Shown here: positions 1 to 19,644 of the stretch, piece by piece
How the letters are laid out: each line of letters opens with the position of its first letter
How positions within the stretch are numbered: the stretch's first letter is position 1
Virus record (IMG/VR): IMGVR_UViG_2648501186_000019
Location: 1-19,644 of that record
DNA: 19,644 nucleotides
Origin: a virus
Taxonomy: Duplodnaviria > Heunggongvirae > Uroviricota > Caudoviricetes
Direction: 5' to 3' (one strand)
Notes under the pieces: generated by a model
What the model was told of the DNA's origin: nothing
What the model saw: the letters and a program-made list of their open reading frames with translations, nothing else
The model's database searches: none
Position numbers and translations under genes: made by a program

Positions 1-273
1 ATGAACATCGGTAAAGCAATCATCAACTACGCAGCACGTCGCAACATGGACATTACCTTGATTGACGATGAGACCGTGGCGTTCTGGGAAGCGGATAACG
101 ATTGTGAATGGATGTTCTCCTACATGATTGGTAATGATGGTTTCCTCCACTTTAAAGGGAATGTGTATCTGCCGCAGGAGATTAAAGAAGAATTACCAGC
201 GTGCATCGATACAGACAAGAAGCTGAAAGAAGTAATCAACTTTATCGCAAACGAGTTTATCAGCAAGAAGTAA
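1..273 (+). CDS. hypothetical protein (90 aa); ATG at window position 1, so the true start may lie upstream
   Basis: Open frame 1-273 ending in TAA at 271-273. No recognisable motifs. The antisense ORF 120-581 is judged spurious. Confidence 0.45.
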   Translation: MNIGKAIINYAARRNMDITLIDDETVAFWEADNDCEWMFSYMIGNDGFLHFKGNVYLPQEIKEELPACIDTDKKLKEVINFIANEFISKK

Positions 274-285
274 GGCAGCAAAACA

Positions 286-672
286 ATGTTCAATATCATG
301 ACTCGTAAATTTGGTGAGATGACTTTCGAGAAAGCTGGTGTTGCTCGTACCGAAGAAGAAGCAATGGCCTTAGTTCTGGTAGCACTGAGATCATCAACTG
401 AGATTATCGACGCTGAATATGTAGCCGCAGAAGGTGAGATTAACGAGATTAAAGCGGTGGCTAAGGAATTAGGTGTTAAAGGTTTCCGTAAGCTGAGACT
501 ATCCCGCGAGTCATATGTAATTGGTAAGCAAGGACAATACCTAGATGAGAATACCGTGATTATTCTACTGAATAAGATCACCCGCTATGGTTTCCAGATT
601 GAGCAATATAAAACGTGTTTCGAATTATACGAAAAAGGTTTGCTGGATACTCTGACCATCGTTCGCGCTTAA
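286..672 (+). CDS. hypothetical protein (128 aa)
   Basis: ATG at 286 follows the upstream stop by 12 nt with an AAGG Shine-Dalgarno-like sequence. Acidic, probably helical, no recognisable motifs. Confidence 0.55.
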   Translation: MFNIMTRKFGEMTFEKAGVARTEEEAMALVLVALRSSTEIIDAEYVAAEGEINEIKAVAKELGVKGFRKLRLSRESYVIGKQGQYLDENTVIILLNKITRYGFQIEQYKTCFELYEKGLLDTLTIVRA

Positions 673-686
673 TTAATTTCTAATTT

Positions 687-712
687 GGTGGGTGCAATTC
701 CCACCGCTTTTT
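687..712 (+). terminator. rho-independent terminator candidate
   Basis: Stem GGTGGG (687-692) pairs with CCCACC (700-705) around a 7-nt loop, followed by GCTTTTT (706-712), directly after the 128-aa ORF stop. Confidence 0.55.
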
Positions 713-729
713 AAACTGGAGAATCAAAC

Positions 730-810
730 ATGTTAGCTTTTATCTCATTCGTGGGAGGTAGTCTCACAACCATGATTAGTCTTTCTTATATTGTCGTTAG
801 TATGGGGTGA
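730..810 (+). CDS. speculative small hydrophobic peptide (26 aa, MLAFISFVGGSLTTMISLSYIVVSMG)
   Basis: ATG at 730 preceded by GGAG (717-720); the whole peptide is hydrophobic. Below the length cutoff of the ORF track. Confidence 0.2.
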   Translation: MLAFISFVGGSLTTMISLSYIVVSMG

Positions 811-813
811 GCA

Positions 814-939
814 ATGAAACAATTTCATGATGGCATTTCATCTAAGACATTCAAGAAAGAATATAGCGGATTGTGTATTAACTGGATTGATTTGATTGGT
901 GCGGTTGTGTTTGGTCTGGTAATTAGCATCAATTTTTAA
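814..939 (+). CDS. speculative small membrane peptide (41 aa) with a C-terminal hydrophobic helix
   Basis: ATG at 814, stop TAA at 937-939. Sequence MKQFHDGISSKTFKKEYSGLCINWIDLIGAVVFGLVISINF has a polar N-terminus and a C-terminal transmembrane-like segment. Confidence 0.25.
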   Translation: MKQFHDGISSKTFKKEYSGLCINWIDLIGAVVFGLVISINF

Positions 940-942
940 CGA

Positions 943-959
943 TATAAATATATCGTAAT
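943..959 (+). promoter_or_regulatory. TATAAATA box within the palindrome CGATATAAATATATCG; candidate phage (late-type) promoter
   Basis: TATAAATA at 943-950 lies 30 nt upstream of ATG 981, with the AAGAGGA Shine-Dalgarno sequence in between. The 15-nt string TAAATATATCGTAAT (945-959) recurs exactly on the - strand at 15881-15895. Confidence 0.35.
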
Positions 960-980
960 TCATTCAAAGAGGATTCAATT

Positions 981-1322
981 ATGAAAAAGACTATCTACGC
1001 AATTATTGTTTCTGTGTGTGTTGGTGGCATCGGTGGATTTGTTTGTGGGTATGACTATTCCGATACTCAACATCAAGAGACTATCCGGTCAAATAAGGCC
1101 GAGATTAAGGATCTGAATCAGGAGATTAGCCAGTTAGAAAATGCTCTCTCACTCAAAGACAGTGAATATAGCGAGGTTTATGCAGATAAACAAAAATATT
1201 GGAAAGAGAAAGATAATCTCGTTGTTTACGGGATGAAATTGTGTAAGAGCATGAAGGACGAGCGCAGTTGTTTAATGGAACTTGCCCTTAAAGGTAACGT
1301 GACCATCGACTTCAAAGACTAA
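981..1322 (+). CDS. membrane-anchored coiled-coil protein (113 aa); function unknown
   Basis: Strong RBS AAGAGGA. N-terminal hydrophobic helix (IYAIIVSVCVGGIGGFVCG) followed by a heptad-like charged region and two C-terminal Cys. No lipobox. Confidence 0.6.
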   Translation: MKKTIYAIIVSVCVGGIGGFVCGYDYSDTQHQETIRSNKAEIKDLNQEISQLENALSLKDSEYSEVYADKQKYWKEKDNLVVYGMKLCKSMKDERSCLMELALKGNVTIDFKD

Positions 1323-1351
1323 TTAATTCAAATAACAAAGAGGATTCTATT

Positions 1352-1597
1352 ATGAAAAAGATTATCGCTGGTGTTGTTCTTGCTCTGGGTTTGGTTGGTG
1401 CTGCTAATGCGGATCAATATGTACAGGGTGATAGTGTCAAGCGTGCTGCCGTTGCACCTTCTTTAAATCAACTGTGTACTGAATTAGCACAGGTTGCCGG
1501 AGTTGGTGACGATGACGACTTTATTACTGCGTGTGTATGGAGTCATATCGAGGATATTAATAAACGTGATGCAAAACTAACTGGAAAGAAATATTAA
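1352..1597 (+). CDS. small secreted protein with a Sec-type signal peptide (81 aa)
   Basis: RBS AAAGAGGATTC nearly identical to that of the preceding gene. N-terminus MKKIIAGVVLALGLVGAANA|DQ resembles a signal peptidase I substrate; no lipobox Cys. The mature part has two Cys and a DDDD patch. Confidence 0.6.
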   Translation: MKKIIAGVVLALGLVGAANADQYVQGDSVKRAAVAPSLNQLCTELAQVAGVGDDDDFITACVWSHIEDINKRDAKLTGKKY

Positions 1598-1613
1598 TGA
1601 CTTACTAACCAAT

Positions 1614-1650
1614 GCCCCTATCGTTATAATACACGGTAGGGGCGTTTTTG
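1614..1650 (+). terminator. rho-independent terminator candidate upstream of the recombinase gene
   Basis: Stem GCCCCTATCG pairs with CGGTAGGGGC (one G-U pair) around a 10-nt loop containing TTATAAT, followed by GTTTTTGTTT. Confidence 0.55.
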
Positions 1651-1662
1651 TTTGGAAATGGT

Positions 1663-3342
1663 ATGAAAACTAAACTGTATTCGTATATTCGCTTCTCTTC
1701 AATGAAGCAAGCGGATGGTAGTTCTTATGAACGCCAAAAGAGAACAGCCGCAGAGATAGCCGCAAAATATGACCTTGAACTGGTTACTTCCTATCAGGAT
1801 TTTGGTGTATCTGCATTCAAAGGGGCTAACAGTAGAACAGGTGCATTATCTCGTTTTCTGGATGAAATTGGTCGATCCGTTCCGGTTGGTAGCTGGCTGG
1901 TTGTGGAAAACTTAGACCGTATCTCTCGCCAATCCATCATTGAAGCACAAGAGCTATTTCTCTCGATTATCCGTAGGGGAATAACTATCGTAACTGGCAT
2001 GGATGGTAAGGTCTATAGCAAGGAATCGGTTAATGCCAATCCTATTGATTTGCTGTTGAGTGTCATGTTGTTTGCGAGAGCTAACGAGGAAAGTCAGACT
2101 AAGCGCAATCGTACTAACTCAAGCGCATTGATTAAGATTAAAGCTCATCAAGAAAATCCACAAAATCCGGCTGTTGCAATCGAGGAAATTGGAAAGAATA
2201 TGTGGTGGACTGATACCACATCTGGTTATGTGCTTCCTCATCCGGTCTTCTTCCCTATTGTTCAGGAGGTTGTGGAATTACGCAGGAATGGACGGTCAAC
2301 CGCCGAGATACTGGATCACCTTAACGCGACATACACACCACCACCAGCCGCAAGTCACAAGAGGCATTCAAACTGGTCACGGGCAATGATTGAAAGGTTG
2401 TTCCATACCCGCGCTTTGATTGGTATCAAGGAAATCTCTGTAGATGGCGTTAAGTATGAGTTAAAGGATTATTATCCTCGTGTGCTAGATGACGCTGAGT
2501 TTTATCACCTTAAGAAAAGCATTGGTGTTAGAGCATGTAACTATGGAGACAAGGAAGAAGTTAAACCTATTCCCTTGCTTAGTGGTGTTGGTCTATTGAA
2601 ATGTGAACATTGCGGTTCCGCTATGGTTAAGGTGAAAGGAACTAACAAACGTCCTAACCAATATCGTTATTCATGCGATGCAATGCGCTCTAGTCGTATT
2701 GCATGTGTGCATACAAACTGGAGTTTTCGAGGTGATCAATTAGAGAAAGCTGTATTGCAATTGCTGGCTGATAAAATCTGGATTGCTGAGGATAAGGCTA
2801 ATCCGGTTCCGGCTTTGAAAGTACAGATTGATGAAATATCACGCAAGATTGATAACCTGATTACCCTTTCTGCTATGACAGGAGCAACGAAGGAGTTAGC
2901 CGACCAGATTACTACCCTCAATAGCGAGCGTGAAACACTCTACAATCAGATTAAGATGGCAGAAGAGGAAATGTATTCTGTGGACTCTCAAGGCTGGGAG
3001 AAGCTCGCAGAATTTGATTTAGAAGATGTTTATAACGAGGATCGCATTAAGGTCCGGTTTAAGATTAAGCAAGCTCTAAAACGGATCGGGTGTAGCAGGA
3101 TTGACAAATACAAAAACTTGTTTGTACTGGAATACATTGATGGTAAGACCCAGAGAGTTGTAATAGAAAATTCAAGAGGACCGAGGAAAGGCCGGATCTT
3201 CGTTGATTTGAAGACCATCAATGATAGGCAGATTCTGGAGAGTAACGGGCTTGTTTTGCATCCATGTTTAGACATGCTGACAGATAAGAACTGGAAACCA
3301 GAAGAGGAAATACCAGGTCCATTACAGGAATTTGGAATTTAA
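1663..3342 (+). CDS. large serine recombinase (serine integrase/resolvase family), 559 aa from ATG 1663
   Basis: N-terminal catalytic motif YSYIRFSSMKQ...SYERQ (Y-x-R-x-S nucleophile region), a large central domain, a Cys-rich zinc-ribbon-like segment (CEHCGS...YSCD...IACVH) and a coiled-coil-like stretch. The track start at 1648 is TTG; ATG 1663 is preferred. Confidence 0.9.
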   Translation: MKTKLYSYIRFSSMKQADGSSYERQKRTAAEIAAKYDLELVTSYQDFGVSAFKGANSRTGALSRFLDEIGRSVPVGSWLVVENLDRISRQSIIEAQELFLSIIRRGITIVTGMDGKVYSKESVNANPIDLLLSVMLFARANEESQTKRNRTNSSALIKIKAHQENPQNPAVAIEEIGKNMWWTDTTSGYVLPHPVFFPIVQEVVELRRNGRSTAEILDHLNATYTPPPAASHKRHSNWSRAMIERLFHTRALIGIKEISVDGVKYELKDYYPRVLDDAEFYHLKKSIGVRACNYGDKEEVKPIPLLSGVGLLKCEHCGSAMVKVKGTNKRPNQYRYSCDAMRSSRIACVHTNWSFRGDQLEKAVLQLLADKIWIAEDKANPVPALKVQIDEISRKIDNLITLSAMTGATKELADQITTLNSERETLYNQIKMAEEEMYSVDSQGWEKLAEFDLEDVYNEDRIKVRFKIKQALKRIGCSRIDKYKNLFVLEYIDGKTQRVVIENSRGPRKGRIFVDLKTINDRQILESNGLVLHPCLDMLTDKNWKPEEEIPGPLQEFGI

Positions 3343-3380
3343 GCGGCCTAAATCGACGTATAACGAGCTAAAATAGTTAA

Positions 3381-3403
3381 GGGGTACAGATGTACCCCTT
3401 TTT
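3381..3403 (+). terminator. rho-independent terminator after the recombinase gene
   Basis: GGGGTAC (3381-3387), loop AGAT, GTACCCC (3392-3398), then TTTTT (3399-3403). Confidence 0.7.
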
Positions 3404-3437
3404 AATTTAATTGCGTTAGGCAGCGTAAGCAAGTTTC

Positions 3438-3474
3438 ATAGTAGTTTCCTCTAAAATAATAAGTTCACTACTAT
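3438..3474. repeat. inverted repeat ATAGTAGT / ACTACTAT with a 21-nt AT-rich spacer; CACTACT-like motif recurs at about 3492-3502 and 3559-3568
   Basis: Direct reading of the recombinase-helicase intergenic region; the two arms are exact reverse complements. Confidence 0.45.
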
Positions 3475-3618
3475 TTATCAGAGAAAATTGTCTTACTATT
3501 GCATTCTCTATCTGGATGTGGGTATAGGCGGGATTGAATACGGCAAAACTGAAACATTCCACTACTGCAATAAATCACTAAACAATATAAAGAATATTGC
3601 AAGTGTGGAGTGGAACTA

Positions 3619-5109
3619 ATGCAAGATATTAAAATTCATTTTCAAGATTACAGTTTCGTTAAGGTTGATTGCTCTCCTTCTATCGGAATGGAATTAAGAG
3701 ATTATTTCTCGTTTGAGGTTGAAGGGGCTAGGTTTAGCCCCCGTTACAAGTATTCTGGCTGGGATGGACGAATAAGACTGTTTACGCATGAAAACACCCT
3801 ACCAATTGGACTATTAAAAACGTTGGGTGTCTTCGTTAAAAATATGGGCTATTCAGTCTGGATTGACCCCAGATTGCTTGAGAAGGAAGATGTAACCAAA
3901 GACGCGATTAATGAATGGATTGATTCCTTAGAAGTGTATTCCGGTAGCAATAAAATCAATCCTTATTGGTATCAAAGGGAGGCAGTCTTTCAGGGTATCC
4001 ACAATCGCCGTAGAATGCTGGTTCTTCCTACCAGTGCCGGAAAGTCATTGATTGCTTGTATGCTGTCTCGTTGGTACTTAGAGAACTACACCGGAAAAGT
4101 GTTAATCATTGTTCCGACTACATCGCTAGTGGTTCAAATGAGGGATGATTTCATCGATTATAGGCTATTCCCTTATGAAGCAATTCATACAATGATGAGT
4201 GGTAGCGGGAAACATCCGGGAGACAGGTTAATCACGGTTAGTACATGGCAATCAGCGTGCAAGATGCCTCCTGAATGGTTCAAACAATATGGAATGTTGA
4301 TAGTTGATGAATCGCATAAGGCTAGTGCCAAAAATATTACCAATATCATTAACGGAATGAATCATTGCCAATTTAAGATCGGCATGACTGGTTCCCCTAA
4401 AGAATCAAAATGCCATCTTTTACAGTATGTCGGACTTTTCGGTGATATTTCTAAGATCGTGAGTATTGACCGCCTGATGGAAGAAGGGCAGGTGACAAAA
4501 CTGAAAATTAACTGTCTTTTCCTTCGTTATACCGATGAGGAATGTAGCGCGGTTAAGGGGCGAGAATATGCGGAAGAGATCAAGTATATTACATCTAACC
4601 CACGACGAAATAAGTTTGCTTGCAATTTGGCGCTAAAACTCGCTAAGAAGGGCGAAAACGTATTCCTGATGTTCCGCAATACTAAGCACGGAAAACTTAT
4701 GTATGATGCGTTACAGAAGGTACACGACAAGGTTTATTATATTGACGGTGGAGTTAAGACAGAAGAACGAGACGAGTTCAAAAAATTAGCGGAAGGGGAA
4801 ACAGGGATCATTTGCGTTGCATCCTATGGTGTGTTCTCTACTGGTGTTTCCATCAAGAACTTGCATCATGTTATTTTCGGTCATCCAGTGAAGGAATCAA
4901 CTATCGTTCGTCAGAGTATCGGTCGTGCATTGCGTAAACATGGTTCTAAGGATATTGCAACGGTCTGGGATCTTATAGATCATTTGTGTATATTCGGTCG
5001 TAACGGAAAAGTCAAGCATAAAAATTATGCGGTAAAACATGCACTTGAGAGAATCCGCTATTATTTGACCGACAAGTTCAGCTATGCAACTAAAACAATT
5101 GCTATATAA
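3619..5109 (+). CDS. uvsW: SF2 DNA helicase of the T4 UvsW type (497 aa from ATG 3619)
   Basis: Walker A LPTSAGKS, DExH box LIVDESHKA, motif III-like TGSP, C-terminal helicase motifs (VASYGVFSTGVSIKNLHHV, QSIGRALRKHGSK). The N-terminus MQDIKIHFQDYSFVKVDC and overall pattern track the T4 UvsW sequence as I recall it. RBS GGAG 8 nt upstream of ATG 3619; the track start at 3610 is GTG. Confidence 0.85.
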   Translation: MQDIKIHFQDYSFVKVDCSPSIGMELRDYFSFEVEGARFSPRYKYSGWDGRIRLFTHENTLPIGLLKTLGVFVKNMGYSVWIDPRLLEKEDVTKDAINEWIDSLEVYSGSNKINPYWYQREAVFQGIHNRRRMLVLPTSAGKSLIACMLSRWYLENYTGKVLIIVPTTSLVVQMRDDFIDYRLFPYEAIHTMMSGSGKHPGDRLITVSTWQSACKMPPEWFKQYGMLIVDESHKASAKNITNIINGMNHCQFKIGMTGSPKESKCHLLQYVGLFGDISKIVSIDRLMEEGQVTKLKINCLFLRYTDEECSAVKGREYAEEIKYITSNPRRNKFACNLALKLAKKGENVFLMFRNTKHGKLMYDALQKVHDKVYYIDGGVKTEERDEFKKLAEGETGIICVASYGVFSTGVSIKNLHHVIFGHPVKESTIVRQSIGRALRKHGSKDIATVWDLIDHLCIFGRNGKVKHKNYAVKHALERIRYYLTDKFSYATKTIAI

Positions 5110-5110
5110 C

Positions 5111-5140
5111 AAAAAAAGCGCCCACTAGAGGCGCTTTAAT
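5111..5140. terminator. bidirectional rho-independent terminator between convergent helicase and endolysin genes
   Basis: A-tract, stem AGCGCC (5117-5122), 7-nt loop, GGCGCT (5130-5135), T-rich tail; reads as hairpin plus U-tract on both strands. Confidence 0.6.
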
Positions 5141-5141
5141 T

Positions 5142-5495
5142 TTATCCATGCCAGCGTGATTTTTTCGATCTGGAATCGATATGCGTAAAGGTTTTATATT
5201 TGCCTAAGCCGTATTGAGTAGGATATTTCCCATCAAGATAAGCATGGACAATATCAGGAGAAATTCCTTTCACTGATATGTCGGCCGCACGGCCTCGAAC
5301 ATGATAGCTATTGGTTGCACCGCCTACATTCTTGTTATGAGTCGGACAACGGTTCCCGCTGTTAATAATTACTGGTTTCCCGAAGTGTTCGCGTACATCC
5401 TCAAGAATTACCAGCAGTTCAGCGTCGATAGTATCATAATCACATTTTCCGCATTTACATTTAAATTCCTTGCGAGAAAAATGCTTGCTTAACAT
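5142..5495 (-). CDS. endolysin, zinc peptidase M15 family (L-alanyl-D-glutamate peptidase / D-Ala-D-Ala carboxypeptidase-like), 117 aa
   Basis: H-x6-D zinc motif (SYHVRGRAADI) and downstream His (FTHID), as in Peptidase_M15 endolysins. ATG at 5495 has a strong AGGGGG Shine-Dalgarno sequence; the track start at 5531 is TTG. No signal peptide visible. Confidence 0.8.
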   Translation of the reverse strand: MLSKHFSRKEFKCKCGKCDYDTIDAELLVILEDVREHFGKPVIINSGNRCPTHNKNVGGATNSYHVRGRAADISVKGISPDIVHAYLDGKYPTQYGLGKYKTFTHIDSRSKKSRWHG

Positions 5496-5505
5496 ATTAC
5501 CCCCT

Positions 5506-5853
5506 TTAGATGTATTGCATAAGATACCCAATAAATCTGAGTCCCTTAATGTAATAAGGTGCTGTGCCTATGCATACCGCTCGTGCATCACCAATACAAT
5601 TGAAGTTGTAAGGGTTAACTACATCAATCTCCTGCCCTACACGGAAGCGGTATTTAGGACGTTTAGCGAGTGTCGCAACACAAAACACTAACCCGTTACC
5701 ATCATCGCGGATCATTTGCTTGAATTGTTTATGCTTTACTCTCTTCGCCTCGTAATCAAGTGTCATTGATTCAGGGCTAATGCCATTGATAAAAATACCG
5801 GAAAGCTGGTCGACCGGATAAGTAGGAAATTCAGTGAAAATATTTTTAGCCAT
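5506..5853 (-). CDS. hypothetical protein (115 aa), translationally coupled to the endolysin
   Basis: Strong GGGGGT Shine-Dalgarno sequence before ATG 5853; the stop is 10 nt before the endolysin ATG. No TM segment and no recognised motif; three Cys. Confidence 0.6.
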   Translation of the reverse strand: MAKNIFTEFPTYPVDQLSGIFINGISPESMTLDYEAKRVKHKQFKQMIRDDGNGLVFCVATLAKRPKYRFRVGQEIDVVNPYNFNCIGDARAVCIGTAPYYIKGLRFIGYLMQYI

Positions 5854-5891
5854 GTTATACCCCCATAAGATTCTATGAGGGTATTTATGGA

Positions 5892-6497
5892 TTAAACGAA
5901 GTTGATTTTACCCATGAAGTGCTTTTTCATCTTCTTCTGGATATTCTTCTTCATCGTTTTCTCATTATCTTTCCAACTACCCATGATGTTACTACGGTCT
6001 GTTTTCTTCAACACTGCAACAAGTCGCTTCCCTAGCTTTTTCTTGTTCTTCATGTCGGCTTTAACGGATGGATCGAGAAGCAGTATTTTACCAGTCTTAG
6101 ATTTTGTGGTTACATACTTCCCTATTTTCTTACCGTTTCTGAGTTGTGGAATGTTACCAAACTGGTTAGTTCGGTCATCAGTTACAGGAACAAATTTCTC
6201 AATATTATTACCACCTTCAAAGTAATATTTTAAGTATTTTTCCTGATTCTTCATGATGAAAACACTATGGTAAGACGTTTTACCGCTTGAGCGTATCCGG
6301 TTGTATGAATTGACCGCTTTCTGTGTGAACTTGGTCGGTCGATCTATCCTTGAATTGACTTTCTTCTGCAACTTTACCCGCTCATCTATGACCGCTAAAC
6401 CCAAATCCCTATGAAAGCTATTACTAGCTTTCTGTTTCCAACTCTTGATATCTTTTTTTACTTTATCAATATTGGATGTGATTATTGGATTAGCCAT
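5892..6497 (-). CDS. highly basic lysine-rich protein (201 aa), function unknown
   Basis: AGGGGG Shine-Dalgarno sequence; ATG 6497 lies 1 nt after the upstream stop. Very Lys-rich with a poly-basic C-terminus (KKNIQKKMKKHFMGK). Confidence 0.6.
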   Translation of the reverse strand: MANPIITSNIDKVKKDIKSWKQKASNSFHRDLGLAVIDERVKLQKKVNSRIDRPTKFTQKAVNSYNRIRSSGKTSYHSVFIMKNQEKYLKYYFEGGNNIEKFVPVTDDRTNQFGNIPQLRNGKKIGKYVTTKSKTGKILLLDPSVKADMKNKKKLGKRLVAVLKKTDRSNIMGSWKDNEKTMKKNIQKKMKKHFMGKINFV

Positions 6498-6498
6498 G

Positions 6499-6669
6499 TT
6501 AGCCCCCTAATAACGAAAAGACCCCCGCCAGTGTCCTTAGCAATTGTTCATCCACGGTCATAGCCGGGAGTTCAAGCCCAAAGGACGTTAGCAGAGGTCT
6601 AATTGCTACGTTATAAGTGAGGGCGACAATCAAGAGATAACCAAAATATTTCTTAAGTTTATTCTTCAT
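6499..6669 (-). CDS. small membrane protein (56 aa from ATG 6669); holin-like or immunity candidate
   Basis: AAGGGG Shine-Dalgarno sequence 7 nt before ATG 6669. Sequence MKNKLKKYFGYLLIVALTYNVAIRPLL... has a basic N-terminus and one or two hydrophobic helices; no lipobox. Confidence 0.45.
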   Translation of the reverse strand: MKNKLKKYFGYLLIVALTYNVAIRPLLTSFGLELPAMTVDEQLLRTLAGVFSLLGG

Positions 6670-6688
6670 ATATTCACCCCTTTTATTA

Positions 6689-6967
6689 TTATTTTTGTCT
6701 GAGTAAATCGATAACTTGGTCAAATTTGGCGTCCATCGCAACCACTTTCTTCTCTATACCGTGAAGGGTTTGTTCCATGCGATAAACTCTCTCGGCGATC
6801 TGGTCATGGTTACTTTGCATTGTTTCAAACTTCTGATTAAACAATGCATCATTGGACTCTAATTTCGACAATCTATTTTCTGTTGCTATTTGATTTCGGT
6901 GAAGTCTCCATAATCCACCACAAATTAAGGCGATAACACCGATACCGCCATATATAATTTCAGTCAT
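6689..6967 (-). CDS. single-pass membrane protein with a coiled-coil domain (92 aa)
   Basis: N-terminal TM segment (IIYGGIGVIALICGGLW) followed by a charged helical region. GGGGG Shine-Dalgarno sequence before ATG 6967. First gene after the terminator downstream of the gpJ-like gene. Confidence 0.6.
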   Translation of the reverse strand: MTEIIYGGIGVIALICGGLWRLHRNQIATENRLSKLESNDALFNQKFETMQSNHDQIAERVYRMEQTLHGIEKKVVAMDAKFDQVIDLLRQK

Positions 6968-7011
6968 TACGCCCCCGATATTTTTATATAGTTTAATGGC
7001 AAAATTATTTA

Positions 7012-7054
7012 GATAAAAATAATCCCGCCTAACTCAAAAGAATTAAGCGGGATT
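7012..7054 (-). terminator. rho-independent terminator after the gpJ-like gene (- strand)
   Basis: 8-bp stem AATCCCGC / GCGGGATT (7021-7028 with 7047-7054), followed on the - strand by a U-rich run (AUUUUUAUCU). Confidence 0.6.
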
Positions 7055-7073
7055 TATTATTAAAAATTAAATT

Positions 7074-10000
7074 TTAAGAAACAGTAATACCAGTAGTGGC
7101 TTTTTTAGTTACCATTACTGTTAAATCACTGATCCATGTGCTAGGCGTCCAGTTGTTGATTGCGCTTGATTGCACTTCAAAGGTCAAGGTCACAGCACCT
7201 TTACCCGCTGGCATATCAATAACACCTGAGTAAAGACCAGTATTACCGCCATACGCCCTATTATACAACTCTGACCCATTCTTACGAACAATCAGGCGAC
7301 AGGTGTCGTAATAGGTATTATTGTTCGACCCTTCACGCGCTCGCAATCCACCAAAACTAACAGCCGGAATAACGATTTGACGATCGAACTTGTGATCATC
7401 TTCAACGCGAACAGTGACCGTACCCTGTGGATAACCAGCATAACCATTATCAACGTTAACATCACGATGCGGGAACTTACGTCCAATCACCTTAACGAAA
7501 TCACCCTTAACCTGAGTAGCTTCAAGCATACCCTTAATAACACAGCTAGAGTTAATCGTGACGTTGTTCAGAGTACCAGAATCAGCAGTGATATTACCTT
7601 TAACGGTTGCATTCATGAACGTAGCGGACCCGTTCTTGTTGATATGCCATCCGGTCGATCCGTTCCAGTTGGAAGACTGGATATAGTTACCGATTTTAGC
7701 GTTATCAATTGCACCGTTTACGATCTTCGCGTTAGTGATTGCCCCGTCCTGAATCTTCGCGCTGTTAATTGCAGCATTGCCGATTTTAGCCGTGGTAATC
7801 GCCGCATCATTAATCTGGGCTGTACCAATTGCAGCATTACGAATCATCGCATTATCGAGATAAACCTTGTTACCTTCGATACCAAACGGGCATACTTCCG
7901 ATCCGTTCTGTGGAGCTACCGCGATTTTATCGGCATTAAAGATGATTCTCGTCGGTTGCGCCGGATCGTTGGTTGCGCTCATGTGAATACCAGCCACGCG
8001 ACCATCTGCATTAACCGCTAGATTGTATTTGCTGTTAATGGTTCCTTTCAAAGCATCGATTTTTACATCTGCTTCCTGATTCACACCAGCAATCTTGCCA
8101 TCCATTTCTACCCGAACTTGATCAATCTTACTTGCGCTTGCTGCCTCACTGGTAGCAATAGCTTGTTTCAGGGTAGTAGCAGATGCGCTGACTTCGGATT
8201 TAATATCGCCTTTCAGTTCAGCTTTAACCTGATCAATCTTAGTGGAGCTAGCTTGCTCGCTGGTAGCAATCAGACTCTTTAAGGTATTGGCTGAGGCTTG
8301 GACCGTCTGCCCTGTTTCGGTAGTGATTTGCTTATGCATTGCATCAATTTTAGCATCGGCATTAGCGCCAGCTTGAGCAATAGCATCCGCGATAGTTTCA
8401 TCTAAGCGGTCTTGTAAACCAATCAGGTCTTCCAGTGCTTCTTTGTCCTGATCGTCCCAGCTAATGGTAGATTTCATTTGCATGAAATACGGTTCAGACC
8501 AAACAGCATCATCCATACCGAAAATATCGTAGTGAGCACCACGGATATAATAATCACCGTCAGCAATATCAAAGGAAGTATGGCTAACACTATTCGTGCT
8601 TACTGCCCTTGCATCGGAGAACGTGTTATCGGTTGCATACTGGATGATTGACCCTGCATAATCATGTTCTACGTCATCTGCCCAGCTAACAAACGCAGTA
8701 TTAAAGCCACCACGCGCACTAAAACCTTTCATTGGCTTATGTTGTGGGTTGATAGCCACTAAACGCGCTGGGGCGCTCTCTGAGTTGTTATATCCCTTAG
8801 CTGATACTTCTACCGTCAGTTGACGCGAAAGGCCGTTAAACTGGTTCATATCAAGCGTATAAGTCCATGATTCAGGATCGCGGGTACGGTACTGAATAGA
8901 CTTACCAGCCTTGTTAGTCACCTTGATAATGTATGCTTCAAACAGGTCACTAAACTTGTTAGTTTCACCGTTGATCTCAACATCTAAGCCTTGCTGGTTA
9001 TCCCATTCGATAATCAGATCATTACCTTCGAAAGTTCCTGGCGTGCTACCCTGATTTTTGATTCGAATAACCGGAGTCGGCAATTCATAGGTAACAGTCG
9101 GATTCTGGTTAATCAGTTCTACCCAATCGGATCGCGCGATGATACCGAAAGCACAAACTCGGTAATCATAAGAGCGATCTTTCGCCAGTGCATTGACACT
9201 GAAAATTTGCTGTGAAGTCTGACCGAGCTTAATCCAGTTAGGTGATCCGCTTACACGGTAATCAATCTGGAAGCCATAACGGTTAAAATCTTCCGGTGCA
9301 TCCCATGTCAAAGTAACATTTTTACCGTAAATCGTCTCGCCAGTTGCCTTAATTCTGAAATTAGTAGGCTTCTGTACTGTCATTGAATCCGGTAAACCAC
9401 TTGGTCTATTGTCCGGTTTAGCCGCATAATCCAGATCTGTGTAAATCTGAGAATTATATTCTGTGGCGGTGATAGACAAAATACCAGCAATACCAGAATC
9501 AATGCTACGCTCAATAGAGATAATACGCCAAAGTGAATTATTCAGTTTCAATTCATCGTGGGTAACGCTGATAACGTCCCAAACTTCCGCGCTGAATGCA
9601 TCGGTAGTAGTGAAGTTGATAACCTGAGTAATACGAGATTTATTTCGTTCAATGCTCGCTAATTTGTCAATCTGGTTTTCATCTTTAACAAAGCGATATT
9701 CTACGTCTTTAGCAATAATGCGCCCATCTTGACGGATAGTAGCATCATTTTCAGCATCAGCCGGATAACGTAGCATTTGCTCTGAATAGTCTAAAGATGG
9801 TTCCTGATAGATTGCGTTAATGGTATTGAAATAACCGTTAGTGCCACCTGTTTTCAGGTTAACTTTCCCCATCATTATATTGTCTTCATTGAAGGTATGT
9901 TTAACAATATCAGGAGCATCCAGTTTCAGCGTAATACGTCCAAAGGATTCAAACATTACCCCGCCGAAAGTCTGCATCAATCCGGTCAAGTTCTCTTTAA

Positions 10001-10856
10001 AGCTGGCGTTCGGATCACATGCACCGTTAGAGTGCAAATTCATCTGGCGAACTTGAGAACGTACTTTCAGGAATGAATCAACGTTAATGTTTTCAATTGG
10101 TACTGATAAACCATATTTTTCATTTGTTAGGTAGTGGAAAATCTGATCCACGCCGTTAGTGCTAGCCTCAATAGCATTGGTTTCAAGGTTACGAATCTTT
10201 AATCCGCAAACGTCTACTGCTACCTGGCTATTTGGCTGGAGAATATCAACACCAGCAGCAAGAGATTTGTCATCACGACGTAACACAATACACATGGTTG
10301 CAATGCCGTTACCCTTGTAAGCATCGGTCCAGTCTGAGCCTAAATGAGTTTTTGCCAGTGACAATGCGGTGTTAGGATTCTTACCCGTGCGGAACTCGAC
10401 TTCTAACACTTTACGGTATTCTTCTTTAATGTTGCCCTTATCGAGAATGCCATCACGGATCGTCATGTTTCGACCAATCAGCACGTTTTTATTATCGATG
10501 AATAGTGCTTTGTAATGGTCAATTTCACCCTCGGCAATTGCGAAGATTTGCACTAACTTATTGTTTTCTTTCTTAGAAATTGCTTTGTAAACACAGATAG
10601 CACCAGTTCGAGTAGTACCAAAAATAACTGGTAATACTGTTTTAGGATCGTTTGATGTTCCTAGTGTCACTGCGTTATCTGGGCTTTGTACCTTCGGTGT
10701 TTTCGGTGCGCCTACAGTGGAAGCAATCAAAGACAATGCACCAGCACCAATACCGATAGCAACAGCCGCTAATGTTGAAATTGCCGCCACGGAAGCAGCA
10801 GCCATCCCAGCCGACGCACCAGCAATAACCGCGCCGACCAATACTTCTACGCCCAT
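7074..10856 (-). CDS. tail tip central fibre / host specificity protein (gpJ-like) with an N-terminal gpI-like domain and a lambda-J-type C-terminal receptor-binding domain (1260 aa)
   Basis: ATG 10856 with a GGGGG Shine-Dalgarno sequence, overlapping the upstream stop. Residues 1-50 are a Gly/Ala-rich hydrophobic segment, followed by APKTPK...VLPVIFG..R.G, reminiscent of the lambda gpI C-terminal half. The middle has FN3-like segments, a duplicated helical segment and 8-residue (A)IxNAKI repeats. The C-terminus (DDHKFDRQIVIP...VIDMPAGKG...VMVTKKATTGITVS) follows the pattern of the lambda J C-terminal domain as I recall it. Confidence 0.9.
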   Translation of the reverse strand: MGVEVLVGAVIAGASAGMAAASVAAISTLAAVAIGIGAGALSLIASTVGAPKTPKVQSPDNAVTLGTSNDPKTVLPVIFGTTRTGAICVYKAISKKENNKLVQIFAIAEGEIDHYKALFIDNKNVLIGRNMTIRDGILDKGNIKEEYRKVLEVEFRTGKNPNTALSLAKTHLGSDWTDAYKGNGIATMCIVLRRDDKSLAAGVDILQPNSQVAVDVCGLKIRNLETNAIEASTNGVDQIFHYLTNEKYGLSVPIENINVDSFLKVRSQVRQMNLHSNGACDPNASFKENLTGLMQTFGGVMFESFGRITLKLDAPDIVKHTFNEDNIMMGKVNLKTGGTNGYFNTINAIYQEPSLDYSEQMLRYPADAENDATIRQDGRIIAKDVEYRFVKDENQIDKLASIERNKSRITQVINFTTTDAFSAEVWDVISVTHDELKLNNSLWRIISIERSIDSGIAGILSITATEYNSQIYTDLDYAAKPDNRPSGLPDSMTVQKPTNFRIKATGETIYGKNVTLTWDAPEDFNRYGFQIDYRVSGSPNWIKLGQTSQQIFSVNALAKDRSYDYRVCAFGIIARSDWVELINQNPTVTYELPTPVIRIKNQGSTPGTFEGNDLIIEWDNQQGLDVEINGETNKFSDLFEAYIIKVTNKAGKSIQYRTRDPESWTYTLDMNQFNGLSRQLTVEVSAKGYNNSESAPARLVAINPQHKPMKGFSARGGFNTAFVSWADDVEHDYAGSIIQYATDNTFSDARAVSTNSVSHTSFDIADGDYYIRGAHYDIFGMDDAVWSEPYFMQMKSTISWDDQDKEALEDLIGLQDRLDETIADAIAQAGANADAKIDAMHKQITTETGQTVQASANTLKSLIATSEQASSTKIDQVKAELKGDIKSEVSASATTLKQAIATSEAASASKIDQVRVEMDGKIAGVNQEADVKIDALKGTINSKYNLAVNADGRVAGIHMSATNDPAQPTRIIFNADKIAVAPQNGSEVCPFGIEGNKVYLDNAMIRNAAIGTAQINDAAITTAKIGNAAINSAKIQDGAITNAKIVNGAIDNAKIGNYIQSSNWNGSTGWHINKNGSATFMNATVKGNITADSGTLNNVTINSSCVIKGMLEATQVKGDFVKVIGRKFPHRDVNVDNGYAGYPQGTVTVRVEDDHKFDRQIVIPAVSFGGLRAREGSNNNTYYDTCRLIVRKNGSELYNRAYGGNTGLYSGVIDMPAGKGAVTLTFEVQSSAINNWTPSTWISDLTVMVTKKATTGITVS
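7692..7859 (-). repeat. imperfect 24-nt (8-codon) tandem repeats inside the gpJ-like gene
   Basis: Protein-level repeats NAAIGTAQI / NDAAITTAKI / GNAAINSAKI / QDGAITNAKI / VNGAIDNAKI and matching DNA periodicity. Confidence 0.5.
8117..8330 (-). repeat. roughly 110-nt imperfect tandem duplication inside the gpJ-like gene (helical shaft segment)
   Basis: DNA blocks at about 8117-8227 and 8228-8330 share TGATCAATCTTA...GCTTGCT..CTGGTAGCAAT. Protein segments TLKSLIATSEQASSTKIDQVKAELKGDIKSEV and TLKQAIATSEAASASKIDQVRVEMDGKIAG are clear paralogues. Confidence 0.45.
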
Positions 10857-11275
10857 AGATCACCCCCAAAGCGATAAGCATCGTTATAATCAATTTCGTA
10901 AATCGGCTTGGTCGTCCAGATTCCATCTTCGGTAACGAGTCCATAGCCAGAATAATAAGGAGTCACGGAGTAATACTTACGGTTTCCTAATTTGTGATCG
11001 CGGATCAATAGATCGCCGTCCTGTAAATCATCAGTAACTAATTTAAAATGTTCTTTGATAGGCTGGAGGATATTGGTATATCCGCTAAGTTCTTTACAGA
11101 CTTTCAAGCCTTCTTCTTTCGTTGAATATTTTTTATAAAGAGAATTATATAGGTCAGTTCCAGCGAGAATATCGATGATCTTACATGCAATTAAATTGCA
11201 ATCATTCTCGCCTTGAACGAACTCCTGACCTACTAATGAATTGATGTAATCAGTGATAAGCCTAGTTTTTAGCAT
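10847..11275 (-). CDS. tail tip assembly protein, gpK-like with NlpC/P60-type Cys/His residues (about 142 aa)
   Basis: ATG 11275 preceded by GGAGG at 8-nt spacing. Motif GENDCNLIAC and downstream His (IRDHKLG) are consistent with a papain-like NlpC/P60 fold. Position between the gpL-like and gpJ-like genes. The track ORF extends to 11521 but overlaps the upstream gene. Confidence 0.5.
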   Translation of the reverse strand: MLKTRLITDYINSLVGQEFVQGENDCNLIACKIIDILAGTDLYNSLYKKYSTKEEGLKVCKELSGYTNILQPIKEHFKLVTDDLQDGDLLIRDHKLGNRKYYSVTPYYSGYGLVTEDGIWTTKPIYEIDYNDAYRFGGDLWA

Positions 11276-11324
11276 GTTGAATACCTCCATGCTGTTATTT
11301 ACTAGGCTTAGGGAGAAGGGATTA

Positions 11325-11978
11325 TTACTTTTTAGAGCTAAACCATTTTGATTCCGCGTTCCAGCGACCCGCCCTTGAGAAGAATAGATCGTTCTCGTTT
11401 CCTGGGTATGAGCGATGAATACCATCAGAAGCATGACTACGAGCGTTTTTATCGAGAACTTCCCAGATACTATTAAGCTGGAACTCTGATTCGTTGGTAC
11501 ATTCTTTATCCTTGTAGTCAATAGAAATATTGATGTTATCGACTACACCACGGAAAACAGGGTAAGTGGTTTCAACCTTGCCCGTGTTGGGGTTCAAGAA
11601 TACCATTTCGATTTTCACATCTGATTTATCGAATTGCTTGTTTCGAATGAGAGTAATGTATTCTTCTCGAACGTTCGAAACGTTAACGGTGATCCCGTTG
11701 TTGTTGATTTCTTTTTCTTCGGAGTTGGAAGAAATATCAAGAAAGTCACCGCTAGCGAGATAGGTAAATCCGTTATAGTCTAAGTCAAAGTACCCATCTG
11801 TAAGCCGTAGAACGTCCCCTGACGCGGTAATCACTTCGATAATGTGAAACATCGATCCGGTGGAAAAAAGCTGCGGTAGCGTCAATCTGGTAACTTCCTG
11901 CCCCGTCTGGTCGTTGTATACCTCGATAAAGTCAATATTGGTACAGAGTTTATTAAATGCGTCTTGAATAGTAGCCAT
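11325..11978 (-). CDS. minor tail protein, gpL-like (217 aa)
   Basis: Synteny (TMP, M, L, K, J) and N-terminal and mid-region resemblance to lambda gpL as recalled. Start ATG overlaps the upstream stop (TAATG). Lacks the C-terminal Cys cluster of lambda L. Confidence 0.55.
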   Translation of the reverse strand: MATIQDAFNKLCTNIDFIEVYNDQTGQEVTRLTLPQLFSTGSMFHIIEVITASGDVLRLTDGYFDLDYNGFTYLASGDFLDISSNSEEKEINNNGITVNVSNVREEYITLIRNKQFDKSDVKIEMVFLNPNTGKVETTYPVFRGVVDNINISIDYKDKECTNESEFQLNSIWEVLDKNARSHASDGIHRSYPGNENDLFFSRAGRWNAESKWFSSKK

Positions 11979-12538
11979 TATACATTCTCCACTAATTCAA
12001 ATTTCATCTTGCCAATCTGGGCGATGTTCCAATCGATGTTTTCAGTAGTGAGAAGAAATTCACCTTCAACGTTCTGATACTTGATCACCTCACCCGCTAG
12101 GACGTTCTGACGCAAGTTAGGGAAGAGTTTCATTTCACCACCTGATTTCACGTCTTCGGTGATCGTGTAGATTTTCTTGTGGTTCTCAAACTGGATGATA
12201 GTTCCCGCTTTCAGTGTTCCGGTGAAGTTGGAGAGTCTCACCTTACGCCCACCGCGAGCAGTACCAGCAGCAGCCGTAACCATCTGGCGTACATCACCTG
12301 TATATTTTGAAAAGTAAGACAGCGGAACAGTGAACGGACGACCAAAAAGGTGACGTGCTACAAATTCTTTTACTTCGTTAATATCCTGAGCCATGAAATT
12401 AGCTGTAAATTCTGCTTCATAGTAATGAATACCAGTAAAGCGACGCTGGAACTTACCAGAAATGGATTGCGCCTTGAAGAAAGGTTGTTTTGATTTAAGA
12501 GTAAAATCTGTGATTTTAATATTCTTGGATTTGAACAT
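11978..12538 (-). CDS. minor tail protein, gpM-like N-terminal region with a C-terminal extension (about 186 aa)
   Basis: First gene after the tape measure. ATG around 12538 is preceded by GGGGG inside the hairpin; the track start at 12574 is a GTG lying within the hairpin stem. Weak resemblance to lambda gpM in the first 100 residues. Confidence 0.5.
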   Translation of the reverse strand: MFKSKNIKITDFTLKSKQPFFKAQSISGKFQRRFTGIHYYEAEFTANFMAQDINEVKEFVARHLFGRPFTVPLSYFSKYTGDVRQMVTAAAGTARGGRKVRLSNFTGTLKAGTIIQFENHKKIYTITEDVKSGGEMKLFPNLRQNVLAGEVIKYQNVEGEFLLTTENIDWNIAQIGKMKFELVENV

Positions 12539-12541
12539 AGA

Positions 12542-12588
12542 AAAAGCCCCCATAGTTTTATGATTATTTATCACTATGGGGGCTTTTA
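12542..12588 (-). terminator. perfect 14-bp inverted repeat hairpin between the tape measure and gpM-like genes; attenuator/terminator candidate
   Basis: AAAAGCCCCCATAG ... CTATGGGGGCTTTT with an 18-nt AT-rich loop, an A-tract on one side and a T-tract on the other. The loop contains GATAAATA. Coordinates are +/-1. Confidence 0.5.
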
Positions 12589-12589
12589 A

Positions 12590-15109
12590 TTACATTCTAC
12601 GACGCTGGGCGTCTTCTACTGCTTGGGCAACAAGTTTCGGATGGCGTTTAATCGCTTCCATTACCATTGCATCAGAGCTATTAACGTTACCGCTAATTTG
12701 CAAAGGAGCATGTACCTCAATCGGCTGAGAGTTACCAGTGTTACCGGATTTCTGGTTAGCTAAGAAGTCTTTCAGATCGCCGTTAGTACGATCATCAACA
12801 ACTCGTTCCCCTTTCTGTAACAGCCATGTACCCTCACGCGGGATGTTATCAATACCGTCATGCGCCATACCGTCAACAGAGATTGATTTCATCTGCGCAA
12901 CACGAGCGATTGCAGAAGCATAGCTAGCAGCACCCATCGCAACACCCAACGGTCCAGGATACTTAGCCATAGCCTTAGTTGCGGCTTCGTGTGCGTTCAT
13001 CATACCCATTGCGATAGAAACGCCTTTCTGTGCTGCAAATAGTCCCTTAGTAACAGCGTTATTCTCTAAGCCAAATGCTTGTAACGCCTCACCAAATCCA
13101 CCGAACATATCCTGTGTATCTTGCAAGCGCATGTTATTGTATTTTAAGTCAATTTCACGCATTTTCTTTTGATGCGCTTCATTGAGTGCTTGCAGTGCTT
13201 TAAATTGTTCAGCTTGAGGCAGTTTATCAATGTTGGCTTTATGGGTAGCGTAATCAGCATTAGCATTATCAACATCAACGGCTTTCATCTCGTCAATAGT
13301 CTGATCACGTTCACCGAAGGAGTTAGCTAGACCACGAGATTTGATTTCTTGTAGTCCATCGGTCGCACCAGTACGGCCTTTGTAAGCATCTTCAATACGC
13401 TGTTTTTCTGCCAGATAATCCGCTAATTTGATGTTTTTATTCTGGTAGTTTTCTTCCAGATCTTTAAGGCTTTGTTCATAAACCTGTTTAGAAGCAGCCA
13501 ACATTTGCAGGGCTTCCATTGGATTTGCACCTAATACAGATTTACGGAAGTTTTCCGCGTTAGCATTAATTAGCTGGCGTCGTTTCTCTTCGTATTGTTC
13601 TTGCGTGATAATACCCTGTTTAAGAGCGTTATCTAACTTAGCAAGGTTTTCGGTAATCTGACGGTTAGAAGACGCCACAGCAGCTTGTGACGAGCTATAC
13701 AAAGAGATATTGATGGCCTTCAAATCATTGTAGGCTTTTTCTCTTAATTTTTTGGCTTCGTCTGCGGCTTTCTTCGCTGCATCTTTAGCTTTCTTGGTTT
13801 CTGGACAATCTGCGGCTGAATGCGCACCTTGCTTACATACAGGGCAAAGAGATTGAACACGGCGTTTATTCTCTTCTTCCTGTTTCTTTTTCAGTTCATC
13901 GGCTTGTGTTTGCAGTTCAGCAGCTTTGCGTTTGCGTTCTTGTTCTGCTAGATCTTCGAAGCTGGTTGCAGCACCGTTACTAACACCGCTTGCGATGGCT
14001 TCCTCTACCGCATCACCTAATGCTTTAGCACCTTTCTTGATGTTATCGGTAGTCAATGCTGGGATTTCAAAATCAAGAAAATCGGCATCAGCACCAAACC
14101 AGCCAGCAATAGTTTTACCACCCTTGCGGATCGCATTCTGTACTTTAGCGATAATCTCGGCTAGTTTGTTGTACAGATTAATCATTGTTTCCTGTACAGT
14201 TTTAACCGTCTTGATTATCGGGTTAATTGCTGTAAGTAGAGCATCCTTAGCTTTCTGGAATAACGGCGGGAGATTTTCGGTCACAAACTTACTAATAGCT
14301 TTCATACTCAAATAGAAAGTAGTATTAGTAAAATCCTTGTTGAAATAATCATAGATTAAGTTGAATCCTTTCGGGAGGAACGAAAATACATCCGCGAAAG
14401 CACCCATTACCGTTTTACCTAAAGCGGTCAAATTAGAACTTGCGTTTGAATACGCGGTCGCTGTTTCTTCTGAGACATAAGCGGCTTGTTGTTGGAGCTT
14501 AACTTGATGTTCCCAATAGTCGTTTGATTCAGACAAAGCACCGATCATCTTACTGGAATCAGAAGCAATTCGTTCCATACCCGCGATAATTTCAGAATGG
14601 CTTAGTCCTGCGGCTTTAGCTTGGTAATACCACATTTCAGCAGCTTTGCGACCGCCTTCTGGATCATCGGTAAAGGCTGCATAATCCTTGATATCGCCTT
14701 TGATCATTTTAAGCGCGGCTTGAAATTCCCCTGTACCGTCTCGCCATGCTTCCCCTAATTTCTCGGCTGCATCCTTGTTAATATCAAGAACTTTTTCGGC
14801 ATTCAGACCAAAGCCACTATAGACTTTTTCCATCTTCTGAATTTGTTCGATATTAACACCAAATTCTTTCGACATATTGGCATATTCGATAGCCATTTTT
14901 GCGCCACCAGCAGCAAGGGCAGTAAGAGCACCCAAAGCAGCACCAGCAGCCATCCCCAATGGACCCAGCTTACCTAACAATCCACTGATAGAGCCAGTTA
15001 AATTACCGACACCACCGGAGGCAAGACCATCAAGAATACCACTTGCTTTATCTGCGGCAGATTCAAGACCACCAGTAACGCCAGTAATATCAAATCTTAA
15101 TTCTGACAT
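12590..15109 (-). CDS. tail tape measure protein (839 aa)
   Basis: Position directly after the chaperone pair; length comparable to lambda gpH; long helical charged repeats and Gly/Ala-rich hydrophobic segments. Strong AAGAGG Shine-Dalgarno sequence before ATG 15109. Confidence 0.85.
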   Translation of the reverse strand: MSELRFDITGVTGGLESAADKASGILDGLASGGVGNLTGSISGLLGKLGPLGMAAGAALGALTALAAGGAKMAIEYANMSKEFGVNIEQIQKMEKVYSGFGLNAEKVLDINKDAAEKLGEAWRDGTGEFQAALKMIKGDIKDYAAFTDDPEGGRKAAEMWYYQAKAAGLSHSEIIAGMERIASDSSKMIGALSESNDYWEHQVKLQQQAAYVSEETATAYSNASSNLTALGKTVMGAFADVFSFLPKGFNLIYDYFNKDFTNTTFYLSMKAISKFVTENLPPLFQKAKDALLTAINPIIKTVKTVQETMINLYNKLAEIIAKVQNAIRKGGKTIAGWFGADADFLDFEIPALTTDNIKKGAKALGDAVEEAIASGVSNGAATSFEDLAEQERKRKAAELQTQADELKKKQEEENKRRVQSLCPVCKQGAHSAADCPETKKAKDAAKKAADEAKKLREKAYNDLKAINISLYSSSQAAVASSNRQITENLAKLDNALKQGIITQEQYEEKRRQLINANAENFRKSVLGANPMEALQMLAASKQVYEQSLKDLEENYQNKNIKLADYLAEKQRIEDAYKGRTGATDGLQEIKSRGLANSFGERDQTIDEMKAVDVDNANADYATHKANIDKLPQAEQFKALQALNEAHQKKMREIDLKYNNMRLQDTQDMFGGFGEALQAFGLENNAVTKGLFAAQKGVSIAMGMMNAHEAATKAMAKYPGPLGVAMGAASYASAIARVAQMKSISVDGMAHDGIDNIPREGTWLLQKGERVVDDRTNGDLKDFLANQKSGNTGNSQPIEVHAPLQISGNVNSSDAMVMEAIKRHPKLVAQAVEDAQRRRM

Positions 15110-15131
15110 ATTAACCTCTTATTCTTATTAT

Positions 15132-15163
15132 ATAAAAAAGCCCCACCGATAAAGGCAGGGCTT
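15132..15163 (-). terminator. rho-independent terminator/attenuator between chaperone and tape measure genes; copy 1 of a repeated hairpin
   Basis: On the - strand: AAGCCCTGCC, loop, GGTGGGGCTT (two G-U pairs), then UUUUUU. Near-identical to the element at 16413-16443. Confidence 0.55.
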
Positions 15164-15172
15164 ATAATTCAA

Positions 15173-15557
15173 TTAATCTGCGGTCGCCCTTAACTTATTG
15201 ACTAACGCCGGATCAAACATGCTCAACATTGCAGCTTTGCGATCTTCTTCTTTCTTACGCTCGATTTCTTCCAGTTCTTCTTTAGTCTTGAAGATTTTCT
15301 CTTCTTTGATTAACTGGAATTGGCTAGGTTTAATTTTATTAGCCATTTCTTTAGTCATTCCCTGAGAAGTCATATAAAGGGAATATTGAAGCATAGCGTT
15401 TTGCATGTCATGAAATGCGGGGGATTGTGGTTCTAAGTAAGTGTCGAAAATATGCAGTGACCAAAAAAGTGTCACTGGCATATTATCCATTTCATCTTTA
15501 CTCAATCCACGCCGCATCATCTGGCGGAAGTAGAAAGTTAAGAGCGGGTTTACTTTA
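15173..15557 (-). CDS. frameshift extension of the tail assembly chaperone (GT-like product), -1 frame relative to 15550-15858
   Basis: The -1 frame is open from 15571 through the G stop, and its first ATG (15520) has no Shine-Dalgarno sequence. The 21-nt overlap contains GGTAAAGTAA (15550-15559), where a P-site Lys slip from AAG to AAA is possible at the stop codon. Confidence 0.45.
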
Positions 15558-15858
15558 CCGATTCTTCTACCTTACTCGGTTCCGGCATCATAGAAGCCAG
15601 AGCAACCAGACCGATCAATTGTGCTTTAACAGTTGTGTAAAGGGCTTTAACTTGTTTAATATTAGTGAAAACTGGTTTACCGCTTTCATCTTCGATACAT
15701 TTCAGAATAGTACGTTCGTCGCGGTCTTCTTTATTGTTATTCTGAATGTGCTCGTTAAATTCCTGTACGCTCATCGGACGGGCATAAAATTTAAAGCCGT
15801 TGATTTCCATTGCTTCGCGTTTCGGGGAAAGAGCTTTCATTAAATCGTTGATATTCAT
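15550..15858 (-). CDS. tail assembly chaperone (gpG-like), 102 aa
   Basis: Small acidic protein immediately upstream of the tape measure with an overlapping -1 ORF. GAGGAAA Shine-Dalgarno sequence before ATG 15858. Confidence 0.6.
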   Translation of the reverse strand: MNINDLMKALSPKREAMEINGFKFYARPMSVQEFNEHIQNNNKEDRDERTILKCIEDESGKPVFTNIKQVKALYTTVKAQLIGLVALASMMPEPSKVEESVK

Positions 15859-15880
15859 TTTTGTTTCCTCATTAACAATG

Positions 15881-15897
15881 ATTACGATATATTTATG
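15881..15897 (-). promoter_or_regulatory. CATAAATA box plus TATCGTAAT; second copy of the 15-nt motif seen at 945-959
   Basis: The - strand reads CATAAATATATCGTAATCATT; the box ends 31 nt upstream of ATG 15858 (30 nt at the + strand copy). It overlaps the stop codon of the 168-aa gene. Confidence 0.35.
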
Positions 15898-16399
15898 TGA
15901 TCTTTAAACTCTGCTTAGTGCCAGTCTTCTTAATGTTGGTAAGGAAAGCAGCCGGAGGATTGCTTAACCAATAGTAATGAAAACCACTTTGCATACTGTT
16001 ATAAGGAACAGTGACAGTAGCACCACCCAAATTAACGGTTATATTCCCCGCTCTACCGTTCTGGAGATATACAGCCATAGTAGGAGTACCGCCATTGAAT
16101 TGACCAACGATAACGCCAATCAGACGCCCTACGCCCACGTTTTCGGGGTTCTCCATAGATCCTTTACCGCGCATGTCAGTTACTGGATAGTTTGAAGCAG
16201 TTACACCCCAGTTATTACCCAATGAAGTAGACCACGATGCAGTAGCAACAACCGTATCCATACCACGACCACACATAGCACTCATGTTAGCTGGGCGACT
16301 AACCTTTAATGCGTTCATTGCTGCGGTCATCCATCGTTGACCAGTTACAGAAACAGCAGATGACCCGACCCAGCCGGGCTTATTAACGACATTTGCCAT
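15893..16399 (-). CDS. hypothetical tail-module protein (168 aa), Gly/Ser/Thr/Asn-rich
   Basis: GGAG Shine-Dalgarno sequence 9 nt before ATG 16399, just downstream of the terminator hairpin. Composition suggests a beta-rich structural protein; could alternatively be the tube subunit. Confidence 0.55.
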   Translation of the reverse strand: MANVVNKPGWVGSSAVSVTGQRWMTAAMNALKVSRPANMSAMCGRGMDTVVATASWSTSLGNNWGVTASNYPVTDMRGKGSMENPENVGVGRLIGVIVGQFNGGTPTMAVYLQNGRAGNITVNLGGATVTVPYNSMQSGFHYYWLSNPPAAFLTNIKKTGTKQSLKIT

Positions 16400-16412
16400 T
16401 TTGATTACTCCA

Positions 16413-16443
16413 ATAAAAAAGCCCCACCATTAAGGCAGGGCTT
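16413..16443 (-). terminator. rho-independent terminator after the major tail gene region; copy 2 of the repeated hairpin
   Basis: The + strand reads AAAAAAGCCCCACCATTAAGGCAGGGCTT, against AAAAAAGCCCCACCGATAAAGGCAGGGCTT at 15132-15163. The stem is fully paired only in the - strand RNA (G-U pairs). Confidence 0.55.
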
Positions 16444-16573
16444 AAAATTAATTCTTAGCCTTGCGGCCTCGTTTTGCTGTGGCTTTCGCCGTAACTTCTT
16501 CTACTTCTGGAATCACCACCGCTTCATGTTCCGGCTGTGGTTCCGGTTCTATTAAAGGAAGTTCTTCGTTAGT

Positions 16574-17050
16574 TCATCCACCAACAGTAAAGATCTTCTG
16601 TGGAACGGGCTTGCCATCAACCGCAAACGTCAGTTCACGCTGTACGACGCTCTCGTCATCACCAGTCAGATTGACTTTAGAAATGAATCCGTTAAATGCA
16701 GTACGAATACCAGTCTGCTTATCCGCTGATACGTAATACTCTACTTTAATCTGGATTCGAGTGCCGTCTTCGGCAGCTTTAATGAGCTTCTCGTGTACCG
16801 CATCACCCGGAATGTAGTTGATCACCAGTTCCAGATCAGGAACGTTCAGTTTACCAACCAGCTTACGGTTATACTGAGAAGAGAACGACTTCACCTCAAC
16901 CGTGCCCCTCTCAATGGAGTAGGAAGGCCAACCAGCACACTCTTTAATTTCTTCGTATGCTTCATCAGCAAGATCGGTGTTAGTGGTATCAGCGTGATAG
17001 AACAGACTTACCAAACCACCAGTAAAAATATCTTTGAATTGTTGAGACAT
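16574..17050 (-). CDS. major tail (tube) protein candidate, 158 aa
   Basis: Strong AAGGGG Shine-Dalgarno sequence; located upstream of the chaperones and tape measure; size and beta-rich sequence typical of small siphovirus tube proteins. Ends in TGA, followed in the same frame by 41 open codons (16451-16573). Confidence 0.55.
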   Translation of the reverse strand: MSQQFKDIFTGGLVSLFYHADTTNTDLADEAYEEIKECAGWPSYSIERGTVEVKSFSSQYNRKLVGKLNVPDLELVINYIPGDAVHEKLIKAAEDGTRIQIKVEYYVSADKQTGIRTAFNGFISKVNLTGDDESVVQRELTFAVDGKPVPQKIFTVGG

Positions 17051-17080
17051 ATAATTACCCCTTAATTAAAATTGTTATTA

Positions 17081-17099
17081 CGGGGGAACTAGTCCCCCG
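17081..17099. terminator. GC hairpin CGGGGG-AACTAGT-CCCCCG between the fibre gene and the major tail gene; T-tract follows on the + strand
   Basis: 6-bp G/C stem with a 7-nt loop. The + strand continues ACTTTTATTATTT; on the - strand the U-run is interrupted. May be a bidirectional terminator or a processing/stability hairpin. Confidence 0.4.
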
Positions 17100-17106
17100 A
17101 CTTTTA

Positions 17107-19644
17107 TTATTTAGTTGCTTTCAGTTCGGCTAATTCAGCTTTAGTTTCGGCAAGTTCTTTAGCCATAGCATCAAACTTAGCGGTCATTTCCTGCATTGCT
17201 TTGATGATTAAAGCATTGACAGCAGAGTTAGAAATAGTCTTGATTGCTTCTGGATGTTCTGGATCTTCGGTGGATTGAATACCTACTGCTTCCGGCAATA
17301 CTTTTTCCAGATCCTGAGCAATAATACCTACTTCGCGTTTAATTACTGTGTCATCAGAAAGAGATTTAACTTTATCGTAGGTGTAGACTTTCAGGGAGTT
17401 TACTTTCTCTAATGCGCCGTCCTGTAATTCTTCCTTGTTAATTTTCAAACGGGAGTCGGAGCGAATGTAAACATCGTTAAAGCTACCGTTACGACCTGCG
17501 GTAAAGTCACCAGAGGCGTTAAAGTCAAAAGTTGCATCGTGTACGTGCATACGCACCATAGCATTACCGATAGTACCGCTAGGAACATGTACACCCATTG
17601 CTGCGATATGATATTTACCTTGATGGGTTGCTTTCCATACGTTATGAGCGGAATCGGTTGATTGTTGACAGTCGACCTGAATACCAGAAGCACGATCACG
17701 CCAGCTAGCCCAACTACCACCAGCAACGCTACCACGAATAAGACCATTACCGCCACCGGATACAGTGCCCGTTTCAAGGTGAATCATCTTACCGCCGAAT
17801 TTCCAGACTTCGGTTTGTTTCTCACCACGGAAGCGAATAACACCAGCGTCATCGCAATACATCAAGCCCAACTCTAAACCGTTTGGATCTCTAAACCAGA
17901 TGTGCTTATTGCCAGCGCGTTTAAACGAAATATCAGCACCAGTTGTTGTGATATTGCTAGCAACGTTTAGACTACCCGCCATAGAGAACAGAATAGGTCC
18001 AGTGCCACCCTGAGTACGTTCAGTATACCAGTGATAACTTGTAGCATCCTTACATTCAAAAACCTGTTTGCGTTGCTCGTTACCCCATGTGTGTAAGGTA
18101 AATTGAGACTGCGACCCCCGATTAGCATCAAATGCAATTTCACCAGATTCTACACGTACAAAGCCTTTAAAACGTGCAGTAATATTTCCGGTTTCATCAT
18201 TGCGTTCAGTAGAGAAATGTATACCTGTTGGGTCTTCTATTTGAAGAATGTTGTGTCGTCCACTGGCACTATCACCCAAATGGTTTATTTTCATGAAACC
18301 GCTAGCACCCTGACGCCCACTAGAAAAATGAAGAAATCCTTTTTCTACATAAACATCACCAGCAAAACGAGCAGCACGACTTGCACGTTCTAAGACTAAT
18401 GCACCTTCGTTACCATCACCACCCAAAGTAACATTACCGCTACCAAGATGGTAAATGAACGGACGATAGCCGTTCCAACTACCAAATTTATCATTTTCGG
18501 CAGTAGACAGAAGATATACGTTTTGACCATCATTACGCCAGAATGCACCATAGTTACCGTAAATCATACGGAATGCATCACTGTTAGCAGCTACATATTG
18601 ACCATTGGTGTATACAATTTTGGTAGCACCTGTGCTTAAAGATACTTGACCACTTGCTTCTAATTTAACAAAGTTTTTACCTTCGTCACTATACCATTGA
18701 AAATCGTTAGTATCTGTAGAACCAAAACCAAACCAGCCTTGACGTTTATTAGCCCCGTTTCGCTGATCCATATATTCAAAATAGTTACTACGACCAGTAG
18801 GACGCCACATACGAATCGCGTTATTGCCTTGCAGATGAAGTCTATCGACAAATAAACCATCACTACCAACAATTTTTAATACTTCTTTTTGGTCGGTGGA
18901 ACCAGTAGCCAAACGATACACATCACCTTGAACAGTTTCATGCCATATTGTTTCCGCCGCACGACTGCGGAATTTACGCATATATTTTTTATTGTTGTCT
19001 GGTACGTTATTAAGGCTCACAATATCATAGGTTGCTTGTGAGTTATTATCAAACATCAACGTTCCGGCTTTGTTTTCGGTGTTGAACATCGTAATAACAC
19101 GAGCATCGGTAACACCAACAGAAGGTTTAACGAGAGTTAATTCAGGAACATCATGTACTGTCAGAGTAACGCCATCAGTTTTACCGTATTCGACAATAAC
19201 GTTATCGGTGTAACGACCGTAGTTAACGTAGATATCGTAGTTATCACCGGAAGTATTAACCGCAAATACTTGATGAGTATTTTTAGAATTTCGACGATAC
19301 GCCGCAATACTAACGCCTTTCGGGTTATTGTTACCGGAACGGATGACAATTTCTACAAAGTCAACCTGATCATAAGAGTTAACGTTATAACCATTACCAC
19401 CGAAGATACGAAGCATTACCATTCGACCATTCTGTGGGATCGTAGCGGTTGCGATCTTGAAGTATCCACGAGTAGCATCACCAGAAGGAACGGTCATTCT
19501 AACGTTCTTGATGAACATCTTATCAACTTCGGCTTTGGTGTATGCACCAATCTCGCCAGGAGTCGGCTTATCACCTTCGTGATACATCTTATAGCTAAAG
19601 TTCTTCTGTCCTTCTCTATCAAAACCATAGGTTTCAACACGAGA
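17107..19644 (-). CDS. tail or neck fibre protein with a C-terminal intramolecular chaperone (peptidase S74-like) domain; 5'-partial, open to the window edge
   Basis: The frame stays open to 19644 (SRVETYGFDREGQKNFSYK precedes the first Met). The C-terminus (...YIRSDSRLKINKEELQDGALEKVNSLKVYTYDK...VGIIAQDLEKVLPEAV...AELKATK) matches the autoproteolytic chaperone domain of T5 pb1-type L-shaped fibres and endosialidases. The upstream body is Gly/Asn/Thr-rich, beta-type. Confidence 0.85.
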   Translation of the reverse strand, partial: SRVETYGFDREGQKNFSYKMYHEGDKPTPGEIGAYTKAEVDKMFIKNVRMTVPSGDATRGYFKIATATIPQNGRMVMLRIFGGNGYNVNSYDQVDFVEIVIRSGNNNPKGVSIAAYRRNSKNTHQVFAVNTSGDNYDIYVNYGRYTDNVIVEYGKTDGVTLTVHDVPELTLVKPSVGVTDARVITMFNTENKAGTLMFDNNSQATYDIVSLNNVPDNNKKYMRKFRSRAAETIWHETVQGDVYRLATGSTDQKEVLKIVGSDGLFVDRLHLQGNNAIRMWRPTGRSNYFEYMDQRNGANKRQGWFGFGSTDTNDFQWYSDEGKNFVKLEASGQVSLSTGATKIVYTNGQYVAANSDAFRMIYGNYGAFWRNDGQNVYLLSTAENDKFGSWNGYRPFIYHLGSGNVTLGGDGNEGALVLERASRAARFAGDVYVEKGFLHFSSGRQGASGFMKINHLGDSASGRHNILQIEDPTGIHFSTERNDETGNITARFKGFVRVESGEIAFDANRGSQSQFTLHTWGNEQRKQVFECKDATSYHWYTERTQGGTGPILFSMAGSLNVASNITTTGADISFKRAGNKHIWFRDPNGLELGLMYCDDAGVIRFRGEKQTEVWKFGGKMIHLETGTVSGGGNGLIRGSVAGGSWASWRDRASGIQVDCQQSTDSAHNVWKATHQGKYHIAAMGVHVPSGTIGNAMVRMHVHDATFDFNASGDFTAGRNGSFNDVYIRSDSRLKINKEELQDGALEKVNSLKVYTYDKVKSLSDDTVIKREVGIIAQDLEKVLPEAVGIQSTEDPEHPEAIKTISNSAVNALIIKAMQEMTAKFDAMAKELAETKAELAELKATK

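Follow-up and report, generated by a model that had tools for sequence, protein, structure and literature searches.

The window analyzed here, a 19,644-nucleotide stretch of DNA, is the attL-proximal, integrase-proximal left half (~19.6 kb) of a temperate siphovirus prophage of Escherichia coli of ~38 to 40 kb. With a probability of about 0.85, we read this prophage as one that carries T-even modules overwritten by recombination with phages of the genus Krischvirus (RB49-like Straboviridae); on the same reading, the parent prophage looks intact and its lineage has no isolated or classified representative. The mosaic gene content claimed in a preliminary description of this DNA proved real, the T4-like parts being recent acquisitions on a conserved backbone. 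Overall, its observation was confirmed in part and its interpretation supported in part; it had overlooked the prophage state, the truncation of the fiber gene at the window end, the homology of the fiber to gp37, and a gp38-like adhesin.

Integrated state and relatives of the element

Among 5426 complete E. coli genomes, 62 carry relatives of the element. The insertion interrupts hicB in RMDEC332 and ycdX in STEC1575, and the two prophages have a conserved left-end sequence in common. orf1 is 98.9% identical to the gene that opens the STEC1575 prophage, 40 bp from the ycdX junction; the window starts ~40 bp inside attL. As described earlier, the genes form a strict convergent layout of two arms, one on the plus strand (1 to 5109) and one on the minus strand (5142 to 19644), meeting at a bidirectional terminator. 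The two arms are alike in GC content (40.6% versus 42.0%). The T4-late-like promoters that had been proposed did not hold up, as TATAAATA occurs once in the window versus 1.69 occurrences expected by chance. The integrase arm and the junction of the arms contain the following features.

1..273, plus strand: orf1, small prophage-end gene, function unassigned (phrog_6147)
286..672, plus strand: orf2, function unassigned (phrog_14908); first gene of the RMDEC332 prophage
981-1322, plus strand: orf3, moron-like small gene with a transmembrane segment and a coiled coil
1352-1597, plus strand: orf4, moron-like small gene with a signal peptide
1611-1646: terminator following the orf3/orf4 pair
1663..3342, plus strand: large serine recombinase (integrase), 559 amino acids (Resolvase, Recombinase, and Zn_ribbon_recom; phrog_95 integrase)
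3379-3400: hairpin resembling a bidirectional terminator, downstream of the recombinase gene
3420..3618: remains of two CapR/T5orf172 genes (putative homing endonucleases), lost by deletion here but intact in most relatives
3619..5109, plus strand: uvsW, SF2 helicase (UvsW_N, ResIII, and Helicase_C)
4435..4983, plus strand: recent gene-conversion patch within uvsW (9 mismatches in 549 nucleotides, 98.4% identity to GoldenSnicker)
5115-5137: bidirectional terminator at the meeting point of the arms

A ribosome-binding site and leader are common to orf3 and orf4 (repeat D2). The serine recombinase, recognized earlier and borne out by a three-domain profile match, contains the catalytic motif YIRFSS, and its gene is 97.8% nucleotide identical to that of the hicB-integrated RMDEC332 prophage. 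It resembles the large serine recombinases of the phiC31/Bxb1/A118 class in domain composition, in the position of its gene at the prophage end, and in integration within host genes. Unlike members of that class, no close characterized homolog was found for it; the sole match in a PDB search was to a resolvase domain (E value of 3e-5).

In line with the suggestion of a little-studied siphovirus group that could not be placed, a nucleotide search of 50,697 phage records returned matches for only uvsW and the fiber gene, all to Krischvirus, and searches of phage records found no isolated phage close to the element. No near-identical, well-annotated reference emerged: the only close matches were automatically annotated prophage regions with 88 to 95% identity. 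The nearest tail module in the phage records, with 31 to 45% protein identity, is that of "Escherichia phage DCP80" (first ~25 kb of GenBank PQ671644), a doubtful record. The DCP80 record looks chimeric, with T4-like fragments. On our favored reading, the backbone of the lineage would pair the large serine recombinase, in convergent arrangement, with a lysis cassette and a tail module; it is conserved across prophages of Escherichia and Atlantibacter, and the Atlantibacter copies are without the T4-like parts.

The uvsW cassette

The T4-type UvsW helicase named in the preliminary description is genuine: in addition to its three domains, the protein matches the T4 UvsW structure 2OCA with an E value of 1e-183 and is 80.6% identical to Krischvirus UvsW over its full length. 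By segment, nucleotide identity to Krischvirus (RB49 group) is 67 to 73% in the 5′ part, then 96 to 98%, and 56% at the 3′ end. Homology begins exactly at the ATG, and, unlike Krischvirus, the prophage has no late promoter upstream of uvsW, no uvsW.1, and no T4 neighbors. Prophage copies of uvsW cluster with Krischvirus, well apart from Tequatrovirus. FDAARGOS_1267 carries an unconverted copy, 70% identical across the patch region and followed by a uvsY fragment; in this one relative the T4 synteny points to block capture of uvsW. The comparisons show that transfer of uvsW ran from a Krischvirus-like phage to the prophage.

The gene is accessory, present in 17 of the 5426 E. coli genomes and 17 of the 62 family copies, and was intact, with helicase motifs present, in 5 of 5 copies examined. 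It is under purifying selection in prophages (dN/dS of 0.04 to 0.12 among copies), and these low values could partly stem from repeated import from phages rather than from selection in the prophage. The product probably serves the phage as a recombination or R-loop helicase.

A different function is conceivable but, in our view, unlikely: uvsW, together with the CapR/T5orf172 genes of relatives, would be a weapon or homing platform against Krischvirus and not a housekeeping helicase. Either the helicase made by the prophage would unwind the origin R-loops of an incoming phage too early, or the nucleases would cut that phage near uvsW, and such encounters would have left the identical patches as scars. 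T4 UvsW is reported to unwind origin R-loops (Dudas and Kreuzer 2001), and both the strong purifying selection and the loss of the Krischvirus late promoter speak for this proposal. So does the location of uvsW in the integrase arm, in a variable cargo slot that separates the recombinase gene from the lysis genes and has other contents in 45 of 62 relatives. Of the 17 uvsW genomes, 13 have one or two extra genes between the recombinase gene and uvsW, mostly a GIY-YIG-annotated nuclease and a hypothetical gene, with CapR/T5orf172 found in all three copies checked. In other phages, nuclease genes of this type are markers of exchange boundaries (PMC10448857, which describes the CapR/T5orf172 family). 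In the window, however, both nuclease genes are deleted while uvsW is retained: what is left, at 3420-3520 and 3512-3618, matches the ends of the 391- and 185-amino-acid genes of L001. Furthermore, PADLOC defense models gave no match beyond generic helicase similarity, and the fiber gene is equally patchy with no nuclease nearby.

The long fiber and the gp38-like adhesin

Two further genes and one segment bear on the T-even component of the prophage.

15893..16399, minus strand: gp38-like tail fiber adhesin, 168 amino acids (Gp38_N, E value of 2e-15; phrog_1121)
17107..19644, minus strand: gp37-type long fiber protein (Gp34_trimer domain and C-terminal Peptidase_S74 intramolecular chaperone)
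17812..19107, minus strand: central fiber segment, ~1.3 kb, with Krischvirus-identical patches (patchwork 94 to 100% identical to kaaroe and Brandy gp37)

The fiber gene is truncated by the window end, its 5′ end lying outside; relatives encode 1162 to 1203 amino acids. A T5-type fiber chaperone had been proposed, and a Peptidase_S74 domain with an SDSRLK motif is indeed present at the C terminus, but the fiber itself is a homolog of T-even (Krischvirus) gp37 and not T5-type. It is 80% identical in protein sequence to residues 130 to 965 of gp37 from GoldenSnicker, through the C-terminal chaperone, and in a full-length relative the gp37 alignment starts at residue 71, with an N-terminal motif in common. 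Within the central segment, positions 19107-18595 are kaaroe-like (94 to 100%) and positions 18369-17902 Brandy-like (98 to 100%), and exact shared runs reach 212 nucleotides with kaaroe, 140 with Brandy, and 135 with GoldenSnicker. These likenesses contrast with the overall difference between a 165-kb virulent myovirus and a ~40-kb integrated siphovirus, and the prophage fiber has its own N-terminal part, with a ~200-amino-acid coiled-coil insert, and its own chaperone end. Parsimony would favor transfer of the fiber patches from phage to prophage. The near-identical stretches of fiber and helicase indicate, at the sequence level, recent gene exchange between dormant and lytic viruses.

The adhesin gene forms an insertion between the genes for the tube and the chaperones; DCP80 and Atlantibacter have no such gene there. 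Its product has the Gp38_N attachment domain of the T2/S16-type fiber tip, in which gp37 with a cleavable C-terminal chaperone carries a gp38 adhesin (PDB 6F45). The prophage fiber C terminus and adhesin N terminus match S16 gp37 (6F45_A) and gp38 (6F45_D), respectively, although weakly (E values of 2e-3 and 3e-4), and the adhesin, at 168 rather than 249 amino acids, is most like Stx-phage adhesins (44.6% protein identity). Because the tube gene separates the adhesin and fiber genes, unlike in the S16 system, and because Krischvirus gp37 works without a neighboring gp38, pairing of the two products is only putative.

That this lineage inherited uvsW and its gp37- and gp38-type genes from an ancestor shared with T4-like phages is very improbable. 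Every E. coli family member examined has a gp37-like fiber, and the prophage uvsW forms, in its 5′ part, an old, distinct branch; against this, the Atlantibacter and DCP80 backbones have neither uvsW nor a gp38-like gene and at most a faint gp37 match, and the patchy occurrence of uvsW, its grouping with Krischvirus, and the adjoining uvsY fragment also argue for acquisition.

We regard an assembly artifact, in which Krischvirus and prophage reads were joined, as very improbable: no closed E. coli genome carries the central fiber allele of the window above 87% identity and the nearest phage record itself looks chimeric, but the closed chromosomes CFSAN061761 and 2017.18.04CC carry the uvsW patch with 96 to 98% identity to RB49 and GoldenSnicker, the RMDEC332 fiber also has a GoldenSnicker-identical patch, and an independent isolate-derived prophage contig has, within the same prophage flanks, a kaaroe-like patch 99 to 100% identical to that of the window. 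The latter prophage also has a Brandy-like patch, different from that of the window.

The tail module, lysis genes, and proposed history

The remainder of the minus-strand arm encodes lysis and tail functions.

5142..5495, minus strand: Peptidase M15 (D-Ala-D-Ala carboxypeptidase-type) endolysin (Peptidase_M15_3, E value of 5e-28; phrog_894)
5506..6967, minus strand: four small late genes, namely p115, lysine-rich p201, transmembrane p57, and transmembrane and coiled-coil p92
7074..10856, minus strand: tail tip/central fiber protein, 1260 amino acids (Phage_Tail_Tip and Ig_GpJ_C receptor-binding domain)
10847..11275, minus strand: DUF6950 protein (profile match)
11325..11978, minus strand: baseplate hub protein (DUF2163/phiJL001 gp84 N-terminal domain)
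11978..12538, minus strand: distal tail protein, T5 pb9-like (weak match)
12590..15109, minus strand: tape measure protein, 839 amino acids (PHROG tape-measure families), as described earlier
15173-15520, minus strand: tail assembly chaperone T (weak Phage_tail_T match; −1 frame, open from 15571)
15550-15858, minus strand: tail assembly chaperone G (profile match)
16574..17050, minus strand: major tail tube protein (profile families; weak lambda-type tube match)

Chaperones G and T are probably joined by a frameshift, with a possible slip site, GGTAAAG, at 15559-15553, and the DUF6950 protein may contain an NlpC/P60-like Cys/His motif. From their position and transmembrane segments, the four small late genes are presumed to supply the holin and lysis accessory functions; the Atlantibacter relatives retain p115 and p201, and DCP80 retains p201 as well. 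These relatives have the same order of tube, G, T, tape measure, distal tail protein, hub, DUF6950, tip, and p201. They are distant (27 to 53% protein identity, with 53% for the hub in Atlantibacter prophages) and, unlike the window, are without uvsW, a gp38-like gene, and a clear gp37-type fiber.

A lambda-like tail tip with an M/L/K/I-J pattern had been described, and only the J component survived. The tip protein is J-like only in its C-terminal ~400 amino acids (about residues 930 to 1260); its last ~190 match lambda J 946-1131 (E value of 2e-35), and it is 35 to 37% identical to the J proteins of Stx and lambdoid phages. That the window is an ordinary lambdoid phage region is nevertheless highly improbable and already largely refuted, since these matches, the G/T-type chaperones preceding the tape measure, and the weak Phage_tail_T and tube matches stand against a lineage-specific tip N terminus of ~840 amino acids with no sequence relation to J, three genes rather than four between tape measure and tip with no match to the M, L, K, and I families (a pb9-like distal tail protein, a phiJL001 gp84/GTA-type DUF2163 hub, and DUF6950), a serine recombinase as integrase, and zero nucleotide similarity to lambdoid phages in the phage records searched.

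On our favored reading of Krischvirus recombination, the E. coli branch would have gained, on top of the conserved backbone, modules drawn from the T-even gene pool: a full-length gp37-type fiber, matured via its C-terminal intramolecular chaperone; the gp38-like adhesin; and, in a minority of copies, uvsW, taken up as one block from a Krischvirus-like genome. When Krischvirus phages infect, homologous recombination with them, the probable cellular route, would keep overwriting parts of the fiber and uvsW, leaving patches 94 to 100% identical to extant virulent phages within prophage-specific flanks. Krischvirus DNA has ordinary cytosine, and that of RB49 is unmodified (PMC4041780). The virion would combine a J-like central tip with gp37/gp38-type side fibers. 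Mosaic temperate siphoviruses are an already known kind of phage, of which this lineage is a new member; its interest lies in what appears to be ongoing exchange between a prophage and a virulent T4-like genus.

Organization and placement of the prophage

The ORF listing, GC skew and terminator scans all divide the window into two convergent arms, with + strand genes from 1 to 5109 and − strand genes from 5142 to 19644, and the arms converge on a bidirectional terminator-like hairpin (5115-5137). This bears out the two-arm layout given in the preliminary description. A difference in base composition between the arms was not found, with GC contents of 40.6% versus 42.0% (41.6% overall) and no compositional break in GC or GC3.

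Features of the window, by arm and strand
Integrase arm, +: four small genes of undefined role
1663-3342, +: large serine recombinase (Resolvase, Recombinase and zinc ribbon domains)
3619-5109, +: UvsW helicase (UvsW_N, ResIII and Helicase_C)
Late arm, −: M15 endolysin and four small genes, including membrane proteins
Late arm, −: 1260-aa tip protein
Late arm, −: DUF6950 protein, DUF2163 (phiJL001 gp84-type) hub and pb9-like distal tail protein
Late arm, −: 839-aa tape measure, with T and G chaperones (T in the −1 frame)
Late arm, −: gp38-like adhesin, 168 aa (Gp38_N)
Late arm, −: tail tube protein
Late arm, −: gp37-type fibre gene, running past the window end

Relatives were detected by megablast in 62 of 5426 complete E. 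coli genomes, all of them chromosomal and at 88-95% identity. The RMDEC332 element, of ~40 kb, splits the antitoxin gene hicB, while that of STEC1575 splits ycdX and carries a diverged recombinase (87.7% nucleotide identity). Both conserve a left-end sequence of ~40 bp immediately before the first phage gene, the ATG of which is position 1 of the window. Beyond the window, relatives encode head-tail proteins, a capsid protein of ~670-690 aa, a portal, a lambda gpA-type large terminase, a Rha regulator and a small terminase. Given these insertions into host genes, the common left end, and the head and terminase genes outside the window, we conclude that the window is the attL-proximal half of a temperate siphovirus prophage. 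That it is a cryptic remnant carries low weight, as the examined genes are intact and relatives occupy two different integration sites. The hicB-inserted member (L001 11849-11968 and L002 42094-42405, both in NZ_CM177021.1) leaves the toxin gene hicA intact and has the 12-bp repeat TTTAGGTTTGCC on both sides of the insertion; the ycdX-splitting junction lies at L003 13620-13961 of NZ_CP116044.1. Scans for tRNA genes and Rfam families gave no match, and a sigma-70 promoter scan was uninformative because it returned fewer sites than shuffled sequence.

The serine recombinase recognized earlier belongs to the large serine recombinase integrases, having all three domains, the active-site motif YIRFSS and, in relatives, copies at the prophage-host junctions in hicB and ycdX. 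Upstream in the same arm, orf3 and orf4 encode small membrane or secreted proteins, and positions 965-1027 and 1336-1398 are 75% alike over 63 nt, with the same ribosome-binding site and first codons; the two genes look like duplicated or cassette-like morons.

Across 50,697 phage records, nucleotide matches came from uvsW and the fibre gene alone, and every one of them is in Krischvirus (RB49-like Straboviridae). At the protein level, the closest tail module lies in the first ~25 kb of PQ671644 ("Escherichia phage DCP80"), with the same gene order and 31-45% identity. The mosaic of a siphovirus lineage that the preliminary description could not place is thus upheld. The rest of the DCP80 record is T4-like sequence in scrambled order, in which the rIIA and spackle genes are duplicated, on account of which the record is probably a chimeric assembly. 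Labelled Gaprivervirus and 141 kb long (positions 1-80000 covered here), it holds a siphovirus structural module syntenic with this prophage.

When GTDB species representatives were scanned with a hub alignment, this backbone turned up in Atlantibacter only, in two genomes at 27-53% protein identity, in the order tube, G, T, tape measure, distal tail protein, hub, DUF6950, tip, p201 and p115, followed by a convergent serine recombinase; a tape-measure scan of the same representatives gave no match. uvsW, the gp38-like gene and a clear gp37-type fibre are all absent from these Atlantibacter genomes. The backbone is therefore an unclassified temperate siphovirus lineage of Enterobacteriaceae, to which the T-even-like genes were added in the E. 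coli branch. Their absence from Atlantibacter leaves little weight for the T4-like genes having been inherited from an ancestor of the lineage. In the literature searched, neither the prophage family nor a prophage-borne uvsW was described. Overall, the element is a mosaic temperate siphovirus with a serine integrase, a kind already known, integrated in the chromosome, in which fibre, adhesin and helicase modules of T-even type are set on a conserved backbone.

Tail tip and late arm

Whereas the 839-aa tape measure was identified correctly from the outset, the lambda-like M/L/K/I-J tip proposed with it was not recovered. The three small proteins between tape measure and tip match a pb9-type distal tail protein, a DUF2163 hub and DUF6950, and Pfam, PHROG and PDB sequence searches placed none of them in the lambda M, L, K or I families; at the sequence level, homologues of gpM, gpL, gpK and gpI are thus missing. 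Likeness to J is confined to residues ~844-1260 of the tip protein (the last ~400), which match Phage_Tail_Tip, Ig_GpJ_C and lambda J 946-1131 (E 2e-35) and are 35-37% identical to J of Stx and lambdoid phages, and no J match was found in the N-terminal ~840 aa. A lambdoid origin, for which this C-terminus speaks, accordingly has low weight. T4-late-like promoters also failed to materialize: TATAAATA occurs once against 1.69 expected, without enrichment, and that sole copy (943-950) stands just upstream of orf3 in the integrase arm rather than upstream of late genes. The preliminary description is therefore partly confirmed in its observations (serine recombinase, UvsW, tape measure and layout, but neither the lambda tip nor the promoters) and partly supported in its interpretation.

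Several further features of the late arm were noted. A lysine-rich 201-aa protein (5892-6497, −) without a family match lies between the tip and lysis genes and is kept at the same position in DCP80 (33%) and the Atlantibacter prophages (28%). Near-identical terminator-like hairpins (AAGCCCTGCC...GGGGCTT, then a T-run) at 15138-15163 and 16419-16443 (−) lie on either side of the gp38-like, G and T genes. A relative has the hairpin again behind its capsid gene (L001 36193-36271, in NZ_CM177021.1), and it is apparently a terminator that the late operon uses repeatedly. The T frame is open in the −1 frame for the 22 nt ahead of the G stop codon (15553-15571, −), and GGTAAAG just upstream of that stop, though not a canonical heptamer, is consistent with a programmed G-T frameshift.

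A T4-type uvsW gene and its neighborhood

Assignment of the helicase to the T4 UvsW family held: UvsW_N (E 2e-34) is accompanied by ResIII and Helicase_C, the T4 UvsW structure 2OCA is matched across residues 3-494 (E 1e-183), and the GKS, DESH, TGS and QSIGR motifs are present. The true start is the ATG at 3619 (MQDIKIHF), exactly where nucleotide homology to Krischvirus begins. The window lacks the T4-type context (inh - uvsW - uvsW.1 - uvsY) with its late promoter, including any counterpart of the TATAAATA promoter upstream of GoldenSnicker uvsW; the gene is flanked instead by the recombinase and nuclease-gene remnants upstream and by the terminator and then the endolysin downstream. uvsW was found in 17 of the 5426 genomes, always within this family of prophages, and in STEC1575 its position is taken by other genes; it is thus an accessory gene of the family.

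Identity to Krischvirus changes from segment to segment along the gene. Over the 5' part (3619-4434), the prophage copies group in a clade of their own, 89-98% identical to each other, 67-73% to Krischvirus and 58% to a Tequatrovirus. Across the middle (4435-4983), identity to GoldenSnicker and RB49 is 96-98% for the window (9 mismatches in 549 nt), CFSAN061761 and 2017.18.04CC, as against 87% for RMDEC332 and 70% for FDAARGOS_1267. The 3' end (4984-5109) is prophage-specific, at 56% identity to Krischvirus. Since RB49-group uvsW is uniform from end to end and an unconverted copy exists among the prophages, the patch passed from phage to prophage.

FDAARGOS_1267 (NZ_CP069522.1, L017 4757-4924) retains, downstream of uvsW and on the opposite strand as in T4-like genomes, a 55-codon 3' fragment of uvsY, the T4-type recombination mediator gene, the amino-acid sequence of which is identical to GoldenSnicker UvsY. 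This arrangement points to capture of a contiguous T4-like segment that was later trimmed. All five copies examined are intact with their helicase motifs, and dN/dS among prophage copies is 0.04-0.12 in the unconverted part, indicating that uvsW is maintained.

In most uvsW-bearing relatives, two genes combining a CapR zinc finger with a T5orf172/MUG113 nuclease domain lie between the recombinase and uvsW, and the STEC1575 slot holds diverged members of the same family; the proteins are mutually 27-33% identical. The window has lost both by deletion, with remnants only at 3420-3618. In the relatives at L001 15716-17615, L003 16922-19064 and L017 1370-3107, the space between recombinase and lysis genes always contains such a diverged pair. 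This domain combination defines a putative homing endonuclease family reported at boundaries of phage-phage genetic exchange and co-opted by satellites (PMC10448857, PMC8096241). When the region of the relatives that holds the nuclease genes was compared with phages at the nucleotide level, no match was obtained, uvsW alone being Krischvirus-like there. In Krischvirus PTE-Eco09 (PQ306574, L011 1-596), a homing endonuclease gene lies immediately upstream of uvsW and overlaps it; a 596-nt part of that gene gave no tblastn match to the prophage T5orf172 proteins (E <= 0.01). uvsW may be a recurrent homing-endonuclease neighborhood.

The fibre and recombination with Krischvirus

The T5-type fibre chaperone described earlier stands as a domain (Peptidase_S74, E 9e-14), but the entire protein is homologous to gp37. 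Its motif SDSRLK, at residue 729 of the 845 visible, fits the S74 cleavage consensus Ser-Asp-x-Arg-x-Lys, and autocleavage of this intramolecular chaperone is predicted. These 845 residues are 80% identical to GoldenSnicker gp37 residues 130-965, with a dN/dS of 0.22. The full-length RMDEC332 fibre (1162 aa) carries the gp37 N-terminal motif in its first 51 residues (gp37 residues 4-54), then a coiled-coil repeat insert of ~200 residues, and from residue 262 is 74% identical to gp37 residues 71-965. Collinear homology including both the N-terminal motif and the C-terminal region thus makes it a distal long-tail-fibre subunit of the Krischvirus gp37 type.

The gp38-like gene does not adjoin the fibre gene. 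Its product matches Gp38_N (E 2e-15) and, over its full length, the phrog_1121 adhesin family, although it is much shorter than T2/S16 gp38. The fibre C-terminus matches S16 gp37 (6F45 chain A) and the gp38-like N-terminus S16 gp38 (6F45_D), which suggests a T2/S16-type tip. Pairing of the two remains putative, because no gp38 gene is annotated beside gp37 in the records of GoldenSnicker, Brandy and kaaroe that were checked, and the nearest counterparts of the adhesin are in Stx phages (44.6%). A 79-aa ORF downstream of GoldenSnicker gp37 was considered as a gp38 relative and rejected as unrelated.

Sliding-window comparison resolved the fibre gene into a fine mosaic. Positions 19107-18595 are 94-100% identical to kaaroe (212-nt exact run) and 18369-17902 are 98-100% identical to Brandy (140, 81 and 102 nt in exact runs). 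Both flanks, the 5' one (19644-19108) and the 3' one that encodes the chaperone (17460-17107), are prophage-type, at 88-100% identity to family members and 58-83% to Krischvirus. The central segment was found in no closed E. coli genome above 87% identity. An independent, isolate-derived IMG/VR contig (UViG_2648501730_000022) carries the kaaroe-like patch at 99-100% identity to the window and a different Brandy-like patch at window positions 17818-17642 (97-98%), and RMDEC332 and the window have in common a GoldenSnicker-identical patch at 18149-17981. The patches are therefore real and differ among family members; as the same kaaroe-like patch recurs in a separate contig, chimeric assembly has low weight. 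Two IMG/VR contigs (L008, L018) are family members, neither of them the source of the window.

Together, we take the alignments of uvsW and the fibre gene to show repeated recent recombination between the prophage family and Krischvirus. The exchange would proceed by homologous recombination during Krischvirus infection of lysogens, possibly through survivors of aborted infection or through recombinant temperate genomes escaping in their own capsids. DNA of the Krischvirus RB49 has ordinary cytosine (PMC4041780) and can therefore be incorporated by the bacterial chromosome, which may explain why Krischvirus, and not the hmC-containing Tequatrovirus, is the partner. The virion would have a central tip ending in a J-type receptor-binding domain and side fibres of a gp37-like trimer that folds with its S74 chaperone, sheds it and is possibly capped by the gp38-like adhesin, while UvsW would serve the phage as a branch-migration or R-loop helicase.

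Alternatively, interference with infecting Krischvirus would be the reason for which the uvsW/nuclease cassette is retained, a reading that we regard as improbable and less likely than this best explanation. Scanned with PADLOC, uvsW, the small ORFs of the left arm and the cargo genes of relatives gave no specific defence model, with generic helicase-core matches for UvsW only and none for the cargo genes, so that no known anti-phage system was recognized. In its broadest form, also doubtful, prophages and virulent Krischvirus would constitute one recombining gp37/uvsW pool helped by unmodified DNA, with the uvsW/T5orf172 cassette retained for interfering with or parasitizing Krischvirus by premature R-loop unwinding or nuclease-driven gene conversion. 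If true, a "stolen replication gene" would serve as prophage-encoded immunity.

Recombination with infecting Krischvirus, our preferred reading, bears on the usual view that virulent T4-like phages are genetically isolated from temperate phages. Stretches of 100-500 nt at 98-100% identity tie extant Krischvirus isolates to E. coli prophages in both a receptor-binding fibre and a core recombination gene, adding direct sequence evidence of ongoing gene flow between the two and documenting an unclassified temperate siphovirus lineage of Enterobacteriaceae. They also pose the puzzle of a T4 replication/recombination helicase that is retained in a prophage under purifying selection, and offer a concrete, testable system for lytic phage-prophage recombination. 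Host-range modules for Krischvirus, a genus used in therapy cocktails, may reside in the prophages of about 1% of E. coli genomes and possibly be supplied by them.

Follow-up and report, generated by a model that had tools for sequence, protein, structure and literature searches.

The 19,644-nt window analysed here, which spans the left half of a temperate siphovirus, 38-40 kb in size, of E. coli, Salmonella and Proteus, carries a short box, nTAAATA and mostly ATAAATA, of a kind that precedes most operons of this prophage family, and the boxes are predicted from sequence, at a probability of roughly 0.85, to be promoters. They had been proposed, in a reading of the sequence only, to be T4-late-like and independent of a -35 element. 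Their anatomy, their strand-specific intergenic placement, the fixed distance to a start codon and their conservation all sustain that proposal. Restriction to late genes did not hold up: in complete members of the family, boxes also precede the 200-aa, 74/75-aa, 152/157-aa, Rha-like and small terminase genes, and variable-region genes, and, as regulatory, packaging and accessory genes are thereby served, the box looks like a general phage promoter rather than one of a late class.

Why should such a short element merit attention? On the evidence of a literature search, descriptions of T4-type late promoters have up to now been confined to gp55-carrying large lytic phages, i.e., T4-like, ViI-like, rV5-like and jumbo phages, and all the papers found to mention TATAAATA late promoters deal with large lytic phages. 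What is new is that a small temperate siphovirus without the known machinery has T4-late-type anatomy for its general promoter, and this would point either to -10-only specificity factors of an unrecognised family, acting with E. coli RNA polymerase, or to regulatory cross-talk between prophage and T4-like phage. For annotation of this prophage family there is a working rule, namely that operons start 20-40 nt downstream of nTAAATA.

The gene labels first given to the window needed partial correction, the DNA being that of a temperate siphovirus prophage and not of a T4-like phage. Its plus strand has small ORFs, a large serine recombinase gene (1648-3342) and a gene for a uvsW-type helicase (3619-5109, a uvsW orthologue). 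On the minus strand are lysis genes and genes for a lambda-J-like tip protein, tape measure, chaperone and major tail protein, together with a gp37-type fibre (in 17107-19644, a homologue of the gp37 distal subunit) and a gp38-type adhesin (the 168-aa protein of 15893-16399). Of 5,426 complete E. coli genomes, 62 carry related prophages. In STEC1575 the prophage interrupts ycdX, in RMDEC332 a close relative of it interrupts hicB, and the Salmonella and Proteus copies adjoin a truncated PHP-domain gene resembling E. coli ycdX. The left end of the window (1-20) all but coincides with the prophage end, position 1 aligning 40 nt from the truncated ycdX of STEC1575. Genes of the type expected for autonomy are present, with an integrase, a terminase and a complete head, tail and lysis set, as are iterons, a Rep-like tandem winged-helix protein and the element's own repressor-type sigma-70 control points. 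Of this siphovirus clade the 50,697 phage records include no isolate, save for a module in the mixed record DCP80 considered below, and no paper on the prophage family or on DCP80 was found.

The observation that drew attention to the box, a 15-mer, TAAATATATCGTAAT, ahead of genes on opposite strands, is correct. Exact copies are at 945-959 (+) and 15881-15895 (-), with no third copy in the window at up to 3 mismatches, and the full shared stretch is 16 nt, ATAAATATATCGTAAT (944-959 and 15881-15896). The base before it is T in one case, giving TATAAATA (943-950), and C in the other, giving CATAAATA (15897-15890), and from the end of the box to the ATG is 30 nt (ATG 981) and 31 nt (ATG 15858), just as had been reported. 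At the first site the box and core, as far as the putative start at T956/A957 (943-959, +), stand before the gene of a 113-aa membrane protein (981-1322), and box and leader are kept in about 14 relatives, there ahead of a different first gene. Stopping 4 nt before this box is an unannotated 41-aa ORF (814-939, +) with a hydrophobic C-terminus (…IDLIGAVVFGLVISINF), whose product may be a small membrane peptide. At the second site the box and identical core (15881-15897, -), with a putative start near A15883, stand before the tail assembly chaperone gene (15858-15550). The leaders of these two sites have no significant RNA structure, and there is no Rfam match.

The other two of the four nATAAATA boxes originally noticed are likewise where they were said to be. 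One, CATAAATA at 5889-5882 (-), is 28 nt before ATG 5853 of a 115-aa gene (5853-5506), in whose leader the box is followed by a hairpin that includes the ribosome-binding site (-15.3 kcal/mol, z -3.3). The other, GATAAATA at 12572-12565 (-), is in the loop, 16 nt long, of a strong terminator-type hairpin that follows the tape-measure gene (12542-12588, -; -24.7 kcal/mol, z -6.35) and 26 nt before the distal-tail-protein gene (12538-11978). To these can be added a fifth ATAAATA, at 3478-3472 (-), and three nTAAATA variants, at 7012-7006, 11302-11296 and 17114-17108 (all -), that were absent from the sequence-only reading. The fifth is part of GATAAATA (3479-3472), which with the leader cassette GTAGTGAACTT...TTTTAGAGGAAACTACT (3416-3479, -) leads only to a 7-codon ORF (3439-3416), downstream of which is a bidirectional terminator (3379-3400). 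As cassettes of this type precede full-length variable-region genes in relatives, the one here looks like a remnant of gene replacement. Among the variants, CTAAATA at 7012-7006 follows a terminator (7054-7021; the unit is 7006-7054, -) and is 38 nt before a 92-aa gene (6967-6689), the first of the lysis region; the same arrangement is found in a relative, L207. The remaining two are weaker candidates, both kept in L207: GTAAATA (11296-11302, -) is 20 nt before ATG 11275 of a DUF6950 tail gene, and CTAAATA (17108-17114, -), 57 nt upstream of the gene for the major tail protein (17050-16574), overlaps the gp37-like fibre gene at its stop codon.

Where a box comes right after a terminator, or in its loop, transcription from upstream is expected to stop and to restart there. 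A terminator-type hairpin before the serine recombinase gene 1648-3342 (1611-1646, +; -22.7 kcal/mol, z -5.1) has the same box-in-loop design as that of 12542-12588, but with a canonical -10, the sigma-70-type TATAAT, in its loop. In both, the design would halt incoming transcripts and restart transcription on the spot.

How much of this could be coincidence? The repeat alone proves little, since in random windows (first-order Markov) a repeated 16-mer occurs in 12.5%, and a repeated 15-mer in 38.5%; the 16-mer is also present in many viral contigs, mostly as unrelated chance matches. Comparison of motif count with shuffled expectation, the check that had been suggested, gave a divided answer. 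Over-representation there is none, the motif being rarer than chance, with 5 ATAAATA in the window against 7.0 expected and 10 TAAATA against 22.1 +/- 4.6, every shuffle having at least 10. Placement, on the other hand, is non-random. Seven of the 10 TAAATA are 15-60 nt upstream of a same-strand start, compared to 8.4% for AT-only hexamers (binomial P = 2.8e-6), and by such placement TAAATA ranks first of the 64 AT-only hexamers. A sequence that is depleted elsewhere and kept before genes looks like a short functional signal.

The complete-genome test was on the STEC1575 prophage of 38,014 nt. All 13 of its ATAAATA are non-coding, with 7 of them 25-34 nt before a same-strand ATG, and, terminator words aside, TAAATA and ATAAATA are its most intergenic-enriched k-mers. 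TAAATA is there 20 times sense-intergenic, once antisense-intergenic and 9 times coding, while TAAATT, TAAATC and TAAATG are mostly coding (for TAAATT, 4 sense, 4 antisense and 32 coding). In 44 kb of flanking E. coli chromosome, which served as the host control, just 1 of 32 TAAATA and none of 10 ATAAATA are so placed.

Alignment of 46 non-redundant sites reveals the anatomy. The claim that no -35 element accompanies the boxes was upheld, as information content is approximately zero from -50 to -5, and at none of the boxes is there a sigma-70-type promoter match. There is also no conserved upstream column of the sort that an activator site would give, and nTAAATA is the sole conserved determinant, though there is a preference for T at the second base ahead of the box. 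The base ahead of ATAAATA is unbiased in the prophage family (A6 C7 G7 T6). Downstream, T is at box+5 in 29 of the 46 and a purine at box+6 in 34, and we infer that this T/purine pair, 5-7 nt downstream, is a start-site signature at the distance appropriate for a -10-type element. The two 15-mer sites have the signature shifted by one base (G-T-A), so that the 15-mer would span from the box to about +3, i.e., the whole core promoter, if the start is where predicted. The start codon is mostly 20-40 nt past the box. The TG consensus of extended -10 promoters is not in evidence, with G at the -14 equivalent in only 12 of 46, and the base after TAAAT is A; some sites read GTTATAAATA and carry the extended -10 G, and several regulatory-region sites are cGTTATAAATA, with G at -14.

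Relatives preserve the box while its surroundings change. Chaperone alleles that are 65-70% identical have different flanks and yet keep an nTAAATA box (CTAAATA or ATAAATA), and the box of the DCP80 chaperone homologue is TATAAATA. The box in the loop before the distal tail protein gene is kept in STEC1575 although the rest of the loop differs, and in another relative, L049, CTAAATA is in the loop of a different hairpin. Ahead of the 115-aa gene the box does not vary in any of the relatives. In the DCP80 module a terminator and TATAAATA precede the homologues of the major-tail, chaperone and 115-aa genes. In Salmonella and Proteus nTAAATA precedes the large terminase, 200-aa, head and small terminase genes, among others. 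Even metagenomic relatives at 46-57% identity keep the boxes, including pairs that face outwards in divergent intergenic regions of about 50 bp. Such outward-facing boxes are found between the terminase and 200-aa genes, and in L046, L214 and L222, and they exclude an RNA-processing signal fed from upstream.

Elsewhere in the family genomes are a few canonical sigma-70 promoters accompanied by TTGACA repeats or palindromes, e.g., TTGACA-17-TATAAT, and TTGACA-17-TATACT overlapping the palindrome TTGACATCTGTCAA. With these and the boxes in one genome, there are two distinct promoter classes. Across the window sigma-70-type matches are rarer than in shuffles (28 versus 49.5 +/- 6.8), and terminator-like hairpins, which separate many of the structural genes, are commoner (29 versus 15.3 +/- 3.6). 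In STEC1575 a 1.4 kb non-coding region (L009 33780-35240) has five iterons (TGGAATCTTGGGGA) and three longer repeats, sigma-70 promoters with the TTGACATCTGTCAA palindrome, and two TATAAATA boxes, both with a hairpin and T-run downstream. The unit of box and hairpin ahead of the 60-71-aa gene, which Salmonella and Proteus retain, is a possible attenuator or small RNA.

T4 late promoters are read by host RNA polymerase together with gp55, gp33 and the gp45 sliding clamp. The resemblance to them is extensive: a TAAATA core, no -35 or other upstream element, short leaders to the ATG, a pyrimidine/purine start about 6 nt past the box (a putative start in the present case) and frequent location right after terminators. 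T4, the Gaprivervirus parts of DCP80, Krischvirus JSE and the prophage family have in common the box and an N2-4-GTA start context, and an ATG distance of 25-35 nt is common to the late promoters of T4, DCP80 Gaprivervirus and JSE and to the prophage sites. The differences are that this is a 38-40 kb temperate siphovirus without detectable gp55, gp33 or gp45, that genes other than late ones are also served, and that the first box base is not biased to T, as it is in 11 of 12 T4/Gaprivervirus sites, JSE having A or T. The T4 late consensus is TATAAATA at -13 to -6, but in RB49 and others there is little conservation of the -13 T, with A or T as the first box position in Krischvirus RB49 and with CTAAATA in the late promoters of Aeromonas phage Aeh1 (PMC1524935). 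So the degeneracy of the first one or two positions here, CTAAATA variants included, has a counterpart in the (A/T)(A/C)TAAATA of RB49/JSE and in Aeh1, as do back-to-back divergent boxes, such as the JSE pair between inh and uvsW; unlike the present element, these diverged T4-like phages all encode gp55, and late promoters were found in them only before late-gene orthologues (PMC1524935).

Other known systems are less similar. Extended -10 (TGnTATAAT) sigma-70 promoters also work without a -35, and some of the present sites carry G at the equivalent of -14, but the TG consensus is lacking, A replaces the essential -7 T and it is the 3' ATA that is best conserved. The late promoters of Mu (C/Mor), P2 (Ogr) and P1 (Lpa) are those of temperate phages, have a poor or absent -35 and need a phage product. 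However, they consist of an upstream activator site (about -40 to -55, or -22) and a sigma-70-type -10, whereas in the present case there is no conservation upstream of the box. Motifs for H-NS, IHF and sigma-28, judged by eye against their consensus sequences, do not fit.

Is there then a gp55/gp33-like factor, for which the sequence-only reading proposed a search of the rest of the genome? Complete prophage copies and about 75 related loci yielded none. For gp55, tblastn gave no match, hhalign against 233 ORF families gave probabilities of at most 1.2%, an HMM against 6,161 ORFs had a best E of 1.5 (positive control 4.9e-83), and metagenomic relatives were negative. With gp33 (T4, DCP80) and gp45 as queries, all phmmer matches among 6,748 family ORFs had E > 1. 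The regulatory region has mainly ORFs without known relatives: Pfam and PHROGs searches with 20 of its proteins were uninformative, a Rha/Ant-like protein and a small terminase of Nu1 type excepted, and PDB sequence searches with three of them yielded nothing. The stretches of distant relatives that were covered contained no regulatory proteins in common. A 200-aa protein encoded beside the terminase gene is predicted to consist of two winged-helix domains in tandem (pLDDT 74), for which no PDB fold is a significant match; as a sigma-like factor it was rejected, the predicted fold not being sigma-like, and in view of the five iterons nearby it may be an iteron-binding Rep. The model of a 320-aa protein was unusable (pLDDT 41). 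Another protein considered as a conserved reader candidate, of 201 aa (5892-6497, -), lysine-rich, encoded between holin-like genes and the endolysin gene and without a direct family match, was set aside as a remote minor-tail or tail-completion protein, its 30 remote homologues having the PHROG labels 'minor tail protein' (20/30) and 'tail completion or Neck1' (10/30).

How, then, might the boxes be read? The reading that we favour, though at somewhat less than even odds, is that they are a class recognised by means of a phage-specified factor unrelated to gp55. Early genes driven by sigma-70 would provide this specificity factor, which would have no sequence homology to T4 gp55, and host RNA polymerase with it would transcribe from the boxes. 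With the sigma-70 holoenzyme the boxes would probably be silent, as TAAATA is without the -7 T and canonical promoters are present at a few control points. The apparent autonomy of the element, and its separate sigma-70 control points with operator-like repeats, are the reasons for favouring it. Against it, evolution of an unrelated factor toward a near-T4-type promoter is not parsimonious, and the candidate was not found among the regulatory-region proteins. Besides, while sigma-70 needs a T at -7, some -10 elements lacking it are usable, and the GTTATAAATA sites have an extended -10 G. One alternative is that no new factor is involved and that the boxes are weak sigma-70 promoters, -10-only or partly extended -10 (TATAAA or TAAATA), active on supercoiled AT-rich DNA or by way of a conventional phage activator. 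In both its parts we consider that alternative unlikely. TATAAA does match TATAAT at 5 of 6 positions, G is at -14 in the cGTTATAAATA sites and the search for an alternative factor came up empty; but A is at the critical position of the -7 T, TAAATT is not enriched upstream of genes, the sites in aggregate have neither a TG motif nor a -35, proper sigma-70 promoters form a class of their own and the flanking E. coli genes do not use the box. Moreover, if about 15 promoters were open to sigma-70, an operator at every one of them would be required to keep the lytic genes off, and a shared operator was not seen. That the boxes are an RNA-level motif instead, for instance an AU-rich site of RNase E processing or a signal for translation within polycistronic mRNA, is very improbable. 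Strand specificity, intergenic position and fixed distance to the start would also suit such a motif, and stable hairpins do follow several boxes. Nevertheless, the outward boxes in short divergent regions have no upstream transcript, boxes follow terminators, the T/purine signature is at start-site distance and the 15-mer leaders are without significant structure or Rfam match. As for mere chance matches in AT-rich intergenic DNA, the 12-38% expectation of a 15-16-nt repeat in random windows and the occurrence of the 16-mer in many unrelated viral contigs are what it has in its favour, and the positional and strand statistics against AT-only k-mers, the host-flank control and conservation across genera make it hardly credible.

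A further alternative takes the likeness to T4 literally. The boxes would be T4-type late promoters read by the gp55, gp33 and gp45 of a superinfecting T4-like phage, e.g., a Krischvirus, whose DNA is unmodified, and infection would switch the prophage on, wholly or partly, as piracy or as defence. The clade would then be a complete siphovirus parasitising or sensing T4-like infection, with nearly its whole genome on T4-type late promoters, and with its receptor-binding fibre and adhesin genes taken from Krischvirus-type phages. We think both the switch by infection and the ensuing view of the clade quite unlikely, even if several features are in accord. Box, start context, spacing and back-to-back design match JSE late promoters, the family itself is without gp55, gp33 and gp45, and genes have been exchanged with Krischvirus (gp37, uvsW and the gp38-type adhesin, and in relatives the uvsW.1 cassette). 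No free isolate is known from the records, and the mixed record DCP80 also has T4-like gp55, gp33 and gp45. Krischvirus is without hydroxymethyl-C and endonuclease IV, and it transduces resident DNA (PMC12115623). Weighing in the other direction are the apparent autonomy of the element (integrase, Rep-like protein, terminase, virion and lysis genes, sigma-70 control), a first box position that is unbiased as against T in T4/Gaprivervirus and A/T in JSE, and the scrambled state of DCP80, in which co-occurrence may be contamination. Were this alternative right, the closest parallel would be the helper-dependent satellites P4, PICIs and PLE, also integrated elements activated by another phage; these, however, are without a full set of virion genes and answer to specific helper proteins, and a response through a shared promoter class is not known from them.

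Two aspects of the T4-like connection merit separate description. At 77-84% nucleotide identity to Krischvirus, the gp37-type fibre and uvsW-type helicase are the only parts with T4-like resemblance. In the relatives L025 and L207 the Krischvirus uvsW.1 cassette is present almost verbatim, including its own AATAAATA late promoter, the JSE uvsW.1 leader and box being nearly identical to that of the prophage-relative cassette. The other aspect is 'Escherichia phage DCP80' (PQ671644.1; 141 kb, filed under Gaprivervirus; loci L001, L012, L050, L082 and L083), in which a siphovirus module of about 25 kb, with head, tail and lysis genes, is the only relative of the head and tail genes among the 50,697 phage records. 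That module is absent from all other phage records and from complete E. coli genomes. The rest of DCP80 is scrambled T4-like pieces, with three rIIA, two primase and two spackle genes, and it looks like a mis-assembled mixture. As a linkage of the siphovirus module with gp55 it was rejected for being such a scrambled mixture.

Finally, the head-tail operon of some relatives has, at differing places, free-standing homing-endonuclease-like ORFs of 345-422 aa (L002 3571-4655, L004 4945-6249 and L006 10664-11979), with faint or weak matches to DUF723, CapR and MUG113, and each of them has its own cGATAAATA box.

Follow-up and report, generated by a model that had tools for sequence, protein, structure and literature searches.

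Two predicted envelope proteins encoded beside the integrase of an Escherichia coli prophage probably belong to independent, exchangeable cassettes

Prophage and satellite hotspots of the P2/P4 type hold variable defence and accessory cargo, and class II bacteriocin and polymorphic-toxin loci join a constant leader to a variable mature part. Among single proteins, T4 Spackle (gp61.3) and Imm, both small and exported, prevent superinfection by T-even phages. Lambda Rz-type i-spanins have an N-in/C-out signal anchor and a periplasmic coiled coil with cysteines. The accessory genes known as morons, such as HK97 gp15, occur in only some of a set of related prophages, are bounded by terminators, encode membrane or envelope products and are dispensable for the phage cycle (PMC3594210).

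Here we analyse a stretch of 19,644 nucleotides (the window) and, in it, two adjacent small genes for proteins of 113 and 81 residues (aa). The locus is a prophage accessory slot with ORFan proteins whose envelope location is predicted. Both genes share with morons their accessory, patchy occurrence, their terminator-bounded setting, their (here predicted) membrane or envelope products and their dispensability, but unlike morons (PMC3594210) they have no promoter that we could find and no GC deviation, they stand in a dedicated att/int-proximal slot and are not scattered in the late operon, and the cassettes of this slot have a constant leader and export signal in common. Neither protein has sequence similarity to HK97 gp15. 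The likeness to prophage and satellite hotspots lies in the fixed slot, the conserved flanks and the unrelated alternative cargos, one of them with CapR/T5orf172 conflict domains, and the likeness to constant-leader loci in the conserved N-terminal targeting module behind which functional domains are swapped. In contrast to hotspots and bacteriocin loci, the constant module of the slot is a Sec signal or signal anchor together with the translation-initiation region; in contrast to hotspots, the cargo is very small and PADLOC found no known defence family in it.

The window covers the left, attL-proximal end of an E. coli prophage that measures approximately 35–37 kb and encodes a large serine integrase, and the first prophage gene starts at window position 1. 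We rejected a free lytic phage as the source of the window because its DNA is this left prophage end: the same DNA is found in 57–58 of 5,426 complete E. coli genomes and is chromosomal in every case. In OkiPb01713 the element measures about 37.5 kb and its insertion has split hicB; in the other relatives it is ycdX or other genes that are split. The prophage shares uvsW, gp37 and gp38 with T-even (Krischvirus) phages, and these genes have been exchanged between the two. A Pfam search of the early region gave no match that identifies a repressor or regulator, and nothing was found in the literature on the prophage or under the RefSeq accessions.

The block that holds both genes lies between the att site and int, just upstream of int, and is terminator-bounded. 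The order is a 90-aa gene, a 128-aa gene, a terminator, two micro-ORFs, a palindrome, the 113-aa gene, the 81-aa gene, a terminator and the recombinase. The parts of the block and its surroundings are as follows:

686–712, plus strand: intrinsic-terminator-like hairpin with a T-run, 7-bp stem with 5 G-C pairs; left boundary of the block
730–810, plus strand: micro-ORF p26, 26 aa, wholly hydrophobic, with GGAG 8 nt 5' of the ATG
814–939, plus strand: micro-ORF p41, 41 aa, with a C-terminal transmembrane segment (hydropathy maximum 2.51, residues 25–39)
940–955, no strand: palindrome CGATATA-AA-TATATCG, directly before leader 1; the variable slot has its fixed left edge here
956–980, plus strand: leader 1, TAATTCATTCAAAGAGGATTCAATT, with the Shine-Dalgarno region used by type-A (membrane-anchored) cassettes
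981–1322, plus strand: cargo cassette A, the 113-aa gene, with a predicted signal anchor (residues 4–23), periplasmic helix (28–89) and C-terminal Cys motif
1324–1351, plus strand: hybrid leader 2 (form 2b), TAATTCAAATAACAAAGAGGATTCTATT, with the Shine-Dalgarno region used by type-B (secreted) cassettes
1352–1597, plus strand: cargo cassette B, the 81-aa precursor, with a predicted Sec signal peptide (1–20) and a 61-aa mature helical hairpin
1611–1651 (stem region to about 1646), plus strand: strong intrinsic terminator, 14-bp stem with 7 G-C pairs, closing the cargo block
1663–3342, plus strand: large serine recombinase (integrase; Pfam Resolvase, Recombinase and Zn_ribbon_recom; PHROG 95)
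5142–5495, minus strand: M15 endolysin, about 3.5 kb from both small genes

The hairpin at 686–712 closes the upstream 90-aa and 128-aa genes and is kept in all relatives aligned, with a folding z-score of only −1.2 that leaves its strength uncertain. The terminator at 1611 folds with −23.4 kcal/mol (z = −3.78), a value reached by 0 of 200 shuffles, and appears to be the constant 3' module of type-B cassettes; standalone type-A cassettes have a terminator of their own. The micro-ORF p26 occurs in every relative and in Salmonella, as two divergent alleles of equal hydrophobicity, and the p41 frame, annotated by RefSeq in some genomes, is retained in L003, L004 and the Salmonella relative L041 despite a codon indel and substitutions. 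Together, p26 and p41 form the constant part of the block. The Salmonella relative has the same block architecture, and its palindrome is near-identical, with T for the first C. A lipoprotein is also encoded in the same att-proximal block in Salmonella. Among the relatives, the stretch that varies runs from the palindrome to the recombinase, which is the fixed right neighbour of the slot.

Through their start codons, the two leaders read TAATTCATTCAAAGAGGATTCAATTATG (956–983) and TAATTCAAATAACAAAGAGGATTCTATTATG (1324–1354). They share a 25-nt core, AAAGAGGATTCNATTATGAAAAAGA, which extends from the Shine-Dalgarno sequence to codon 4 and is present in exactly 2 copies in the 19,644 bases when up to 3 mismatches are allowed, with 0 expected from 200 shuffles. 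Ungapped similarity of 75% continues over 63 nt (965–1027 versus 1336–1398) and reaches into the codons of the hydrophobic N-termini. The two leaders are rich in A and U, no structure is predicted for them and Rfam gave no matching RNA family. The initial annotation had described near-identical leaders before both genes; in the window this stands and the repeat is significant, but as a general statement it fails, since near-identity is restricted to a sub-lineage and in most relatives leader 2 diverges more (AAGAGGAAATTCTACTATG). The leader 2 of the window is a hybrid, with the common type-2 form in its upstream half and type 1 in its Shine-Dalgarno half.

Both open reading frames, at 981–1322 and 1352–1597, are confirmed. 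In the 113-aa gene the dN/dS ratio amounts to 0.29–0.42, the coiled coil reaching 0.54 and the C-terminal 35 residues 0.13; in the 81-aa gene it is 0.09–0.17. This range of 0.09–0.42 shows that both genes are under purifying selection. The frameshifted copy of the 113-aa gene in L028 and the ORFan status of the proteins could suggest that the ORFs are spurious or decaying and that the leader repeat arose by chance or as a slippage artefact. However, the dN/dS ratios are well below 1, the genes are conserved in two prophage families and in Salmonella, the leader repeat is significant and the Shine-Dalgarno spacing is good; judged by the conservation data, this explanation is refuted and its chance of being correct negligible. 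Both genes are real, envelope-targeted accessory genes, with a topology that is predicted.

That topology comes from rules and hydropathy only, and the structure models, built from shallow alignments, are of moderate confidence (pLDDT 67 and 69.5). In the 113-aa protein, Lys2-Lys3 is followed by a 20-residue hydrophobic stretch with a Kyte-Doolittle maximum of 2.38 (residues 8–22), and AlphaFold2 places a single long helix at 28–89 and a short one at 94–105. The C-terminal motif LCKxMKxxRxCLMELA carries Cys88 and Cys97, which are invariant in close homologues and kept in three distant ones (104–110 aa). Hydropathy, the modelled helix and the conserved Cys88/Cys97 thus uphold the N-terminal transmembrane segment, coiled coil and C-terminal Cys pair that had been proposed. 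For the 81-aa protein, inspection and hydropathy likewise bear out a Sec signal peptide with MKK, a hydrophobic core and the cleavage site A-N-A/D, and relatives have small residues (A/S) at positions −3 and −1 (ATA, ASA, SSA). Its mature part is modelled as a helical hairpin (H27–49 and H55–77) with an acidic loop, flanked by Cys42 and Cys61 in mirror positions. Because the Cys pairs are invariant, we argue that both proteins reside in an oxidising compartment. The 113-aa protein would then stand in the inner membrane, N-in/C-out, and expose its conserved C-terminal motif, stapled by a disulfide, to the periplasm on an oligomeric coiled-coil stalk, and the 81-aa protein would be freed into the periplasm as a disulfide-stapled helical hairpin.

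An i-spanin had been suggested by this architecture, and the resemblance holds for the N-terminal anchor and periplasmic coiled coil but breaks down in location, partner, conservation and sequence similarity. In its fullest form the proposal would be an unconventional two-component spanin, with the 113-aa protein as i-spanin and the secreted 81-aa protein as a non-lipoprotein outer partner. The predicted type II membrane topology with a coiled coil and Cys residues agrees with it, three family members have weak matches to PHROG 739 'Rz-like spanin' (E = 0.002–0.009), and the window holds no other recognised spanin. However, these matches span only the transmembrane segment and coiled coil and leave the C-terminal motif outside, comparison with lambda Rz gives an hhalign probability of 0.2% and a BLASTP E of 0.93, and there is no spanin among the BFVD fold matches of the 113-aa model. 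As had been stated, a lipoprotein partner is lacking: scanned for lipoboxes in all six frames, the whole window gave no credible candidate, its sole pattern match lying antisense in a 201-aa gene with an Asp in the hydrophobic core, and the A-N-A/D site of the 81-aa protein has no Cys at +1. The genes do lie beside the recombinase (int at 1663–3342), on the plus strand and in a terminator-bounded transcription unit separate from the lysis genes, that is, from the M15 endolysin and holin-like ORFs at 5142–6967 on the minus strand. The further description of the pair as far from the endolysin does not survive, given that the distance is about 3.5 kb here and that the endolysin directly follows the recombinase in relatives without uvsW. 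The 113-aa gene is found in 8 of 57 related E. coli prophages and absent from 49, it is frameshifted in L028, and the two genes occur independently. Unlike lambda Rz-type i-spanins, the 113-aa protein therefore has no o-spanin partner, is encoded outside the lysis cassette and is not conserved among relatives, and we consider the spanin reading largely refuted and highly improbable. We also rejected the 113-aa protein as a paralogue of the 92-aa transmembrane/coiled-coil protein of the lysis region (hhalign probability 0.4%).

Either protein matches no known family or fold among the databases searched. Searched at the nucleotide level and by tblastn, 50,697 phage records gave no match to either gene, and Pfam, PHROGs, NCBIfam and PADLOC returned nothing significant for the proteins, with weak coiled-coil/transmembrane compositional matches only, which in PADLOC-DB (E about 5e-4) fall on transmembrane or coiled-coil parts of DRT accessory models. 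Sequence profile searches of the PDB (E ≤ 10) gave no useful match; the lone low-E match, 7rdr, was dismissed as a designed repeat protein. Foldseek found nothing below E = 1 for the 81-aa model against the PDB or for the 113-aa model against BFVD and the PDB. Like T4 Spackle, the 81-aa protein is small and helical, with an N-terminal signal sequence and a (predicted) periplasmic location, but a two-helix hairpin is too simple to argue homology and we rejected it, given that neither the PDB profile search nor Foldseek gave such a match. Homology to the T4 RI antiholin was rejected in the same way, the PDB sequence and fold searches having given no RI chain. Neither protein has the lipobox of a Cor/Llp-type protein. 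An HMM of the 113-aa family, searched against 1.8 billion representatives, retrieved three distant homologues and a 153-aa protein (P0024, anchor only), all without names.

A scan of this prophage family for sigma-70 promoters gave no match of at least 9/12 inside or just upstream of the block. The sole candidate is a weak CTCACA-18-TATATT inside p26, and consensus scans can miss real promoters. The distant 113-aa homologues (104–110 aa) lie at the edge of a second, different prophage family, where near-consensus sigma-70 promoters precede them (TTGACA-17-TATACT in L011 and TTGACA-17-TATCAT in L015).

We surveyed the slot in the 57 complete E. coli genomes that carry the prophage and verified the cargo types; the cargos, including those of draft assemblies, are:

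113-aa and 81-aa genes together: 8 of 57 complete genomes
81-aa gene as the sole cargo: 19 of 57 complete genomes
139-aa protein with an unrelated body: about 25 of 57 complete genomes
27-aa hydrophobic ORF and 82-aa variant, each with its own leader copy: one genome, L008
Cytoplasmic 348-aa protein with three CapR domains and T5orf172: confirmed in L010 and L023
106-aa variant of the 113-aa protein on its own: L004–L006, which are draft assemblies
153-aa protein (P0024), alone: L013 and L014

The same mix of cargos is seen in 24 IMG/VR contigs (about 35 kb) of the same phage family, retrieved with the 3' 15 bases of the palindrome plus TAATT as query. The 139-aa protein has the same leader as the 81-aa protein and an identical signal peptide; a homologue search with it returned hypothetical proteins only, and we rejected a Cor-like nature because its weak PHROG 1119 match appears in just 2 of 8 members. 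P0024 occupies the same slot with an N-terminal anchor identical to that of the 113-aa protein and a different body. Not every cargo is exported: the 348-aa CapR/T5orf172 protein stands behind the same leader. In the Vibrio PLE satellite, CapR likewise belongs to the T5orf172 proteins (bioRxiv 10.1101/2021.07.12.452122). The two genes had been presented as a pair, a view that this independent occurrence overturns: 8 of 57 genomes have both genes, 19 have the 81-aa gene by itself and L004–L006 have only the 113-aa family; they thus appear to be neither an obligate pair nor a two-component system.

Between alternative cargos, nucleotide identity in steps of 15 nt is 0.87–1.0 across the leader and export signal; directly past the cleavage site or anchor it collapses to 0.2–0.4, and it recovers at the terminator. 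The codons of the signal peptides have changed more slowly than those of the mature parts (dN 0.05–0.12 versus 0.13–0.56), and the N-terminal module of the 113-aa gene has a dS of 0.22, compared with about 0.98 in the remainder. In L002, which has lost the 113-aa gene by deletion, the junction lies in the TAATTCA repeat of the leaders, and in L035 leader 1 is joined directly to the 81-aa gene, the product expected of a crossover in the shared core. The L002 junction, the L035 fusion and the hybrid leader 2b show repeated recombination between leader copies, and the duplicated leader is thus the 5' homology arm of tandem cassettes.

We conclude that the genes are very probably independent, exchangeable cassettes with a constant leader-plus-export module, set between the two membrane micro-ORFs and the serine integrase in a family of enterobacterial prophages. 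Each cassette would start with a constant 5' module, consisting of an unstructured AU-rich leader, a GAGG Shine-Dalgarno and usually an N-terminal export signal, continue with a variable body and end in a constant terminator. Type A would combine the signal anchor (MKKTIAAIIVSVCVG..) with the 113/106-aa coiled-coil body or the unrelated 153-aa body, and type B the cleavable Sec signal peptide (MKKIIAGIVLALGLVGAANA, cleaved after its last residue) with the 81-aa helical hairpin or the unrelated 139-aa body. The shared 5' and 3' modules serve as homology arms through which homologous recombination swaps, tandemly adds or deletes bodies. The leader would be found twice in the window because cassettes A and B stand in tandem. 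We thus rejected the leader repeat as a translational curiosity; it is very probably the conserved 5' module, leader and export signal, with which exchangeable cassettes begin, and recombination takes place there.

The best explanation overall is that these independent cargo cassettes each act at the envelope, likely against incoming phages, to which we assign a rough probability of 0.55. Each protein would most likely work alone and may be directed at incoming phages, with superinfection excluded when DNA enters or the cell wall is penetrated, or at another envelope-level attack. An exclusion or immunity factor had also been suggested initially, and such a role would suit a variable slot of this kind. 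This reading follows from the export signals that most cargos carry, the periplasmic cysteine pairs and their invariance, the variability of the slot with a CapR/T5orf172 protein elsewhere and the precedent of moron-encoded exclusion proteins (PMC3594210); it is weakened by the lack of a detected promoter and of a GC deviation (GC is 0.392 and 0.415 for the two genes versus 0.416 for the whole window, with no horizontal-transfer signature). None of the databases searched gave homology linking either protein to phage exclusion, and a periplasmic exclusion or defence function is our best guess, offered tentatively. A bolder version, in which the slot is a polymorphic periplasmic-effector locus and the 113-aa family, with its disulfide motif on a coiled-coil stalk that varies, and the 81-aa hairpin are two new superinfection-exclusion families that block DNA entry or cell-wall penetration, we regard as speculative and rather doubtful. 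A fixed 'plug' of translation leader and Sec signal or anchor would there let the phage family shuffle unrelated periplasmic domains, and the blocked competitors could be the T-even phages that exchange genes with the prophage.

Small periplasmic or membrane-anchored ORFan proteins in a variable slot at a prophage end would also suit envelope-directed lysogenic conversion unrelated to phages, such as orphan immunity to colicins or T6SS effectors, envelope stress or host interaction. The predicted small disulfide-stapled domains, the lipoprotein in the Salmonella att-proximal block and the many non-exclusion roles in the moron literature (PMC3594210) agree with such a role, but the searches found no similarity to known immunity or virulence families, the one alternative cargo with recognisable domains (CapR/T5orf172) is of the nucleic-acid/phage-conflict type, and no promoter for expression in the prophage state was found. 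We consider it unlikely.

A further explanation is timing: the proteins could be made during infection, with or just before the integrase, and adjust the envelope or the timing of lysis instead of defending the lysogen, as do the T4 RI antiholin or LidI, a small transmembrane protein of the PLE satellite that alters lysis inhibition. Besides this precedent, the genes directly precede int on its strand and no sigma-70 promoter of their own was detected; the 113-aa protein has a predicted periplasmic Cys pair and an anchor rich in Gly, Ser, Cys and Ala (10 of 20 residues), a composition that we take to resemble signal-anchor-release domains. However, terminators part the block from the upstream genes and from int, and the gene at the other prophage end is closed by its own terminator before attR, so read-through across attP from that end was rejected. 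The 113-aa gene is missing in most relatives, the frameshifted L028 copy shows it to be dispensable, and no sequence or fold match to the T4 RI chains in the PDB was found. Expression in the infection phase is on this evidence improbable.

For annotation, an N-terminal transmembrane segment with a coiled coil is not a spanin call unless a partner and a lysis-cassette context are present, and repeated translation-initiation regions can mark cassette boundaries. Should envelope action against incoming phages be wrong, the two genes would be ordinary accessory ORFans in a prophage family that is poorly characterised. If it is right, the slot would provide several compact candidate periplasmic anti-phage proteins with mature domains of 61–120 residues, and the prophage family would be a natural example of envelope-defence diversification through domain swaps behind a fixed export signal.

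The cargo slot, the exchangeable stretch that ends at the serine integrase, is flanked on its other side by a palindrome and two tiny hydrophobic ORFs, p26 and p41, and terminators lie on both sides of the integrase. The features in the window are:

730-810, + strand: p26, 26 aa
814-939, + strand: p41, 41 aa, with a C-terminal transmembrane segment
940-955: palindrome CGATATA-AA-TATATCG, directly 5' of the leader (Shine-Dalgarno region) of the first cargo gene
Within 1598-1662: strong terminator 5' of the integrase, with TATAAT in its loop and TTACTA 17 nt upstream
3379-3400: perfect hairpin, AAGGGGTACAGATGTACCCCTT, a bidirectional terminator separating the integrase from the uvsW insertion
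3610-5109 (+), 15893-16399 (-) and 17107-19587 (-): T-even genes
5142-6967, - strand: lysis region, with an M15 peptidase endolysin, a holin-like ORF and a coiled-coil protein

Both p26 and p41, mostly left without annotation, are kept in every relative including Salmonella, and p26 occurs as two divergent alleles that each retain the hydrophobic character. Beside a slot that varies, these two ORFs stay constant. E. coli and Salmonella share the palindrome as a conserved nucleotide sequence, which may serve to bind a protein or may mark a fixed boundary of recombination. At the integrase end, the int promoter may overlap the upstream terminator.

Other accessory proteins are found in related prophage loci:

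L010 3285-4331, and L023 (some E. coli relatives): protein in the cargo slot with three CapR-homology domains and a T5orf172 (GIY-YIG-like) domain
L041 7229-8380 (Salmonella relative): protein with a faint CapR match only, just past the recombinase
L041 4253-4570: within the corresponding att-proximal block, a lipoprotein of 105 aa with lipobox STGC (PHROG 13472/10370)

The CapR-T5orf172 and faint-CapR proteins are of conflict-system type within this prophage family, and the lipoprotein is a further envelope-targeted accessory protein.

In the lysis region, the holin-like ORF encodes 56 aa with two transmembrane segments and the coiled-coil protein has 92 aa with one at its N terminus. The latter was rejected as a relative of the 113-aa cargo protein (hhalign probability 0.4%). 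No credible lipobox ORF was found in the 19.6 kb window, and the phage's spanin (or substitute) was therefore not recognised there.

Host junctions of four related loci (L001, L002, L004 and L013) show that targets differ within one prophage family, comprising hicB, ycdX, a DUF1722 gene and a site adjoining a FAD-oxidase gene; the serine recombinases of these members have diverged to about 90% nucleotide identity. Another prophage family, unrelated to this one and carrying pRha, also integrates into a PHP/ycdX-like gene.

The prophage, of approximately 35-37 kb, is temperate and siphovirus-type, with a tape measure, a distal tail protein and lambda-like terminase and portal. Its UvsW shares 81% protein identity with that of RB49/Krischvirus, the gp37-like distal long-tail-fibre gene is ~80% identical to Krischvirus at the nucleotide level, and the gp38-like adhesin was assigned via PHROG 1121. 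Among relatives (L003-L006 and L041), UvsY is also present, as is UvsW in the Salmonella relative. The occurrence of T-even genes in this siphovirus-type prophage and its relatives therefore points to gene flow between virulent T-even phages and temperate siphoviruses.

Follow-up and report, generated by a model that had tools for sequence, protein, structure and literature searches.

A large serine integrase of a temperate Escherichia coli prophage that probably inserts into the antitoxin gene hicB

The open reading frame at positions 1663 to 3342 of the window (the whole stretch of 19,644 nucleotides analysed here, taken from IMG/VR record IMGVR_UViG_2648501186_000019) very probably encodes the site-specific large serine integrase by which a temperate siphovirus-type phage of E. 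coli inserts into the host gene hicB, the target being set by the recombinase and zinc-ribbon domains of the enzyme. The integrase is an ordinary, uncharacterised member of a well-known family and nothing about it is new in principle. The window itself covers the leftmost 19.6 kb of a siphovirus-type temperate E. coli prophage of ~38 kb, which is uncultured but common in E. coli. The added value of the system, which is moderate, comes from a series of related prophages that are found in hicB, ycdX, or codB and in which the change of target appears to be tied to a swappable DNA-binding block.

The preliminary description of this DNA had proposed a serine recombinase of 559 residues with a catalytic serine, a zinc ribbon, and a coiled coil, and this has been borne out by Pfam domains, by invariant residues, and by a helical hairpin in a structural model. 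In related E. coli prophages, the 1680-nt coding sequence is annotated by RefSeq as a “recombinase family protein”. At E ≤0.01, a Pfam scan of the protein returned only three domains, all above the curated gathering cut-offs: Resolvase (PF00239, residues 6–153, E 7.5e-15), Recombinase (PF07508, residues 198–286, E 1.3e-07), and Zn_ribbon_recom (PF13408, residues 310–368, E 6.8e-10); DUF4368 was absent at this threshold. Among the PHROGs, the 559-residue protein matches phrog_95, “integrase” (E 2.8e-56), and, as a weak secondary match, phrog_125, “DNA invertase” (E 2e-11). The catalytic motif Y8-x-R10-x-S12-x3-Q16, together with D85-R86-x2-R89, is invariant in an alignment of 25 homologues with identities down to 35%, as are the four cysteines C314, C317, C338, and C348 in the same alignment. 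Moreover, Ser12 aligns with the region of the active-site serine of 3guv. The coordinates of the gene, its domains, and its neighbours are collected in Table 1.

Table 1. Positions of the integrase gene, its parts, and the flanking features in the window
Feature	Position	Strand	Remarks
attL-proximal accessory genes	1..1597	+	ORFs 1-273, 286-672, 981-1322, 1352-1597
Terminator-like hairpin	1611..1646	+	14-pair stem then TTTGTTT; 16 nt from its end to the integrase ATG
Large serine integrase gene	1663..3342	+	559 aa plus stop; ATG at 1663, stop at 3340-3342
Catalytic N-terminal domain (aa 1-125) and long helix E (aa 126-165)	1663..2157	+	Invariant residues, 3guv alignment, model
Codon of the putative nucleophile Ser12	1696-1698	+	
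Recombinase domain (aa 166-295), predicted DNA-binding module	2158..2547	+	PF07508; 15/26 lineage-fixed residues
Zinc-ribbon domain (aa 296-375)	2548..2787	+	PF13408, invariant Cys; 11/26 lineage-fixed residues
Codons of the zinc-ribbon Cys ligands	2602-2604, 2611-2613, 2674-2676, 2704-2706	+	
Predicted coiled-coil motif (aa 376-440)	2788..2982	+	Model helices; zero lineage-fixed substitutions
Family-specific C-terminal alpha/beta domain (aa 441-559)	2983..3339	+	
Terminator-like hairpin	3379..3400	.	9-pair stem, reported on both strands; 37 nt past the integrase stop
Variable cargo island	3401..5137	+	Here holds only the UvsW-orthologue helicase gene, 3610-5109

An AlphaFold model of the integrase (mean pLDDT 77) contains a beta-alpha catalytic domain, a long helix (127–164), a helical recombinase domain, a zinc ribbon followed by two antiparallel helices (382–406 and 410–437), and a further alpha/beta domain at residues 444–559. 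The hairpin formed by the two helices, modelled with a pLDDT of ~77–91, is predicted to be the coiled coil that is inserted in the zinc-ribbon domain, and this prediction is backed by full-length Foldseek matches to the PhiC31 and 9dxf complexes. Indeed, full-length complexes of serine integrases with att sites top the Foldseek list in the PDB, with a probability of 1.00 throughout; the best is 9dxf (E 2e-14; 9dxd is also matched), and others are the PhiC31 integrase–attL complex 9rah (E 3.5e-13), the C-terminal region of the LI integrase on an attP half-site, 4kis (E 2e-06), and the TG1 integrase, 4bqq. Identities in the structural alignments to the solved integrases are 13–16%. A phmmer search of the PDB with the single sequence gave 3guv as its sole match, and a profile search added PhiC31 (E 8e-07) and TP901-1, weakly, so that, as judged from sequence, the link to the solved integrases is remote. 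A recognisable fold relative of the conserved C-terminal domain (~115 residues) was looked for and none was found.

The order of the domains (catalytic, helix E, recombinase, and zinc ribbon with an inserted coiled coil) is that of the PhiC31, Bxb1, TP901-1, A118/LI, and SPbeta SprA integrases. The likeness to the PhiC31/Bxb1-type enzymes extends to the catalytic Ser/Arg/Asp set and the four cysteines, to the position of the gene beside attP at a prophage end, to a target inside a host gene, to a 2-bp crossover core without duplication, and to an attP of ~50 bp with dyad symmetry. The integrase differs from these enzymes in its very low sequence similarity to them and in its extra C-terminal domain; moreover, its host is a gamma-proteobacterium, whereas the large serine integrases that have been characterised come mostly from Gram-positive bacteria. 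Relatives at 32–52% identity were found at 22 loci in other gamma-proteobacteria. Among isolated phages, the best matches are proteins of the Burkholderia phages Bcep176 (gp53), JC1, and Bcep22, which are annotated as serine recombinase or integrase and are 28–31% identical over residues 2–475; they are distant kin, with alignments that end before the C-terminal domain and with other hosts and phage types. The recombinase family proteins of the YbcK type, in the lambdoid E. coli phages 4A7, Perceval, D2, and others, are also large serine recombinases (~30% identity over residues 4–460) but belong to a different lineage; their genes are internal in the lambdoid genomes, ~39–41 kb into records of 49 kb. 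Lambdoid phages integrate by means of tyrosine integrases.

The preliminary description had left open whether the enzyme serves a prophage or acts in dimer resolution, inversion, or transposition. A resolvase or invertase that resolves dimers or switches a phage segment, with integration performed by something else, would account for the serine recombinase catalytic domain and for the weak match to phrog_125. The small serine resolvases and invertases (Tn3/gamma-delta, Gin/Hin) are, however, proteins of ~180–200 residues with a C-terminal helix-turn-helix that act on sites within one replicon, and a protein of 559 residues with recombinase, zinc-ribbon, and coiled-coil regions does not fit this form. 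Moreover, no att-like site was found inside the window with up to 3 mismatches, no other recombinase, tyrosine integrase, or phage transposase is annotated in the ~38-kb element (in STEC1575 and RMDEC332), and the junctions with the host DNA bear the signature of a serine integrase (see below). This explanation is therefore extremely improbable.

The prophage alternative, in contrast, is supported by an element flanked by hicB or ycdX, with the integrase gene near its left end as the sole annotated recombinase gene. In a megablast search, the window was matched on the chromosomes of 62 of the 5426 complete E. coli genomes (~1%) at 88–95% identity. In STEC1575, the element, ~37.9 kb long, separates the two halves of ycdX, and in RMDEC332 the gene divided by it is hicB. 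Its genes include those for a terminase, portal, capsid, tail tube, tape measure, tail tip, tail fibre, M15 endolysin, and Rha-type regulators. From the left end, the order is attL, small accessory genes, the integrase gene, a variable island, and convergent lysis and tail genes. At every locus, the integrase gene starts 0.9–1.7 kb from the left end of the prophage (1.7 kb in the window). The first prophage gene begins with its start codon at position 1 of the window, and most IMG/VR proviruses of this prophage family are trimmed in the same way; consequently, the attL crossover falls outside the window. The prophage boundary that was to be looked for nearby thus lies ~45 bp to the left of position 1.

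The crossover was located by comparing interrupted and intact host genes; all att sequences below are given in the orientation of the window. Intact ycdX in K-12 has the attB sequence CATATTTGGGA-TT-TCCGGGATGG, and the prophages of the ycdX lineage have the attL sequence CATATTTGGGA-TT-CCCTAATAT and the attR sequence GACTTGGTTTGGG-TT-TCCGGG. Since attL agrees with attB through GGGATT and attR agrees with it from TTTCC, the two share exactly 2 bp of attB, TT, with zero duplication, which is a serine-integrase signature. In the hicB lineage, attB is CTCCTGTTTAGGT-TT-GCCAATTCGCC, attL is ...TTTAGGT-TT-[G/C]CCTAATATAATGCCCCCACAATAA, and attR is TTATTGGGGTTTACAACATTTAGGT-TT-GCCAATTCG; in related prophages, the first gene is directly preceded by ...TT-GCCTAATATAATGCCCCCACAATAACACGAGGGGGTACAACA-ATG. 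Here, attP and attB have 12 bp in common (TTTAGGTTTGCC), and the crossover is therefore not fixed by the sequence alone. The base after the TT in attL is polymorphic (G or C) and is G in intact hicB, so this base is derived from the phage. A conservative exchange with a 2-bp core was thus found in the ycdX lineage, and the hicB lineage is consistent with such an exchange, its 12-bp core containing a TT and the polymorphism bounding it on one side.

The position of the TT in the hicB lineage corresponds to that of the TT in the ycdX lineage, directly before a conserved NCCTAAT arm, and the hicB crossover would probably occur at the same TT. The attP of the hicB lineage can be reconstructed as AAAATTTTAGTTATTGGGGTTTACAACATTTAGGT-TT-GCCTAATATAATGCCCCCACAATAACACGAGGGGG, and the hicB attB, which is the complement of hicB codons ~95–115, as GCAAGTTAAATAGGCGAGTAATCTCCTGTTTAGGT-TT-GCCAATTCGCCTGGCTAACTCTTGCTGAG. 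The TT is the centre of a dyad in attP, TTATTGGGG...CCCCCACAATAA, in which 15 of the 30 positions are symmetric (19 of 30 for the attP of the ycdX type); the motifs of this dyad are an inner NCCTAA and an outer CCCC(A)CAATAAC. A TT followed by NCCTAA recurs at the junctions in codB and in Salmonella ycdX.

These sites suggest a mechanism of the kind expected for a large serine integrase. Dimers of the integrase would bind to the attP of ~50 bp and, likewise, to a target within hicB, the antitoxin gene of the host; after synapsis of the two complexes, Ser12 would cut all four strands at the central TT. The subunits would rotate and the ends would be rejoined, so that hicB ends up interrupted by the prophage after codon 104. 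Reading of the DNA sites, and thereby the choice of target, would fall to the recombinase and zinc-ribbon domains, with other versions of these domains leading to ycdX or codB. Excision would need a directionality factor encoded by the phage.

The left end of the prophage differs with the lineage of the integrase. The gene is present in 57 complete genomes, where it falls into bands of 97–99%, ~91%, and ~87% nucleotide identity to that of the window. In bands 1 and 2 (91–99%), the left end abuts a 3′ fragment of hicB (loci L001 and L004–L007), and in band 3 (~87%), it abuts a 3′ fragment of ycdX (L002 and L008–L011). In a lineage from E. fergusonii and E. coli with ~77% protein identity to the window, the left end lies at a truncated codB, and in a Salmonella lineage (~73% protein identity), it lies at ycdX. 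The exact protein of the window was found beside ydcR and a hicB fragment in eight of the eight places sampled. Junctions of the attL/attR kind, which it had been proposed to seek in host genomes, were detected with junction-spanning queries: the hicB attR junction occurs in 35 genomes and the ycdX attL junction in 27. UTME-9 and BS74R-D carry both prophages, one per site. In hicB, the cut is inside the helix-turn-helix region, and the leftover reading frame encodes HicB residues 1–104 followed by CCKPQ; in YcdX, the break comes after residue 135.

A search of the literature for the prophage or its sites (hicB, ycdX, codB, serine recombinase) found no description. The paper on ycdX that it returned (PMC7046640) concerns a 4-bp frameshift in Salmonella.

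The existence of two interrupted genes raised the idea of a transposase of the TnpX/TndX type, with a relaxed choice of target, that moves the element to many sites. Such transposases belong, like the integrase, to the superfamily of large serine recombinases, and a few findings would agree with this idea: hicB, ycdX, and codB are all interrupted by prophages with recombinases that are 77–99% identical, and the TT core is also that of some of these enzymes, including one multi-targeting enzyme (PMC10083194). Durrant et al. consider as multi-targeting an enzyme cluster of 90% identity that is found in more than three unrelated targets, and DUF4368 is typical of the multi-targeting clade (PMC10083194). 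Here, in contrast, the recombinase and zinc-ribbon domains come in a separate version for each target, and alleles that have a DNA-binding block in common are always at one site. Moreover, the insertions sampled within one type of DNA-binding domain are at the same nucleotide (all 35 junctions in hicB and all 27 in ycdX), DUF4368 is missing, and what carries the gene is not a transposon but a complete tailed prophage. Each type of DNA-binding domain thus has one target site, and, by the criteria of PMC10083194, the enzyme of the window is site-specific and not multi-targeting. The multi-target idea was dropped because the targets track the DNA-binding domains, and a transposase of this type is highly improbable. 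The supplements of PMC10083194, possibly incomplete in the form available, contained no match to the N-terminus or core sequence of the integrase.

Returning to a site-specific integrase, an important question is what sets its target. A comparison of six hicB-targeting and five ycdX-targeting proteins revealed 26 positions at which the two groups share no residue, all of them between residues 176 and 351. These lineage-fixed residues are divided between the recombinase domain (15) and the zinc ribbon (11); the catalytic domain, helix E, coiled coil, and C-terminal domain have none. As its alleles show, the integrase gene is also a mosaic. In the allele of the 91% band at L007, which is in hicB, residues 1–165 are 98% identical to the ycdX lineage and 81% identical to the window, whereas residues 166–375 are 99% identical to the window. 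In P0053, of the codB lineage, which is in codB, residues 1–165 are 95% identical to the window, whereas residues 166–375 are only 62% identical to it. Together, the two mosaics and the 26 fixed residues indicate that the choice of the target follows the recombinase and zinc-ribbon domains and not the catalytic domain. This dependence on the two DNA-binding domains is in agreement with the structural model of serine integrases.

It may be, although we propose this tentatively and would put it at somewhat less than an even chance, that these prophages constitute a natural retargeting series in which the recombinase and zinc-ribbon domains form a cassette block that is exchanged without the catalytic domain. 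Two such blocks, which are 86% identical and differ by the 26 fixed substitutions at residues 176–351, would direct insertion into hicB or into ycdX, unrelated genes that have little in common beyond the TT core. The HicB antitoxin would be left without its DNA-binding helix, and lysogeny might therefore reversibly rewire HicAB. If this were true, a small and identifiable set of residues would be enough to switch the recognition of both attB and attP.

Another possibility is that the integrase was once functional but is now carried, without acting any longer, by a grounded, cryptic prophage that is inherited vertically. No isolated phage resembling the whole element was found in the phage collection. 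Among isolated phages, only the uvsW and tail-fibre genes are matched (80–86% nucleotide identity, to virulent RB49-like Krischvirus), and, for the tape measure and tail-tip proteins, the nearest isolated phage is DCP80 (36–39% identity). A search of IMG/VR with two patterns found no attP junction of an excised or virion form, and the JGI metagenome contigs yielded no attP form either; six hits to the attP pattern in the latter had unrelated flanks and were set aside as chance matches. Furthermore, some copies of the prophage contain IS911, IS1, or IS2, one of these insertions being inside the integrase gene, so part of the prophage population is decaying. Against these observations, the full-length integrase gene is kept in 54 of the 57 genomes, at identities that range from 87% to 99%, and the collection has 739 blocks in which the exact protein of the window is indexed. 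The related prophages retain complete packaging, head, tail, and lysis modules, and their host strains, which are unrelated, came from humans, pigs, cattle, birds, and water, with two lineages co-resident in two genomes. The DNA-binding block has, moreover, been reshuffled and retargeted, which requires active spread. A cryptic prophage is consequently very unlikely, and the integrase and its prophage would probably be active at present.

To our knowledge, few native serine integrases of E. coli have been characterised. The att sequences given above define attP, attB, and a crossover, inferred in the case of hicB, for an uncharacterised integrase native to this species, and the enzyme is a potential tool for genome engineering. 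The existence of three close lineages with different targets provides a short list of candidate specificity residues, which bears on a practical problem in the engineering of integrases. Moreover, the antitoxin HicB is shortened by the prophage in ~0.6% of complete E. coli genomes, which may affect the regulation of HicAB.

The two hairpin terminators that had been described as bracketing the gene are real, and their coordinates needed a correction of 2–4 nt (Table 1). The downstream hairpin, which is contained in an extended inverted repeat (3361–3418), is followed by a clear T-run only in its plus-strand copy. Terminator-like sites are frequent in this part of the prophage, with 9 in a region of 5.6 kb compared to 3.5 ± 1.7 in shuffled sequences. 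The accompanying description of the gene as an “insulated module” holds insofar as it is flanked by hairpins; the term is otherwise descriptive only, and no promoter-like site was found between the end of the upstream hairpin (1646) and the integrase ATG.

The helicase neighbour had been correctly recognised as being of the UvsW type: the reading frame at 3610–5109 encodes a full-length orthologue of T4 UvsW (Pfam UvsW_N, E 2e-34; 2oca, E 1e-183, residues 6–497). The gene has ~84% nucleotide identity to Krischvirus uvsW, limited to positions 3619–4992, and only a subset of the related prophages carries it. When the helicase and the small accessory proteins were scanned with PADLOC, the similarity found was no more specific than to SF2 helicases in general. 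The idea of a “phage replication arm” found no support, as the integrase gene is in an accessory arm next to attL and the helicase gene is in a variable island beside oppositely oriented lysis and tail genes. Both sides of the integrase gene vary. To its left, the gene content of the accessory arm differs among prophages (two to four small genes). To its right, the island ends at a hairpin (5115–5137, reported on both strands) that is common to the convergent lysis genes. Elsewhere, this island contains a GIY-YIG nuclease, a 185-residue protein, and UvsW; or a 332-residue protein with small partners; or else a protein of the Phage_Inh_N or of the DUF723 type; in a Salmonella relative, it contains UvsW and UvsY.

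Across the related prophages compared at the same position (L004-L011 and L013-L020), the stretch between the integrase gene and the M15 endolysin gene is a hotspot of variable content, where a GIY-YIG nuclease, a 332-aa protein, Phage_Inh_N or DUF723 is found, depending on the locus, and where some of the proteins give faint matches to CapR. PADLOC returned no specific defence-system match for the window's own genes. The window's version of this variable cargo island, in a temperate prophage of siphovirus type, holds a full-length UvsW orthologue (match to T4 UvsW, E 1e-183), which has around 84% nucleotide identity with uvsW of the virulent, RB49-like Krischvirus phages, the nucleotide homology being limited to the ORF. 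If expressed in the lysogen, this UvsW copy could be a candidate for interference with the replication of T4-like phages. Both UvsW and UvsY are present in a Salmonella relative (L078).

The tail fibre gene is likewise similar to a Krischvirus gene, that for the distal long tail fibre (gp37 type), with around 77-84% nucleotide identity; a Gp38-type receptor-recognising protein is annotated in some related prophages. This points to a recent exchange of genes between a temperate siphovirus and virulent T4-like myoviruses.

Positions of the features in the window and in the compared loci
Feature	Location	Strand	Remarks
Direct repeat, first copy	window 965-1027		
Direct repeat, second copy	window 1336-1398		
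Variable hotspot	window 3343-5137		integrase to M15 endolysin
UvsW gene	window 3610-5109		
Homology to Krischvirus uvsW	window 3619-4992		
Tail fibre gene	window 17107-19587	-	826 aa; nucleotide match to Krischvirus gp37-type gene
Truncated hicB	L012 6094-6420		RMDEC332
hicB used for comparison	L022 4509-4925		K-12
IS insertion	L001 12688-13856		related prophage at hicB

Integration of the prophage leaves hicA intact, while the HicB antitoxin is reduced to 104 native residues followed by CCKPQ; its last 34 residues are missing, and most of the helix-turn-helix with them. The hicB junction is present in 35 complete E. coli genomes. Two strains, UTME-9 (NZ_CP157110.1) and BS74R-D (NZ_CP063332.1), each carry two prophages of the window's family, one at hicB and one at ycdX.

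Decay is under way in part of the prophage population: IS911, IS1 and IS2 are found in some copies (L001; H165, NZ_CM149869.1; and NZ_CP138416.1), and among the copies with such elements, one IS1 interrupts the integrase gene itself.

A 63-nt direct repeat (75% identity between its copies) is found at the start of two neighbouring small genes, where each copy takes in the ribosome-binding site and the initial codons (ATGAAAAAG...). The first product (113 aa) has a hydrophobic N-terminal segment and a coiled coil, and the second (81 aa) has a signal-peptide-like start. The two resemble paralogous leaders belonging to accessory proteins that are secreted or sit in the membrane.

Follow-up and report, generated by a model that had tools for sequence, protein, structure and literature searches.

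Beyond its J-like tail-tip gene, the 19,644-nucleotide stretch of tailed-phage DNA analysed here (the window) carries five co-oriented minus-strand genes, encoding products of 92, 56, 201, 115 and 117 aa, between two terminators. They had been predicted to form an endolysin cassette in which four co-transcribed genes without recognisable function accompany an M15 endolysin, which raises the question of whether the whole stretch serves lysis and which of its products might act as the holin. The M15 endolysin of that prediction stands but the pure lysis cassette does not, as the 201-aa product appears to be of the tail-completion type and the gene downstream of the first four varies among relatives. 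We consider it probable, although well short of assured, that two functions, tail completion and lysis, are combined in this distal part of the late operon. The features of the locus are as follows.

7074-10856: J-like tail-tip gene, adjoining the terminator at 7021..7054
7021..7054, minus strand: intrinsic terminator directly after the J-like gene (15-pair stem with 6 GC pairs, then a U tract)
6689..6967, minus strand: g92, 92-aa transmembrane (TM) plus coiled-coil protein
6499..6669, minus strand: g56, 56-aa small membrane protein (ATG start, the same start as chosen by PGAP)
5892..6497, minus strand: g201, 201-aa basic protein
5857..5884, minus strand: 12-bp hairpin in the g201-g115 spacer
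5506..5853, minus strand: g115, 115-aa small beta-barrel protein
5142..5495, minus strand: M15 peptidase, 117 aa from its ATG
5115..5137, both strands: bidirectional intrinsic terminator, common to this stretch and the convergent helicase gene
3610-5109, plus strand: UvsW-like helicase gene, convergent

The open reading frames and both terminators lie where the original prediction had placed them, and the strong G-rich Shine-Dalgarno sequences it described are of the GGGGG type and are found 5–8 nt upstream of each of the five genes. Stop-start gaps are, in gene order, 19, 1, 38 and 10 nt; the 38 nt between g201 and g115 exceed the 1–20 nt that had been given for all of them. This spacer contains the hairpin at 5857..5884, which sequesters the Shine-Dalgarno sequence of g115 (predicted at −17.8 kcal/mol by RNAfold) and is identical in E. 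coli relatives whose g201 alleles differ and preserved in part in Salmonella. The five-gene stretch is bounded upstream by the terminator at 7021..7054, which Salmonella and Providencia relatives retain with compensatory changes. The coding strand shows no sigma-70-like promoter ahead of g92. Purifying selection acts on each of the five genes, with dN/dS values of 0.06–0.24 against three relatives (g92, 0.07–0.08; g56, 0.08–0.14).

The host element is an E. coli prophage of ~40 kb, a temperate siphovirus with a GTA-like tail tip that is integrated in hicB via a large serine recombinase. Among 50,697 phage records a single one holds the module; megablast of the cassette against these records gave no match, and tblastn searches of phages with g115, g92, g56 and the Serratia g92 homologue returned nothing useful. 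The order J, g92, g56, tail completion protein (TCP) gene, barrel gene is nevertheless invariant in all 13 enterobacterial loci examined, and the four-gene module occurs in prophages from no fewer than seven named genera, among them Escherichia, Salmonella, Providencia, Serratia, Klebsiella and Pantoea, as well as in phage DCP80. The gene beyond the four-gene block varies and can be an M15 endolysin, a GH24 lysozyme occupying the M15 slot (Serratia, locus L049 and DCP80), chaperone/tape-measure genes or a recombinase. The g201-g115 pair directly precedes the endolysin in the window, Salmonella, Providencia, Serratia and L049; in the lineage of PSS-15, Pantoea, L047 and L048 it is followed by TAC-TAC-TMP and the endolysin is elsewhere. 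Membrane genes and endolysin are remote from each other in the PSS-15 lineage, and in one lineage the endolysin is ~27 kb distant. Since the order is invariant in 13 loci and the downstream gene is not, the four genes appear to be a late-operon module tied to J, neither a moron nor strictly an endolysin cassette. The position had been taken as a hint of moron, immunity or exclusion genes, a view contradicted by the conservation of the core module across these genera and DCP80. It is also at odds with several lineages in which the J stop and the next start are at most 40 nt apart, leaving no room for a promoter, and with one in which essential tail genes, those for chaperones and tape measure, follow directly downstream.

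The lytic enzyme itself is readily recognised, in agreement with the original prediction. The last product matches Pfam Peptidase_M15_3 (PF08291) at E=4.5e-28 (98 bits against a cutoff of 23.2 bits) and phrog_894 'endolysin' at 1.7e-45, its zinc motif HxxxxxxD...H reads as intact (H65, D72, H106), and its closest solved relative is the D-Ala-D-Ala carboxypeptidase 1LBU. It has no signal or SAR segment and no hydrophobic segment, and by sequence it is a LAS-type zinc peptidoglycan peptidase, a cytoplasmic endolysin. Endolysins are exchanged between relatives while the membrane genes persist, and because both endolysin types (M15 and GH24) lack export signals a holin-type function is required. 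Spanins, in contrast to the endolysin, are not in evidence. When all start codons of the window and of the complete ~40 kb prophage were scanned, no spanin-like lipoprotein came up, and neither an i-/o-spanin pair nor a u-spanin is evident in the cassette or the whole prophage, whose one genuine lipoprotein, encoded at the attL end, is a Cor-like moron of 190 aa; the scan thereby upholds the earlier remark that neither membrane protein has a lipobox and that no canonical spanin pair is present. About 15% of phages of Gram-negative hosts lack spanins, and phiKT uses a cationic peptide instead (10.1101/515445).

The arrangement is in part that of known lysis loci. As in lambda (S-R-Rz/Rz1) and T5 (holin and M15-type endolysin), the endolysin lacks a signal and its gene comes after those of small late membrane proteins, the genes lie at the end of the late transcript, and the endolysin module is exchanged between relatives. 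Unlike in canonical holin-endolysin-spanin cassettes, two genes of apparent virion type are interposed, no known holin family is matched and no spanin of any type is recognisable. Both g92 and g56 are late genes located upstream of the endolysin gene but not adjacent to it, and the description of a holin as a small late membrane protein that has at least one transmembrane domain (TMD), ends in a charged hydrophilic C-terminus and has its gene close to that of the endolysin fits this locus. The holin assignment had been called ambiguous, and indeed neither protein convincingly matches a described holin family, the best hit being phrog_1296 'holin' at E=0.03. Of two outcomes that had been set against the original prediction, homology of the 92-aa or 56-aa protein to known holins was looked for and not found, while homology to structural proteins did emerge for one of the other products, g201, which falls distantly in a tail-completion family.

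The 92-aa protein has the predicted TM plus coiled-coil make-up, namely an N-terminal hydrophobic segment (residues 3–20, with the TMD at about 4–20) followed by a charged 72-aa C-terminal coiled-coil domain with strong heptads (hydrophobic fraction 0.88 at a/d positions, 0.10 elsewhere). In each of eight homologues the TMD is preceded by an acidic residue and followed by a basic cluster, from which the positive-inside rule predicts an N-out/C-in topology with a cytoplasmic coiled coil; all eight also have the motif hE.R(L/I)..(I/L)E in common. Family matches are weak (DUF7201, 0.0023; phrog_12015, 3e-4; phrog_1296 holin, 0.03; phrog_739 Rz-like, 0.03), with Rz-like and other coiled-coil families scoring as weakly as the holin family, and the Serratia homologue matches phrog_1296 at 1e-4. 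In architecture g92, a late gene product, resembles the Mu gp25 releasin and LambdaSo Lcc6, which are likewise of ~90 aa and N-out/C-in, with almost no periplasmic part and a cytoplasmic domain of ~70 residues; gp25 itself has 99 aa, the same orientation and a 73-aa cytoplasmic domain (PMC9239132). Unlike gp25, g92 has a clear heptad coiled coil and no match to DUF2730 (PF10805, the Mu releasin family, is absent among its Pfam matches up to E=1), and as the endolysin here is cytoplasmic and not SAR-type, g92 cannot work as a releasin in the strict sense.

The 56-aa protein combines a basic N-terminus with a single TMD bearing an invariant Asn-x4-Pro-x5-Gly motif, contains neither Cys nor lipobox, and matches phrog_2024, a family without assigned function, at E=0.0054 (1.9e-9 for the PSS-15 homologue). 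T4-like phages carry a comparable 65-aa ORF on the late strand between genes 56 and 61. These phages already have the T holin, and as phrog_2024 relatives are present in them, g56 by itself is unlikely to be a holin. The two proteins are the only membrane proteins common to two complete divergent prophages, and by elimination they are the only plausible candidates for a holin or lysis-control function, with g92 the better holin candidate. A 92-aa ORF with three TMDs adjoining TerS in the closest complete prophage was considered as a common holin and set aside, being missing from the related complete prophage PSS-15 and without a PHROG match.

That same ORF matters for a reading to which we give a small but real chance, in which g92 and g56 are not lysis proteins and act in superinfection exclusion, injection blocking or membrane-associated assembly, the true holin being lineage-specific. 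The 3-TMD ORF could then be a class-I-like holin, but PSS-15 has neither it nor the 76-aa TM ORF nor the lipoprotein, and would be left without any holin candidate. The site after J is the classic place for exclusion genes in lambdoid phages, and the window lineage has a terminator between J and g92; against this, no sigma-70-like promoter precedes the pair, and in other lineages one could not be accommodated. The occurrence of phrog_2024 members in T4-like phages with a holin of their own also favours a non-lytic role, yet the g92-g56 core keeps its order in 13 of 13 loci, is under purifying selection and is coupled through Shine-Dalgarno sequences to essential late genes. A bolder reading, which we regard as unlikely, takes the post-J four-gene block as one functional unit in which g92 and g56 form a previously undescribed two-component holin/releasin-like system that works with interchangeable cytoplasmic endolysins in a spanin-free form of Gram-negative lysis. 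Such a system might in addition be linked to the final step in completing the tail. Should g92 and g56 prove to be the lysis trigger, they would constitute a new holin-type family, one half of which, phrog_2024, is also found, without a known role, in hundreds of T4-like phages.

The case for tail completion comes from g201, which had been thought to match nothing recognisable. The protein is extremely basic, as predicted (pI 10.4, net charge +33), and in the window it matches phrog_1924 'minor tail protein' at E=0.0028 with no Pfam match, but 11 of 12 family members match the same PHROG (best 9.6e-48) and a profile search recovered 250 relatives, some of them named 'HK97 gp10 family' by their sources. 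Four of 40 family members match Pfam PF06763 (Minor_tail_Z), and the relative P0083, found by the g201 family profile at 2e-20, exceeds the PF06763 gathering score (25.5 vs 23.9 bits) with a match that is collinear over profile positions 9–120 of 190, so that profile-level homology to the gpZ/HK97 gp10 family is reached transitively. The AlphaFold2 model (pLDDT 81) has a long N-terminal helix (10–50), an apical beta domain and a C-terminal helix (175–200), corresponding to the TCP fold of long terminal helices with a loop/beta region between them; in BFVD, Foldseek matched it to HK97-gp10 and tail-component models (probability 1.0, TM 0.45–0.62). The TCP gp51 of 80alpha has the architecture of this model, and an extra beta domain is reported for gpZ (PMC11661146). 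The basic surface of g201 also fits the DNA-end binding described for TCPs.

These lines of evidence place g201, by profile and predicted fold, as a distant member of the lambda gpZ/HK97 gp10 tail-completion family; the closest known systems are the tail completion proteins lambda gpZ (PF06763; 192 aa, compared with 201 aa for the basic g201 with its predicted helix-beta-helix fold), HK97 gp10 (PF04883), SPP1 gp16.1 and 80alpha gp51 (Ne1 class). The distance is considerable. Direct alignment of the family with lambda gpZ alone (hhalign) covered only the N-terminal helix at a probability of 5%, Foldseek of the model against the PDB gave nothing with E below 0.9, profile searches of PDB sequences with the g201 and g115 families gave only chance-level matches, and a scan of GTDB species genomes with the g201 alignment found no relative. 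Unlike other TCPs, g201 is too diverged for a direct Pfam match, and even among E. coli relatives its alleles differ strongly (201 aa; 199 aa with ~60% identity; 227 aa with 31%). One match of 844 aa (P0144) was discounted as spurious, being a repeat protein of eukaryote-like type. The gene also departs from the TCP position between head-closure and terminator/tube genes in 13 of 13 loci, lying instead after the tail-tip gene and two membrane-protein genes.

The gene that follows supports the same assignment. [quoted passage not shown] We therefore regard it, by analogy, as a candidate tail terminator/THJP. It differs from lambda gpU, HK97 gp11 (115 aa) and SPP1 gp17 in that no sequence similarity is detected (hhalign of the family against gpU and gp11 gave none) and no tube gene comes after it. 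Its family is tiny, with 8 true clusters among 1.84 billion representatives, and the 115-aa protein, which had been said to match nothing recognised, is the conserved downstream partner of g201. The protein is a small beta-barrel whose best structural matches are PilZ-type barrels; a role as a PilZ or c-di-GMP receptor was rejected, the resemblance seen in the window (R65xxxR69 and N83xNxxG88) not being kept in the wider family. The neck region upstream of the tube-like genes contains only genes of 96 and 140 aa, where one would expect slots for adaptor, stopper, TCP and terminator. The pair followed by TAC-TAC-TMP in PSS-15, Pantoea, L047 and L048 mirrors the lambda order Z-U-(V)-G-T-H. Neck genes thus need not sit in the neck module, and 'missing' tail completion and terminator genes may hide beside lysis genes.

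Under the composite reading, the functional roles that we infer for all five genes would be as follows. The g201 product, by analogy with 80alpha gp51, SPP1 gp16.1 and lambda gpZ, would be a TCP that sits in the neck lumen, caps the DNA end and contacts the N-termini of the tape measure, for head-tail joining and correct DNA routing. Its co-inherited partner g115 would most likely be the tail terminator/THJP, the pair having moved from a slot between head-closure and tube genes to the site after J. The late inner-membrane proteins g92 and g56 would, together or singly, permeabilise the membrane or release the M15 enzyme, which would degrade murein. As no spanin is encoded, disruption of the outer membrane would be spanin-independent or depend on an unrecognised factor.

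It is improbable that all five genes form a dedicated lysis cassette with g201 and/or g115 as new lysis effectors and not virion proteins, for example as a disruptin-like cationic disruptor of the outer membrane replacing spanins or as a regulator of the endolysin. Such a role would suit an extremely basic protein in a phage without recognisable spanins, for which the cationic peptide of phiKT is a precedent, and it would suit the place of the pair immediately before the endolysin in the window and in the loci grouped with it above. It accords badly with the TCP family and fold signature of g201, with the PSS-15, Pantoea, L047 and L048 loci where the pair precedes tail chaperone and tape-measure genes, and with beta-proteobacterial phages in which the late genes begin with the g201 homologue, ahead of the terminase, and no lysis genes are nearby. 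Most improbable is that g92 acts as a short Rz-like i-spanin, a type II membrane protein whose coiled coil lies in the periplasm and works with an unrecognised outer-membrane partner, and that g56 is the holin. Rz does consist of an N-terminal TMD and a coiled coil, and several homologues weakly match the 'Rz-like spanin' PHROGs phrog_739, 9841 and 7686 (E 3e-4 to 0.03), but holin or other coiled-coil families are matched at least as well, the window and prophage contain no lipobox ORF, whether nested or free-standing, and the charge pattern of all eight homologues predicts the reverse of the N-in topology of i-spanins. The sole lipobox-like stretch in g92 is A-L-I-C, which is no lipobox, and a 32-aa ORF embedded within the gene (6754-6852) was rejected as an Rz1-like gene, having neither lipobox nor signal. 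Few spanin-less phages are available for studies of how the outer membrane is breached, and this phage group would contribute a tractable E. coli prophage system; it is essentially unstudied as a whole, though present in 55 of 5426 complete E. coli genomes.

The five cassette genes, four of them named here by protein length in amino acids (g92, g56, g201 and g115), lie downstream of a J-like tail-tip gene (J) in the following arrangement.

3610-5109, UvsW-like helicase gene, convergent with the cassette
5115-5137, bidirectional terminator between the cassette and the helicase gene
5142-5495, minus strand, M15 peptidase, 117 aa
5506-5853, minus strand, g115
5892-6497, minus strand, g201
6499-6669, minus strand, g56, ATG start
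6689-6967, minus strand, g92
7054-7021, intrinsic terminator after J
7074-10856, J-like tail-tip gene, 1260 aa, upstream of the cassette

All five genes have a GGGGG-type Shine-Dalgarno (SD) sequence, and the gaps from g92 to the M15 peptidase are 19, 1, 38 and 10 nt. In the closest complete genome, at 97% identity, NCBI PGAP predicts these five ORFs too and labels four of them hypothetical. All five are real genes as evidenced by dN/dS values of 0.06-0.24 in comparisons with relatives from E. coli, Salmonella and Providencia; combined with the ORFs, SDs and terminators, this bears out the original prediction of a five-gene cassette between the J terminator and the convergent terminator.

The order J, transmembrane (TM) plus coiled-coil protein, small TM protein, tail completion protein (TCP) and barrel protein, with an endonuclease VII insert in one lineage, was constant in all 13 loci compared (three E. 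coli types, Salmonella, Providencia, Serratia, Klebsiella, Pantoea, the E. coli PSS-15 prophage, Escherichia phage DCP80 and three viral contigs). The gene following the barrel gene is an M15 peptidase in the window lineage, Salmonella and Providencia, a GH24 lysozyme in Serratia, DCP80 and related locus L049, TAC-TAC-tape measure in PSS-15, Pantoea and loci L047 and L048, and a recombinase at the prophage end in Klebsiella. The GH24 endolysin of PSS-15 lies ~27 kb from the module with no membrane protein beside it. These variable downstream genes indicate that the four-gene module goes with J and is not bound to one endolysin, so that its earlier interpretation as an endolysin cassette stands only in part. 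A further suggestion, that moron, immunity or exclusion genes occupy this position, is opposed by the spacing after J: in several lineages ≤40 nt separate its stop from the next start, a stretch that holds nothing beyond a UUCG-type hairpin and an SD, and the module genes are thus late genes.

The window is an arm of a ~40 kb prophage inserted in hicB, where a large serine recombinase (1648-3342) accounts for integration, and this prophage was found in 55 of 5426 complete E. coli genomes. Its tail module comprises a T4 gp37-like fibre, a 158-aa tube-like protein, tail assembly chaperones, an 839-aa tape measure, Dit, DUF2163 and DUF6950 proteins, and a Phage_Tail_Tip protein. Megablast of the cassette against 50,697 phage records returned no close isolated phage at the DNA level.

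The J-like protein (7074-10856) begins with a ~50-residue Gly/Ala-rich hydrophobic segment, uncommon among J-like proteins and kept in PSS-15 and DCP80. Two paralogous tube-like proteins, both phrog_158, of 158 aa (window 16574-17050) and 277 aa (L003 35628-36461), are encoded on either side of the T4 gp37-like long-tail-fibre gene (window 17107-19587). Several T4-type genes occur in this temperate siphovirus group: besides the gp37/gp38-like fibre and adhesin, they encode UvsW helicase, endonuclease VII, the phrog_2024 membrane protein and, in the Salmonella relative, UvsY (window 3610-5109; L037 8204-8611; L007 7341-7796). The PSS-15 lineage (L010, L041, L047, L048) has rearranged tail genes: TAC-TAC-TMP come after the barrel gene at one end of the prophage, and Dit plus the DUF2163 gene are inverted at the opposite end, adjoining the recombinase, so that the tail module is divided by the att site. 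The 141-kb DCP80 record (PQ671644), classed as a T4-like Gaprivervirus, carries a siphovirus J-like gene and the whole module, and is possibly a chimeric assembly.

Four genes had been regarded as unknowns, a description that no longer fits g201 and g115, which family, fold and synteny evidence largely explains as genes for virion completion in an uncommon position. The window g201 protein alone matches phrog_1924 'minor tail protein' at E=0.0028 and has no Pfam match, while 11 of 12 relatives match phrog_1924 (best 9.6e-48). Some of the 250 proteins from a g201 profile search carry the source name 'HK97 gp10 family', and 4 of 40 diverse family members match Pfam Minor_tail_Z; one, P0083, exceeds the curated cutoff and is collinear over profile positions 9-120 of 190. 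In the AF2 model (pLDDT 81), helices of 40 residues at the N-terminus and 25 residues at the C-terminus accompany an apical beta domain, a predicted architecture like that reported for 80alpha gp51, the first solved TCP, in a paper (PMC11661146) that also describes lambda gpZ as having an additional beta domain. Foldseek against BFVD, a set of viral protein structure models, retrieved 'tail component', 'HK97-gp10 putative tail-component' and 'minor tail protein' models, with probabilities of up to 1.0 and TM 0.45-0.62. Foldseek against the PDB found nothing and hhalign of the family against lambda gpZ alone aligned the N-terminal helix only, so the link is distant and transitive, yet coherent, and g201 would largely be explained as a TCP.

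The TCP gene is the most mosaic of the cassette, with alleles of 201 aa, 199 aa (~60% identity) and 227 aa (31%) between near-identical flanking genes (window 5892-6497; L005 3786-4385; L006 3891-4574); most E. coli relatives carry the 227-aa allele. Lambda-like phages of beta-proteobacteria also have the g201 homologue outside the neck module: there it opens the late genes (L002 5459-6576; L009 7056-8603), flanked on one side by a Q-like protein and its terminators and on the other by the small terminase gene.

Pfam, PHROGs and NCBIfam gave no match for g115, and only eight true clusters, each of 71-115 aa, emerged when 1.84 billion representatives were searched exhaustively with its profile. 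A homologue lies directly 3' of the g201 homologue in PSS-15 (39% identity), and likewise in Klebsiella, Pantoea, Serratia, DCP80 and three IMG/VR contigs. [quoted passage not shown] Given this order, the THJP size and the thin neck region, we interpret g201 and g115 as a TCP-terminator pair moved to the site after J. Sequence comparison of g115 with gpU and HK97 gp11 was negative; its proposed terminator role draws on synteny, on size and on a fold signal that is weak. A 12-bp hairpin (5857-5884, minus strand, -17.8 kcal/mol) covers the g115 SD and, being identical in E. coli relatives with differing g201 alleles, may control g115 translation or mark a recombination boundary.

The remaining two unknowns, g92 and g56, are still uncharacterised lysis candidates, possibly of a new type. 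As originally predicted, no recognisable holin or spanin was found: none is annotated anywhere in the ~40 kb prophage, and screening all start codons of the window and full prophage gave no credible lipobox ORF, nested or separate. The phage thereby joins the ~15% of phages of Gram-negative hosts that have no recognisable spanin (10.1101/515445). Since the M15 and GH24 endolysins have no export signals, a membrane-permeabilising function is needed, for which g92 and/or g56 are, by elimination, plausible candidates.

All eight g92 homologues have an acidic residue before the TM domain (TMD), Trp and a basic cluster after it, the motif hE.R(L/I)..(I/L)E and a strong heptad pattern. Under the positive-inside rule, this charge pattern predicts an N-out/C-in topology with a cytoplasmic coiled coil, which would argue against an i-spanin. 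This architecture resembles that of LambdaSo Lcc6, a 65-aa protein essential for lysis whose gene lies at the distal end of its prophage, and of Mu releasin gp25 (PMC9239132), although unlike the releasin g92 has no DUF2730 match (Pfam). The g56 protein belongs to phrog_2024, with an invariant N-x4-P-x5-G core, and weakly similar 65-aa ORFs occur on the late strand of T4-like phages between genes 56 and 61; as these phages already have the T holin, g56 is probably not a holin by itself.

Hydropathy scans of all annotated genes identified g92 and g56 as the only membrane proteins common to two complete prophages. PSS-15 lacks three genes of the closest complete relative, the RMDEC332 prophage, whose other end carries a 3-TMD ORF, a 76-aa TM ORF and a gene for a Cor-like lipoprotein. 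This attL-end cluster (L004 17499-19829, outside the window) is lineage-specific and encodes the 76-aa TM protein, the 190-aa Cor-like lipoprotein and the 92-aa 3-TMD protein beside the TerS gene, which lies 8 kb away from TerL.

Follow-up and report, generated by a model that had tools for sequence, protein, structure and literature searches.

What is the function of a very lysine-rich phage protein whose gene lies between two genes for small membrane proteins and an endolysin gene? The window analyzed here (the whole stretch of 19,644 nucleotides, IMG/VR virus record IMGVR_UViG_2648501186_000019) belongs to a temperate siphophage that is integrated in Enterobacteriaceae, and carries such a gene on the minus strand (positions 5892–6497). 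Its 201-aa product is hypothetical in the NCBI annotation. The initial annotation, made from the sequence of the window, recognized no family signature and proposed either a nucleic-acid-binding or injected internal protein, or a membrane-interacting lysis regulator; it was to be given up if a match to an established phage family emerged. Such a family was found through profile comparisons and the predicted fold, namely the superfamily of lambda gpZ and other tail completion proteins (TCP, also Neck1). We consider it probable that the protein is the TCP of this prophage, and that it belongs, as a strongly diverged member, to the lambda gpZ superfamily.

As read from the window, the open reading frame (ORF) starts with ATG and encodes 201 aa. 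The upstream ORF ends with a TAA at positions 6501–6499, which is separated by one base (6498) from the ATG (6497–6495), and the sequence contains a Shine-Dalgarno-like GGGGG run 5 nt upstream of the ATG (6503–6507, minus strand). The gene is therefore tightly packed against that of the small membrane protein described in the initial annotation, which we recovered as a 56-aa product with a single hydrophobic segment (KD17 1.63); the translational coupling of the two genes, asserted at the time, is plausible. Homologs with 90%, 60%, 49%, and 31% identity are found in E. coli, Shigella, Salmonella, and Pantoea prophages. Comparison with the 60% allele (pN 0.24, pS 0.70) yields a dN/dS of ~0.14, demonstrating that the gene is under purifying selection, and together with the range of homologs this establishes the gene as real. 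The source gene call (P0005, window 5892–6254) is apparently a 120-aa version starting at M82, which leaves out the conserved N-terminal helix. As residues 1–81 are conserved across all homologs, and the PGAP call in a 98%-identical prophage (E. coli RMDEC332, locus L087) is likewise 201 aa, the 201-aa reading is the correct one. An ORF on the opposite strand (5902–6225, plus) is explained by the many Lys codons (AAA/AAG) of the coding strand.

The protein contains 39 lysines (19.4%), 10 arginines and 16 acidic residues (D + E), resulting in a net charge of +33 and a pI of 10.4; its K + R content is 24%, compared to 10–16% in the other proteins of the window. Both basic patches quoted in the initial annotation are present, KNKKKLGKRLVAVLKK at residues 150–165 and KKNIQKKMKKHF at residues 184–195. 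The description as a poly-lysine protein is apt in so far as the protein is Lys-rich, but overstated, as runs of lysine are never longer than three residues. In agreement with the earlier reading, we found no transmembrane (TM) segment (highest 19-residue Kyte-Doolittle mean 0.07). Extreme basicity is a trait of the whole gpZ-like family and not an oddity of this protein, with a net charge of +37 for lambda gpZ and a median of +29 for the extended family. The protein uses Lys where most relatives have a mix of Lys and Arg and where lambda gpZ is Arg-rich, a preference that is consistent with the low [G + C] content of the gene (36.8%).

A megablast search of the region against the phage collection returned nothing, and tblastn against this collection identified only DCP80 and unannotated Ralstonia phages. 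When used alone, the protein produced only noise against Pfam, with Minor_tail_Z (PF06763) not reached even at E ≤ 10, and it is not a member of this family in the strict sense of a single sequence scoring above the gathering cut-off of 23.9 bits. It matched phrog_1924 ("minor tail protein") weakly (E 0.0028) and in the N-terminal half only. All ten sequences of the close family (the protein and nine homologs) match phrog_1924, the best at 2.3e-7; the consensus of this close family has no match to Minor_tail_Z. Among 1.8 billion representative proteins, a profile of the ten sequences identified 332 clusters at E ≤ 0.001, including 32 at E ≤ 1e-10, with values down to 1e-44; nearly all of these proteins are 180–230 aa long. 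The majority consensus of 148 of the 332 clusters, here referred to as the family consensus, matches Minor_tail_Z with 31.9 bits (E 1.5e-7) across profile positions 9–186 of 190. It also matches phrog_1924 (3.5e-62), phrog_27 ("tail completion or Neck1 protein"; 3.3e-10, full length) and phrog_5 (1.9e-5). Individually, 8 of 141 members scanned against Pfam match Minor_tail_Z at E ≤ 0.001, and no other Pfam family was matched.

Lambda gpZ itself matches phrog_27 at 3e-69 and phrog_1924 at 1.9e-4, and the close-family profile scores 42 bits on a protein with a precomputed PF06763 annotation (P0193). Using hhalign with the single lambda gpZ sequence, nothing was obtained for the close family, and a probability of 65% for the broad family, restricted to the N-terminal helix. 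A profile search of PDB sequences with the family alignment identified nothing. As a search of viral contigs for sequences from which to build a diverse gpZ profile returned only copies of the lambda protein (99–100% identity), it is the Pfam and PHROG models that connect the family to gpZ. At the profile level, the family is homologous to the recognized TCP families (PHROG 1924, 27, and 5; Neck1 of Lopes et al. 2014), and the protein is a remote member of the gpZ/TCP superfamily on the PHROG 1924 branch, even though it fails the Pfam model itself.

Structural modeling is in line with this assignment. With an alignment of 10 sequences the AF2 prediction was unusable (pLDDT 50), and with an alignment of 141 sequences a pLDDT of 85.8 and a pTM of 0.76 were reached. 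The model comprises a 41-residue helix (residues 10–50), a beta domain with short helices (residues 62–168) and a 26-residue helix (residues 175–200). The TCP fold is characterized by two long N- and C-terminal helices that lie side by side and a small beta-sheet, to which the lambda type adds an apical beta domain. The model matches the published TCP fold with a lambda-type beta insertion, as judged from its topology and from named BFVD matches. Foldseek against BFVD gave a top match with an E of 6.9e-8 and a TM of 0.67, and lower matches were named tail component, tail protein, HK97 gp10 family, and neck protein. Foldseek against the PDB gave chance matches only and did not recover 80alpha gp51.

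Lambda gpZ resembles the protein in length (192 versus 201 aa), in K + R content (24% in both) and in net charge (+37 versus +33), and has long N- and C-terminal helices flanking a beta domain, as predicted for the protein. In addition, both phages have a GpA-type cos terminase. There is no pairwise sequence similarity between the two proteins, which are linked through PHROG 1924 and through the extended-family consensus that passes the Pfam threshold. The lambda Z gene is located between FII and U, whereas the gene studied here belongs to a lysis-type cassette that follows the tail tip gene, and lambda has no counterpart of the conserved ~115-aa partner encoded downstream.

The profile closest to the protein is that of PHROG 1924, a branch of ~200-aa proteins from Ralstonia phages and from prophages of Burkholderiales (Paraburkholderia, Massilia) and Yersinia. 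The motifs DRPTxFT, QxxYL, GG, and NxxGNI are common to both, and PHROG 1924 members are also encoded outside the neck module. Typical members have 20–25% identity to the protein and are encoded beside a small terminase gene, not a lysis cassette, and the match of the clade studied here is limited to the N-terminal ~120 profile residues.

The short TCPs, 80alpha gp51, SPP1 gp16.1, and HK97 gp10, also have two long helices and a hairpin or sheet, and, like our protein, are presumed to connect the end of the DNA with the tape measure and to control how the DNA is routed (PMC11661146, PMC11099176). They are smaller (~110–150 aa), are without the apical beta domain, and show no sequence or PDB Foldseek match to the protein, although the BFVD matches include HK97 gp10 family names. 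Moreover, 80alpha and SPP1 are headful-packaging phages, whereas all terminases visible in the family loci are of the lambda GpA (cos) type. Another protein called TCP/Neck1, p143, differs from other TCPs in predicted structure and length, such that the authors question its membership, and suggests that not all proteins labeled as TCPs are at the neck (PMC11784142). In contrast to p143, the protein studied here has a standard and confident TCP-type model. It also conforms to the general description of TCPs as strongly basic proteins of ~110–200 aa encoded by one gene per long-tailed phage, and a single family member was found in each of the 10 phage loci. Homology, predicted fold, charge, and single copy together point to a TCP role.

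We then considered the genomic context. In minus-strand order, the window encodes a T4 gp37-like fibre, the major tail protein, and a gp38-like adhesin, followed by the tail chaperones and the tape measure protein (encoded at 12590–15109); next come the distal tail protein, two further tail proteins and a tail tip protein of 1260 aa. A terminator-like hairpin with a 15-bp stem and a T run (7021–7054, minus strand) lies between the tail tip gene and the cassette. The first cassette gene (6689–6967) encodes a protein of 92 aa that combines a TM segment at its N-terminus with a coiled coil (KD17 2.02; matches to phrog_12015 and the DUF7201 coiled coil), a putative holin or lysis accessory. It is followed by the gene for the putative holin-like 56-aa single-TM protein (6499–6669), for which the longest ORF extends to 6741 from a TTG and PGAP gives 56 aa in the RMDEC332 prophage. 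The 56-aa protein matches phrog_2024 weakly, and its 57-aa Pantoea counterpart matches the same profile at 5.8e-5; in E. coli, Salmonella, and Pantoea, a gene of this type precedes that of the TCP homolog. The TCP gene is followed by the genes of the conserved 115-aa partner (5506–5853), which follows the homologs across enterobacterial clades, and of a Peptidase M15 endolysin (5142–5531; phrog_894 1e-45, Peptidase_M15_3 5e-28), for which PGAP gives a shorter 117-aa form. A bidirectional terminator-like hairpin (5115–5137, both strands) lies between the endolysin gene and the convergent gene for a UvsW-like helicase; the plus strand of the window further encodes a large serine recombinase. The two strong terminator-like hairpins separate the five-gene block (92-aa TM protein, 56-aa TM protein, TCP, partner, endolysin) from the tail operon on one side and the helicase gene on the other. 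The gap at 7021–6967 showed no sigma-70-like promoter, and Rfam and tRNA scans of the window gave no matches.

At window positions 3610–5109 (+), 15893–16399 (−), 17107–19587 (−), and 1648–3342 (+), the large serine recombinase integrase of a temperate siphophage is combined with genes of T4 type: these encode the UvsW helicase and a gp37-like long tail fibre tip with a gp38-like adhesin, located between the tube and chaperone genes. In relatives of the phage (locus L004, 11837–12244), T4-type UvsY and endonuclease VII (EndoVII) are also present.

The complete prophage of E. coli RMDEC332 shows what lies upstream of the region in the window: a GpA-type terminase, a gpW-like protein, a portal and a protease-capsid fusion, as well as proteins of 96, 140, and 277 aa, the last of which is tube-like. 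No TCP-like match was found among the capsid-to-tube genes of this full prophage, including those of the 96-aa and 140-aa proteins. From their size and position, our guess is that these two are the head closure protein and the terminator; BLASTP of both against a Phage_attach protein and its neighbour in locus L089 gave nothing. The same prophage encodes two paralogous tube-like proteins, of 277 aa (L087 5638–6471) and 157 aa (10094–10567), both matching phrog_158, with a 1162-aa tail fibre gene separating their genes.

The gene is thus not found in the neck module, which runs from head closure to tail terminator, but follows the tail tip gene in a holin-endolysin block. None of the loci examined holds the gene in the canonical neck slot, and members of the PHROG 1924 branch are displaced in this way throughout. 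Within the clade of the protein, the gene is found after that of the tail tip, either among lysis genes or next to them, and on Yersinia-type contigs the homolog also comes after a lysozyme gene. In Pantoea, it has the tail tip gene on one side and the genes for the tail chaperones and tape measure on the other, and no endolysin gene is adjacent. Three distant homologs (L089 8001–8594, L092 10001–10621, and L097 9001–9600) are encoded directly upstream of a small terminase and a GpA-type large terminase, beside the presumed cos site.

In Pantoea sp. MBLJ3 (L003 5302–13883), the order is tail tip, a 105-aa protein, EndoVII, 57-aa TM protein, TCP, partner, chaperones G/T and a 768-aa tape-measure-like protein, a rearranged tail module in which the tape measure block follows the tip gene. 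Escherichia phage DCP80 (PQ671644.1; L001 11623–36099; 141 kb) is filed as a T4-like Gaprivervirus, and contains siphophage genes (for the tail tip, EndoVII, the TCP homolog, the partner and the endolysin) in a block that directly adjoins the T4-type early genes motA and ndd; the record is either a chimeric assembly or an unusual recombinant.

The position of the gene raises the question whether the protein is a gpZ-fold paralog that does not have the classical neck/TCP role, and instead has another role at the DNA end or cos (in packaging or ejection) or is located elsewhere in the tail, for instance at the tip. This would fit with the absence of the gene from the canonical slot, with distant members upstream of terminases and with the clade of the protein after the tail tip gene. 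The TCP assigned to T5 is found at the tail tip (PMC11784142), and one Paraburkholderia myophage locus has, besides the family member, an unassigned 186-aa gene in the canonical gpZ slot. The 186-aa protein, however, showed no similarity to family members, of which only one occurs per phage, and the prophage studied here encodes no other detectable TCP. Gene position is weak evidence of the position of a protein, and TCPs are reported to be essential and widespread in long-tailed phages (PMC11099176). We therefore regard a paralog of this kind as unlikely, though a modified role or location of the displaced branch is a rival worth keeping.

A second alternative is that the protein is a generic basic DNA- or RNA-binding protein, or an ejected internal protein, unrelated to TCPs, with a likeness to gpZ that is only compositional. 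The protein is very basic, bias of this kind can inflate weak HMM scores, and the direct match to phrog_1924 has an E of only 0.0028. The conserved motifs of the family, however, are non-basic (DRPTxFT, QxxYL, GG, P, and NxxGN), and lambda gpZ ranks first against 2000 composition-matched shuffles with the family HMMs. As the family consensus in addition aligns over its full length with Minor_tail_Z above the Pfam threshold, and the confident model has TCP topology, we consider a compositional artifact very unlikely. The nucleic-acid-binding or injected protein of the initial annotation was nevertheless close in spirit, as 80alpha gp51 caps the DNA and is thought to leave with it (PMC11661146).

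The lysis regulator, or membrane-interacting accessory of the holin-endolysin cassette, that was also proposed initially derives from the place of the gene, between two small TM proteins and the M15 endolysin, within five genes that terminator-like hairpins delimit as a block, and, in Yersinia-type homologs, again after a lysozyme gene; it deserves hardly any credence, as the protein has neither a TM nor an amphipathic signature (KD19 maximum 0.07), its homology and fold are those of a virion protein family, the Pantoea homolog has no neighbouring endolysin, and distant members adjoin terminase genes, away from lysis genes.

For the reading that we prefer, that of a TCP of the gpZ superfamily, a mechanism can be proposed from better-studied phages. 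In 80alpha and SaPI1 virions, a single gp51 is present inside the neck, where a loop covers the final base pair of the packaged DNA, the N-termini of the three tape measure chains are joined by the hairpin and the helices of gp51, and the positive face is directed to the DNA; gp51 is believed to depart together with the tape measure protein as well as the DNA, and is the sole TCP that has been seen in a virion (PMC11661146). SPP1 without gp16.1 ejects its DNA normally in vitro, but delivers it outside the cell (PMC11099176). Lambda without gpZ forms particles that look normal and are poorly infectious (PMC11784142, PMC11661146); gpZ itself, a small basic protein presumed to lie within the tail from the DNA end to the tape measure, has never been seen in maps, and its location and role are unsettled (PMC12617516). 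By analogy with the structure of 80alpha gp51 and the genetics of SPP1 gp16.1 and lambda gpZ, we infer a role in the tail lumen.

According to this proposal, one or a few copies of the protein would be added to the head-proximal end of the finished tail. Its two long terminal helices may bundle with the N-terminal helices of the tape measure trimer inside the tube, and the Lys-rich beta domain at the apex would face the portal and cap the cos-cut end of the packaged DNA after head-tail joining. Loops around residues 121–137 and 146–158 of the predicted beta domain are candidates for holding the DNA. The protein would hold DNA and tape measure until binding of the receptor triggers ejection, and then exit with both, thereby routing the DNA into the cell instead of letting it spill outside.

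The protein may have a partner. The gene directly downstream of that of the TCP always encodes a ~100–124-aa protein of one kind, as seen for E. coli, Salmonella, Pantoea, DCP80, and Yersinia-type contigs (hhalign probability 97%; window 5506–5853 on the minus strand, L004 10604–10957, L003 10561–10878, L001 12536–12835, and L090 10614–10988). The 115-aa protein encoded in the window gave no match to PHROGs, Pfam, or the PDB, the latter including a profile search of PDB sequences with the partner alignment. The idea of a gpU-like tail terminator, making up a displaced Z-U pair, was examined by sequence comparison, which showed no similarity to lambda gpU.

The TCP gene is also exchanged between prophages. 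In E. coli ETEC1738 (L094 1100–1783), the body of the ORF has no DNA similarity to the window (5907–6492), with an upstream flank (window 7597–6493) that is 98.6% identical and a downstream flank (5906–4900) that is 90.4% identical. The ETEC1738 allele encodes 227 aa with ~36% protein identity to our protein (a value taken from the P0014-type 227-aa variant). This is a precise replacement of a single TCP gene by another allele. At least 55 complete E. coli genomes carry the block, and most of these show the same ~65% coverage as the ETEC1738 swap.

It is conceivable, though in our view improbable, that the PHROG 1924 branch, including the protein studied here, is a specialized cos-end-capping module that has moved out of the neck block. 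Such a module may work with the ~115-aa partner and, in the clade of the protein, also with the 56-aa membrane protein. Its site or timing may differ from that of other TCPs, for example by being loaded last, by being located at the tail tip, or by acting at the inner membrane during DNA entry. If this were true, the single-gene allele swaps of the E. coli prophages would be a sign of selection acting on a protein that is ejected and encounters the host.

In summary, the protein is probably a standard component of the virion whose gene has an unusual location, and its assignment is a routine remote-homology annotation of a protein that was previously unannotated; what was a hypothetical protein in the NCBI annotation now has a name and a testable role. 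The gpZ-type TCP family is extended to a Lys-rich enterobacterial branch that is missed by current Pfam models. The branch as a whole is encoded outside the neck module, and all terminases visible in the loci examined are of the lambda cos type. TCPs are among the least understood of the conserved tail proteins, and an inducible E. coli prophage in which the TCP gene is displaced, has a conserved partner, and is naturally swapped between alleles may lend itself to genetic studies of these proteins.

Follow-up and report, generated by a model that had tools for sequence, protein, structure and literature searches.

The window, a 19,644-nt stretch of E. coli prophage DNA, carries on its minus strand an ORF (7074..10856) that starts with ATG and, by the ORF list and its translation, encodes a protein of 1260 amino acids. 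Its orthologue is named "phage tail tip domain-containing protein" by PGAP and likewise overlaps its upstream gene by 10 nt. The tip gene, its segments and its neighbors are listed below with the evidence used to place them.

[quoted passage not shown]
7074..10856, minus strand: tail-tip/central-fibre protein with a gpI-C-like module at its N terminus (ORF list, translation, PGAP orthologue)
7077..7652, minus strand: residues 1069-1260, lambda-J-type C-terminal stalk and receptor-binding domain (PF12421, PDB)
7653..8408, minus strand: residues ~817-1068, coiled-coil/Phage_Tail_Tip region of the central fibre (PF09327, PDB matches)
8457..9389, minus strand: residues ~490-800, fibronectin-III-like repeats, limits approximate (Pfam fn3, PHROG tail-fibre families)
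9417..10565, minus strand: residues 98-480, baseplate-hub domains of HDII-HDIV type, the start collinear with lambda gpJ 21-157 (hhalign, Foldseek)
10566..10658, minus strand: residues 67-97 (..DPKTVLPVIFGTTRTGAICVYKAISKKE), putatively equivalent to the C-terminal beta-strands of gpI, which add to the sheets of the hub domains (hmmsearch, hhalign, AF2)
10659..10712, minus strand: residues 49-66 (GAPKTPKVQSPDNAVTLG), putative counterpart of the gpI plug segment (lambda APKARTPRIQTTDNGKQN, ~156-175; alignments to gpI)
10713..10856, minus strand: residues 1-48, Gly/Ala-rich hydrophobic segment, putative counterpart of gpI helices H1/H2 (lambda ~101-152; hydropathy, hhalign to gpI 106-152)
10847..11275, minus strand: K-like gene, 142 aa, DUF6950 with an NlpC/P60-like papain fold (PF22262, E 2e-11; AF2 pLDDT 89)
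10863..10867, minus strand: GGGGG Shine-Dalgarno-like run, read from the sequence, 6 nt before the tip ATG and within the 3' end of the K-like gene
11325..11978, minus strand: L-like hub protein, HDI/attachment domain of the DUF2163 type (PF09931, E 1.2e-5; phrog_2048, E 1e-25)
11978..12574, minus strand: distal tail protein, gpM/pb9 counterpart (phrog_1302 "distal tail protein", E 5.7e-17; weak pb9 B-domain match)

Gene order and conservation of the fused ORF

The tip-gene ATG lies at 10856-10854 and the TAG stop of the K-like gene at 10849-10847, which gives a 10-nt overlap; the first-pass annotation had read this overlap, the GGGGG run and the ATG correctly. Because a single codon separates the preceding in-frame stop from the ATG, no alternative start could take in the hydrophobic segment. 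The ORF list, the sequence and the PGAP orthologue contain no ORF between the K-like gene and the 1260-aa tip gene, so the separate I gene that the annotation had reported missing is indeed absent there. Likewise, no separate I-type polypeptide of ~190-225 aa was found between K and J, the K-like stop falling 10 nt within the tip ORF.

The K-like protein has its best fold matches in MepS, SagA, and LytE (TM 0.5-0.58), and in its family Cys26 is invariant and His94 nearly so. Whereas lambda gpK consists of Prok-JAB and NLPC_P60, the Pfam scan of the K-like protein gave no match to Prok-JAB (JAB/MPN). The gene is the counterpart of the NlpC/P60 half of gpK only, and the earlier label "gpK-like" stands for that half (DUF6950) but not for the absent JAB domain. 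The L-like ORF is named "DUF2163 / baseplate hub domain-containing protein" by PGAP.

The fused ORF is conserved. Of the 56 matching complete E. coli genomes, at least 54 carry it (87-98 % nucleotide identity), and so do 41 IMG/VR contigs, in 37 of which the frame stays open for >920 codons, as far as the retrieved DNA reaches. It also occurs in family members P0001-P0008 and P0021-P0035, in Vibrio phage henriette, and in relatives at 28-50 % protein identity. A short I gene could in principle have been joined to J by a frameshift or assembly error, but this has practically no chance of being correct: the ORF runs uninterrupted through these many independent assemblies and distant relatives, and only ~4 residues lie between the I-like strand and the J-like strand. 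We therefore reject an artefact, and the re-sequencing across 10,840-10,900 that had been suggested as a check is unnecessary.

The N-terminal module and the C-terminal half of gpI

Within the tip protein, Kyte-Doolittle values above 1.6 in 19-residue windows are confined to residues 1-48, whose composition is A15 G7 V7 I5 S5 L4; M1, G8, A9, and I11-A14 are invariant in the family. After this stretch of ~48 residues comes APKTPKVQSPDN...VLPVIFGTTRTG, residues 50-85 being translated as APKTPKVQSPDNAVTLGTSNDPKTVLPVIFGTTRTG. The plug segment with which residues 49-66 align is that defined for gpI in PMC11101478. AF2 models strands 81-85 and 87-93 with pLDDT 76-86, and gives residues 1-66 a pLDDT below 50 with no confident structure for that stretch. 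Translation, hydropathy, and profiles thus bear out the original observation of a ~50-residue hydrophobic N terminus that mirrors the C-terminal half of gpI.

When the family profile A1 was compared with eight gpI proteins by hhalign, residues ~6-97 aligned with the gpI C-terminal half (94.4 %, E 9.2e-8), the outcome that the first-pass annotation had anticipated. The score of 48.9 compares with 17.2 ± 3.4 and a maximum of 27.7 in 100 shuffles that preserved the composition of each half and retained the hydrophobic-then-polar layout; the resemblance to gpI is therefore above chance. Against the PDB (hmmsearch), gpI chains were the sole significant matches of A1 (8iyk_I, E 2.1e-6), including a 90-aa gpI chain from which most of the hydrophobic stretch is missing (E 2e-5, bias 0.1). 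In BLASTP, residues 1-110 matched lambda gpI at E 1e-4 with 32 % identity across gpI 105-223. In the reverse direction, a gpI-C HMM run on 1266 ORF pieces picked out the DCP80 orthologue (E 1.4e-5), and family members scored 19-26 bits with it. DCP80 is also matched by PHROG 32 (E 1.8e-4) and PHROG 4554 (E 2.4e-5). By family profile, all parts of a TAPI-C module are present, namely hydrophobic Gly-rich helices, plug, and strands with (V/I)P(V/L)xYGxxRVG.

The alignment also continues into the hub. Residues 6-231 gave one unbroken hhalign alignment with a concatenated gpI(106-223)+gpJ(1-157) profile (97.7 %, E 1.6e-12), and the phrog_31 positions, 181-295 for the window, 132-276 for gpI, and 263 onward for gpJ, again follow an I-then-J order. 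The collinearity of gpI-C followed by gpJ-N is thereby established.

It could be argued that the N terminus is unrelated to gpI, being a membrane anchor (perhaps an inner-membrane tether in assembly) or a signal-like segment, and that the likeness is compositional. Low-complexity hydrophobic sequence rich in Gly, Ala, and Val makes up half of the module, the sole Pfam near-match is a transporter transmembrane segment, and single-sequence scores are marginal. By itself, the N terminus encoded in the window reached 7.4 bits with a bias of 9.9 against the gpI-C HMM and E 0.062 against phrog_4554, and was not significant in a six-frame search of the window with the gpI-C HMM; phmmer against 177,635 PDB sequences placed gpI chains as the top three, at E 0.1-0.75. 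In an exhaustive search of 1.84 billion proteins, no free-standing gpI came up at E <= 1e-3. The case for gpI therefore rests on family profiles. However, the polar part by itself matches gpI 173-195 (hhalign, E 2.6e-5), the shuffles never came near the real score, the 90-aa chain was matched at almost no bias, the alignment runs on into the gpJ N terminus, and the gene occupies the position of I. We consider convergence very unlikely, and the profile comparisons support a common ancestry of residues ~6-97 and lambda gpI's C-terminal half.

The Ubl domain of gpI (PF06805, Lambda_tail_I), which lambda gpI matches at E 1.1e-28, had no match in any ORF scanned, and an HMM of the gpI N-terminal half gave no match, whether in the six-frame translated window or in any of four related loci. 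Together with the profile-profile and profile-sequence tests and the conservation of the uninterrupted ORF, these results support the I-J fusion without a Ubl domain that had been proposed for this ORF. The window contains no separate I, Ubl, or JAB.

Hub, fibre, and the I/J junction

Residues 98-230 align with gpJ N termini (21-156) by hhalign (91.2 %, E 9.8e-7). By contrast, BLASTP of residues 1-480 against gpJ was not significant, and no BLASTP-level similarity extends over the N-terminal ~800 residues. In Foldseek, residues ~70-480 of the model best match T5/DT57C pb3 (E 1e-25, TMq 0.66, rmsd 3.5 Å; 7zhj_b, E 3.2e-25), compared with E ~1e-15 for lambda gpJ (8k35_A, 8iyk_F) and E 2.7e-15 for the RcGTA megatron (6tba_8A); phmmer weakly aligns residues 74-122 with pb3 263-311. 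The predicted hub part (~98-480) is structurally nearer T5 pb3 than lambda J.

The stretch ~490-800 is covered by PHROG tail-fibre families, has a weak Pfam fn3 match (residues 510-572, E 0.012), and belongs to an orthologue named "fibronectin type III domain-c..." in one source. Downstream, PF09327 matches residues 934-1018 (E 1.3e-20), and the Phage_Tail_Tip region has PDB matches to T1, F2-pyocin, and other J-like fibres. The last 135 residues (1126-1260, window 7077-7481) match Pfam Ig_GpJ_C (PF12421) at E 7.9e-34, and the last ~190 match the OmpC-specific A8 gpJ (E 2e-54, 53 % identity) and lambda gpJ (E 1e-35, 42 % identity) in the PDB. This upholds the lambda-J-type receptor-binding domain described earlier, and our best guess for the receptor is an OmpC-like outer-membrane porin. 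NCBIfam lambda_TipJ (NF049904) scores 202.5 bits against a cut-off of 1950, over the C-terminal 190 residues only, so the protein is not a full-length TipJ equivalent. As judged by sequence, likeness to lambda J is limited to the C-terminal ~190-400 residues; the term "gpJ-like" fits that part and not the hub, which Foldseek places closer to pb3.

The fused gene might encode a polyprotein that loses its I-like segment to post-translational cleavage by the DUF6950 peptidase or another protease, leaving a free gpI-like peptide in the virion. Translation of the tip gene is coupled to that of the K-like gene, whose product combines an NlpC/P60-like fold with a conserved Cys and a conserved His; lambda gpK is required for assembly yet is not found in virions (PMC10721106), and gpK has been suggested to process gpI (PMC1779556). 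AF2 places the junction, KKENNK at residues 95-100, in a short polar loop that links two strands. However, no cleavage motif or conserved junction was found, residues 95-100 being variable across the family, and AF2 models residues 81-120 as a single confident continuous sheet. Moreover, the proposal in PMC1779556 is that JAB cuts after the Ubl domain, neither of which is present here, and the RcGTA and R4C megatrons retain their N-terminal domain in the virion (PMC7296036, PMC10276861). Cleavage by any protease is thus improbable, and slightly more so is the particular version in which the coupled papain-like DUF6950 K protein cuts the I/J junction during tail assembly. If that version were true, phage K-type NlpC/P60 proteins would be tip maturation proteases, instead of or besides cell-wall hydrolases, and the need for gpK in assembly despite its absence from lambda virions would be explained.

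A proposed plug and penetration module on a single-chain tip

In our preferred reading, which we consider probable, the first ~97 residues are the covalently attached equivalent of lambda gpI's C-terminal half (TAPI-C) and would form a plug/penetration module on a single-chain tip. In such a module a pair of hydrophobic helices would be followed by a short plug segment and by beta-strands locking into the hub domains, and the chain would run from TAPI-C through a T5-pb3-like hub (HDII-IV) and FN3 repeats to a lambda-J-type fibre and receptor-binding domain. Helices H1/H2, a plug (159-175), and strands have been described for gpI, for which membrane insertion has been proposed (PMC11101478, PMC12617516); in lambda, too, plugging and insertion are so far proposals. 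By analogy with the lambda, T5, and RcGTA/R4C structures, three N termini of a trimeric tip would lie in the lumen, plugging the channel and holding the C terminus of the tape measure. Binding of the C-terminal domain to an outer-membrane porin would then open the hub and release the plug, and the freed hydrophobic helices could insert into the outer membrane and start the DNA conduit. Tethered to the hub, the module would thus likely act as a lumen plug and supply helices that insert into the outer membrane.

The C-terminal half of lambda gpI (TAPI; PHROG 32; PDB 8IYK, 8XCG, and 9E7M, chain I) has the same order of elements as the tip protein, with a two-helix hydrophobic segment, an APK..P..Q..DN plug, and VLPV(L/I)(Y/F)G..R.G strands, and its gene likewise directly follows K and precedes the hub/fibre protein. 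However, the tip module is not a separate ~200-aa protein, the Ubl domain (PF06805) is absent, and the partner K protein lacks a JAB domain. A loop of ~4 residues replaces ~12 C-terminal residues of gpI and ~20 N-terminal residues of gpJ. TAPI-TAPJ fusions in prophages were noted by Iyer, Burroughs and Aravind in 2006 (PMC1779556), and in these and in fused PHROG 31 members I-type sequence is joined covalently to J-type sequence, as in the tip protein. The 2006 fusions were found via their Ubl domain and therefore presumably retain it, whereas the tip protein carries TAPI-C only.

The RcGTA g15 and roseophage R4C megatrons are large hub/fibre proteins with a hydrophobic, TM-helix-forming N terminus of ~45 residues, the iris/penetration domain, which closes the channel and for which outer-membrane piercing has been proposed (PMC7296036, PMC10276861). 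The tip N terminus agrees with the iris domain in position, length, and hydrophobicity, but A1 matched no RcGTA or R4C megatron chain in the PDB at E <= 10. The RcGTA gene order of distal tail protein, DUF2163 hub, NlpC/P60 peptidase, and large protein is also found at this locus, as phrog_1302, PF09931/DUF2163, DUF6950 with NlpC/P60 fold, and the 1260-aa protein. However, a lambda-J fibre and receptor-binding domain are missing from the megatron, which binds separate fibres. In T5 and DT57C, pb3 (PDB 7ZHJ, 8HQZ) combines the HDII-HDIV fold and a plug in one chain, as the tip protein does, the equivalence of the plugs being positional only: the pb3 plug is an HDII insertion, and that of the tip is an N-terminal extension. 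In addition, pb3 includes HDI, which here is the separate L-like ORF 11325-11978 (PF09931/DUF2163), and in T5 the receptor-binding protein pb5 is separate. As with the megatrons, A1 matched no T5 pb3 chain in the PDB at E <= 10, and the link to RcGTA, R4C, and T5 is therefore one of position and fold only. [quoted passage not shown] The arrangement is a variation on one known from other phages, since single-chain hubs and the megatron penetration domain had already been described (PMC1779556, PMC7296036, PMC10721106), and it is less novel than the first-pass annotation had assumed.

Our analysis assigns a functional label to the first ~100 residues, so far unannotated, of a tail-tip family that ~1 % of complete E. 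coli genomes carry. For phage engineering, it offers a lambda-type, probably OmpC-directed receptor binder on a non-lambda hub. The I/J gene boundary of lambda lies in a loop of what is a single chain elsewhere, and gpL, gpI, and gpJ-N together have been described as the counterpart of T5 pb3 (PMC10721106). The tip protein supports the emerging view that the siphophage hub is one modular unit split into one, two, or three genes. It is also a natural case of a plug/penetration module without the Ubl of I and the JAB of K, which suggests that lambda's JAB(K)-Ubl(I) pair is accessory, dispensed with in the tip lineage studied here, and not part of the core machine.

The tip gene and its surroundings

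A siphophage tail operon lies on the minus strand of the window, and its genes are listed below in order.

17107-19587 (-): fibre protein, 826 aa, first in this order
16574-17050 (-): tail tube protein
15893-16399 (-): ORF with a Gp38-N domain
15550-15858 and 15173-15520 (-): G/T-type chaperones
12590-15109 (-): tape measure protein
11978-12574 (-): distal tail protein
11325-11978 (-): L-like hub, DUF2163/PF09931 type
10847-11275 (-): K-like protein, DUF6950, 142 aa
7074-10856 (-): tip protein, 1260 aa
7054-7021 (-): terminator, then the putative lysis cassette, after the tip gene

The other features noted are as follows.

1648-3342 (+): large serine recombinase
3610-5109 (+): UvsW-like helicase (PF21241, E 2e-34)
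5142-5531 (-): M15 peptidase
6499-6967 (-): small transmembrane/coiled-coil ORFs

The earlier reading described ORF 7074-10856 accurately. Residues 1-48 of the tip protein are rich in Ala, Gly, Val and Ile and hold its sole strongly hydrophobic 19-residue windows, and residues 50-85 read APKTPKVQSPDNAVTLGTSNDPKTVLPVIFGTTRTG. The K-like stop codon (10849-10847) falls within the tip ORF, whose ATG lies at 10856-10854, with a GGGGG run 6 nt before it and one codon only between it and the preceding in-frame stop. An alternative start downstream was rejected.

The fused ORF is conserved. The region was found in 56 of 5,426 complete E. coli genomes, chromosomal in every case, and 54 of the 56 cover 80 % or more of the query. 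In strain RMDEC332, PGAP annotates a protein of 1250 aa with the identical 10-nt overlap. In all 41 IMG/VR loci, the hydrophobic N-terminus runs without a break into the long ORF, and a K-like ORF with the GxNDC motif lies immediately upstream; 37 loci show an open frame of >920 codons that reaches the limit of the retrieved DNA. The N-terminal module also occurs in Vibrio phage henriette 12B8, where its hydrophobic segment is shorter. As the fused ORF recurs in at least 54 of the E. coli genomes, the 41 IMG/VR loci and henriette 12B8, a frameshift artefact was rejected.

Several observations concern the element as a whole. The IMG/VR contigs carrying it (L014-L054 among the related loci) measure 30-45 kb. 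The closest GenBank phage record, DCP80 (L002, PQ671644), is 141 kb long, is assigned to Straboviridae/Gaprivervirus and has motA and endonuclease VII genes nearby; this record may be chimeric or misclassified. The tip gene is truncated at 333-660 codons in P0004, P0008, P0007/L047, L017 and L026, some of them in 5-Mb E. coli chromosomes, and these copies are likely prophages in decay. The serine recombinase and UvsW-like helicase adjoin an apparent lysis cassette, made up of the M15 peptidase and the small transmembrane/coiled-coil ORFs. The RMDEC332 copy has an IS911 on the far side of the recombinase, and this part of the window is probably one prophage end.

Within the operon, the 826-aa fibre has both a T4 gp34 trimerisation domain (PF21446, E 1.4e-28) and an S74 intramolecular chaperone, and with the ORF at 15893-16399 it represents T4-type fibre parts carried by a siphophage tail (15893-16399 and 17107-19587). 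At 15173-15858 (-), a TAC-type ORF (PF16459) is followed in a different frame by a T-like ORF (weak PF06223 match), a candidate G/GT programmed frameshift in the usual layout. The tape measure protein (12590-15109, -) has a Gly/Ala-rich hydrophobic stretch of its own close to the N-terminus (GPLGMAAGAALGALTALAAGGA), a CPVCKQGAHSAADCPE motif in mid-protein and a SHOCT-like match.

Relationship of the N-terminus to gpI

Taken as a single sequence, the N-terminus offers suggestive but marginal support for a likeness to lambda tail tip assembly protein I (gpI, or TAPI). BLASTP aligned it with lambda gpI at E 1e-4 (32 % identity across gpI 105-223), and the best three phmmer matches among all PDB sequences were lambda gpI chains (E 0.1-0.75). 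Its PHROG matches were phrog_5616 (E 1.3e-6), phrog_31, 'central tail fiber J' (profile positions 181-295, E 9e-5), and phrog_4554 of the gpI family (E 0.06). Residues 1-110 matched no Pfam or NCBIfam entry; the missing PF06805 match is uninformative on the C-terminal half of gpI (TAPI-C) because PF06805 spans the N-terminal, ubiquitin-like (Ubl) half only. When an HMM of eight gpI sequences was run against the six-frame window, the tip ORF was not significant (E ~1-2, bias-corrected); only relatives reached significance.

At the family level, the predicted gpI likeness is clearly supported. Relatives of 28-91 % identity, gathered from E. coli, Salmonella, Citrobacter, phage DCP80 and metagenomes, all share the same N-terminus. 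A profile built from residues 1-100 of these relatives found lambda gpI as the sole significant match in the PDB (8iyk_I, E 2.1e-6), and it matched the 90-residue gpI chain of 9E7M, without most of the hydrophobic part, at E 2e-5 with a bias of 0.1. We compared this profile with one of eight diverse gpI proteins (lambda, Samwise, Rtp, D14P, phi1026b, Acba_4, Mcat27 and EP23), and hhalign aligned residues 22-95 with gpI 135-211 (probability 94.4 %, E 9.2e-8). The score of 48.9 compares with 17.2 +/- 3.4 (maximum 27.7) for 100 column shuffles that kept composition separately for the hydrophobic and polar halves, and with 14.7 for the reversed profile. The polar half by itself matches gpI 173-195 (E 2.6e-5). 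In the reverse direction, an HMM of the gpI C-terminal half detected the DCP80 orthologue among 1266 ORF pieces (E 1.4e-5), giving 19-26 bits for several family members and only 7.4 bits for the window protein, and positions 103-199 of 203 in PHROG 32, the gpI family, match the DCP80 N-terminus (E 1.8e-4).

Homology searching with the N-terminal profile returned close relatives and fragments only. An exhaustive search of representative proteins gave 16 matches, about 12 of them true and all N-terminal within long proteins, with no free-standing gpI among the 16. P0027, P0029 and P0031 from this search were rejected as unrelated repeat proteins: a recurring '..VPVVFTETRTDG..' or 'AIPLAFGDSVMG' strand in these tandem-domain proteins mimics the VLPVIFGTTRTG motif, which is a warning for searches by motif only. 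The gpI profile matched only gpI-family chains in the PDB (lambda, T1 and F2 pyocin), and neither pb3 nor the megatron, the large hub protein of RcGTA (g15) and roseophage R4C.

We then joined gpI to the first ~170-200 gpJ residues from seven phages, aligned these concatenates and set them against the family alignment covering residues 1-260. A single unbroken alignment (97.7 %, E 1.6e-12) placed residues 6-231 on gpI 106-223 followed by gpJ 1-157, the sole gap covering the last ~12 gpI and first ~20 gpJ residues; gpJ N-termini by themselves gave 91.2 % and E 9.8e-7. The lambda I/J gene boundary therefore sits in a ~4-residue loop of the tip protein (ENNK), flanked by the strands AICVYKAIS and LVQIFAIAEGEI. 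The same order appears in phrog_31, where lambda gpI occupies positions 132-276, lambda gpJ 263 onward and residues 1-110 of the tip protein 181-295. For residues 1-480, BLASTP gave no match to lambda gpJ. Overall, the family profiles, the I-J collinearity and the conservation of the fused ORF indicate that the earlier interpretation, an I-J fusion, was essentially right.

Hub, receptor binder and missing domains

The AlphaFold2 model of residues 1-510 (mean pLDDT 73.5) gave no usable structure for residues 1-66 (pLDDT <50) and values of 76-94 from residue 70 on, with residues 81-93 forming a hairpin continuous with the hub. By Foldseek, the hub is nearest to T5/DT57C pb3 (E ~1e-25, TMq 0.66, rmsd 3.5 A), followed by phage Chi, lambda gpJ (E ~1e-15), RcGTA megatron (E 2.7e-15), JBD30, Sf11 and T1. 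The protein is lambda-like by sequence in its C-terminal part only (PF09327 at residues 934-1018, PF12421 at 1126-1260), and the last 190 residues share 53 % identity with 'A8 gpJ' and 42 % with lambda gpJ. The OmpC-using A8 gpJ is a chimera that owes its C-terminus to a natural E. coli phage (PMC11338833); it is thus a reasonable inference that the receptor would be a porin, most likely OmpC-like.

No window ORF matched PF06805, and an HMM of the gpI N-terminal half found nothing in the six-frame window or in four related loci (DCP80, two Vibrio phages and an E. coli prophage). As anticipated, there is no separate I gene and the Ubl half is missing within the 19.6-kb window searched, part of a ~35-45-kb prophage; relocation of a Ubl gene inside the window was rejected. 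Prok-JAB, which matches lambda gpK, gave no match to the K-like protein, and neither BLASTP of this protein against gpK nor phmmer against the PDB found anything. Its AlphaFold2 model (pLDDT 89) best matches the NlpC/P60 endopeptidases MepS, SagA and LytE (TM 0.5-0.58, modest E ~1e-2), and in its family Cys26 is invariant and His94 nearly so. That JAB and Ubl are missing together agrees with the suggestion that they form a single functional unit (PMC1779556).

Proposed role of the tethered module

A TAPI-TAPJ fusion 'in some prophages' and K versions with an NlpC/P60 domain alone were reported in 2006 (PMC1779556), one to three polypeptides may encode the hub (PMC13243795), and the structure of the megatron N-terminal penetration domain is already characterised. 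What appear to be unannotated and undescribed are the recognisable TAPI-C homology of the family's N-terminus, its Ubl-less and JAB-less state, and the mosaic in which a lambda-J-type receptor binder is joined to a pb3-like hub.

The lambda tip cone encloses three gpI copies, each contributing two hydrophobic helices (H1/H2), a plug at residues 159-175 and strands that pass through gaps in the gpJ hub domains. Once LamB is bound, the hub opens, the plug is released and H1/H2 turn disordered, and insertion of these helices into the outer membrane has been proposed (PMC11101478, PMC10721106, PMC12617516). In T5, the plug belongs to pb3, with which gpL, gpI and gpJ-N together have been equated (PMC10721106). 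The first ~45 megatron residues of RcGTA and roseophage R4C form a channel-closing iris predicted to make an outer-membrane pore (PMC7296036, PMC10276861). The tip protein has a lambda-type module in a megatron-type position. By analogy with these systems, the most economical reading is that the module would perform the lambda role, as plug and outer-membrane helices, while tethered in cis.

Follow-up and report, generated by a model that had tools for sequence, protein, structure and literature searches.

The tail operon of a temperate E. coli/Shigella siphophage carries two near-identical hairpins, one on each side of a 168-aa gene and the tail assembly chaperone (TAC) genes. This raises the question of what these elements, which we call T1 and T2, do inside a run of structural genes and how they came to be alike. 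The window, that is the whole stretch of DNA that was analyzed, is 19,644 nt long and belongs to a prophage of ~37 kb adjoining ydcR/hicB. Its closest deposited phage, DCP80, is related at the protein level only. A megablast of the T2-T1 block against deposited phages gave no match, and a search of species-representative genomes with the TAC alignment recovered one mis-binned MAG only. We consider it probable that T1 and T2 are Rho-independent terminators of the sense strand that share one stem design, itself reused at least four times, that they terminate partially or are overridden, and that T1 stems from a copied cassette and T2 is a passenger of the tape measure protein (TMP) module. The features of the tail region are listed below in the order of transcription.

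17081..17099, minus strand: G-C hairpin with a 7-bp stem, preceded by the gp37-like fibre gene and followed by the tube gene; coding strand lacks a U-tract
16574..17050, minus strand: major tail (tube) protein ORF, 158 aa; phrog_158 major tail protein (4e-19), weak lambda-like TTP Pfam matches
16448..16573, minus strand: in-frame 41-codon extension past the tube TGA (TNEELPLIEPEPQPEHEAVVIPEVEEVTAKATAKRGRKAKN, then TAA), a candidate UGA-readthrough tail; zero frame open in relatives
16415..16443, minus strand: T1 terminator hairpin (loop UUAAU) and U-tract, 4 nt after the TAA of the tube-gene extension
15893..16399, minus strand: gp38-like tail-fibre adhesin gene, 168 aa, first gene past T1; Pfam Gp38_N (2e-15), phrog_1121 (5e-34)
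15550..15858, minus strand: tail assembly chaperone, G-like, 102 aa; phrog_344, weak Phage_TAC_13 match
15173..15520, minus strand: T-like ORF in the -1 frame relative to G (G-T frameshift product); weak Phage_tail_T match and frame relation
15134..15163, minus strand: T2 terminator hairpin (loop UUUAUC) and U-tract, 9 nt after the stop (TAA) of the T-like chaperone and ~28 nt before the TMP start codon
12590..15109, minus strand: TMP, 839 aa; residues 1 to ~745 in a swapped module
12542..12588, minus strand: post-TMP terminator hairpin, 15-bp stem, U5; ATG of the next gene 7 nt downstream
7021..7054, minus strand: terminator hairpin after the J-like tail-tip gene, 15 pairs and a U-rich tail; from scan and folding

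On the minus strand, the T1 stem runs from 16443 to 16419 and its U-run to 16415, with a 5-nt loop (TTAAT), and the T2 stem runs from 15163 to 15138 and its U-run to 15134, with a 6-nt loop (TTTATC). T1 reads AAGCCCTGCC-TTAAT-GGTGGGGCTT-TTTTAT and T2 reads AAGCCCTGCC-TTTATC-GGTGGGGCTT-TTTTAT. Both arms are the same (AAGCCCUGCC/GGUGGGGCUU, with a tandem U.G/G.U) and the loops alone differ. The pair tally of the stem (AU AU GC CG CG CG UG GU CG CG, including two wobble pairs), the terminator scan (10 pairs, 6 of them G-C, on the minus strand) and folding agree with the original prediction of near-identical hairpins with two G-U pairs, a 10-bp stem in the minus strand only, and U6. The U6, followed by AU, lies directly 3' of both stems on the coding strand only. 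Sense RNA folds at -16.6 and -17.6 kcal/mol, none of 200 shuffles being equally stable, and the bare hairpins have a dG of -16.1 to -16.5. RNA of the plus strand reaches -12.7 and -11.6 kcal/mol, 4-6 kcal/mol weaker, with a 2x2 internal loop and no U-tract, as expected from the strand specificity that had been proposed for these terminators. A relaxed motif (GCCCYGCC-N3-10-GGGGC) occurs exactly 2 times in the window, against 0.00 expected, and terminator-like sites number 29, compared to 15.3 +/- 3.6 in shuffles.

The same hairpin recurs within one genome. Prophage L149 carries four copies, and the copy sites are the end of the upstream regulatory operon, the end of the major capsid gene, the end of the tube gene (T1) and, in a minority of genomes, the chaperone/TMP junction (T2); each copy directly follows a stop codon. 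Among T1, T2 and the post-capsid copies we found one-sided wobble changes (U.G to C-G and G.U to G-C), and a double change turns G-C into A-U (AGCCGTCC/GGGCGGCT vs AGCCATCC/GGGTGGCT). All stem changes among hairpin copies preserve pairing only in the sense RNA, and the U-tract is retained in all orthologues and paralogues. With a G-C-rich hairpin, a U-tract, a position after a stop codon in the sense orientation and pairing that is maintained, T1 and T2 are, as judged from sequence and folding, canonical Rho-independent, one-directional terminators of this ~37-kb prophage.

Other classes of element were considered. A host REP/BIME-like repeat is expected in many copies in every chromosome, but just 66 of 5,426 complete E. 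coli genomes contain the stem, at 1-4 places each and at prophage positions. A nut/boxB-type antitermination hairpin does not fit either, given loops that vary (UUAAU, UUUAUC, UAGUG, GUAAU, UAAC) and a U-tract at gene ends in all copies. An Rfam search of 14900-17200 gave no gathering-score match and two chance-level matches (E 0.3-0.4).

Transcription through the structural operon

T1 and T2 had been predicted to partition the structural block into separately attenuated units, together with the hairpins at 17081-17099, 12542-12588 and 7012-7054. A series of hairpins does subdivide the structural operon, with members after the capsid, tube, G/T chaperone, TMP and J-like genes. The three additional hairpins exist and the last two are terminator-like, but the one at 17099-17081 has no U-tract on the coding strand and is thus not a canonical terminator on the minus strand. 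The post-TMP hairpin is conserved in relatives, and its Salmonella and Proteus copies show compensatory changes (GC/GC to UA/UA).

The same strand carries the TAC, TMP, tail-tip and lysis genes farther downstream. A scan limited to the sigma-70 consensus, which phage-specific internal promoters may escape, found 28 promoter-like sites in the window, compared to 49.5 expected; on the minus strand, none of those past T1 or T2 was convincing. Since essential genes lie downstream and no promoter is recognizable, the hairpins should be leaky or overridden. The attenuator role that was first proposed fits this arrangement, which forces the hairpins to be partial or overridden; attenuation and the control of stoichiometry themselves are what we infer from it. 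In one form of the mechanism, the hairpins would stop only a fraction of the transcripts; alternatively, an antitermination-modified polymerase would override them, and they would then serve as 3'-end or processing barriers. On balance, mRNA levels would step down from the capsid and tube genes, whose products number hundreds per virion, towards those of the chaperones, TMP and tip proteins. Either graded attenuation or 3'-end stabilization is plausible from the gene order.

A processive antiterminator of the Q or N type, if late transcription involves one, would keep the hairpins from terminating late transcripts at all. The hairpins could then act mainly as mRNA 3'-end stabilizers or processing barriers in an antiterminated late operon, where after endonucleolytic cleavage they would block 3'-5' exonucleases and the capsid and tube RNA would outlive the distal RNA. 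Hairpins directly after the two most abundant structural genes are consistent with such a role, and so is the stable hairpin at 17099-17081, which without a U-tract is a better stability element than a terminator. Furthermore, 5-6 serial hairpins precede the essential tail-tip and lysis genes, and efficient termination at each of them would severely deplete distal expression. However, an exonuclease barrier needs no U-tract, and a perfect U5-U6 is retained in T1, T2, the post-capsid copy and almost every hairpin at an equivalent position. The annotation also identified no antiterminator gene or nut/qut-like site. We therefore regard pure stabilization as unlikely and keep to terminators that act partially or are overridden.

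Distribution of T1, T2 and their stem

At least 119 viral contigs, most of them unrelated, carry the same stem, but with loops and flanks that are unrelated. Its Watson-Crick version is present in at least 120; these G.U and Watson-Crick totals are lower bounds, and the orientation control alone is quantitative. In that control, at least 104 sites carry the stem in the G.U sense only and 2 in the A.C-mismatch sense only, an orientation bias that argues for selection at the RNA level. As the stem occurs in more than 100 unrelated viral contigs, its identity alone is weak evidence for common descent or mobility. This calls for caution in repeat-based inference in general, identity over a 20-nt stem being a poor sign of homology.

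In the window, T1 and T2 physically flank the 168-aa and chaperone genes, as was originally noted, but the pair is not a conserved architecture, T2 being mostly missing in relatives. T1 is invariant in 22 relatives, a set that was chosen by the adhesin gene. Across 23 distinct sequences it shows no substitution and a single change in the length of the T-run. Variable columns make up ~16% of the nearest T1 flank and 35-40% of the adjacent genes, and at the 16% rate 25 invariant columns have a chance of ~0.013. Because the immediate flanks are fairly conserved too, this signal of selection is modest, and the invariance leaves no covariation inside the close-relative set. The position is conserved more widely. 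A hairpin with a U-tract lies between tube and TAC at 47 of the 53 TAC-anchored loci, with ~8 unrelated stems. DCP80 (GGGACC-TTCG-GGTCCC-T6) and two Vibrio phages whose tube protein is 32% identical also have a post-tube hairpin and U-tract. The comparison with related phages thus upholds T1 in sequence and position, and a terminator after the major tail gene is a widely conserved positional feature of this siphophage group.

The 168-aa protein shares 45% identity with the 'receptor recognizing protein Gp38' found in Stx phages. By homology and alignment, its gene is a gp38-type tail-fibre adhesin gene, inserted just past T1 in one sub-lineage; it is absent between tube and TAC in L147, L148, L172, L173 and DCP80. 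We also considered it as a moron, but there is no promoter-like site between T1 and its ATG and no hairpin between the adhesin and TAC genes.

T2 has a much narrower distribution. It is found at 4 of the 53 TAC-anchored loci and in 2 of 5,426 complete E. coli genomes, and is seen only in the window, L120/L176, H57 and H58, with variants in L147, L148 and L205. Of 21 informative close relatives, 19 lack it, as do 20 of the 22 complete E. coli genomes in which the block is present; relatives without it have ~11 nt between the T-gene stop and the TMP start. T2 therefore cannot be required for tube:TMP stoichiometry in this phage family, which contradicts this part of the proposal that the hairpins set the ratio of tube, tape measure and tip proteins. 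As most relatives are presumably viable without it, T2 is at best modulatory.

T2 is tied to particular tape-measure alleles. Compared to most relatives, the swapped module consists of TMP residues 1 to ~745, T2 and the last ~12 codons of T. On the question of whether the hairpins move with their flanking genes, T2 does go with certain TMP modules, although the edges of the swap are not at the hairpin. From this distribution, T2 is best described as a passenger that comes with certain TMP modules, and the family can do without it. Since some genomes have a terminator at the junction of the G/T chaperones and TMP and others have none, they offer a natural experiment on whether such elements tune tail-protein ratios. 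Among E. coli strains, RMDEC332 (NZ_CM177021) and STEC1575 (NZ_CP116044) have both T1 and T2, and 14EC007 (NZ_CP024131) lacks T2. In the T2-TMP spacer, a TATAAT follows the T2 U-tract, with neither a -35 nor a TG motif, and the promoter scan makes no call there.

Its absence from most close relatives and complete genomes with the block, the extreme commonness of the stem design, and the orthologues in L147, L148 and L205, which deviate from T1 at 1-2 stem positions, could all mean that T2 is a neutral passenger imported with the TMP module, with no selected function and an identity to T1 that is coincidental within a common stem family. We find this quite improbable, as a T2-position hairpin with an intact U-tract is kept over E. 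coli, Salmonella and Proteus relatives whose TMPs are 59-73% identical, and also in L205 beside a third TMP type, and every stem change keeps the pairing. A direct duplication of T1 with its flanks (AGATTAATT..AT upstream) was rejected, since the alignment shows that each T2 has its own conserved flanks; with T2 orthologues included, T1-T2 homology is limited to 26 nt, the stem and U-tract. As to concerted evolution of T1 and T2 within genomes, the window and L148 point to it and L147 and L205 contradict it, in few genomes overall.

The near-identity of the hairpins had also been taken to make them sites of homologous recombination. More broadly, they could be module-boundary linkers for such recombination, or a small mobile terminator cassette, and their identity would then come from recombination and not from function. 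Three module junctions coincide with members of the hairpin family, the adhesin gene is inserted directly after the T1 U-tract, and T2 lies within the swapped TMP module. In addition, the capsid/tube cassette described below is still alignable where the capsid bodies have diverged, the post-capsid hairpin of L173 is the same as T1, loop included, and the unrelated contig L086 has the exact stem and loop of T2. However, the swap breakpoints at ~12872 and ~15210 lie in homologous coding sequence away from T2, and T2 is not the crossover site because most swap partners lack it. The 26 nt common to T1 and T2 are short for RecA-type exchange, and neither target-site duplications nor terminal repeats were seen. 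Together with this very common terminator design, the recurrence of the stem among unrelated loops and flanks and its orientation bias indicate convergent selection on RNA function rather than the dispersal of a DNA element. A recombinational origin of the identity is therefore very unlikely, and we return to terminators of one reused design.

A cassette shared by the capsid and tube genes

At the tube gene, T1 closes a cassette of ~170 nt that also occurs at the capsid gene and consists of an in-frame TGA-A, a Pro/Glu linker, a basic tail, a stop and the hairpin. In the window, the tube ORF, whose relatives are named 'phage tail tube protein' in RefSeq, stops at this TGA (16576-16574). A scan of viral contigs with the capsid protein gave 4 loci only. 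The cassette core was then sought at the DNA level, and E. coli genomes were searched as well; 54-66 complete E. coli genomes, ~1%, carry the cassette. The extension segment is unannotated in RefSeq.

A single TGA interrupts the zero frame of each distinct tube copy and each capsid copy, and the next codon is always ACT or AAT; all distinct tube sequences have TGA-ACT, an open zero frame and in-frame indels. The extensions are 28-44 codons long, differ by in-frame indels only, and keep their C-terminal basic tail as AKATAKRGRKxK or KKVGRPPKAK. UGA followed by A is a leaky stop context in E. coli. The extensions are closed by TAA, TAATAA or TGATAA, and tube genes that lack one by TAA TAA. A conserved in-frame ORF thus lies past the stop, and a leaky stop contrasts with tight true stops. 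This conservation suggests UGA readthrough on the capsid and tube genes. We give an even chance to the fuller proposal, that through programmed readthrough a few percent of capsid and tube subunits would display, on the virion surface, one and the same C-terminal tail, which would be flexible and positively charged. We looked for a phage-encoded suppressor tRNA and found none. One variant only of the basic tail matched an AT-hook, at E=0.079, below the Pfam cut-off. A limited literature search, which is no proof of novelty, found no description of UGA readthrough at dsDNA phage capsid or tail genes.

The cassette may be ancestral at the capsid gene; its copying onto the tube gene would have taken place in the same sub-lineage that acquired the gp38-like adhesin. 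The short distances from stop to hairpin (4 nt from the extension stop to T1, 9 nt from the T stop to T2, ~2-5 nt from the capsid-extension double stop to the stem), after three segments that all depend on recoding (UGA readthrough of capsid and tube, -1 frameshift for T), could suggest translation-coupled attenuators, where a recoding ribosome reaching the stop covers the 5' arm, blocks the hairpin and ties transcriptional read-through to recoding frequency; this is highly improbable, as compact phage genomes often have stop codons near terminators, the same geometry without recoding is seen at the fourth copy and at post-tube terminators that follow no extension (TAA TAA, 6 nt, stem), and recoding ribosomes, at a few percent, are too few unless tightly coupled to RNAP. 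The hairpins are ordinary except T1, which ends the copied capsid/tube cassette.

Comparison with known systems

The hairpins themselves are of little import, as they are textbook one-directional intrinsic terminators. Like intrinsic terminators of Enterobacteria (A-tract, GC-rich stem closing GCCC/GGGC, U-tract), T1 and T2 have an 8-10-bp stem, a 4-6-nt loop and U6 a few nt after a stop. They differ from typical ones in the tandem U.G/G.U, which by prediction makes them strictly one-directional, and in that one design is reused at least 4 times within a 37-kb genome. In T7, the partially efficient terminator T-phi follows the major capsid gene 10 and lowers distal gene expression. Here too a terminator lies directly after the most abundant structural gene, but T-phi acts on T7 RNAP and is unrelated in sequence, and in our prophage the arrangement is repeated after the tube gene. 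The late region of T1-like coliphages is described as 'transcriptons', modules flanked by rho-independent terminators (PMC11447400). Several intergenic terminators likewise subdivide the siphophage structural region here. However, the late modules of phage T1 are described with their own RpoD promoters (PMC11447400), and none is recognizable in the window, where read-through would be required.

For the cassette, the nearest counterparts are the longer coat and major tail proteins that recoding yields in Listeria phages PSA, A118 and A500, and 10B of T3/T7 (PMC5009743). As in these phages, a minority of capsid and tube subunits would gain an extension past the normal stop, and readthrough, if true, would be an analogue of the frameshift-derived long Cps and Tsh forms in Listeria phages. 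These systems use +1 or -1 frameshifting, and their extensions are often Ig-like domains (PMC5009743), in contrast to the in-frame UGA-A found here. Our prophage also differs in the predicted product, a short disordered acidic linker and a basic tail, and in that the same cassette, terminator included, is on both genes. In Q-beta, the A1 readthrough protein is made when UGA is read by tRNA-Trp. A coat gene that ends in a leaky UGA, and so gives a minor extended structural protein, is what our proposal has in common with it, but Q-beta is an ssRNA phage with a large functional readthrough domain, whereas the present case is a dsDNA prophage with two genes and a predicted tail of 28-44 aa.

Arrangement and folding of the hairpins

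The order of features in the window is as follows.

19587-17107, minus: gp37-like long tail fibre (Gp34_trimer and S74 chaperone)
17099-17081, minus: G-C hairpin
17050-16574, minus: major tail (tube) protein, 158 aa
16573-16448, minus: open in-frame stretch after the tube gene
16443-16419, minus: T1
16399-15893, minus: gp38-type tail-fibre adhesin, 168 aa (Gp38_N, 2e-15; phrog_1121, 5e-34)
15858-15550, minus: G-like tail assembly chaperone (TAC)
15520-15173, minus: T-like ORF, -1 frame
15163-15138, minus: T2
15109-12590, minus: tape measure protein (TMP)
12588-12542, minus: post-TMP hairpin
downstream of it, minus: Dit-like and hub genes and a 1260-aa J-like tip protein
7054-7021, minus: terminator past the tip-protein gene

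This gene order identifies T1 as the hairpin following the tube gene. The 168-aa gene between T1 and T2 encodes an adhesin (45% identical to Gp38 of Stx phages), not a tube subunit, and looks like an insertion directly 3' of the T1 U-tract (junction TTTTTTATTGG/AGTAATCAAAATG...). In viral loci L147, L148, L172 and L173 and in phage DCP80, the terminator adjoins the TAC gene with no adhesin between. The tube gene and T1 separate the gp38-like adhesin gene (15893-16399) from the gp37-like fibre gene (17107-19587), whose product has its own S74 intramolecular chaperone alongside the separate adhesin.

Both hairpins were found where they had been placed. Minus-strand RNA reads AAGCCCUGCC-UUUAUC-GGUGGGGCUU-UUUUAU at T2 (stem 15163-15138) and AAGCCCUGCC-UUAAU-GGUGGGGCUU-UUUUAU at T1 (stem 16443-16419), with identical arms and differences confined to the loops. 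The relaxed stem motif occurs twice in the window, at T1 and T2, against 0.00 expected. The original prediction that the stem forms on the minus strand only, with two wobble pairs, was borne out by a terminator scan of the window (both sites terminator-like on the minus strand only), by the pairs themselves (AU AU GC CG CG CG UG GU CG CG) and by folding of both strands. The two sense RNAs reach -16.6 and -17.6 kcal/mol in a 51-nt context, a stability attained in 0/200 shuffles; the plus-strand RNAs reach -12.7 and -11.6 kcal/mol, with a 2x2 internal loop and no U after the stem. Terminator-like sites are enriched in the window (29 versus 15.3 +/- 3.6). The other hairpins cited with this pair are present, but that at 17099-17081 lacks a coding-strand U-tract.

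Around the post-TMP terminator (12588-12530, minus), the TMP stop lies 4-5 nt before the stem, the next ATG is 7 nt past the U-tract, and the gene starting there has no SD-like sequence other than the 3' arm, GGGGGC. This layout suggests translational coupling or SD sequestration, and the ORF-caller GTG start at 12574, inside the hairpin, is probably wrong. Perfect palindromic hairpins at 3379-3400 and 5115-5137 score as terminators on both strands, in contrast to the strictly one-directional T1 and T2; they sit where plus-strand genes 1648-3342 and 3610-5109 end and where the minus-strand block converges on them. A 63-nt direct repeat (75% identity; 965-1027 and 1336-1398, plus strand) takes in the SD and the signal-peptide-like N-terminus of each of two neighbouring small ORFs (MKKTIYAIIVSVCVGG / MKKIIAGVVLALGLVG), which resemble a tandem pair of paralogous genes for small secreted proteins or lipoproteins. 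Within the J-like tail-tip gene, a 69-nt direct repeat (74% identity, 111-nt spacing; 8091-8159 and 8202-8270) is probably a repeated structural protein motif.

Conservation of T1 and distribution of T2

T1 was compared in 22 related viral contigs chosen by the adhesin gene and not by the hairpin. T1, loop included, is the same in all of them, with a shorter T-run in one. Across 23 distinct sequences the hairpin has 0 substitutions, while about 16% of columns vary over the closest 67 nt and 35-40% over the genes on either side; at the 16% rate, 25 invariant columns have a chance of about 0.013. In DCP80, whose tube protein is 41% identical, GGGACC-TTCG-GGTCCC-T6 lies five nt past the tube gene, and two Vibrio phages (tube 32% identical) carry a hairpin and T6 17 nt past it. 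A TAC-anchored survey found a hairpin with a U-tract in the tube-TAC interval of 47/53 loci, with about eight unrelated stems. Together, these comparisons argue that the post-tube terminator is an old feature whose sequence turns over while its place is kept.

T2 behaves differently. No hairpin occupies its site in 19/21 informative close relatives, in which the SD and TMP start lie within about 11 nt of the T-ORF stop (...TAAAGGGGTAATTTATG); the view of the pair as a designed unit was thus overstated. The carriers (the window, contigs L120/L176 and complete E. coli genomes H57 and H58) have a TMP unlike that of other relatives. DNA homology to the latter stops ~12 codons from the end of T (~15210) and 94 codons short of the TMP end (~12872). 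The interval comprises most of TMP, T2 and that terminal stretch of T, and is unalignable as DNA with most relatives. Relatives with a TMP of the carriers' family retain a T/TMP-junction hairpin with its own conserved flanks (AAGCCCTGC-CTAGT-GCGGGGCTT-T6 in Salmonella L147; AAGCCCCGC-...-GCGGGGCTT-T6 in Proteus L148), and L205 has GCCCTGCC-GTTATT-GGCGGGGC-T6 ahead of a third TMP type. This lineage-limited presence, tied to TMP type, indicates that T2 travels as a passenger with certain TMP modules. Recombination in the module swap took place within coding homology, away from the hairpin, so the proposed role of the hairpins as recombination sites also went too far. The prophage family has at least three TMP types in circulation, and the type found in most relatives starts MTKHIVTIEG.

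In the unrelated contig L086, positions 6400-6429 are identical to T2 over 30/30 nt (A-run, stem, loop UUUAUC), downstream of a tail-fibre-like gene and a small ORF and with wholly different flanks. The match may have arisen by chance, given how common the stem family is, or the terminator may have moved horizontally.

No DNA-level match to the T2-T1 block was found among deposited phages; it occurs in 22/5,426 complete E. coli genomes. The labels on TMP homologues are E. coli, Shigella, Salmonella, Proteus and Providencia, and the adhesin protein is present on NCBI assembly GCA_001005685.1. The element takes the form of a ~37-kb prophage adjoining ydcR/hicB in E. coli RMDEC332, with terminase, portal, capsid, tail and endolysin genes on one strand. 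The closest deposited phage for tube and TMP is Escherichia phage DCP80 (L144, PQ671644.1), a 141-kb record classed as Straboviridae/Tevenvirinae yet carrying a tube-TAC-TMP block of siphophage type, which raises the possibility of a chimeric or misclassified record. RefSeq/PGAP names the G-like chaperone "cytochrome" in H58, H59, H62, H70 and L172 (13913-14221), probably a spreading annotation error.

The stem family and an in-frame UGA cassette

Stem differences among T1, T2 and the post-capsid copies are only U.G to C-G and G.U to G-C. A sister stem has a double G-C to A-U change (AGCCGTCC/GGGCGGCT versus AGCCATCC/GGGTGGCT), and the post-TMP hairpin goes from GC/GC in E. coli to UA/UA in Salmonella and Proteus copies. 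Every one of these changes leaves the sense RNA paired, and the antisense RNA folds less stably. An exact-pattern scan of viral contigs (AAGCCCTGCC-N4-8-GGTGGGGCTTTT) found the G.U stem in at least 119 contigs, mostly with unrelated loops and flanks; a scan for the fully Watson-Crick version gave at least 120 matches. The stem is therefore a popular terminator design, and its identity is weak evidence of homology. The version mismatched in the T-tract sense gave 32 matches, 30 of them two-sided sites that also fit the G.U sense. One-sense sites thus number 2 mismatch-only versus at least 104 G.U-only. This points to RNA-level selection for the asymmetry and confirms the strand specificity originally noted. 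A host-repeat identity was rejected, the stem being present in just 66/5,426 E. coli genomes, with 1-4 sites per genome.

Prophage L149 carries four stem copies (T1, T2 and the first two entries below), so that one stem design stands at four or more transcription-unit ends in a single prophage.

L149 34637-34612: copy after the upstream operon, which includes a Rha-family regulator gene; loop GUAAU; AGCCCTGCC-GTAAT-GGTGGGGC-T4
L149 27359-27339: copy after the major capsid gene; loop UAGUG
Window 16576-16448, minus: coding part of the tube cassette; TGA-ACT, 41 further in-frame codons, TAA 4 nt before T1
L149 27469-27336, minus: capsid cassette, outside the window; also in L150, L153 and L172-L174

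The capsid and tube ORFs end alike, with an in-frame TGA-ACT, a Pro/Glu-rich linker, a basic tail (capsid ...KAKATAKRGRKPKE; tube ...TAKATAKRGRKAKN, after an acidic linker), a tight stop and then the hairpin, and they share 31 identical nt of DNA. All 22 relatives retain the in-frame TGA and open extension of the tube gene despite in-frame indels; RefSeq leaves these ~170 nt unannotated. The capsid cassettes of L149 and the other loci listed run from TGA-A through a linker and a basic tail (KRGRKPKE, KKVGRPPKAK or KKQRKTKE) to a double stop and a same-family hairpin. TGA is followed by ACT or AAT in every distinct copy found, and extensions span 28-44 codons, differing only by in-frame indels. 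True ends are TAA, TAATAA or TGATAA; extensionless tube genes end TAA TAA. The capsid cassette occurs in 54/5,426 complete E. coli genomes and is the sole aligning part of the query in ~45 of these; the tube cassette is confined to the adhesin-carrying sub-lineage. T1 and the post-capsid copies are homologous into the coding tail (in L173 the post-capsid hairpin equals T1, loop included), while T2 shares only stem and U-tract. T1 is the last part of a conserved in-frame UGA extension cassette, and the tube extension is a candidate for programmed UGA readthrough. No suppressor tRNA was found, Rfam gave no family match for the region, and an AT-hook match to one basic-tail variant was sub-threshold. 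We consider this cassette of more interest than the hairpins themselves.

Probable leaky termination and known systems

T1 and T2 have canonical terminator anatomy on one strand only, T1 is conserved in sequence and post-tube position, and stem-family copies sit 3' of the genes that encode the most abundant virion proteins. Downstream lie the TAC, TMP, tip and lysis genes, and a sigma-70 promoter scan (28 promoter-like sites versus 49.5 expected) gave no convincing site on that strand. Since these genes are essential, the hairpins would have to pass a substantial fraction of polymerases. They may work by attenuation, by 3' stabilisation or by both, so that expression would fall stepwise along the operon. 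As T2 is missing from most relatives, it cannot be essential to this. In line with part of the original interpretation, we infer that the hairpins are strand-specific leaky terminators and that T1 is functionally conserved.

Such hairpins belong to a well-known kind of element. The hairpin-divided operon agrees with the late regions of T1-like coliphages, which are modules with rho-independent terminators at their borders (PMC11447400). For the cassette, our literature search found no report of readthrough lengthening coat and tail proteins in a dsDNA phage. The nearest precedent is Listeria phages PSA, A118 and A500, in which long forms of the coat and major tail proteins arise by frameshifting (PMC5009743), as opposed to the candidate readthrough here.

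What the first reader, a model, noticed from the sequence alone, without database searches (positions are those of the whole stretch)
15520..15571. Tail assembly chaperone pair with a non-canonical -1 frameshift window at the stop codon
The downstream ORF (115 aa in the track) is in the -1 frame, lacks a Shine-Dalgarno sequence and is open for 17 codons upstream of its first ATG. The two frames overlap by only 21 nt (GGTAGAAGAATCGGTAAAGTAA). No canonical XXXYYYZ heptamer is present, but GUA-AAG-UAA permits a P-site tRNA-Lys slip from AAG to AAA while the stop codon occupies the A site. This would be a less common frameshift mechanism for G/GT-type chaperones.
Basis: partly seen in the sequence, partly recalled or inferred. 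Interest (0 to 1): 0.45.

Follow-up and report, generated by a model that had tools for sequence, protein, structure and literature searches.

The report
Tail chaperone frameshift at GUA-AAG-stop
An E. coli prophage most likely makes its two tail-assembly chaperones (short G, long G-T fusion) by a -1 ribosomal slip on a minimal A_AAG motif at the last codon of the short gene; this is a known trick in a slightly unusual, unannotated form.

Summary
It lies on the minus strand. A 102-aa tail-assembly-chaperone ORF (15858..15550) ends GUA-AAG-UAA. A T-like ORF follows in the -1 frame. It has no Shine-Dalgarno sequence and is open for 17 codons before its first ATG. The two frames overlap by 22 nt, and A_AAG is the only in-frame slip-prone motif there.

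Relatives support a -1 frameshift at this site.
- About 50 relatives in E. coli prophages and gut metagenomes keep G_GUA_AAG followed directly by a stop (UAA, UAG or UGA).
- Every more distant lineage examined, apart from two anomalous contigs, keeps an in-frame A_AAG at the same lysine column.
- Some distant lineages have canonical heptamers there (A_AAA_AAG, U_UUA_AAG).
- The 11 codons between the stop and the ATG evolve as coding sequence in the -1 frame.
- In-frame A_AAG is otherwise avoided in this phage's genes.

The site is therefore a reduced form of a canonical slippery heptamer. It belongs to the known A_AAG tetramer / NNA_AAG hexamer class.

Three lineages have the same GUA_AAG followed by sense codons. 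I found no stimulatory RNA structure and no conserved SD-like element.

This is a new member of a known kind, of modest interest.

The parts
15550..15858 (-). G-like tail assembly chaperone ORF, 102 aa including the stop UAA at 15552..15550
   Evidence: Searches list the ORF. phrog_344 'tail assembly chaperone' matches at E = 6.6e-8. PF16459 Phage_TAC_13 matches at E = 1.5e-5, below the curated cut-off. 12 of 18 family members hit PF16459, best E = 3.9e-7.
15866..15870 (-). Shine-Dalgarno sequence (GAGGA) of the G ORF, 7 nt before its ATG
   Evidence: Read directly from the sequence. The T ATG has nothing comparable.
15553..15559 (-). Proposed shift site G_GUA_AAG. The essential tetramer A_AAG is 15556..15553. 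tRNA-Lys re-pairs from AAG to AAA.
   Evidence: It is the only in-frame Z_ZZN motif in the 22-nt overlap. It is invariant in about 50 relatives. A_AAG is kept at the homologous lysine column in every family lineage examined except two anomalous contigs, L066 and L067.
15550..15552 (-). Frame-0 stop codon directly 3' of the slip codon
   Evidence: A stop is kept at this position as UAA, as UAG (L014, with a 3-nt insertion) or as UGA (L048). L068, L034/L054-57, L064 and L065 also have a stop directly after AAG.
15572..15574 (-). Last stop codon (TAA) of the -1 frame. It sets the 5' limit of where a productive -1 shift can occur.
   Evidence: In most relatives this limit lies even closer, leaving an overlap of only 16 nt.
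15521..15571 (-). 17 codons of the -1 frame open upstream of the first ATG. The 11 codons after the G stop (VNPLLTFYFRQ) evolve as coding sequence.
   Evidence: One search covers 14 codons in the -1 frame: these 11 plus the next three (MMR). 13 sites vary, 9 of them at third codon positions of the -1 frame, and the protein is invariant except at one residue. The homologous motif (N-P/W-x-x-x-F-x-Y/F-R) is present in distant relatives that have no start codon there.
15173..15520 (-). T-like ORF as gene callers see it (115 aa from the first ATG). In the predicted fusion, T-frame codons run from 15553 to 15176 (126 aa), giving a GT product of 228 aa.
   Evidence: Searches list the ORF. PF06223 Phage_tail_T matches at E = 0.001, below the cut-off. 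7 of 15 family members match it, best E = 1.3e-5. Gene callers choose starts giving 77, 110 or 115 aa in identical contexts.
12590..15109 (-). Tape measure protein gene (839 aa) immediately downstream
   Evidence: phrog_13674 at E = 5.3e-48 and phrog_2854 at E = 4.4e-39.
16574..17050 (-). Major tail (tube) protein gene upstream
   Evidence: phrog_158 at E = 4.2e-19. Weak matches to Pfam Phage_TTP_11 and Phage_TTP_12.

Best explanation
Two tail assembly chaperones are made from one mRNA of an E. coli siphovirus-type prophage. Most ribosomes translate the 102-aa G protein and terminate at UAA (15552..15550). A small fraction slip back one nucleotide at GUA_AAG: the single E. coli tRNA-Lys (anticodon mnm5s2UUU) leaves AAG and re-pairs with the overlapping AAA. 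Those ribosomes read on in the -1 frame (...EESVK-VNPLLTFYFRQMMRRGL...) and make a 228-aa G-T fusion. By analogy with lambda gpG/gpGT, the G part binds the tape measure protein and the T part recruits the tube protein.

The site is a reduced form of the canonical heptamers that more distant family members carry at the same codon (A_AAA_AAG, U_UUA_AAG). Only the A_AAG tetramer is kept. The codon before it (GUA) is read by a wobble-prone tRNA-Val (cmo5UAC). This is the NNA_AAG 'hexanucleotide' type of -1 frameshifting.

My committed view of the mechanism: one-tRNA slippage of tRNA-Lys is the basic event across the family. In this clade the directly adjacent stop codon probably gives a second opportunity, with peptidyl-tRNA-Lys slipping in the P site during the wait for a release factor.

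Shown: the anatomy, the conservation, and coding-type evolution of the -1 extension. Inferred: that the slip occurs, how efficient it is, and the relative share of A-site and P-site slippage.
For: (1) Gene context and family. G lies upstream of T, which lies upstream of the tape measure gene. G hits TAC families and T hits Phage_tail_T.

(2) T is in the -1 frame, has no SD, and has no start codon in its 17-codon upstream extension.

(3) The 11 codons between the G stop and the ATG are under purifying selection in the -1 frame. In the 14 codons analysed (these 11 plus MMR), 9 of 13 variable sites are at third positions and only one amino acid varies.

(4) In DCP80, L060, L069 and L070 the homologous conserved T segment (DWVKRFRYR, NWAKQFRYR and similar) lies upstream of any ATG/GTG/TTG start codon. 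There it overlaps a poorly conserved G tail.

(5) A_AAG is the only in-frame Z_ZZN motif in the overlap. It is invariant at the same alignment column in every informative lineage.
- G_GUA_AAG + stop: about 50 loci
- A_GUA_AAG: L060, L068, L069, L070
- G/A_GAA_AAG: L034, L054-59, L061, L071
- U_UUA_AAG: DCP80
- A_AAA_AAG: L062-65

(6) In-frame A_AAG is avoided elsewhere in the phage's genes: 15 observed against 33.7 +/- 4.8 expected.

(7) The host is E. coli. In E. coli, A_AAG is by far the most shift-prone tetramer (Sharma 2014, PMC4066793). NNA_AAG slippage is helped when the 5' codon is read by a wobble-prone tRNA (PMC5009743; PMC10861913).

(8) One-tRNA P-site slippage with a vacant A site needs no downstream structure (PMC6771820).
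Against: - There is no protein evidence.
- Bare Z_ZZN tetramers gave only about 0.15% frameshifting against 0.11% background in E. coli without a stimulator (PMC4066793).
- I found no stimulator. Downstream folding energies are no better than those of shuffles. The SD-like UAAGG 10 nt upstream of the heptamer in the window is not conserved in relatives.
- A Met at the M(M)RRGL position is common in the family. In L060, L069 and L070 the G stop overlaps that ATG (TAATG / ATGATG), so T could also, or instead, be started there by translational coupling.
- No natural in-frame G-T fusion was found among 19 T-family clusters.
Confidence: 0.75

Rival explanations
1. The ribosome pauses with peptidyl-tRNA-Lys on AAG in the P site and the stop codon in the A site. 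The tRNA slips to AAA before the release factor acts. The G:GT ratio is then set by competition between termination and slippage, a -1 counterpart of the prfB +1 site.
For: - A stop directly follows AAG in every member of the window clade, and it survives as UAA, UAG or UGA.
- The same adjacency is seen in L068, L034/L054-57, L064 and L065. Four further lineages have the stop one codon later.
- One-tRNA P-site slippage with an empty A site is documented for dnaX and HIV-1 and needs no mRNA structure (PMC6771820). That would fit the absence of any stimulator here.
- A nearby 3' stop is needed for PEMV -1 frameshifting (PMC5009743).
Against: - L060, L069 and L070 have the identical A_GUA_AAG followed by GAA, GCA or CAA, with the stop 11 codons later. 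DCP80, L062 and L063 also lack a nearby stop.
- The stop context (fourth base) is not conserved: UAA-A, UGA-A, UAG-U, UAA-U and UAA-G all occur.
- The lineages with an adjacent stop are related, so adjacency may be inherited rather than selected.
- The review states that a slow A site matters more for +1 than for -1 frameshifting (PMC5009743).
Confidence: 0.3
2. There is no frameshift. T is made on its own from AUG 15520 (or the AUG 45 nt further on that PGAP uses), either by weak independent initiation or by re-initiation of ribosomes that have just terminated at the G stop 27 nt upstream.
For: - A Met at the M(M)RRGL position is frequent in the family.
- In L060, L069 and L070 the G stop overlaps this ATG in a classic coupling arrangement.
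- All public annotations treat G and T as separate genes.
Against: - There is no SD before the ATG.
- Gene callers disagree on the start, giving 77, 110 or 115 aa.
- The 11 codons upstream of the ATG show third-position variation and a near-invariant peptide in the -1 frame.
- The homologous upstream segment is conserved in relatives that have no Met there: DCP80 has LILRGL and P0016 has VLAKRGH.
- A_AAG is conserved at one column although it is avoided elsewhere.
Confidence: 0.12
3. The frame change comes from transcriptional slippage, a sequencing error or a decaying prophage gene, not from the ribosome.
For: Homopolymer-associated frame oddities do exist in two distant contigs. L066 has an A10 run with T in +1. 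L067 has A_AAA_AAA_UAA plus a further frame break.
Against: - The window has only AAA at the site, too short for polymerase slippage.
- The identical arrangement is found in more than 50 independent assemblies, including complete E. coli chromosomes.
- Both ORFs are intact and under purifying selection.
Confidence: 0.02

Closest known systems
Phage lambda gpG/gpGT and the conserved tail-assembly-chaperone frameshift of dsDNA tailed phages (Levin 1993 and Xu, Hendrix & Duda 2004, as cited in PMC5009743)
   Same: - Two overlapping ORFs lie just upstream of the tape measure gene.
- The second ORF is in the -1 frame with no start signals of its own.
- The shift occurs near the 3' end of G.
- The A-site codon is AAG (lambda: G_GGA_AAG; here: G_GUA_AAG, one base different).
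- No strong stimulator is evident.
- G matches a TAC Pfam family and T weakly matches lambda Phage_tail_T.
   Different: - The P-site codon GUA cannot re-pair properly in the -1 frame (GGU), so the heptamer is not canonical.
- The zero-frame stop is directly adjacent to the slip codon.
- A Gp38-like adhesin gene sits between the tube gene and G.
- Sequence similarity to lambda G/T is remote; the Pfam scores are below the curated cut-offs for the window protein.
A_AAG tetramer / NNA_AAG hexanucleotide -1 frameshifting: IS1222 (G_CGA_AAG), B. subtilis cdd (A_CGA_AAG), and IS3-family elements with tetramer motifs (Licznar 2003 via PMC5009743; Sharma 2014, PMC4066793)
   Same: - Slippage of the single tRNA-Lys from AAG to AAA.
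- The 5' codon ends in A and is read by a wobble-prone tRNA.
- The host is E. coli, where A_AAG ranks first among tetramers.
   Different: - Those cases rely on a stimulator: a pseudoknot or hairpin in IS elements, and, from my own recollection (not checked here), an upstream SD-like sequence in cdd. No conserved stimulator was found here.
- The 5' codon is GUA, not CGA.
- The gene product is a phage chaperone, not a transposase.
'Hungry' one-tRNA P-site slippage described for dnaX and HIV-1 gag-pol (PMC6771820), and stop-dependent -1 frameshifting of pea enation mosaic virus (PMC5009743)
   Same: A slow or vacant A site directly or closely 3' of a slip-prone codon. No need for downstream structure.
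   Different: In dnaX the vacant A site results from tRNA shortage, not from a stop codon. The dependence on the stop is untested here, and relatives with sense codons after GUA_AAG argue that it is not required across the family.
Escherichia phage DCP80 (PQ671644), the nearest cultured relative, with about 35% amino-acid identity over G-T and the tape measure protein
   Same: Homologous G, T (in the -1 frame) and tape measure genes in the same order. The slip lysine lies in the same alignment column.
   Different: It carries a canonical U_UUA_AAG heptamer, with the G stop 10 codons later. The genome is 141 kb. Both ORFs are annotated as hypothetical proteins.

Membership tests
G/GT-type tail assembly chaperone pair with programmed -1 frameshift | Two ORFs between the major tail (tube) gene and the tape measure gene, with the second immediately upstream of the tape measure gene | tested here: met
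   The order on the minus strand is tube 16574..17050, G 15550..15858, T 15173..15571, tape measure 12590..15109. One extra gene (Gp38-like, 15893..16399) lies between the tube gene and G.
G/GT-type tail assembly chaperone pair with programmed -1 frameshift | The second ORF is in the -1 frame, overlaps the end of the first, and lacks its own ribosome-binding site or start | tested here: met
   The frame offset was computed from the coordinates. The overlap is 22 nt. There is no SD and no ATG/GTG/TTG in the 17-codon extension.
G/GT-type tail assembly chaperone pair with programmed -1 frameshift | Sequence membership of G in a TAC family | tested here: met
   phrog_344 matches at E = 6.6e-8. PF16459 matches at 25.7 bits against a cut-off of 28.8 for the window protein. 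12 of 18 family members match it, best E = 3.9e-7.
G/GT-type tail assembly chaperone pair with programmed -1 frameshift | Sequence membership of the second part in a T-domain family | tested here: inconclusive
   PF06223 Phage_tail_T matches at E = 0.001 and 19.9 bits, against a cut-off of 25.9. 7 of 15 family members match at E <= 0.01, best E = 1.3e-5. There is no PHROG hit.
G/GT-type tail assembly chaperone pair with programmed -1 frameshift | The slip site is conserved at a homologous position among relatives, and the -1 extension evolves as coding sequence | tested here: met
G/GT-type tail assembly chaperone pair with programmed -1 frameshift | TAC fold of G | tested here: inconclusive
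   A single-sequence AlphaFold model had mean pLDDT 51.6, too poor for a fold search. A profile search of the PDB gave only E = 0.24 to 3fgx.
G/GT-type tail assembly chaperone pair with programmed -1 frameshift | A fusion protein GT is produced at a low ratio to G and is needed for tail assembly | not testable with these tools
   This needs protein analysis and genetics.
Canonical X_XXY_YYZ tandem-slippage site | A heptamer that lets both the P-site and A-site tRNAs re-pair in the -1 frame | tested here: not met
   The window has G_GUA_AAG. GUA shifted to GGU leaves a middle-position mismatch. Distant relatives do meet the criterion: A_AAA_AAG in L062-65 and U_UUA_AAG in DCP80.
A_AAG tetramer / NNA_AAG hexanucleotide single-tRNA -1 frameshift site | An in-frame A_AAG inside the window in which a -1 shift is productive | tested here: met
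   It is the only Z_ZZN motif in the 22-nt overlap.
A_AAG tetramer / NNA_AAG hexanucleotide single-tRNA -1 frameshift site | A host whose only tRNA-Lys (anticodon UUU, modified) reads both AAA and AAG | tested here: met
   The host is E. coli: the window region is 96-99% identical to two E. coli chromosomes, and the family is present in 58 of 5426 complete genomes. The tRNA fact is established knowledge (PMC5009743).
A_AAG tetramer / NNA_AAG hexanucleotide single-tRNA -1 frameshift site | The 5' codon is read by a wobble-prone tRNA | not tested
   GUA is read by tRNA-Val (cmo5UAC) in E. coli; this rests on my own knowledge. The measured value for GUA_AAG in Licznar 2003 could not be retrieved.
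A_AAG tetramer / NNA_AAG hexanucleotide single-tRNA -1 frameshift site | A flanking stimulator (downstream hairpin or pseudoknot, or an upstream SD-like sequence) | tested here: not met
   Downstream 70-nt folds fall within the shuffle range in all lineages. SD-like matches upstream are weak and not conserved.
Stop-codon-paused P-site (-1) slippage | A stop codon directly 3' of the slip codon, conserved | tested here: met
   The window clade has UAA, UAG or UGA there. L068, L034, L064 and L065 also have an adjacent stop.
Stop-codon-paused P-site (-1) slippage | Frameshifting depends on the stop codon or on release-factor activity | not testable with these tools
   Comparative hint against it: L060, L069 and L070 have GUA_AAG followed by a sense codon.

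The most novel reading that the evidence does not exclude
In this chaperone family the zero-frame stop placed directly after A_AAG is itself the frameshift stimulator. The G:GT ratio would then be set by kinetic competition between release-factor action and -1 slippage of peptidyl-tRNA-Lys. That would be a termination-coupled -1 recoding signal needing no RNA structure, the mirror image of the prfB +1 site. It would have let canonical heptamers (A_AAA_AAG_UAA in L064/L065) decay to bare GUA_AAG_UAA without loss of function.
Probability: 0.25. Interest if true: 0.55.

Novelty: new member of a known kind. Interest (0 to 1): 0.3.

Why it matters
Practical value: this chaperone pair is annotated in every public record I saw as two unrelated 'hypothetical proteins' (once as 'cytochrome'), with an arbitrary start for T. 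That includes 58 complete E. coli genomes and phage DCP80. Tools that look only for X_XXY_YYZ heptamers will miss the site.

Scientific value: the family gives a natural series at one homologous codon. It runs from canonical A_AAA_AAG and U_UUA_AAG through G_GAA_AAG to GUA_AAG, with and without an adjacent stop. Two questions could be tested on it in E. coli itself: how little sequence suffices for a biologically useful low-level -1 frameshift, and whether an adjacent stop codon can replace an RNA stimulator.

It does not change the picture of how tail chaperones work.

Tried and rejected
- **Near-identity search of phage genomes:** no match. The window is an uncultured or unnamed E. coli prophage. 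The nearest cultured relative is DCP80, at about 35% amino-acid identity.
- **The search for homologous proteins with the fused 228-aa query:** nothing returned, so this route gave no evidence for natural in-frame G-T fusions. The exhaustive search with the T frame found 19 clusters, none fused.
- **Genome-contig scan:** one locus only, a MAG labelled Sphingobacterium. Representative genomes rarely carry this prophage.
- **Downstream stimulatory RNA:** MFE folds of 70 nt after the site are within the shuffle range in all lineages. A local CCGC/GCGG hairpin 25 nt downstream in the window is too far away and is not conserved. Rejected.
- **Upstream SD-like stimulator:** UAAGG lies 10 nt before the heptamer in the window (duplex -4.6 kcal/mol). 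Relatives have different sequence there (the script stopped early on one locus). Rejected as a conserved element.
- **Other slip sites in the overlap:** none in the window. T_GAA_AAC in the 85%-identity clade is absent from the window and from L068, and A_AAC is a poor motif in E. coli. Rejected.
- **Transcriptional slippage:** only three A's at the site. Rejected.
- **Licznar et al. 2003 (values for NNA_AAG):** not held in the library.
- **Literature search for GGUAAAG / GUA_AAG as a frameshift site:** only primers and unrelated hits.
Full report
**What is in the sequence**

The finding lies on the minus strand. A 102-aa ORF runs from 15858 to 15550. It has a good SD (GAGGA, 15870..15866) and ends ...GAA GAA UCG GUA AAG UAA.

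A second ORF is in the -1 frame. Its first ATG is at 15520 and its stop at 15173 (115 aa). That frame is open from 15571, directly after a -1-frame TAA at 15574..15572. This gives 17 codons (GRRIGKVNPLLTFYFRQ) with no ATG, GTG or TTG, and there is no SD before the ATG.

The overlap is GGTAGAAGAATCGGTAAAGTAA.

**Context**

The window is a siphovirus-type prophage. The gene order on the minus strand is:
- a long tail fibre gene
- the tube protein gene (16574..17050; phrog_158)
- a Gp38-like adhesin gene (15893..16399)
- the two ORFs in question
- the tape measure gene (12590..15109; phrog_13674, E = 5e-48)
- the distal tail protein gene and a J-like tip gene

A serine integrase, a helicase and an endolysin lie on the other side.

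The 102-aa protein hits phrog_344 'tail assembly chaperone' (E = 6.6e-8) and Pfam Phage_TAC_13 (E = 1.5e-5, just below the cut-off). The -1 ORF weakly hits lambda Phage_tail_T (E = 0.001). Across the family, 12 of 18 G proteins hit Phage_TAC_13 and 7 of 15 T proteins hit Phage_tail_T.

The host is E. coli. The region is 96-99% identical to two complete E. coli chromosomes. Diverged copies (about 75% nt identity) occur in 58 of 5426 complete genomes, always chromosomal. Nowhere is a frameshift annotated. PGAP and other gene callers give T starts of 77, 110 or 115 aa in the same sequence context.

**Is the site more than chance?**

Inside the overlap the only in-frame Z_ZZN motif is A_AAG, within G_GUA_AAG_UAA. 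In 13 ORFs of the window, in-frame A_AAG occurs at 15 of 5276 codon pairs. The chance of at least one in a six-codon window is about 1.7%. The motif is also avoided: synonymous-codon shuffles give 33.7 +/- 4.8, and none of 1000 shuffles was as low as 15.

**Comparative evidence**

I collected loci from IMG/VR (32), metagenomes (19), one MAG, DCP80 and the contigs of ten T-family cluster representatives.

All members of the window's own clade (62-99% amino-acid identity, about 50 loci) carry G_GUA_AAG followed immediately by a stop. In most of them the productive window is only 16 nt (A AAC GAG GUA AAG UAA). The stop is UAA in nearly all, UAG in L014 (with a 3-nt insertion) and UGA in L048.

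Every more distant lineage, apart from the two anomalous contigs L066 and L067, has an in-frame A_AAG at the same lysine column of the alignment:

| Site | Lineages | Distance to the G stop |
|---|---|---|
| A_GUA_AAG_UAA | L068 | adjacent |
| A_GUA_AAG + sense codon | L060, L069, L070 | 11 codons later |
| G_GAA_AAG_UAA | L034, L054-57 | adjacent |
| G/A_GAA_AAG_NNN_stop | L058, L059, L061, L071 | one codon later |
| U_UUA_AAG (canonical) | DCP80 | 10 codons later |
| A_AAA_AAG (canonical) | L062, L063 | 6 codons later |
| A_AAA_AAG_UAA (canonical) | L064, L065 | adjacent |

The window's site therefore looks like a reduced form of a canonical heptamer in which only the A-site part, A_AAG, is kept.

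**Evidence that the -1 extension is translated**

I analysed 14 codons in the -1 frame: the 11 codons between the G stop and the first ATG, plus the next three (MMR). Nine sequence variants in the clade differ at 13 nucleotide sites. Nine of those sites are third codon positions in the -1 frame, and the peptide VNPLL[T/N/C]FYFRQ changes at a single residue.

The same motif (N-P/W-x-x-K/L-x-F-x-Y/F-R) is found in distant relatives. In DCP80, L060, L069 and L070 it lies upstream of any start codon. There it overlaps a low-complexity, poorly conserved tail of the G frame. This pattern is what a fusion read from G predicts. It is not what an independently initiated T predicts.

**Mechanism**

E. 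coli has one tRNA-Lys for AAA and AAG. A_AAG is by far the most shift-prone tetramer in E. coli (Sharma 2014, PMC4066793).

Single-tRNA slippage on NNA_AAG hexamers is documented for IS1222 and B. subtilis cdd. It is favoured when the 5' codon is read by a wobble-prone tRNA (PMC5009743; PMC10861913). From my own knowledge, GUA is read by tRNA-Val with cmo5U34, which is such a tRNA.

A second documented route is slippage of the P-site tRNA alone when the A site stays empty. This route needs no mRNA structure (PMC6771820). A stop codon directly after AAG would create that situation.

Both routes give the same protein (...EESVK-VNPLL...), so they cannot be separated by the junction peptide. Relatives with GUA_AAG followed by sense codons show that the stop is not required across the family.

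I found no stimulatory structure and no conserved SD-like element. Bare tetramers gave only about 0.15% shifting in a reporter. Efficiency is therefore expected to be low, unless the stop or the GUA context raises it. That is the main weakness of the explanation and the main open question.

**Rivals**

- *Independent or re-initiated translation of T from the ATG.* This cannot be excluded as an additional route. The Met is common in the family, and in three lineages the G stop overlaps it. It does not explain the coding-type conservation upstream of the ATG or the conserved A_AAG.
- *Transcriptional slippage, sequencing error or gene decay.* These are excluded by the short A run and by the identical arrangement in dozens of independent assemblies.

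**Comparison and verdict**

This is a lambda-type G/GT chaperone pair. Its slip site fails the canonical-heptamer test and fits the known A_AAG / NNA_AAG class. It differs from lambda's G_GGA_AAG by one base.

The specific P-site/stop mechanism remains one of two live options.

It is a new, unannotated member of a known kind. Interest is modest. It would rise if the adjacent stop proved to be the stimulator.

Noticed in passing
window 15893..16399 (-) and 17107..19587 (-): A T4 Gp38-like adhesin gene (PF21721, E = 2e-15; phrog_1121, E = 5e-34) sits between the tube gene and the G chaperone gene. A long fibre gene (Gp34_trimer + Peptidase_S74 in relatives, about 1170-1195 aa) lies upstream of the tube gene. 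A fibre/adhesin module inside the tail-shaft gene block of a siphovirus-type prophage is unusual. L065 also has a GP38 gene nearby.
   Followed up: partly
window 16443..16419 (-) and 15163..15138 (-): Two nearly identical terminator-like hairpins (AAGCCCTGCC...GGTGGGGCTT followed by a T run) flank the adhesin-G-T block. One follows the tube gene and one lies between T and the tape measure gene. They could be partial terminators that set the tube: chaperone: tape-measure expression ratios, or a small repeated element.
   Followed up: partly
L060, L069, L070 (G/T junctions): In these relatives the G ORF runs 11 codons past GUA_AAG. Its stop overlaps the conserved ATG of M(M)RRGL as TAATG or ATGATG, a classic translational-coupling layout. 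T may therefore also be made alone there.
   Followed up: no
L066 (about 600-650) and L067 (about 1470-1500): Two distant relatives break the pattern. L066 has an A10 run (GAAAAAAAAAATAAG) with T in the +1 frame. L067 has A_AAA_AAA_UAA, and the conserved T motif is split between the -1 and 0 frames. These could be homopolymer assembly errors or genuinely different recoding. Both are short or low-coverage metagenome contigs.
   Followed up: no
window, 13 ORFs: In-frame A_AAG is 2.2-fold depleted relative to synonymous-codon shuffles: 15 observed against 33.7 +/- 4.8. This suggests selection against accidental -1 slippage throughout this E. coli prophage.
   Followed up: yes
L041, L042 and hits H29-H40 (E. 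coli RefSeq records): PGAP names the G chaperone 'hypothetical protein' or, in several genomes, 'cytochrome'. It starts T at an internal ATG (110 aa). No ribosomal-slippage CDS is annotated in any of the 58 genomes.
   Followed up: yes
L001 (Escherichia phage DCP80, PQ671644): The record's taxonomy line is Straboviridae; Tevenvirinae; Gaprivervirus. Yet the 141-kb genome carries a siphovirus-style tube, G/T and tape measure module homologous to this prophage. All of these genes are annotated as hypothetical.
   Followed up: no
window 1648..3342 (+): A large serine recombinase (phrog_95 'integrase', E = 9e-57) serves as the likely integrase of this prophage. It lies next to a helicase gene (3610..5109).
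   Followed up: no

Follow-up and report, generated by a model that had tools for sequence, protein, structure and literature searches.

An open reading frame conserved behind the UGA stop of a siphovirus tail tube gene suggests stop-codon read-through

Introduction

RNA phage Qβ is the textbook case of stop-codon read-through; where DNA phages produce long and short forms from tail and head genes, the known route is frameshifting. To our knowledge, bacteria and the DNA viruses that infect them offer very few instances of natural, conserved and purposeful stop-codon read-through. In Qβ, the leaky UGA of the coat gene is sometimes read as Trp, giving the minor extended virion protein A1 (PMC8067240). 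SPP1 and Listeria phages have long tube forms derived by frameshifting (PMC5009743; see also PMC6316719). Alphaviruses and several plant virus genera carry a leaky UGA followed by an extended stem-loop, and reduced synonymous variation downstream was the clue to it (PMC3159437).

We analyzed a stretch of 19,644 nucleotides, hereafter the window, from a virus of the Caudoviricetes (IMG/VR record IMGVR_UViG_2648501186_000019), in which the tail tube gene ends at a TGA and the same frame stays open behind it. Among the described systems, Qβ A1 is the closest case in mechanism and the frameshift-derived forms of SPP1 and Listeria phages are the closest in biological logic. Qβ and the present virus share the E. 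coli host, a leaky UGA in a structural gene and a minor C-terminally extended form, as proposed here; the Qβ stop also has A as its next base (UGA ACA). However, Qβ is an ssRNA phage whose capsid coat protein receives a folded extension of about 200 aa that is required for infectivity, whereas here a temperate dsDNA siphovirus would add 33-41 aa, probably unstructured, to its tail tube, and a candidate stimulatory hairpin is present.

In SPP1 (gp17.1*) and the Listeria phages PSA, A118 and A500, the major tail gene is recoded near its 3' end, so that two products share the tube domain and the longer one displays an added C-terminal part on the tube. They differ in using +1 (or -1) frameshifting and in adding a folded Ig-like or FN3-like domain, in contrast with the short charged tail encoded here in the same frame behind a stop. 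The earlier note on this DNA had drawn the analogy with such frameshift-derived tube extensions, and it holds for position and logic (PMC5009743), the C-terminus being placed as in lambda gpV. The core of the present protein shares the tube-domain fold with gpV (Foldseek E about 3e-6) and the extension joins at the equivalent C-terminus, but gpV carries its C-terminal Ig-like domain on every subunit and involves no recoding, and the identity is only 11-14%. The alphavirus and plant virus cases resemble this locus in having a hairpin after the UGA, here with a conserved shape and low synonymous divergence; they operate on eukaryotic ribosomes with eRF1, whereas the predicted hairpin described here would act on bacterial ribosomes. 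Searches of the open-access literature turned up no account of read-through at the stop codon of a tail tube gene, an absence that is no proof of novelty.

Results and Discussion

Identity and surroundings of the tail tube gene

The core of the tube gene is an ORF of 158 codons on the minus strand (16577..17050), which starts with an ATG at 17050 preceded by AAGGGG and encodes a protein ending in ...QKIFTVGG. In a profile search, it matched phrog_158, annotated as major tail protein, with an E value of 4.2e-19 over residues 7-149; the phrog_158 profiles exceed the 158-aa protein in length. Pfam returned PF16461 (21.3 bits), PF16460 (20.7 bits) and PF06199, all under their curated cut-offs (26.1, 28.4 and 23.8). 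The AlphaFold2 model of the core was obtained with a pLDDT of 70.7 and a pTM of 0.68, with low confidence in two long loops. When the model was compared with the PDB using Foldseek, the top matches were the tubes of YDC107, lambda gpV, NF5, 80alpha and SPP1 together with Hcp proteins, with E values down to 2.7e-6 and TM scores of about 0.55. The model displays the tube-protein fold, a beta-sandwich with a flanking helix that is shared with Hcp. As such, the 158-aa ORF is a siphovirus tail tube protein of the lambda gpV type, and its earlier listing as a candidate tube protein is borne out by both the phrog_158 match and the fold.

The gene order agrees with this assignment. On the minus strand, a gp37-like fibre gene is followed by the tube gene with its extension, a gp38-like adhesin gene, a G-like chaperone gene, a T-like ORF and the genes for an 839-aa tape measure, a distal tail protein, a GpJ-like tip protein and an M15 endolysin; the opposite strand of the window carries a UvsW-like helicase and a large serine recombinase. 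Both the chaperone pair and the tape measure gene thus come after the tube gene, as expected of a siphovirus. The gp38-like tail fibre adhesin gene (15893..16399, minus strand; PF21721 Gp38_N, E 2e-15; phrog_1121) forms the downstream context in the window, and in relatives lacking gp38 the tube gene stands immediately 5' of the chaperone gene.

The TGA stop and the open frame behind it

The tube ORF is closed by an in-frame TGA (16574..16576, minus strand), which we propose to be a leaky stop. Behind it, the frame runs open for 41 sense codons (16573..16451) to a TAA at 16448..16450, with the translation TNEELPLIEPEPQPEHEAVVIPEVEEVTAKATAKRGRKAKN. This extension (16451..16573, minus strand) begins with an acidic Pro-rich linker (TNEELPLIEPEPQPEHEA), proceeds through VVIPEVEEV and finishes with a basic end (TAKATAKRGRKAKN). 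A hairpin and T run resembling an intrinsic terminator lie 3' of it (16411..16443, minus strand); the 10-bp stem (16443..16419) begins 5 nt past the TAA. When frame and coordinates were re-derived, the TGA with 41 open codons to the TAA at 16448-16450 was recovered as the earlier note had given it. Over these 123 nt, the remaining two frames are interrupted by 4 and 3 stops. From the base composition (GC 41.6%, stop probability per codon 0.0585), 41 open codons have a probability of 0.084, near the previous estimate of 0.1-0.15; taken on its own, the window is therefore not beyond chance, and it is the comparative data that are. TAA closes 19 of the 20 genes in the window, and TGA is used at the tube gene only.

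As to initiation, the earlier note had stated that the extension lacks a start of its own. This stands for the first 18 codons, in which neither an in-frame ATG, GTG or TTG nor a Shine-Dalgarno sequence was found. It does not hold strictly further on, as codons 19-20 are an in-frame GTG-GTG, although no convincing Shine-Dalgarno sequence accompanies them. We also considered as a start an ATG that overlaps the stop (GG-ATG-A) and dismissed it, since it is out of frame and is missing in relatives where GCT, TCT or GGT precedes the stop. Reassignment of TGA in a recoded genome was likewise rejected, as the standard code leaves long ORFs (1260, 839 and 826 aa) uninterrupted. Neither the window nor the complete prophage L050 was found to encode a suppressor tRNA or any other tRNA.

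Conservation of the stop and the frame among related loci

Relatives were gathered through the tube protein from the protein database, contig look-ups, IMG/VR, metagenomes and complete E. coli genomes, so that the sample was not chosen on the extension. The 46 loci obtained at a tube protein identity of at least 78% originate from IMG/VR, Logan, ENA, metagenomes and complete E. coli genomes. Every one of them keeps the stop context TGA-ACT-WWC-GAA-GAA-C (16561..16576 in the window, minus strand), represented by 23 distinct stop-to-stop sequences, and base +4 after the TGA is A in 46/46. The extension frame is open in all 23 distinct variants, at 33, 36, 39, 40 or 41 codons, although the tube genes of these loci diverge up to a pS of 0.62. 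Whether relatives retain the stop and the frame was the comparison that the earlier note had proposed; both are retained in 46/46 loci of this group. None of the 46 loci has a sense codon or TAA replacing the TGA, and among the collected relatives none was found with the extension present in a closed or shifted frame. The codon 5' of the TGA varies (GGA, GGT, GCT or TCT) and always encodes Gly, Ala or Ser; according to Isaksson's group, small C-terminal residues reportedly weaken termination at UGA-A.

The invariance of the stop has to be read with care. Variation is found at 69% of the comparable twofold sites of the tube gene, so that a sample without any TAA variant would have a probability of about 0.3 if the identity of the stop were neutral, and the persistence of TGA over TAA is on its own weak evidence for selection. 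Relatives with a tube protein at most 68% identical, from E. coli, Salmonella, Edwardsiella, Providencia and phage DCP80, show TAA-TAA or TAA-T directly 5' of the terminator and have no extension.

When IMG/VR was scanned with a DNA pattern for the core of the extension, the only contigs retrieved were those already known through the tube protein, so in that collection the extension never occurs on another gene and never without the TGA. A 198-aa database protein (P0001) gave the impression of a continuous fusion. This is a gene-calling artefact, in which W was written for the TGA that the DNA carries. In the phage collection, no close isolated phage was found: megablast of the region gave no match, blastn gave Krischvirus matches to the terminator and the gp38 start only, with the extension unmatched, and tblastn of the read-through protein retrieved only Vibrio phages and DCP80, which matches at 41% identity and has a TAA stop with no extension behind it. 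A protein-pattern scan over one genome per species found no relative, and the extension by itself gave no homologue in a word-based protein search.

The downstream surroundings of the extension were also compared. It is kept in three contexts: with gp38 adjoining, as in the window; with a 422-aa insert and then gp38 (L003-L009); and with no gp38 (L066). The terminator at this place in relatives is either the hairpin of the window type or an ancestral one (AGCCATCCTTCGGGGTGGCTTTTTT). The extension and gp38 occur together in 42/45 loci and the terminator matches Krischvirus, so we considered that the extension might be the leftover 3' end of a donor gene brought in with gp38. This origin was rejected because L066 has the TGA, the extension, the ancestral terminator and the chaperone gene without gp38, and because the L003 group retains the ancestral terminator 3' of the extension.

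Coding signals in the extension

Two sequence types of the extension are found, TNEELP(LI/LP)EPEPQPEHEAVVIPEVEEVTAKATAKRGRKAKN in type 1 and TFEEQPQPI(I/P/Q)DEPTVIPEVEVVMEKSTAKRGRK(SRK) in type 2, and recombinants between them are also present. The indels separating the variants measure 6, 15, 9 and 3 nt, every one a multiple of three. For three comparisons between types, pN/pS in frame 0 was 0.46, 0.47 and 0.21, compared with 0.63-1.78 in the other frames, and the synonymous excess in frame 0 reached p = 0.011 and 0.021 by the Fisher test. The loci are essentially two haplotype families plus recombinants, so these ratios, like the covariation described below, rest on few independent events. 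Pooled pN/pS was higher in the extension (0.46) than in the tube core (0.19). The peptide motifs TxEE, VIPExE and AKRGRK are retained despite nucleotide differences, and in the VIPEVE...AKRGRK stretch a hand count between type 1 and type 2 gave 8 synonymous and 4 non-synonymous differences. In the N-terminal half, counting by hand from the alignments within type 1 gave about 7 synonymous to 7 non-synonymous changes, where the ratio of sites is roughly 1:3. This half is thus constrained and yet lacks an in-frame start, which leaves the UGA as the only way for ribosomes to reach it; the GTG at codons 19-20 cannot explain constraint on the codons before it. Based on these comparative sequence data, the conserved open frame after the TGA is not due to chance.

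Within type 1, the extension is more conserved in nucleotide sequence than most of the tube gene. This low diversity could reflect recent recombination or a function at the RNA level instead of protein function, and it would also fit overlapping RNA and protein constraints, by analogy with alphavirus read-through.

Distant members of the family have short constitutive C-terminal tails ending in ARK, GRK or SRK. The Edwardsiella member ends in ...NVIPEAVAAKEK, which MAFFT aligns with VVIPEVEEVTAK of the extension, a likeness to VIPEVEEV...AKRGRK. Given these constitutive tails, a basic-tipped C-terminal tail is a recurrent feature of this tube family, which the E. coli clade has in a lengthened form behind a stop. 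The AlphaFold2 model of a relative's 198-aa read-through product shows a disordered tail with a pLDDT of about 40; the alignment has no depth in the tail, and the model is uninformative on its function.

Predicted RNA structure downstream of the UGA

MFE folding predicted a long imperfect hairpin inside the extension (16493..16563, minus strand), which is a candidate stimulator of read-through. It is separated from the UGA by a spacer of 10 nt, and the 13 nt past the stop are conserved. In 10/10 variants tested, the hairpin was the MFE structure (dG -12 to -22 kcal/mol; z -1.5 to -3.1), and it starts and ends at identical nucleotides across these 10 variants. Type 1 closes the stem with AACUUC/GAAGUU and type 2 with AACAACC/GGUUGUU, which gives two compensatory changes of U-A to A-U pairs; the closing stem was recovered by RNAalifold, and the inner helices have different sequences in the two types. 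Over 21 distinct sequences, 91.9% of cells were paired, compared with 21-46% when the partners were slid. The observed covariation was reached by 0/500 shuffles, a control that does not amount to a probability given essentially two haplotypes. In the recombinant L016/L075, the closing stem is broken and an alternative pairing forms. The arms of the hairpin also encode conserved residues.

A second, small hairpin with a GNRA loop, GGC-GAAA-GCC (16481..16490, minus strand), shows covariation as well. It appears as GGA-GAAA-UCC in type 2, with one compensatory pair, and as GGU-GAAA-GCC with a G-U pair in one variant, and 100% of its cells are paired. An Rfam search of the region matched no family, SECIS included, and returned just two chance-level matches at E <= 1. 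From the conserved shape, the long hairpin might stimulate read-through, a role that we put forward tentatively and with some doubt; we know of no example of a hairpin that stimulates read-through in bacteria.

Weighing of alternative explanations

The predicted structure bears directly on the possibility that the region past the TGA acts as structured RNA without being translated, for instance as a 3' UTR element in mRNA stability, processing or attenuation ahead of the terminator, with the open frame as a by-product and any read-through as functionless noise. Such an element would suit a hairpin that is predicted for every variant and shows compensatory pairs, a type-1 nucleotide diversity under that of most of the tube gene, as for constraint on RNA, and an extension that has no protein homologue and is predicted to be disordered. 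We nevertheless consider this explanation unlikely, because the indels are all multiples of three with the frame open in 23/23 variants, the synonymous bias is confined to frame 0, and the peptides TxEE, VIPExE and AKRGRK are preserved across nucleotide differences. The resemblance of the extension to constitutive C-terminal tails of distant tube proteins also speaks for coding, and an RNA element would have no need of a TGA, where the 19 other genes use TAA. The two functions can moreover hold together. Decay was considered as well, in the sense that the extension would be the remnant of a longer ancestral tube protein left by a nonsense mutation. Tube proteins in general and members of this family have in-frame C-terminal tails or domains, and the phrog_158 profiles are longer than the 158-aa protein; however, the stop and the open frame persist at a tube-gene pS of 0.5-0.6 and in three gene contexts, pN/pS is below 1 with all indels in frame, and no variant has a sense codon or TAA at the stop, which makes a decaying remnant quite improbable.

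Two further routes would avoid ordinary read-through of the whole extension. The in-frame GTG (GTG-ATT/ATC-CCA-GAA...) is present in both sequence types and precedes the best conserved stretch, VIPEVE...AKRGRK, so a mini-protein of about 22 aa covering only the C-terminal part could be translated from it. Against this, neither type has a convincing Shine-Dalgarno sequence upstream of the GTG, the GTG falls inside the predicted hairpin, and the stretch before it is also constrained in frame, with in-frame indels, no stops and a synonymous excess by hand count; we regard translation of this part alone as very improbable. Decoding of the UGA as selenocysteine, with the downstream hairpin as a bacterial SECIS, was suggested by the position of the hairpin 3' of the UGA and by the Sec machinery of E. 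coli. In the SECIS elements of fdhF and fdnG, the apical stem-loop that SelB binds has to be placed at about 11 nt from the UGA. The apex of the present hairpin is at a distance of 35-40 nt, and type 1 and type 2 do not share the same apical loop. Considering also that Rfam gave no match beyond the two at chance level and that a structural tail has no redox role, selenocysteine insertion can practically be discounted.

Read-through of the UGA and the extended tube subunit

Among the explanations considered, translation of the extension by UGA read-through, giving a minor longer tube protein, is the probable one. This reading of the TGA and the extension, made in the earlier note, gains support from the kept stop and frame, the in-frame indels and the synonymous bias in frame 0. 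UGA is the leakiest stop of E. coli and is mainly read as Trp (PMC10570021; PMC11126739). In a K-12 reporter, its read-through was about 2% at 37 C and about 4% at 25 C, and it was much greater in some contexts and stresses (PMC10570021; PMC11126739). E. coli genes that end in TGA tend to carry a nearby back-up stop (PMC11126739). The tube gene is the opposite of this tendency, as its frame stays open past the TGA.

At the weak stop UGA-A of the tube gene, most ribosomes would terminate and release the 158-aa subunit. In a minority, a near-cognate tRNA would read the UGA; in E. coli this is nearly always tRNA-Trp, so that Trp would presumably be inserted. These ribosomes would add the 41 codons and stop at the TAA ahead of the terminator, giving a minor form of roughly 200 aa. 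The hairpin 10 nt past the UGA may lift read-through over the host background, to a level that would be useful. In phage lambda, gpH has 853 aa and the tail has about 32 hexameric rings. By analogy with lambda, the tape measure of 839 aa would correspond to about 190 tube subunits per tail, and read-through at 1-5% would yield about 2-10 extended subunits per tail.

Foldseek aligned the core model to the tube part of the 245-residue gpV chain, roughly 155 residues, which suggests that the remainder is external. As the added tail would likewise exit at the C-terminus of the tube fold, it would project outside the tube as an acidic Pro-rich spacer with a Lys/Arg-rich tip. Our best guess is that it serves as a low-copy surface decoration or docking element, e.g. 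for electrostatic contact with the cell surface or fibre components; the function is a guess because the tail is short, predicted to be disordered and has no detectable homologue. In a stronger form of the proposal, which we consider possible with somewhat less than even confidence, read-through is programmed and hairpin-stimulated, with Trp inserted well above background, and sets a defined small number of charged-tail subunits at a level that varies with the state of the host. Since UGA read-through in E. coli varies with temperature and nutrients, the decoration of the tail would then report the state of the cell that produced it.

If true, conserved UGA read-through in a tube gene would be a second recoding route to long and short tube forms, and it would mark a natural low-copy peptide display site on the siphovirus tube. 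The region, about 130 nt in length, would also be a compact natural test case for how context and mRNA structure set read-through on bacterial ribosomes. Genome annotation pipelines miss the extension: RefSeq annotates the 158-aa protein only, and the extension was unannotated in 5/5 E. coli records inspected. The close relatives of the virus are integrated in E. coli chromosomes as prophages of about 35 kb. They are present in 20 of 5426 complete genomes, with STEC1575 and ETEC1738 among the lysogens, and the prophage in strain PI7 (NZ_CP074033, at about 753-783 kb) sits in hicB.

Genomic context of the extension in related loci

Among the relatives, L003 to L009 are closest in tube sequence (98% identity), and they carry an insertion, a gene encoding 422 aa (6711-7979 in L003), that lies between the terminator following the extension and the gp38-like adhesin gene. 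The inserted gene carries CapR, treble-clef zinc-finger and T5orf172 domains and could therefore encode either a mobile nuclease or a regulator. A different arrangement is found in L066 (ERZ781272 NODE-77), region 1975-2180, which has the tube-gene TGA and a 40-codon extension but lacks a gp38 gene; downstream of the extension come the ancestral terminator (AGCCATCCTTCGGGGTGGC-T run) and, next, the chaperone gene. As such, L066 shows that the extension is separable from the acquisition of gp38. In another related locus, L002 (41-637), the gene call in a public metagenome rendered the in-frame TGA as W and reported P0001, a 198-aa 'protein'. Thus, calling genes on a short contig under an alternative code has produced, by accident, the predicted read-through product.

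Stop codons and RNA hairpins

When all gene ends in the whole window were compared, 19 of the 20 genes were found to stop at TAA, and the tube gene was the only one ending in TGA. Several of the TAA-ending genes have a second TAA within 0-3 codons. Inside the extension, a 3-bp mini-hairpin with a GNRA loop, GGC-GAAA-GCC, is located at 16481-16490. The mini-hairpin covaries between the extension sequence types, appearing in relatives as GGA-GAAA-UCC and GGU-GAAA-GCC, and type 1 extensions carry a second hairpin with a GCAA loop approximately 12 nt downstream.

Similarity to Krischvirus and neighboring genes

The tube gene is placed between the adhesin gene and the gp37-like fibre gene to which that adhesin belongs (17184-19644). 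In nucleotide sequence, this gene shares 77-84% identity with the long tail fibre distal subunit gene of the virulent, RB49-like myoviruses of Krischvirus, and 16316-16458, comprising the terminator and the 5' end of the gp38-like gene, shares 72-83% with the gp38 region of Krischvirus. Taken together, these identities suggest that T4-like phages and a temperate siphovirus have recently exchanged receptor-binding modules. At 3610-5109 on the plus strand, a UvsW-like helicase of 499 aa (PF21241 UvsW_N, E 2e-34) is encoded, whereas the related prophage of E. coli PI7 shows no gene of this size in the equivalent region. The helicase gene has approximately 80% nucleotide identity to a Krischvirus 'putative helicase' and adjoins a large serine recombinase gene (1648-3342).

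Downstream of the tube gene, the two tail assembly chaperone ORFs are arranged in the classic G/GT manner on the minus strand, where the G-like ORF (15858..15550) is followed by a 115-aa T-like ORF (15520..15173; weak PF06223 match) in the -1 frame relative to it. The T-like frame is open from 15571, so that it overlaps the last 7 codons of G (15571-15550), and G GUA AAG, immediately 5' of the TAA of G, is a possible slip site. Considering this layout, the overlap and the candidate slip site, a second recoding event may occur in the same tail module as the tube gene.
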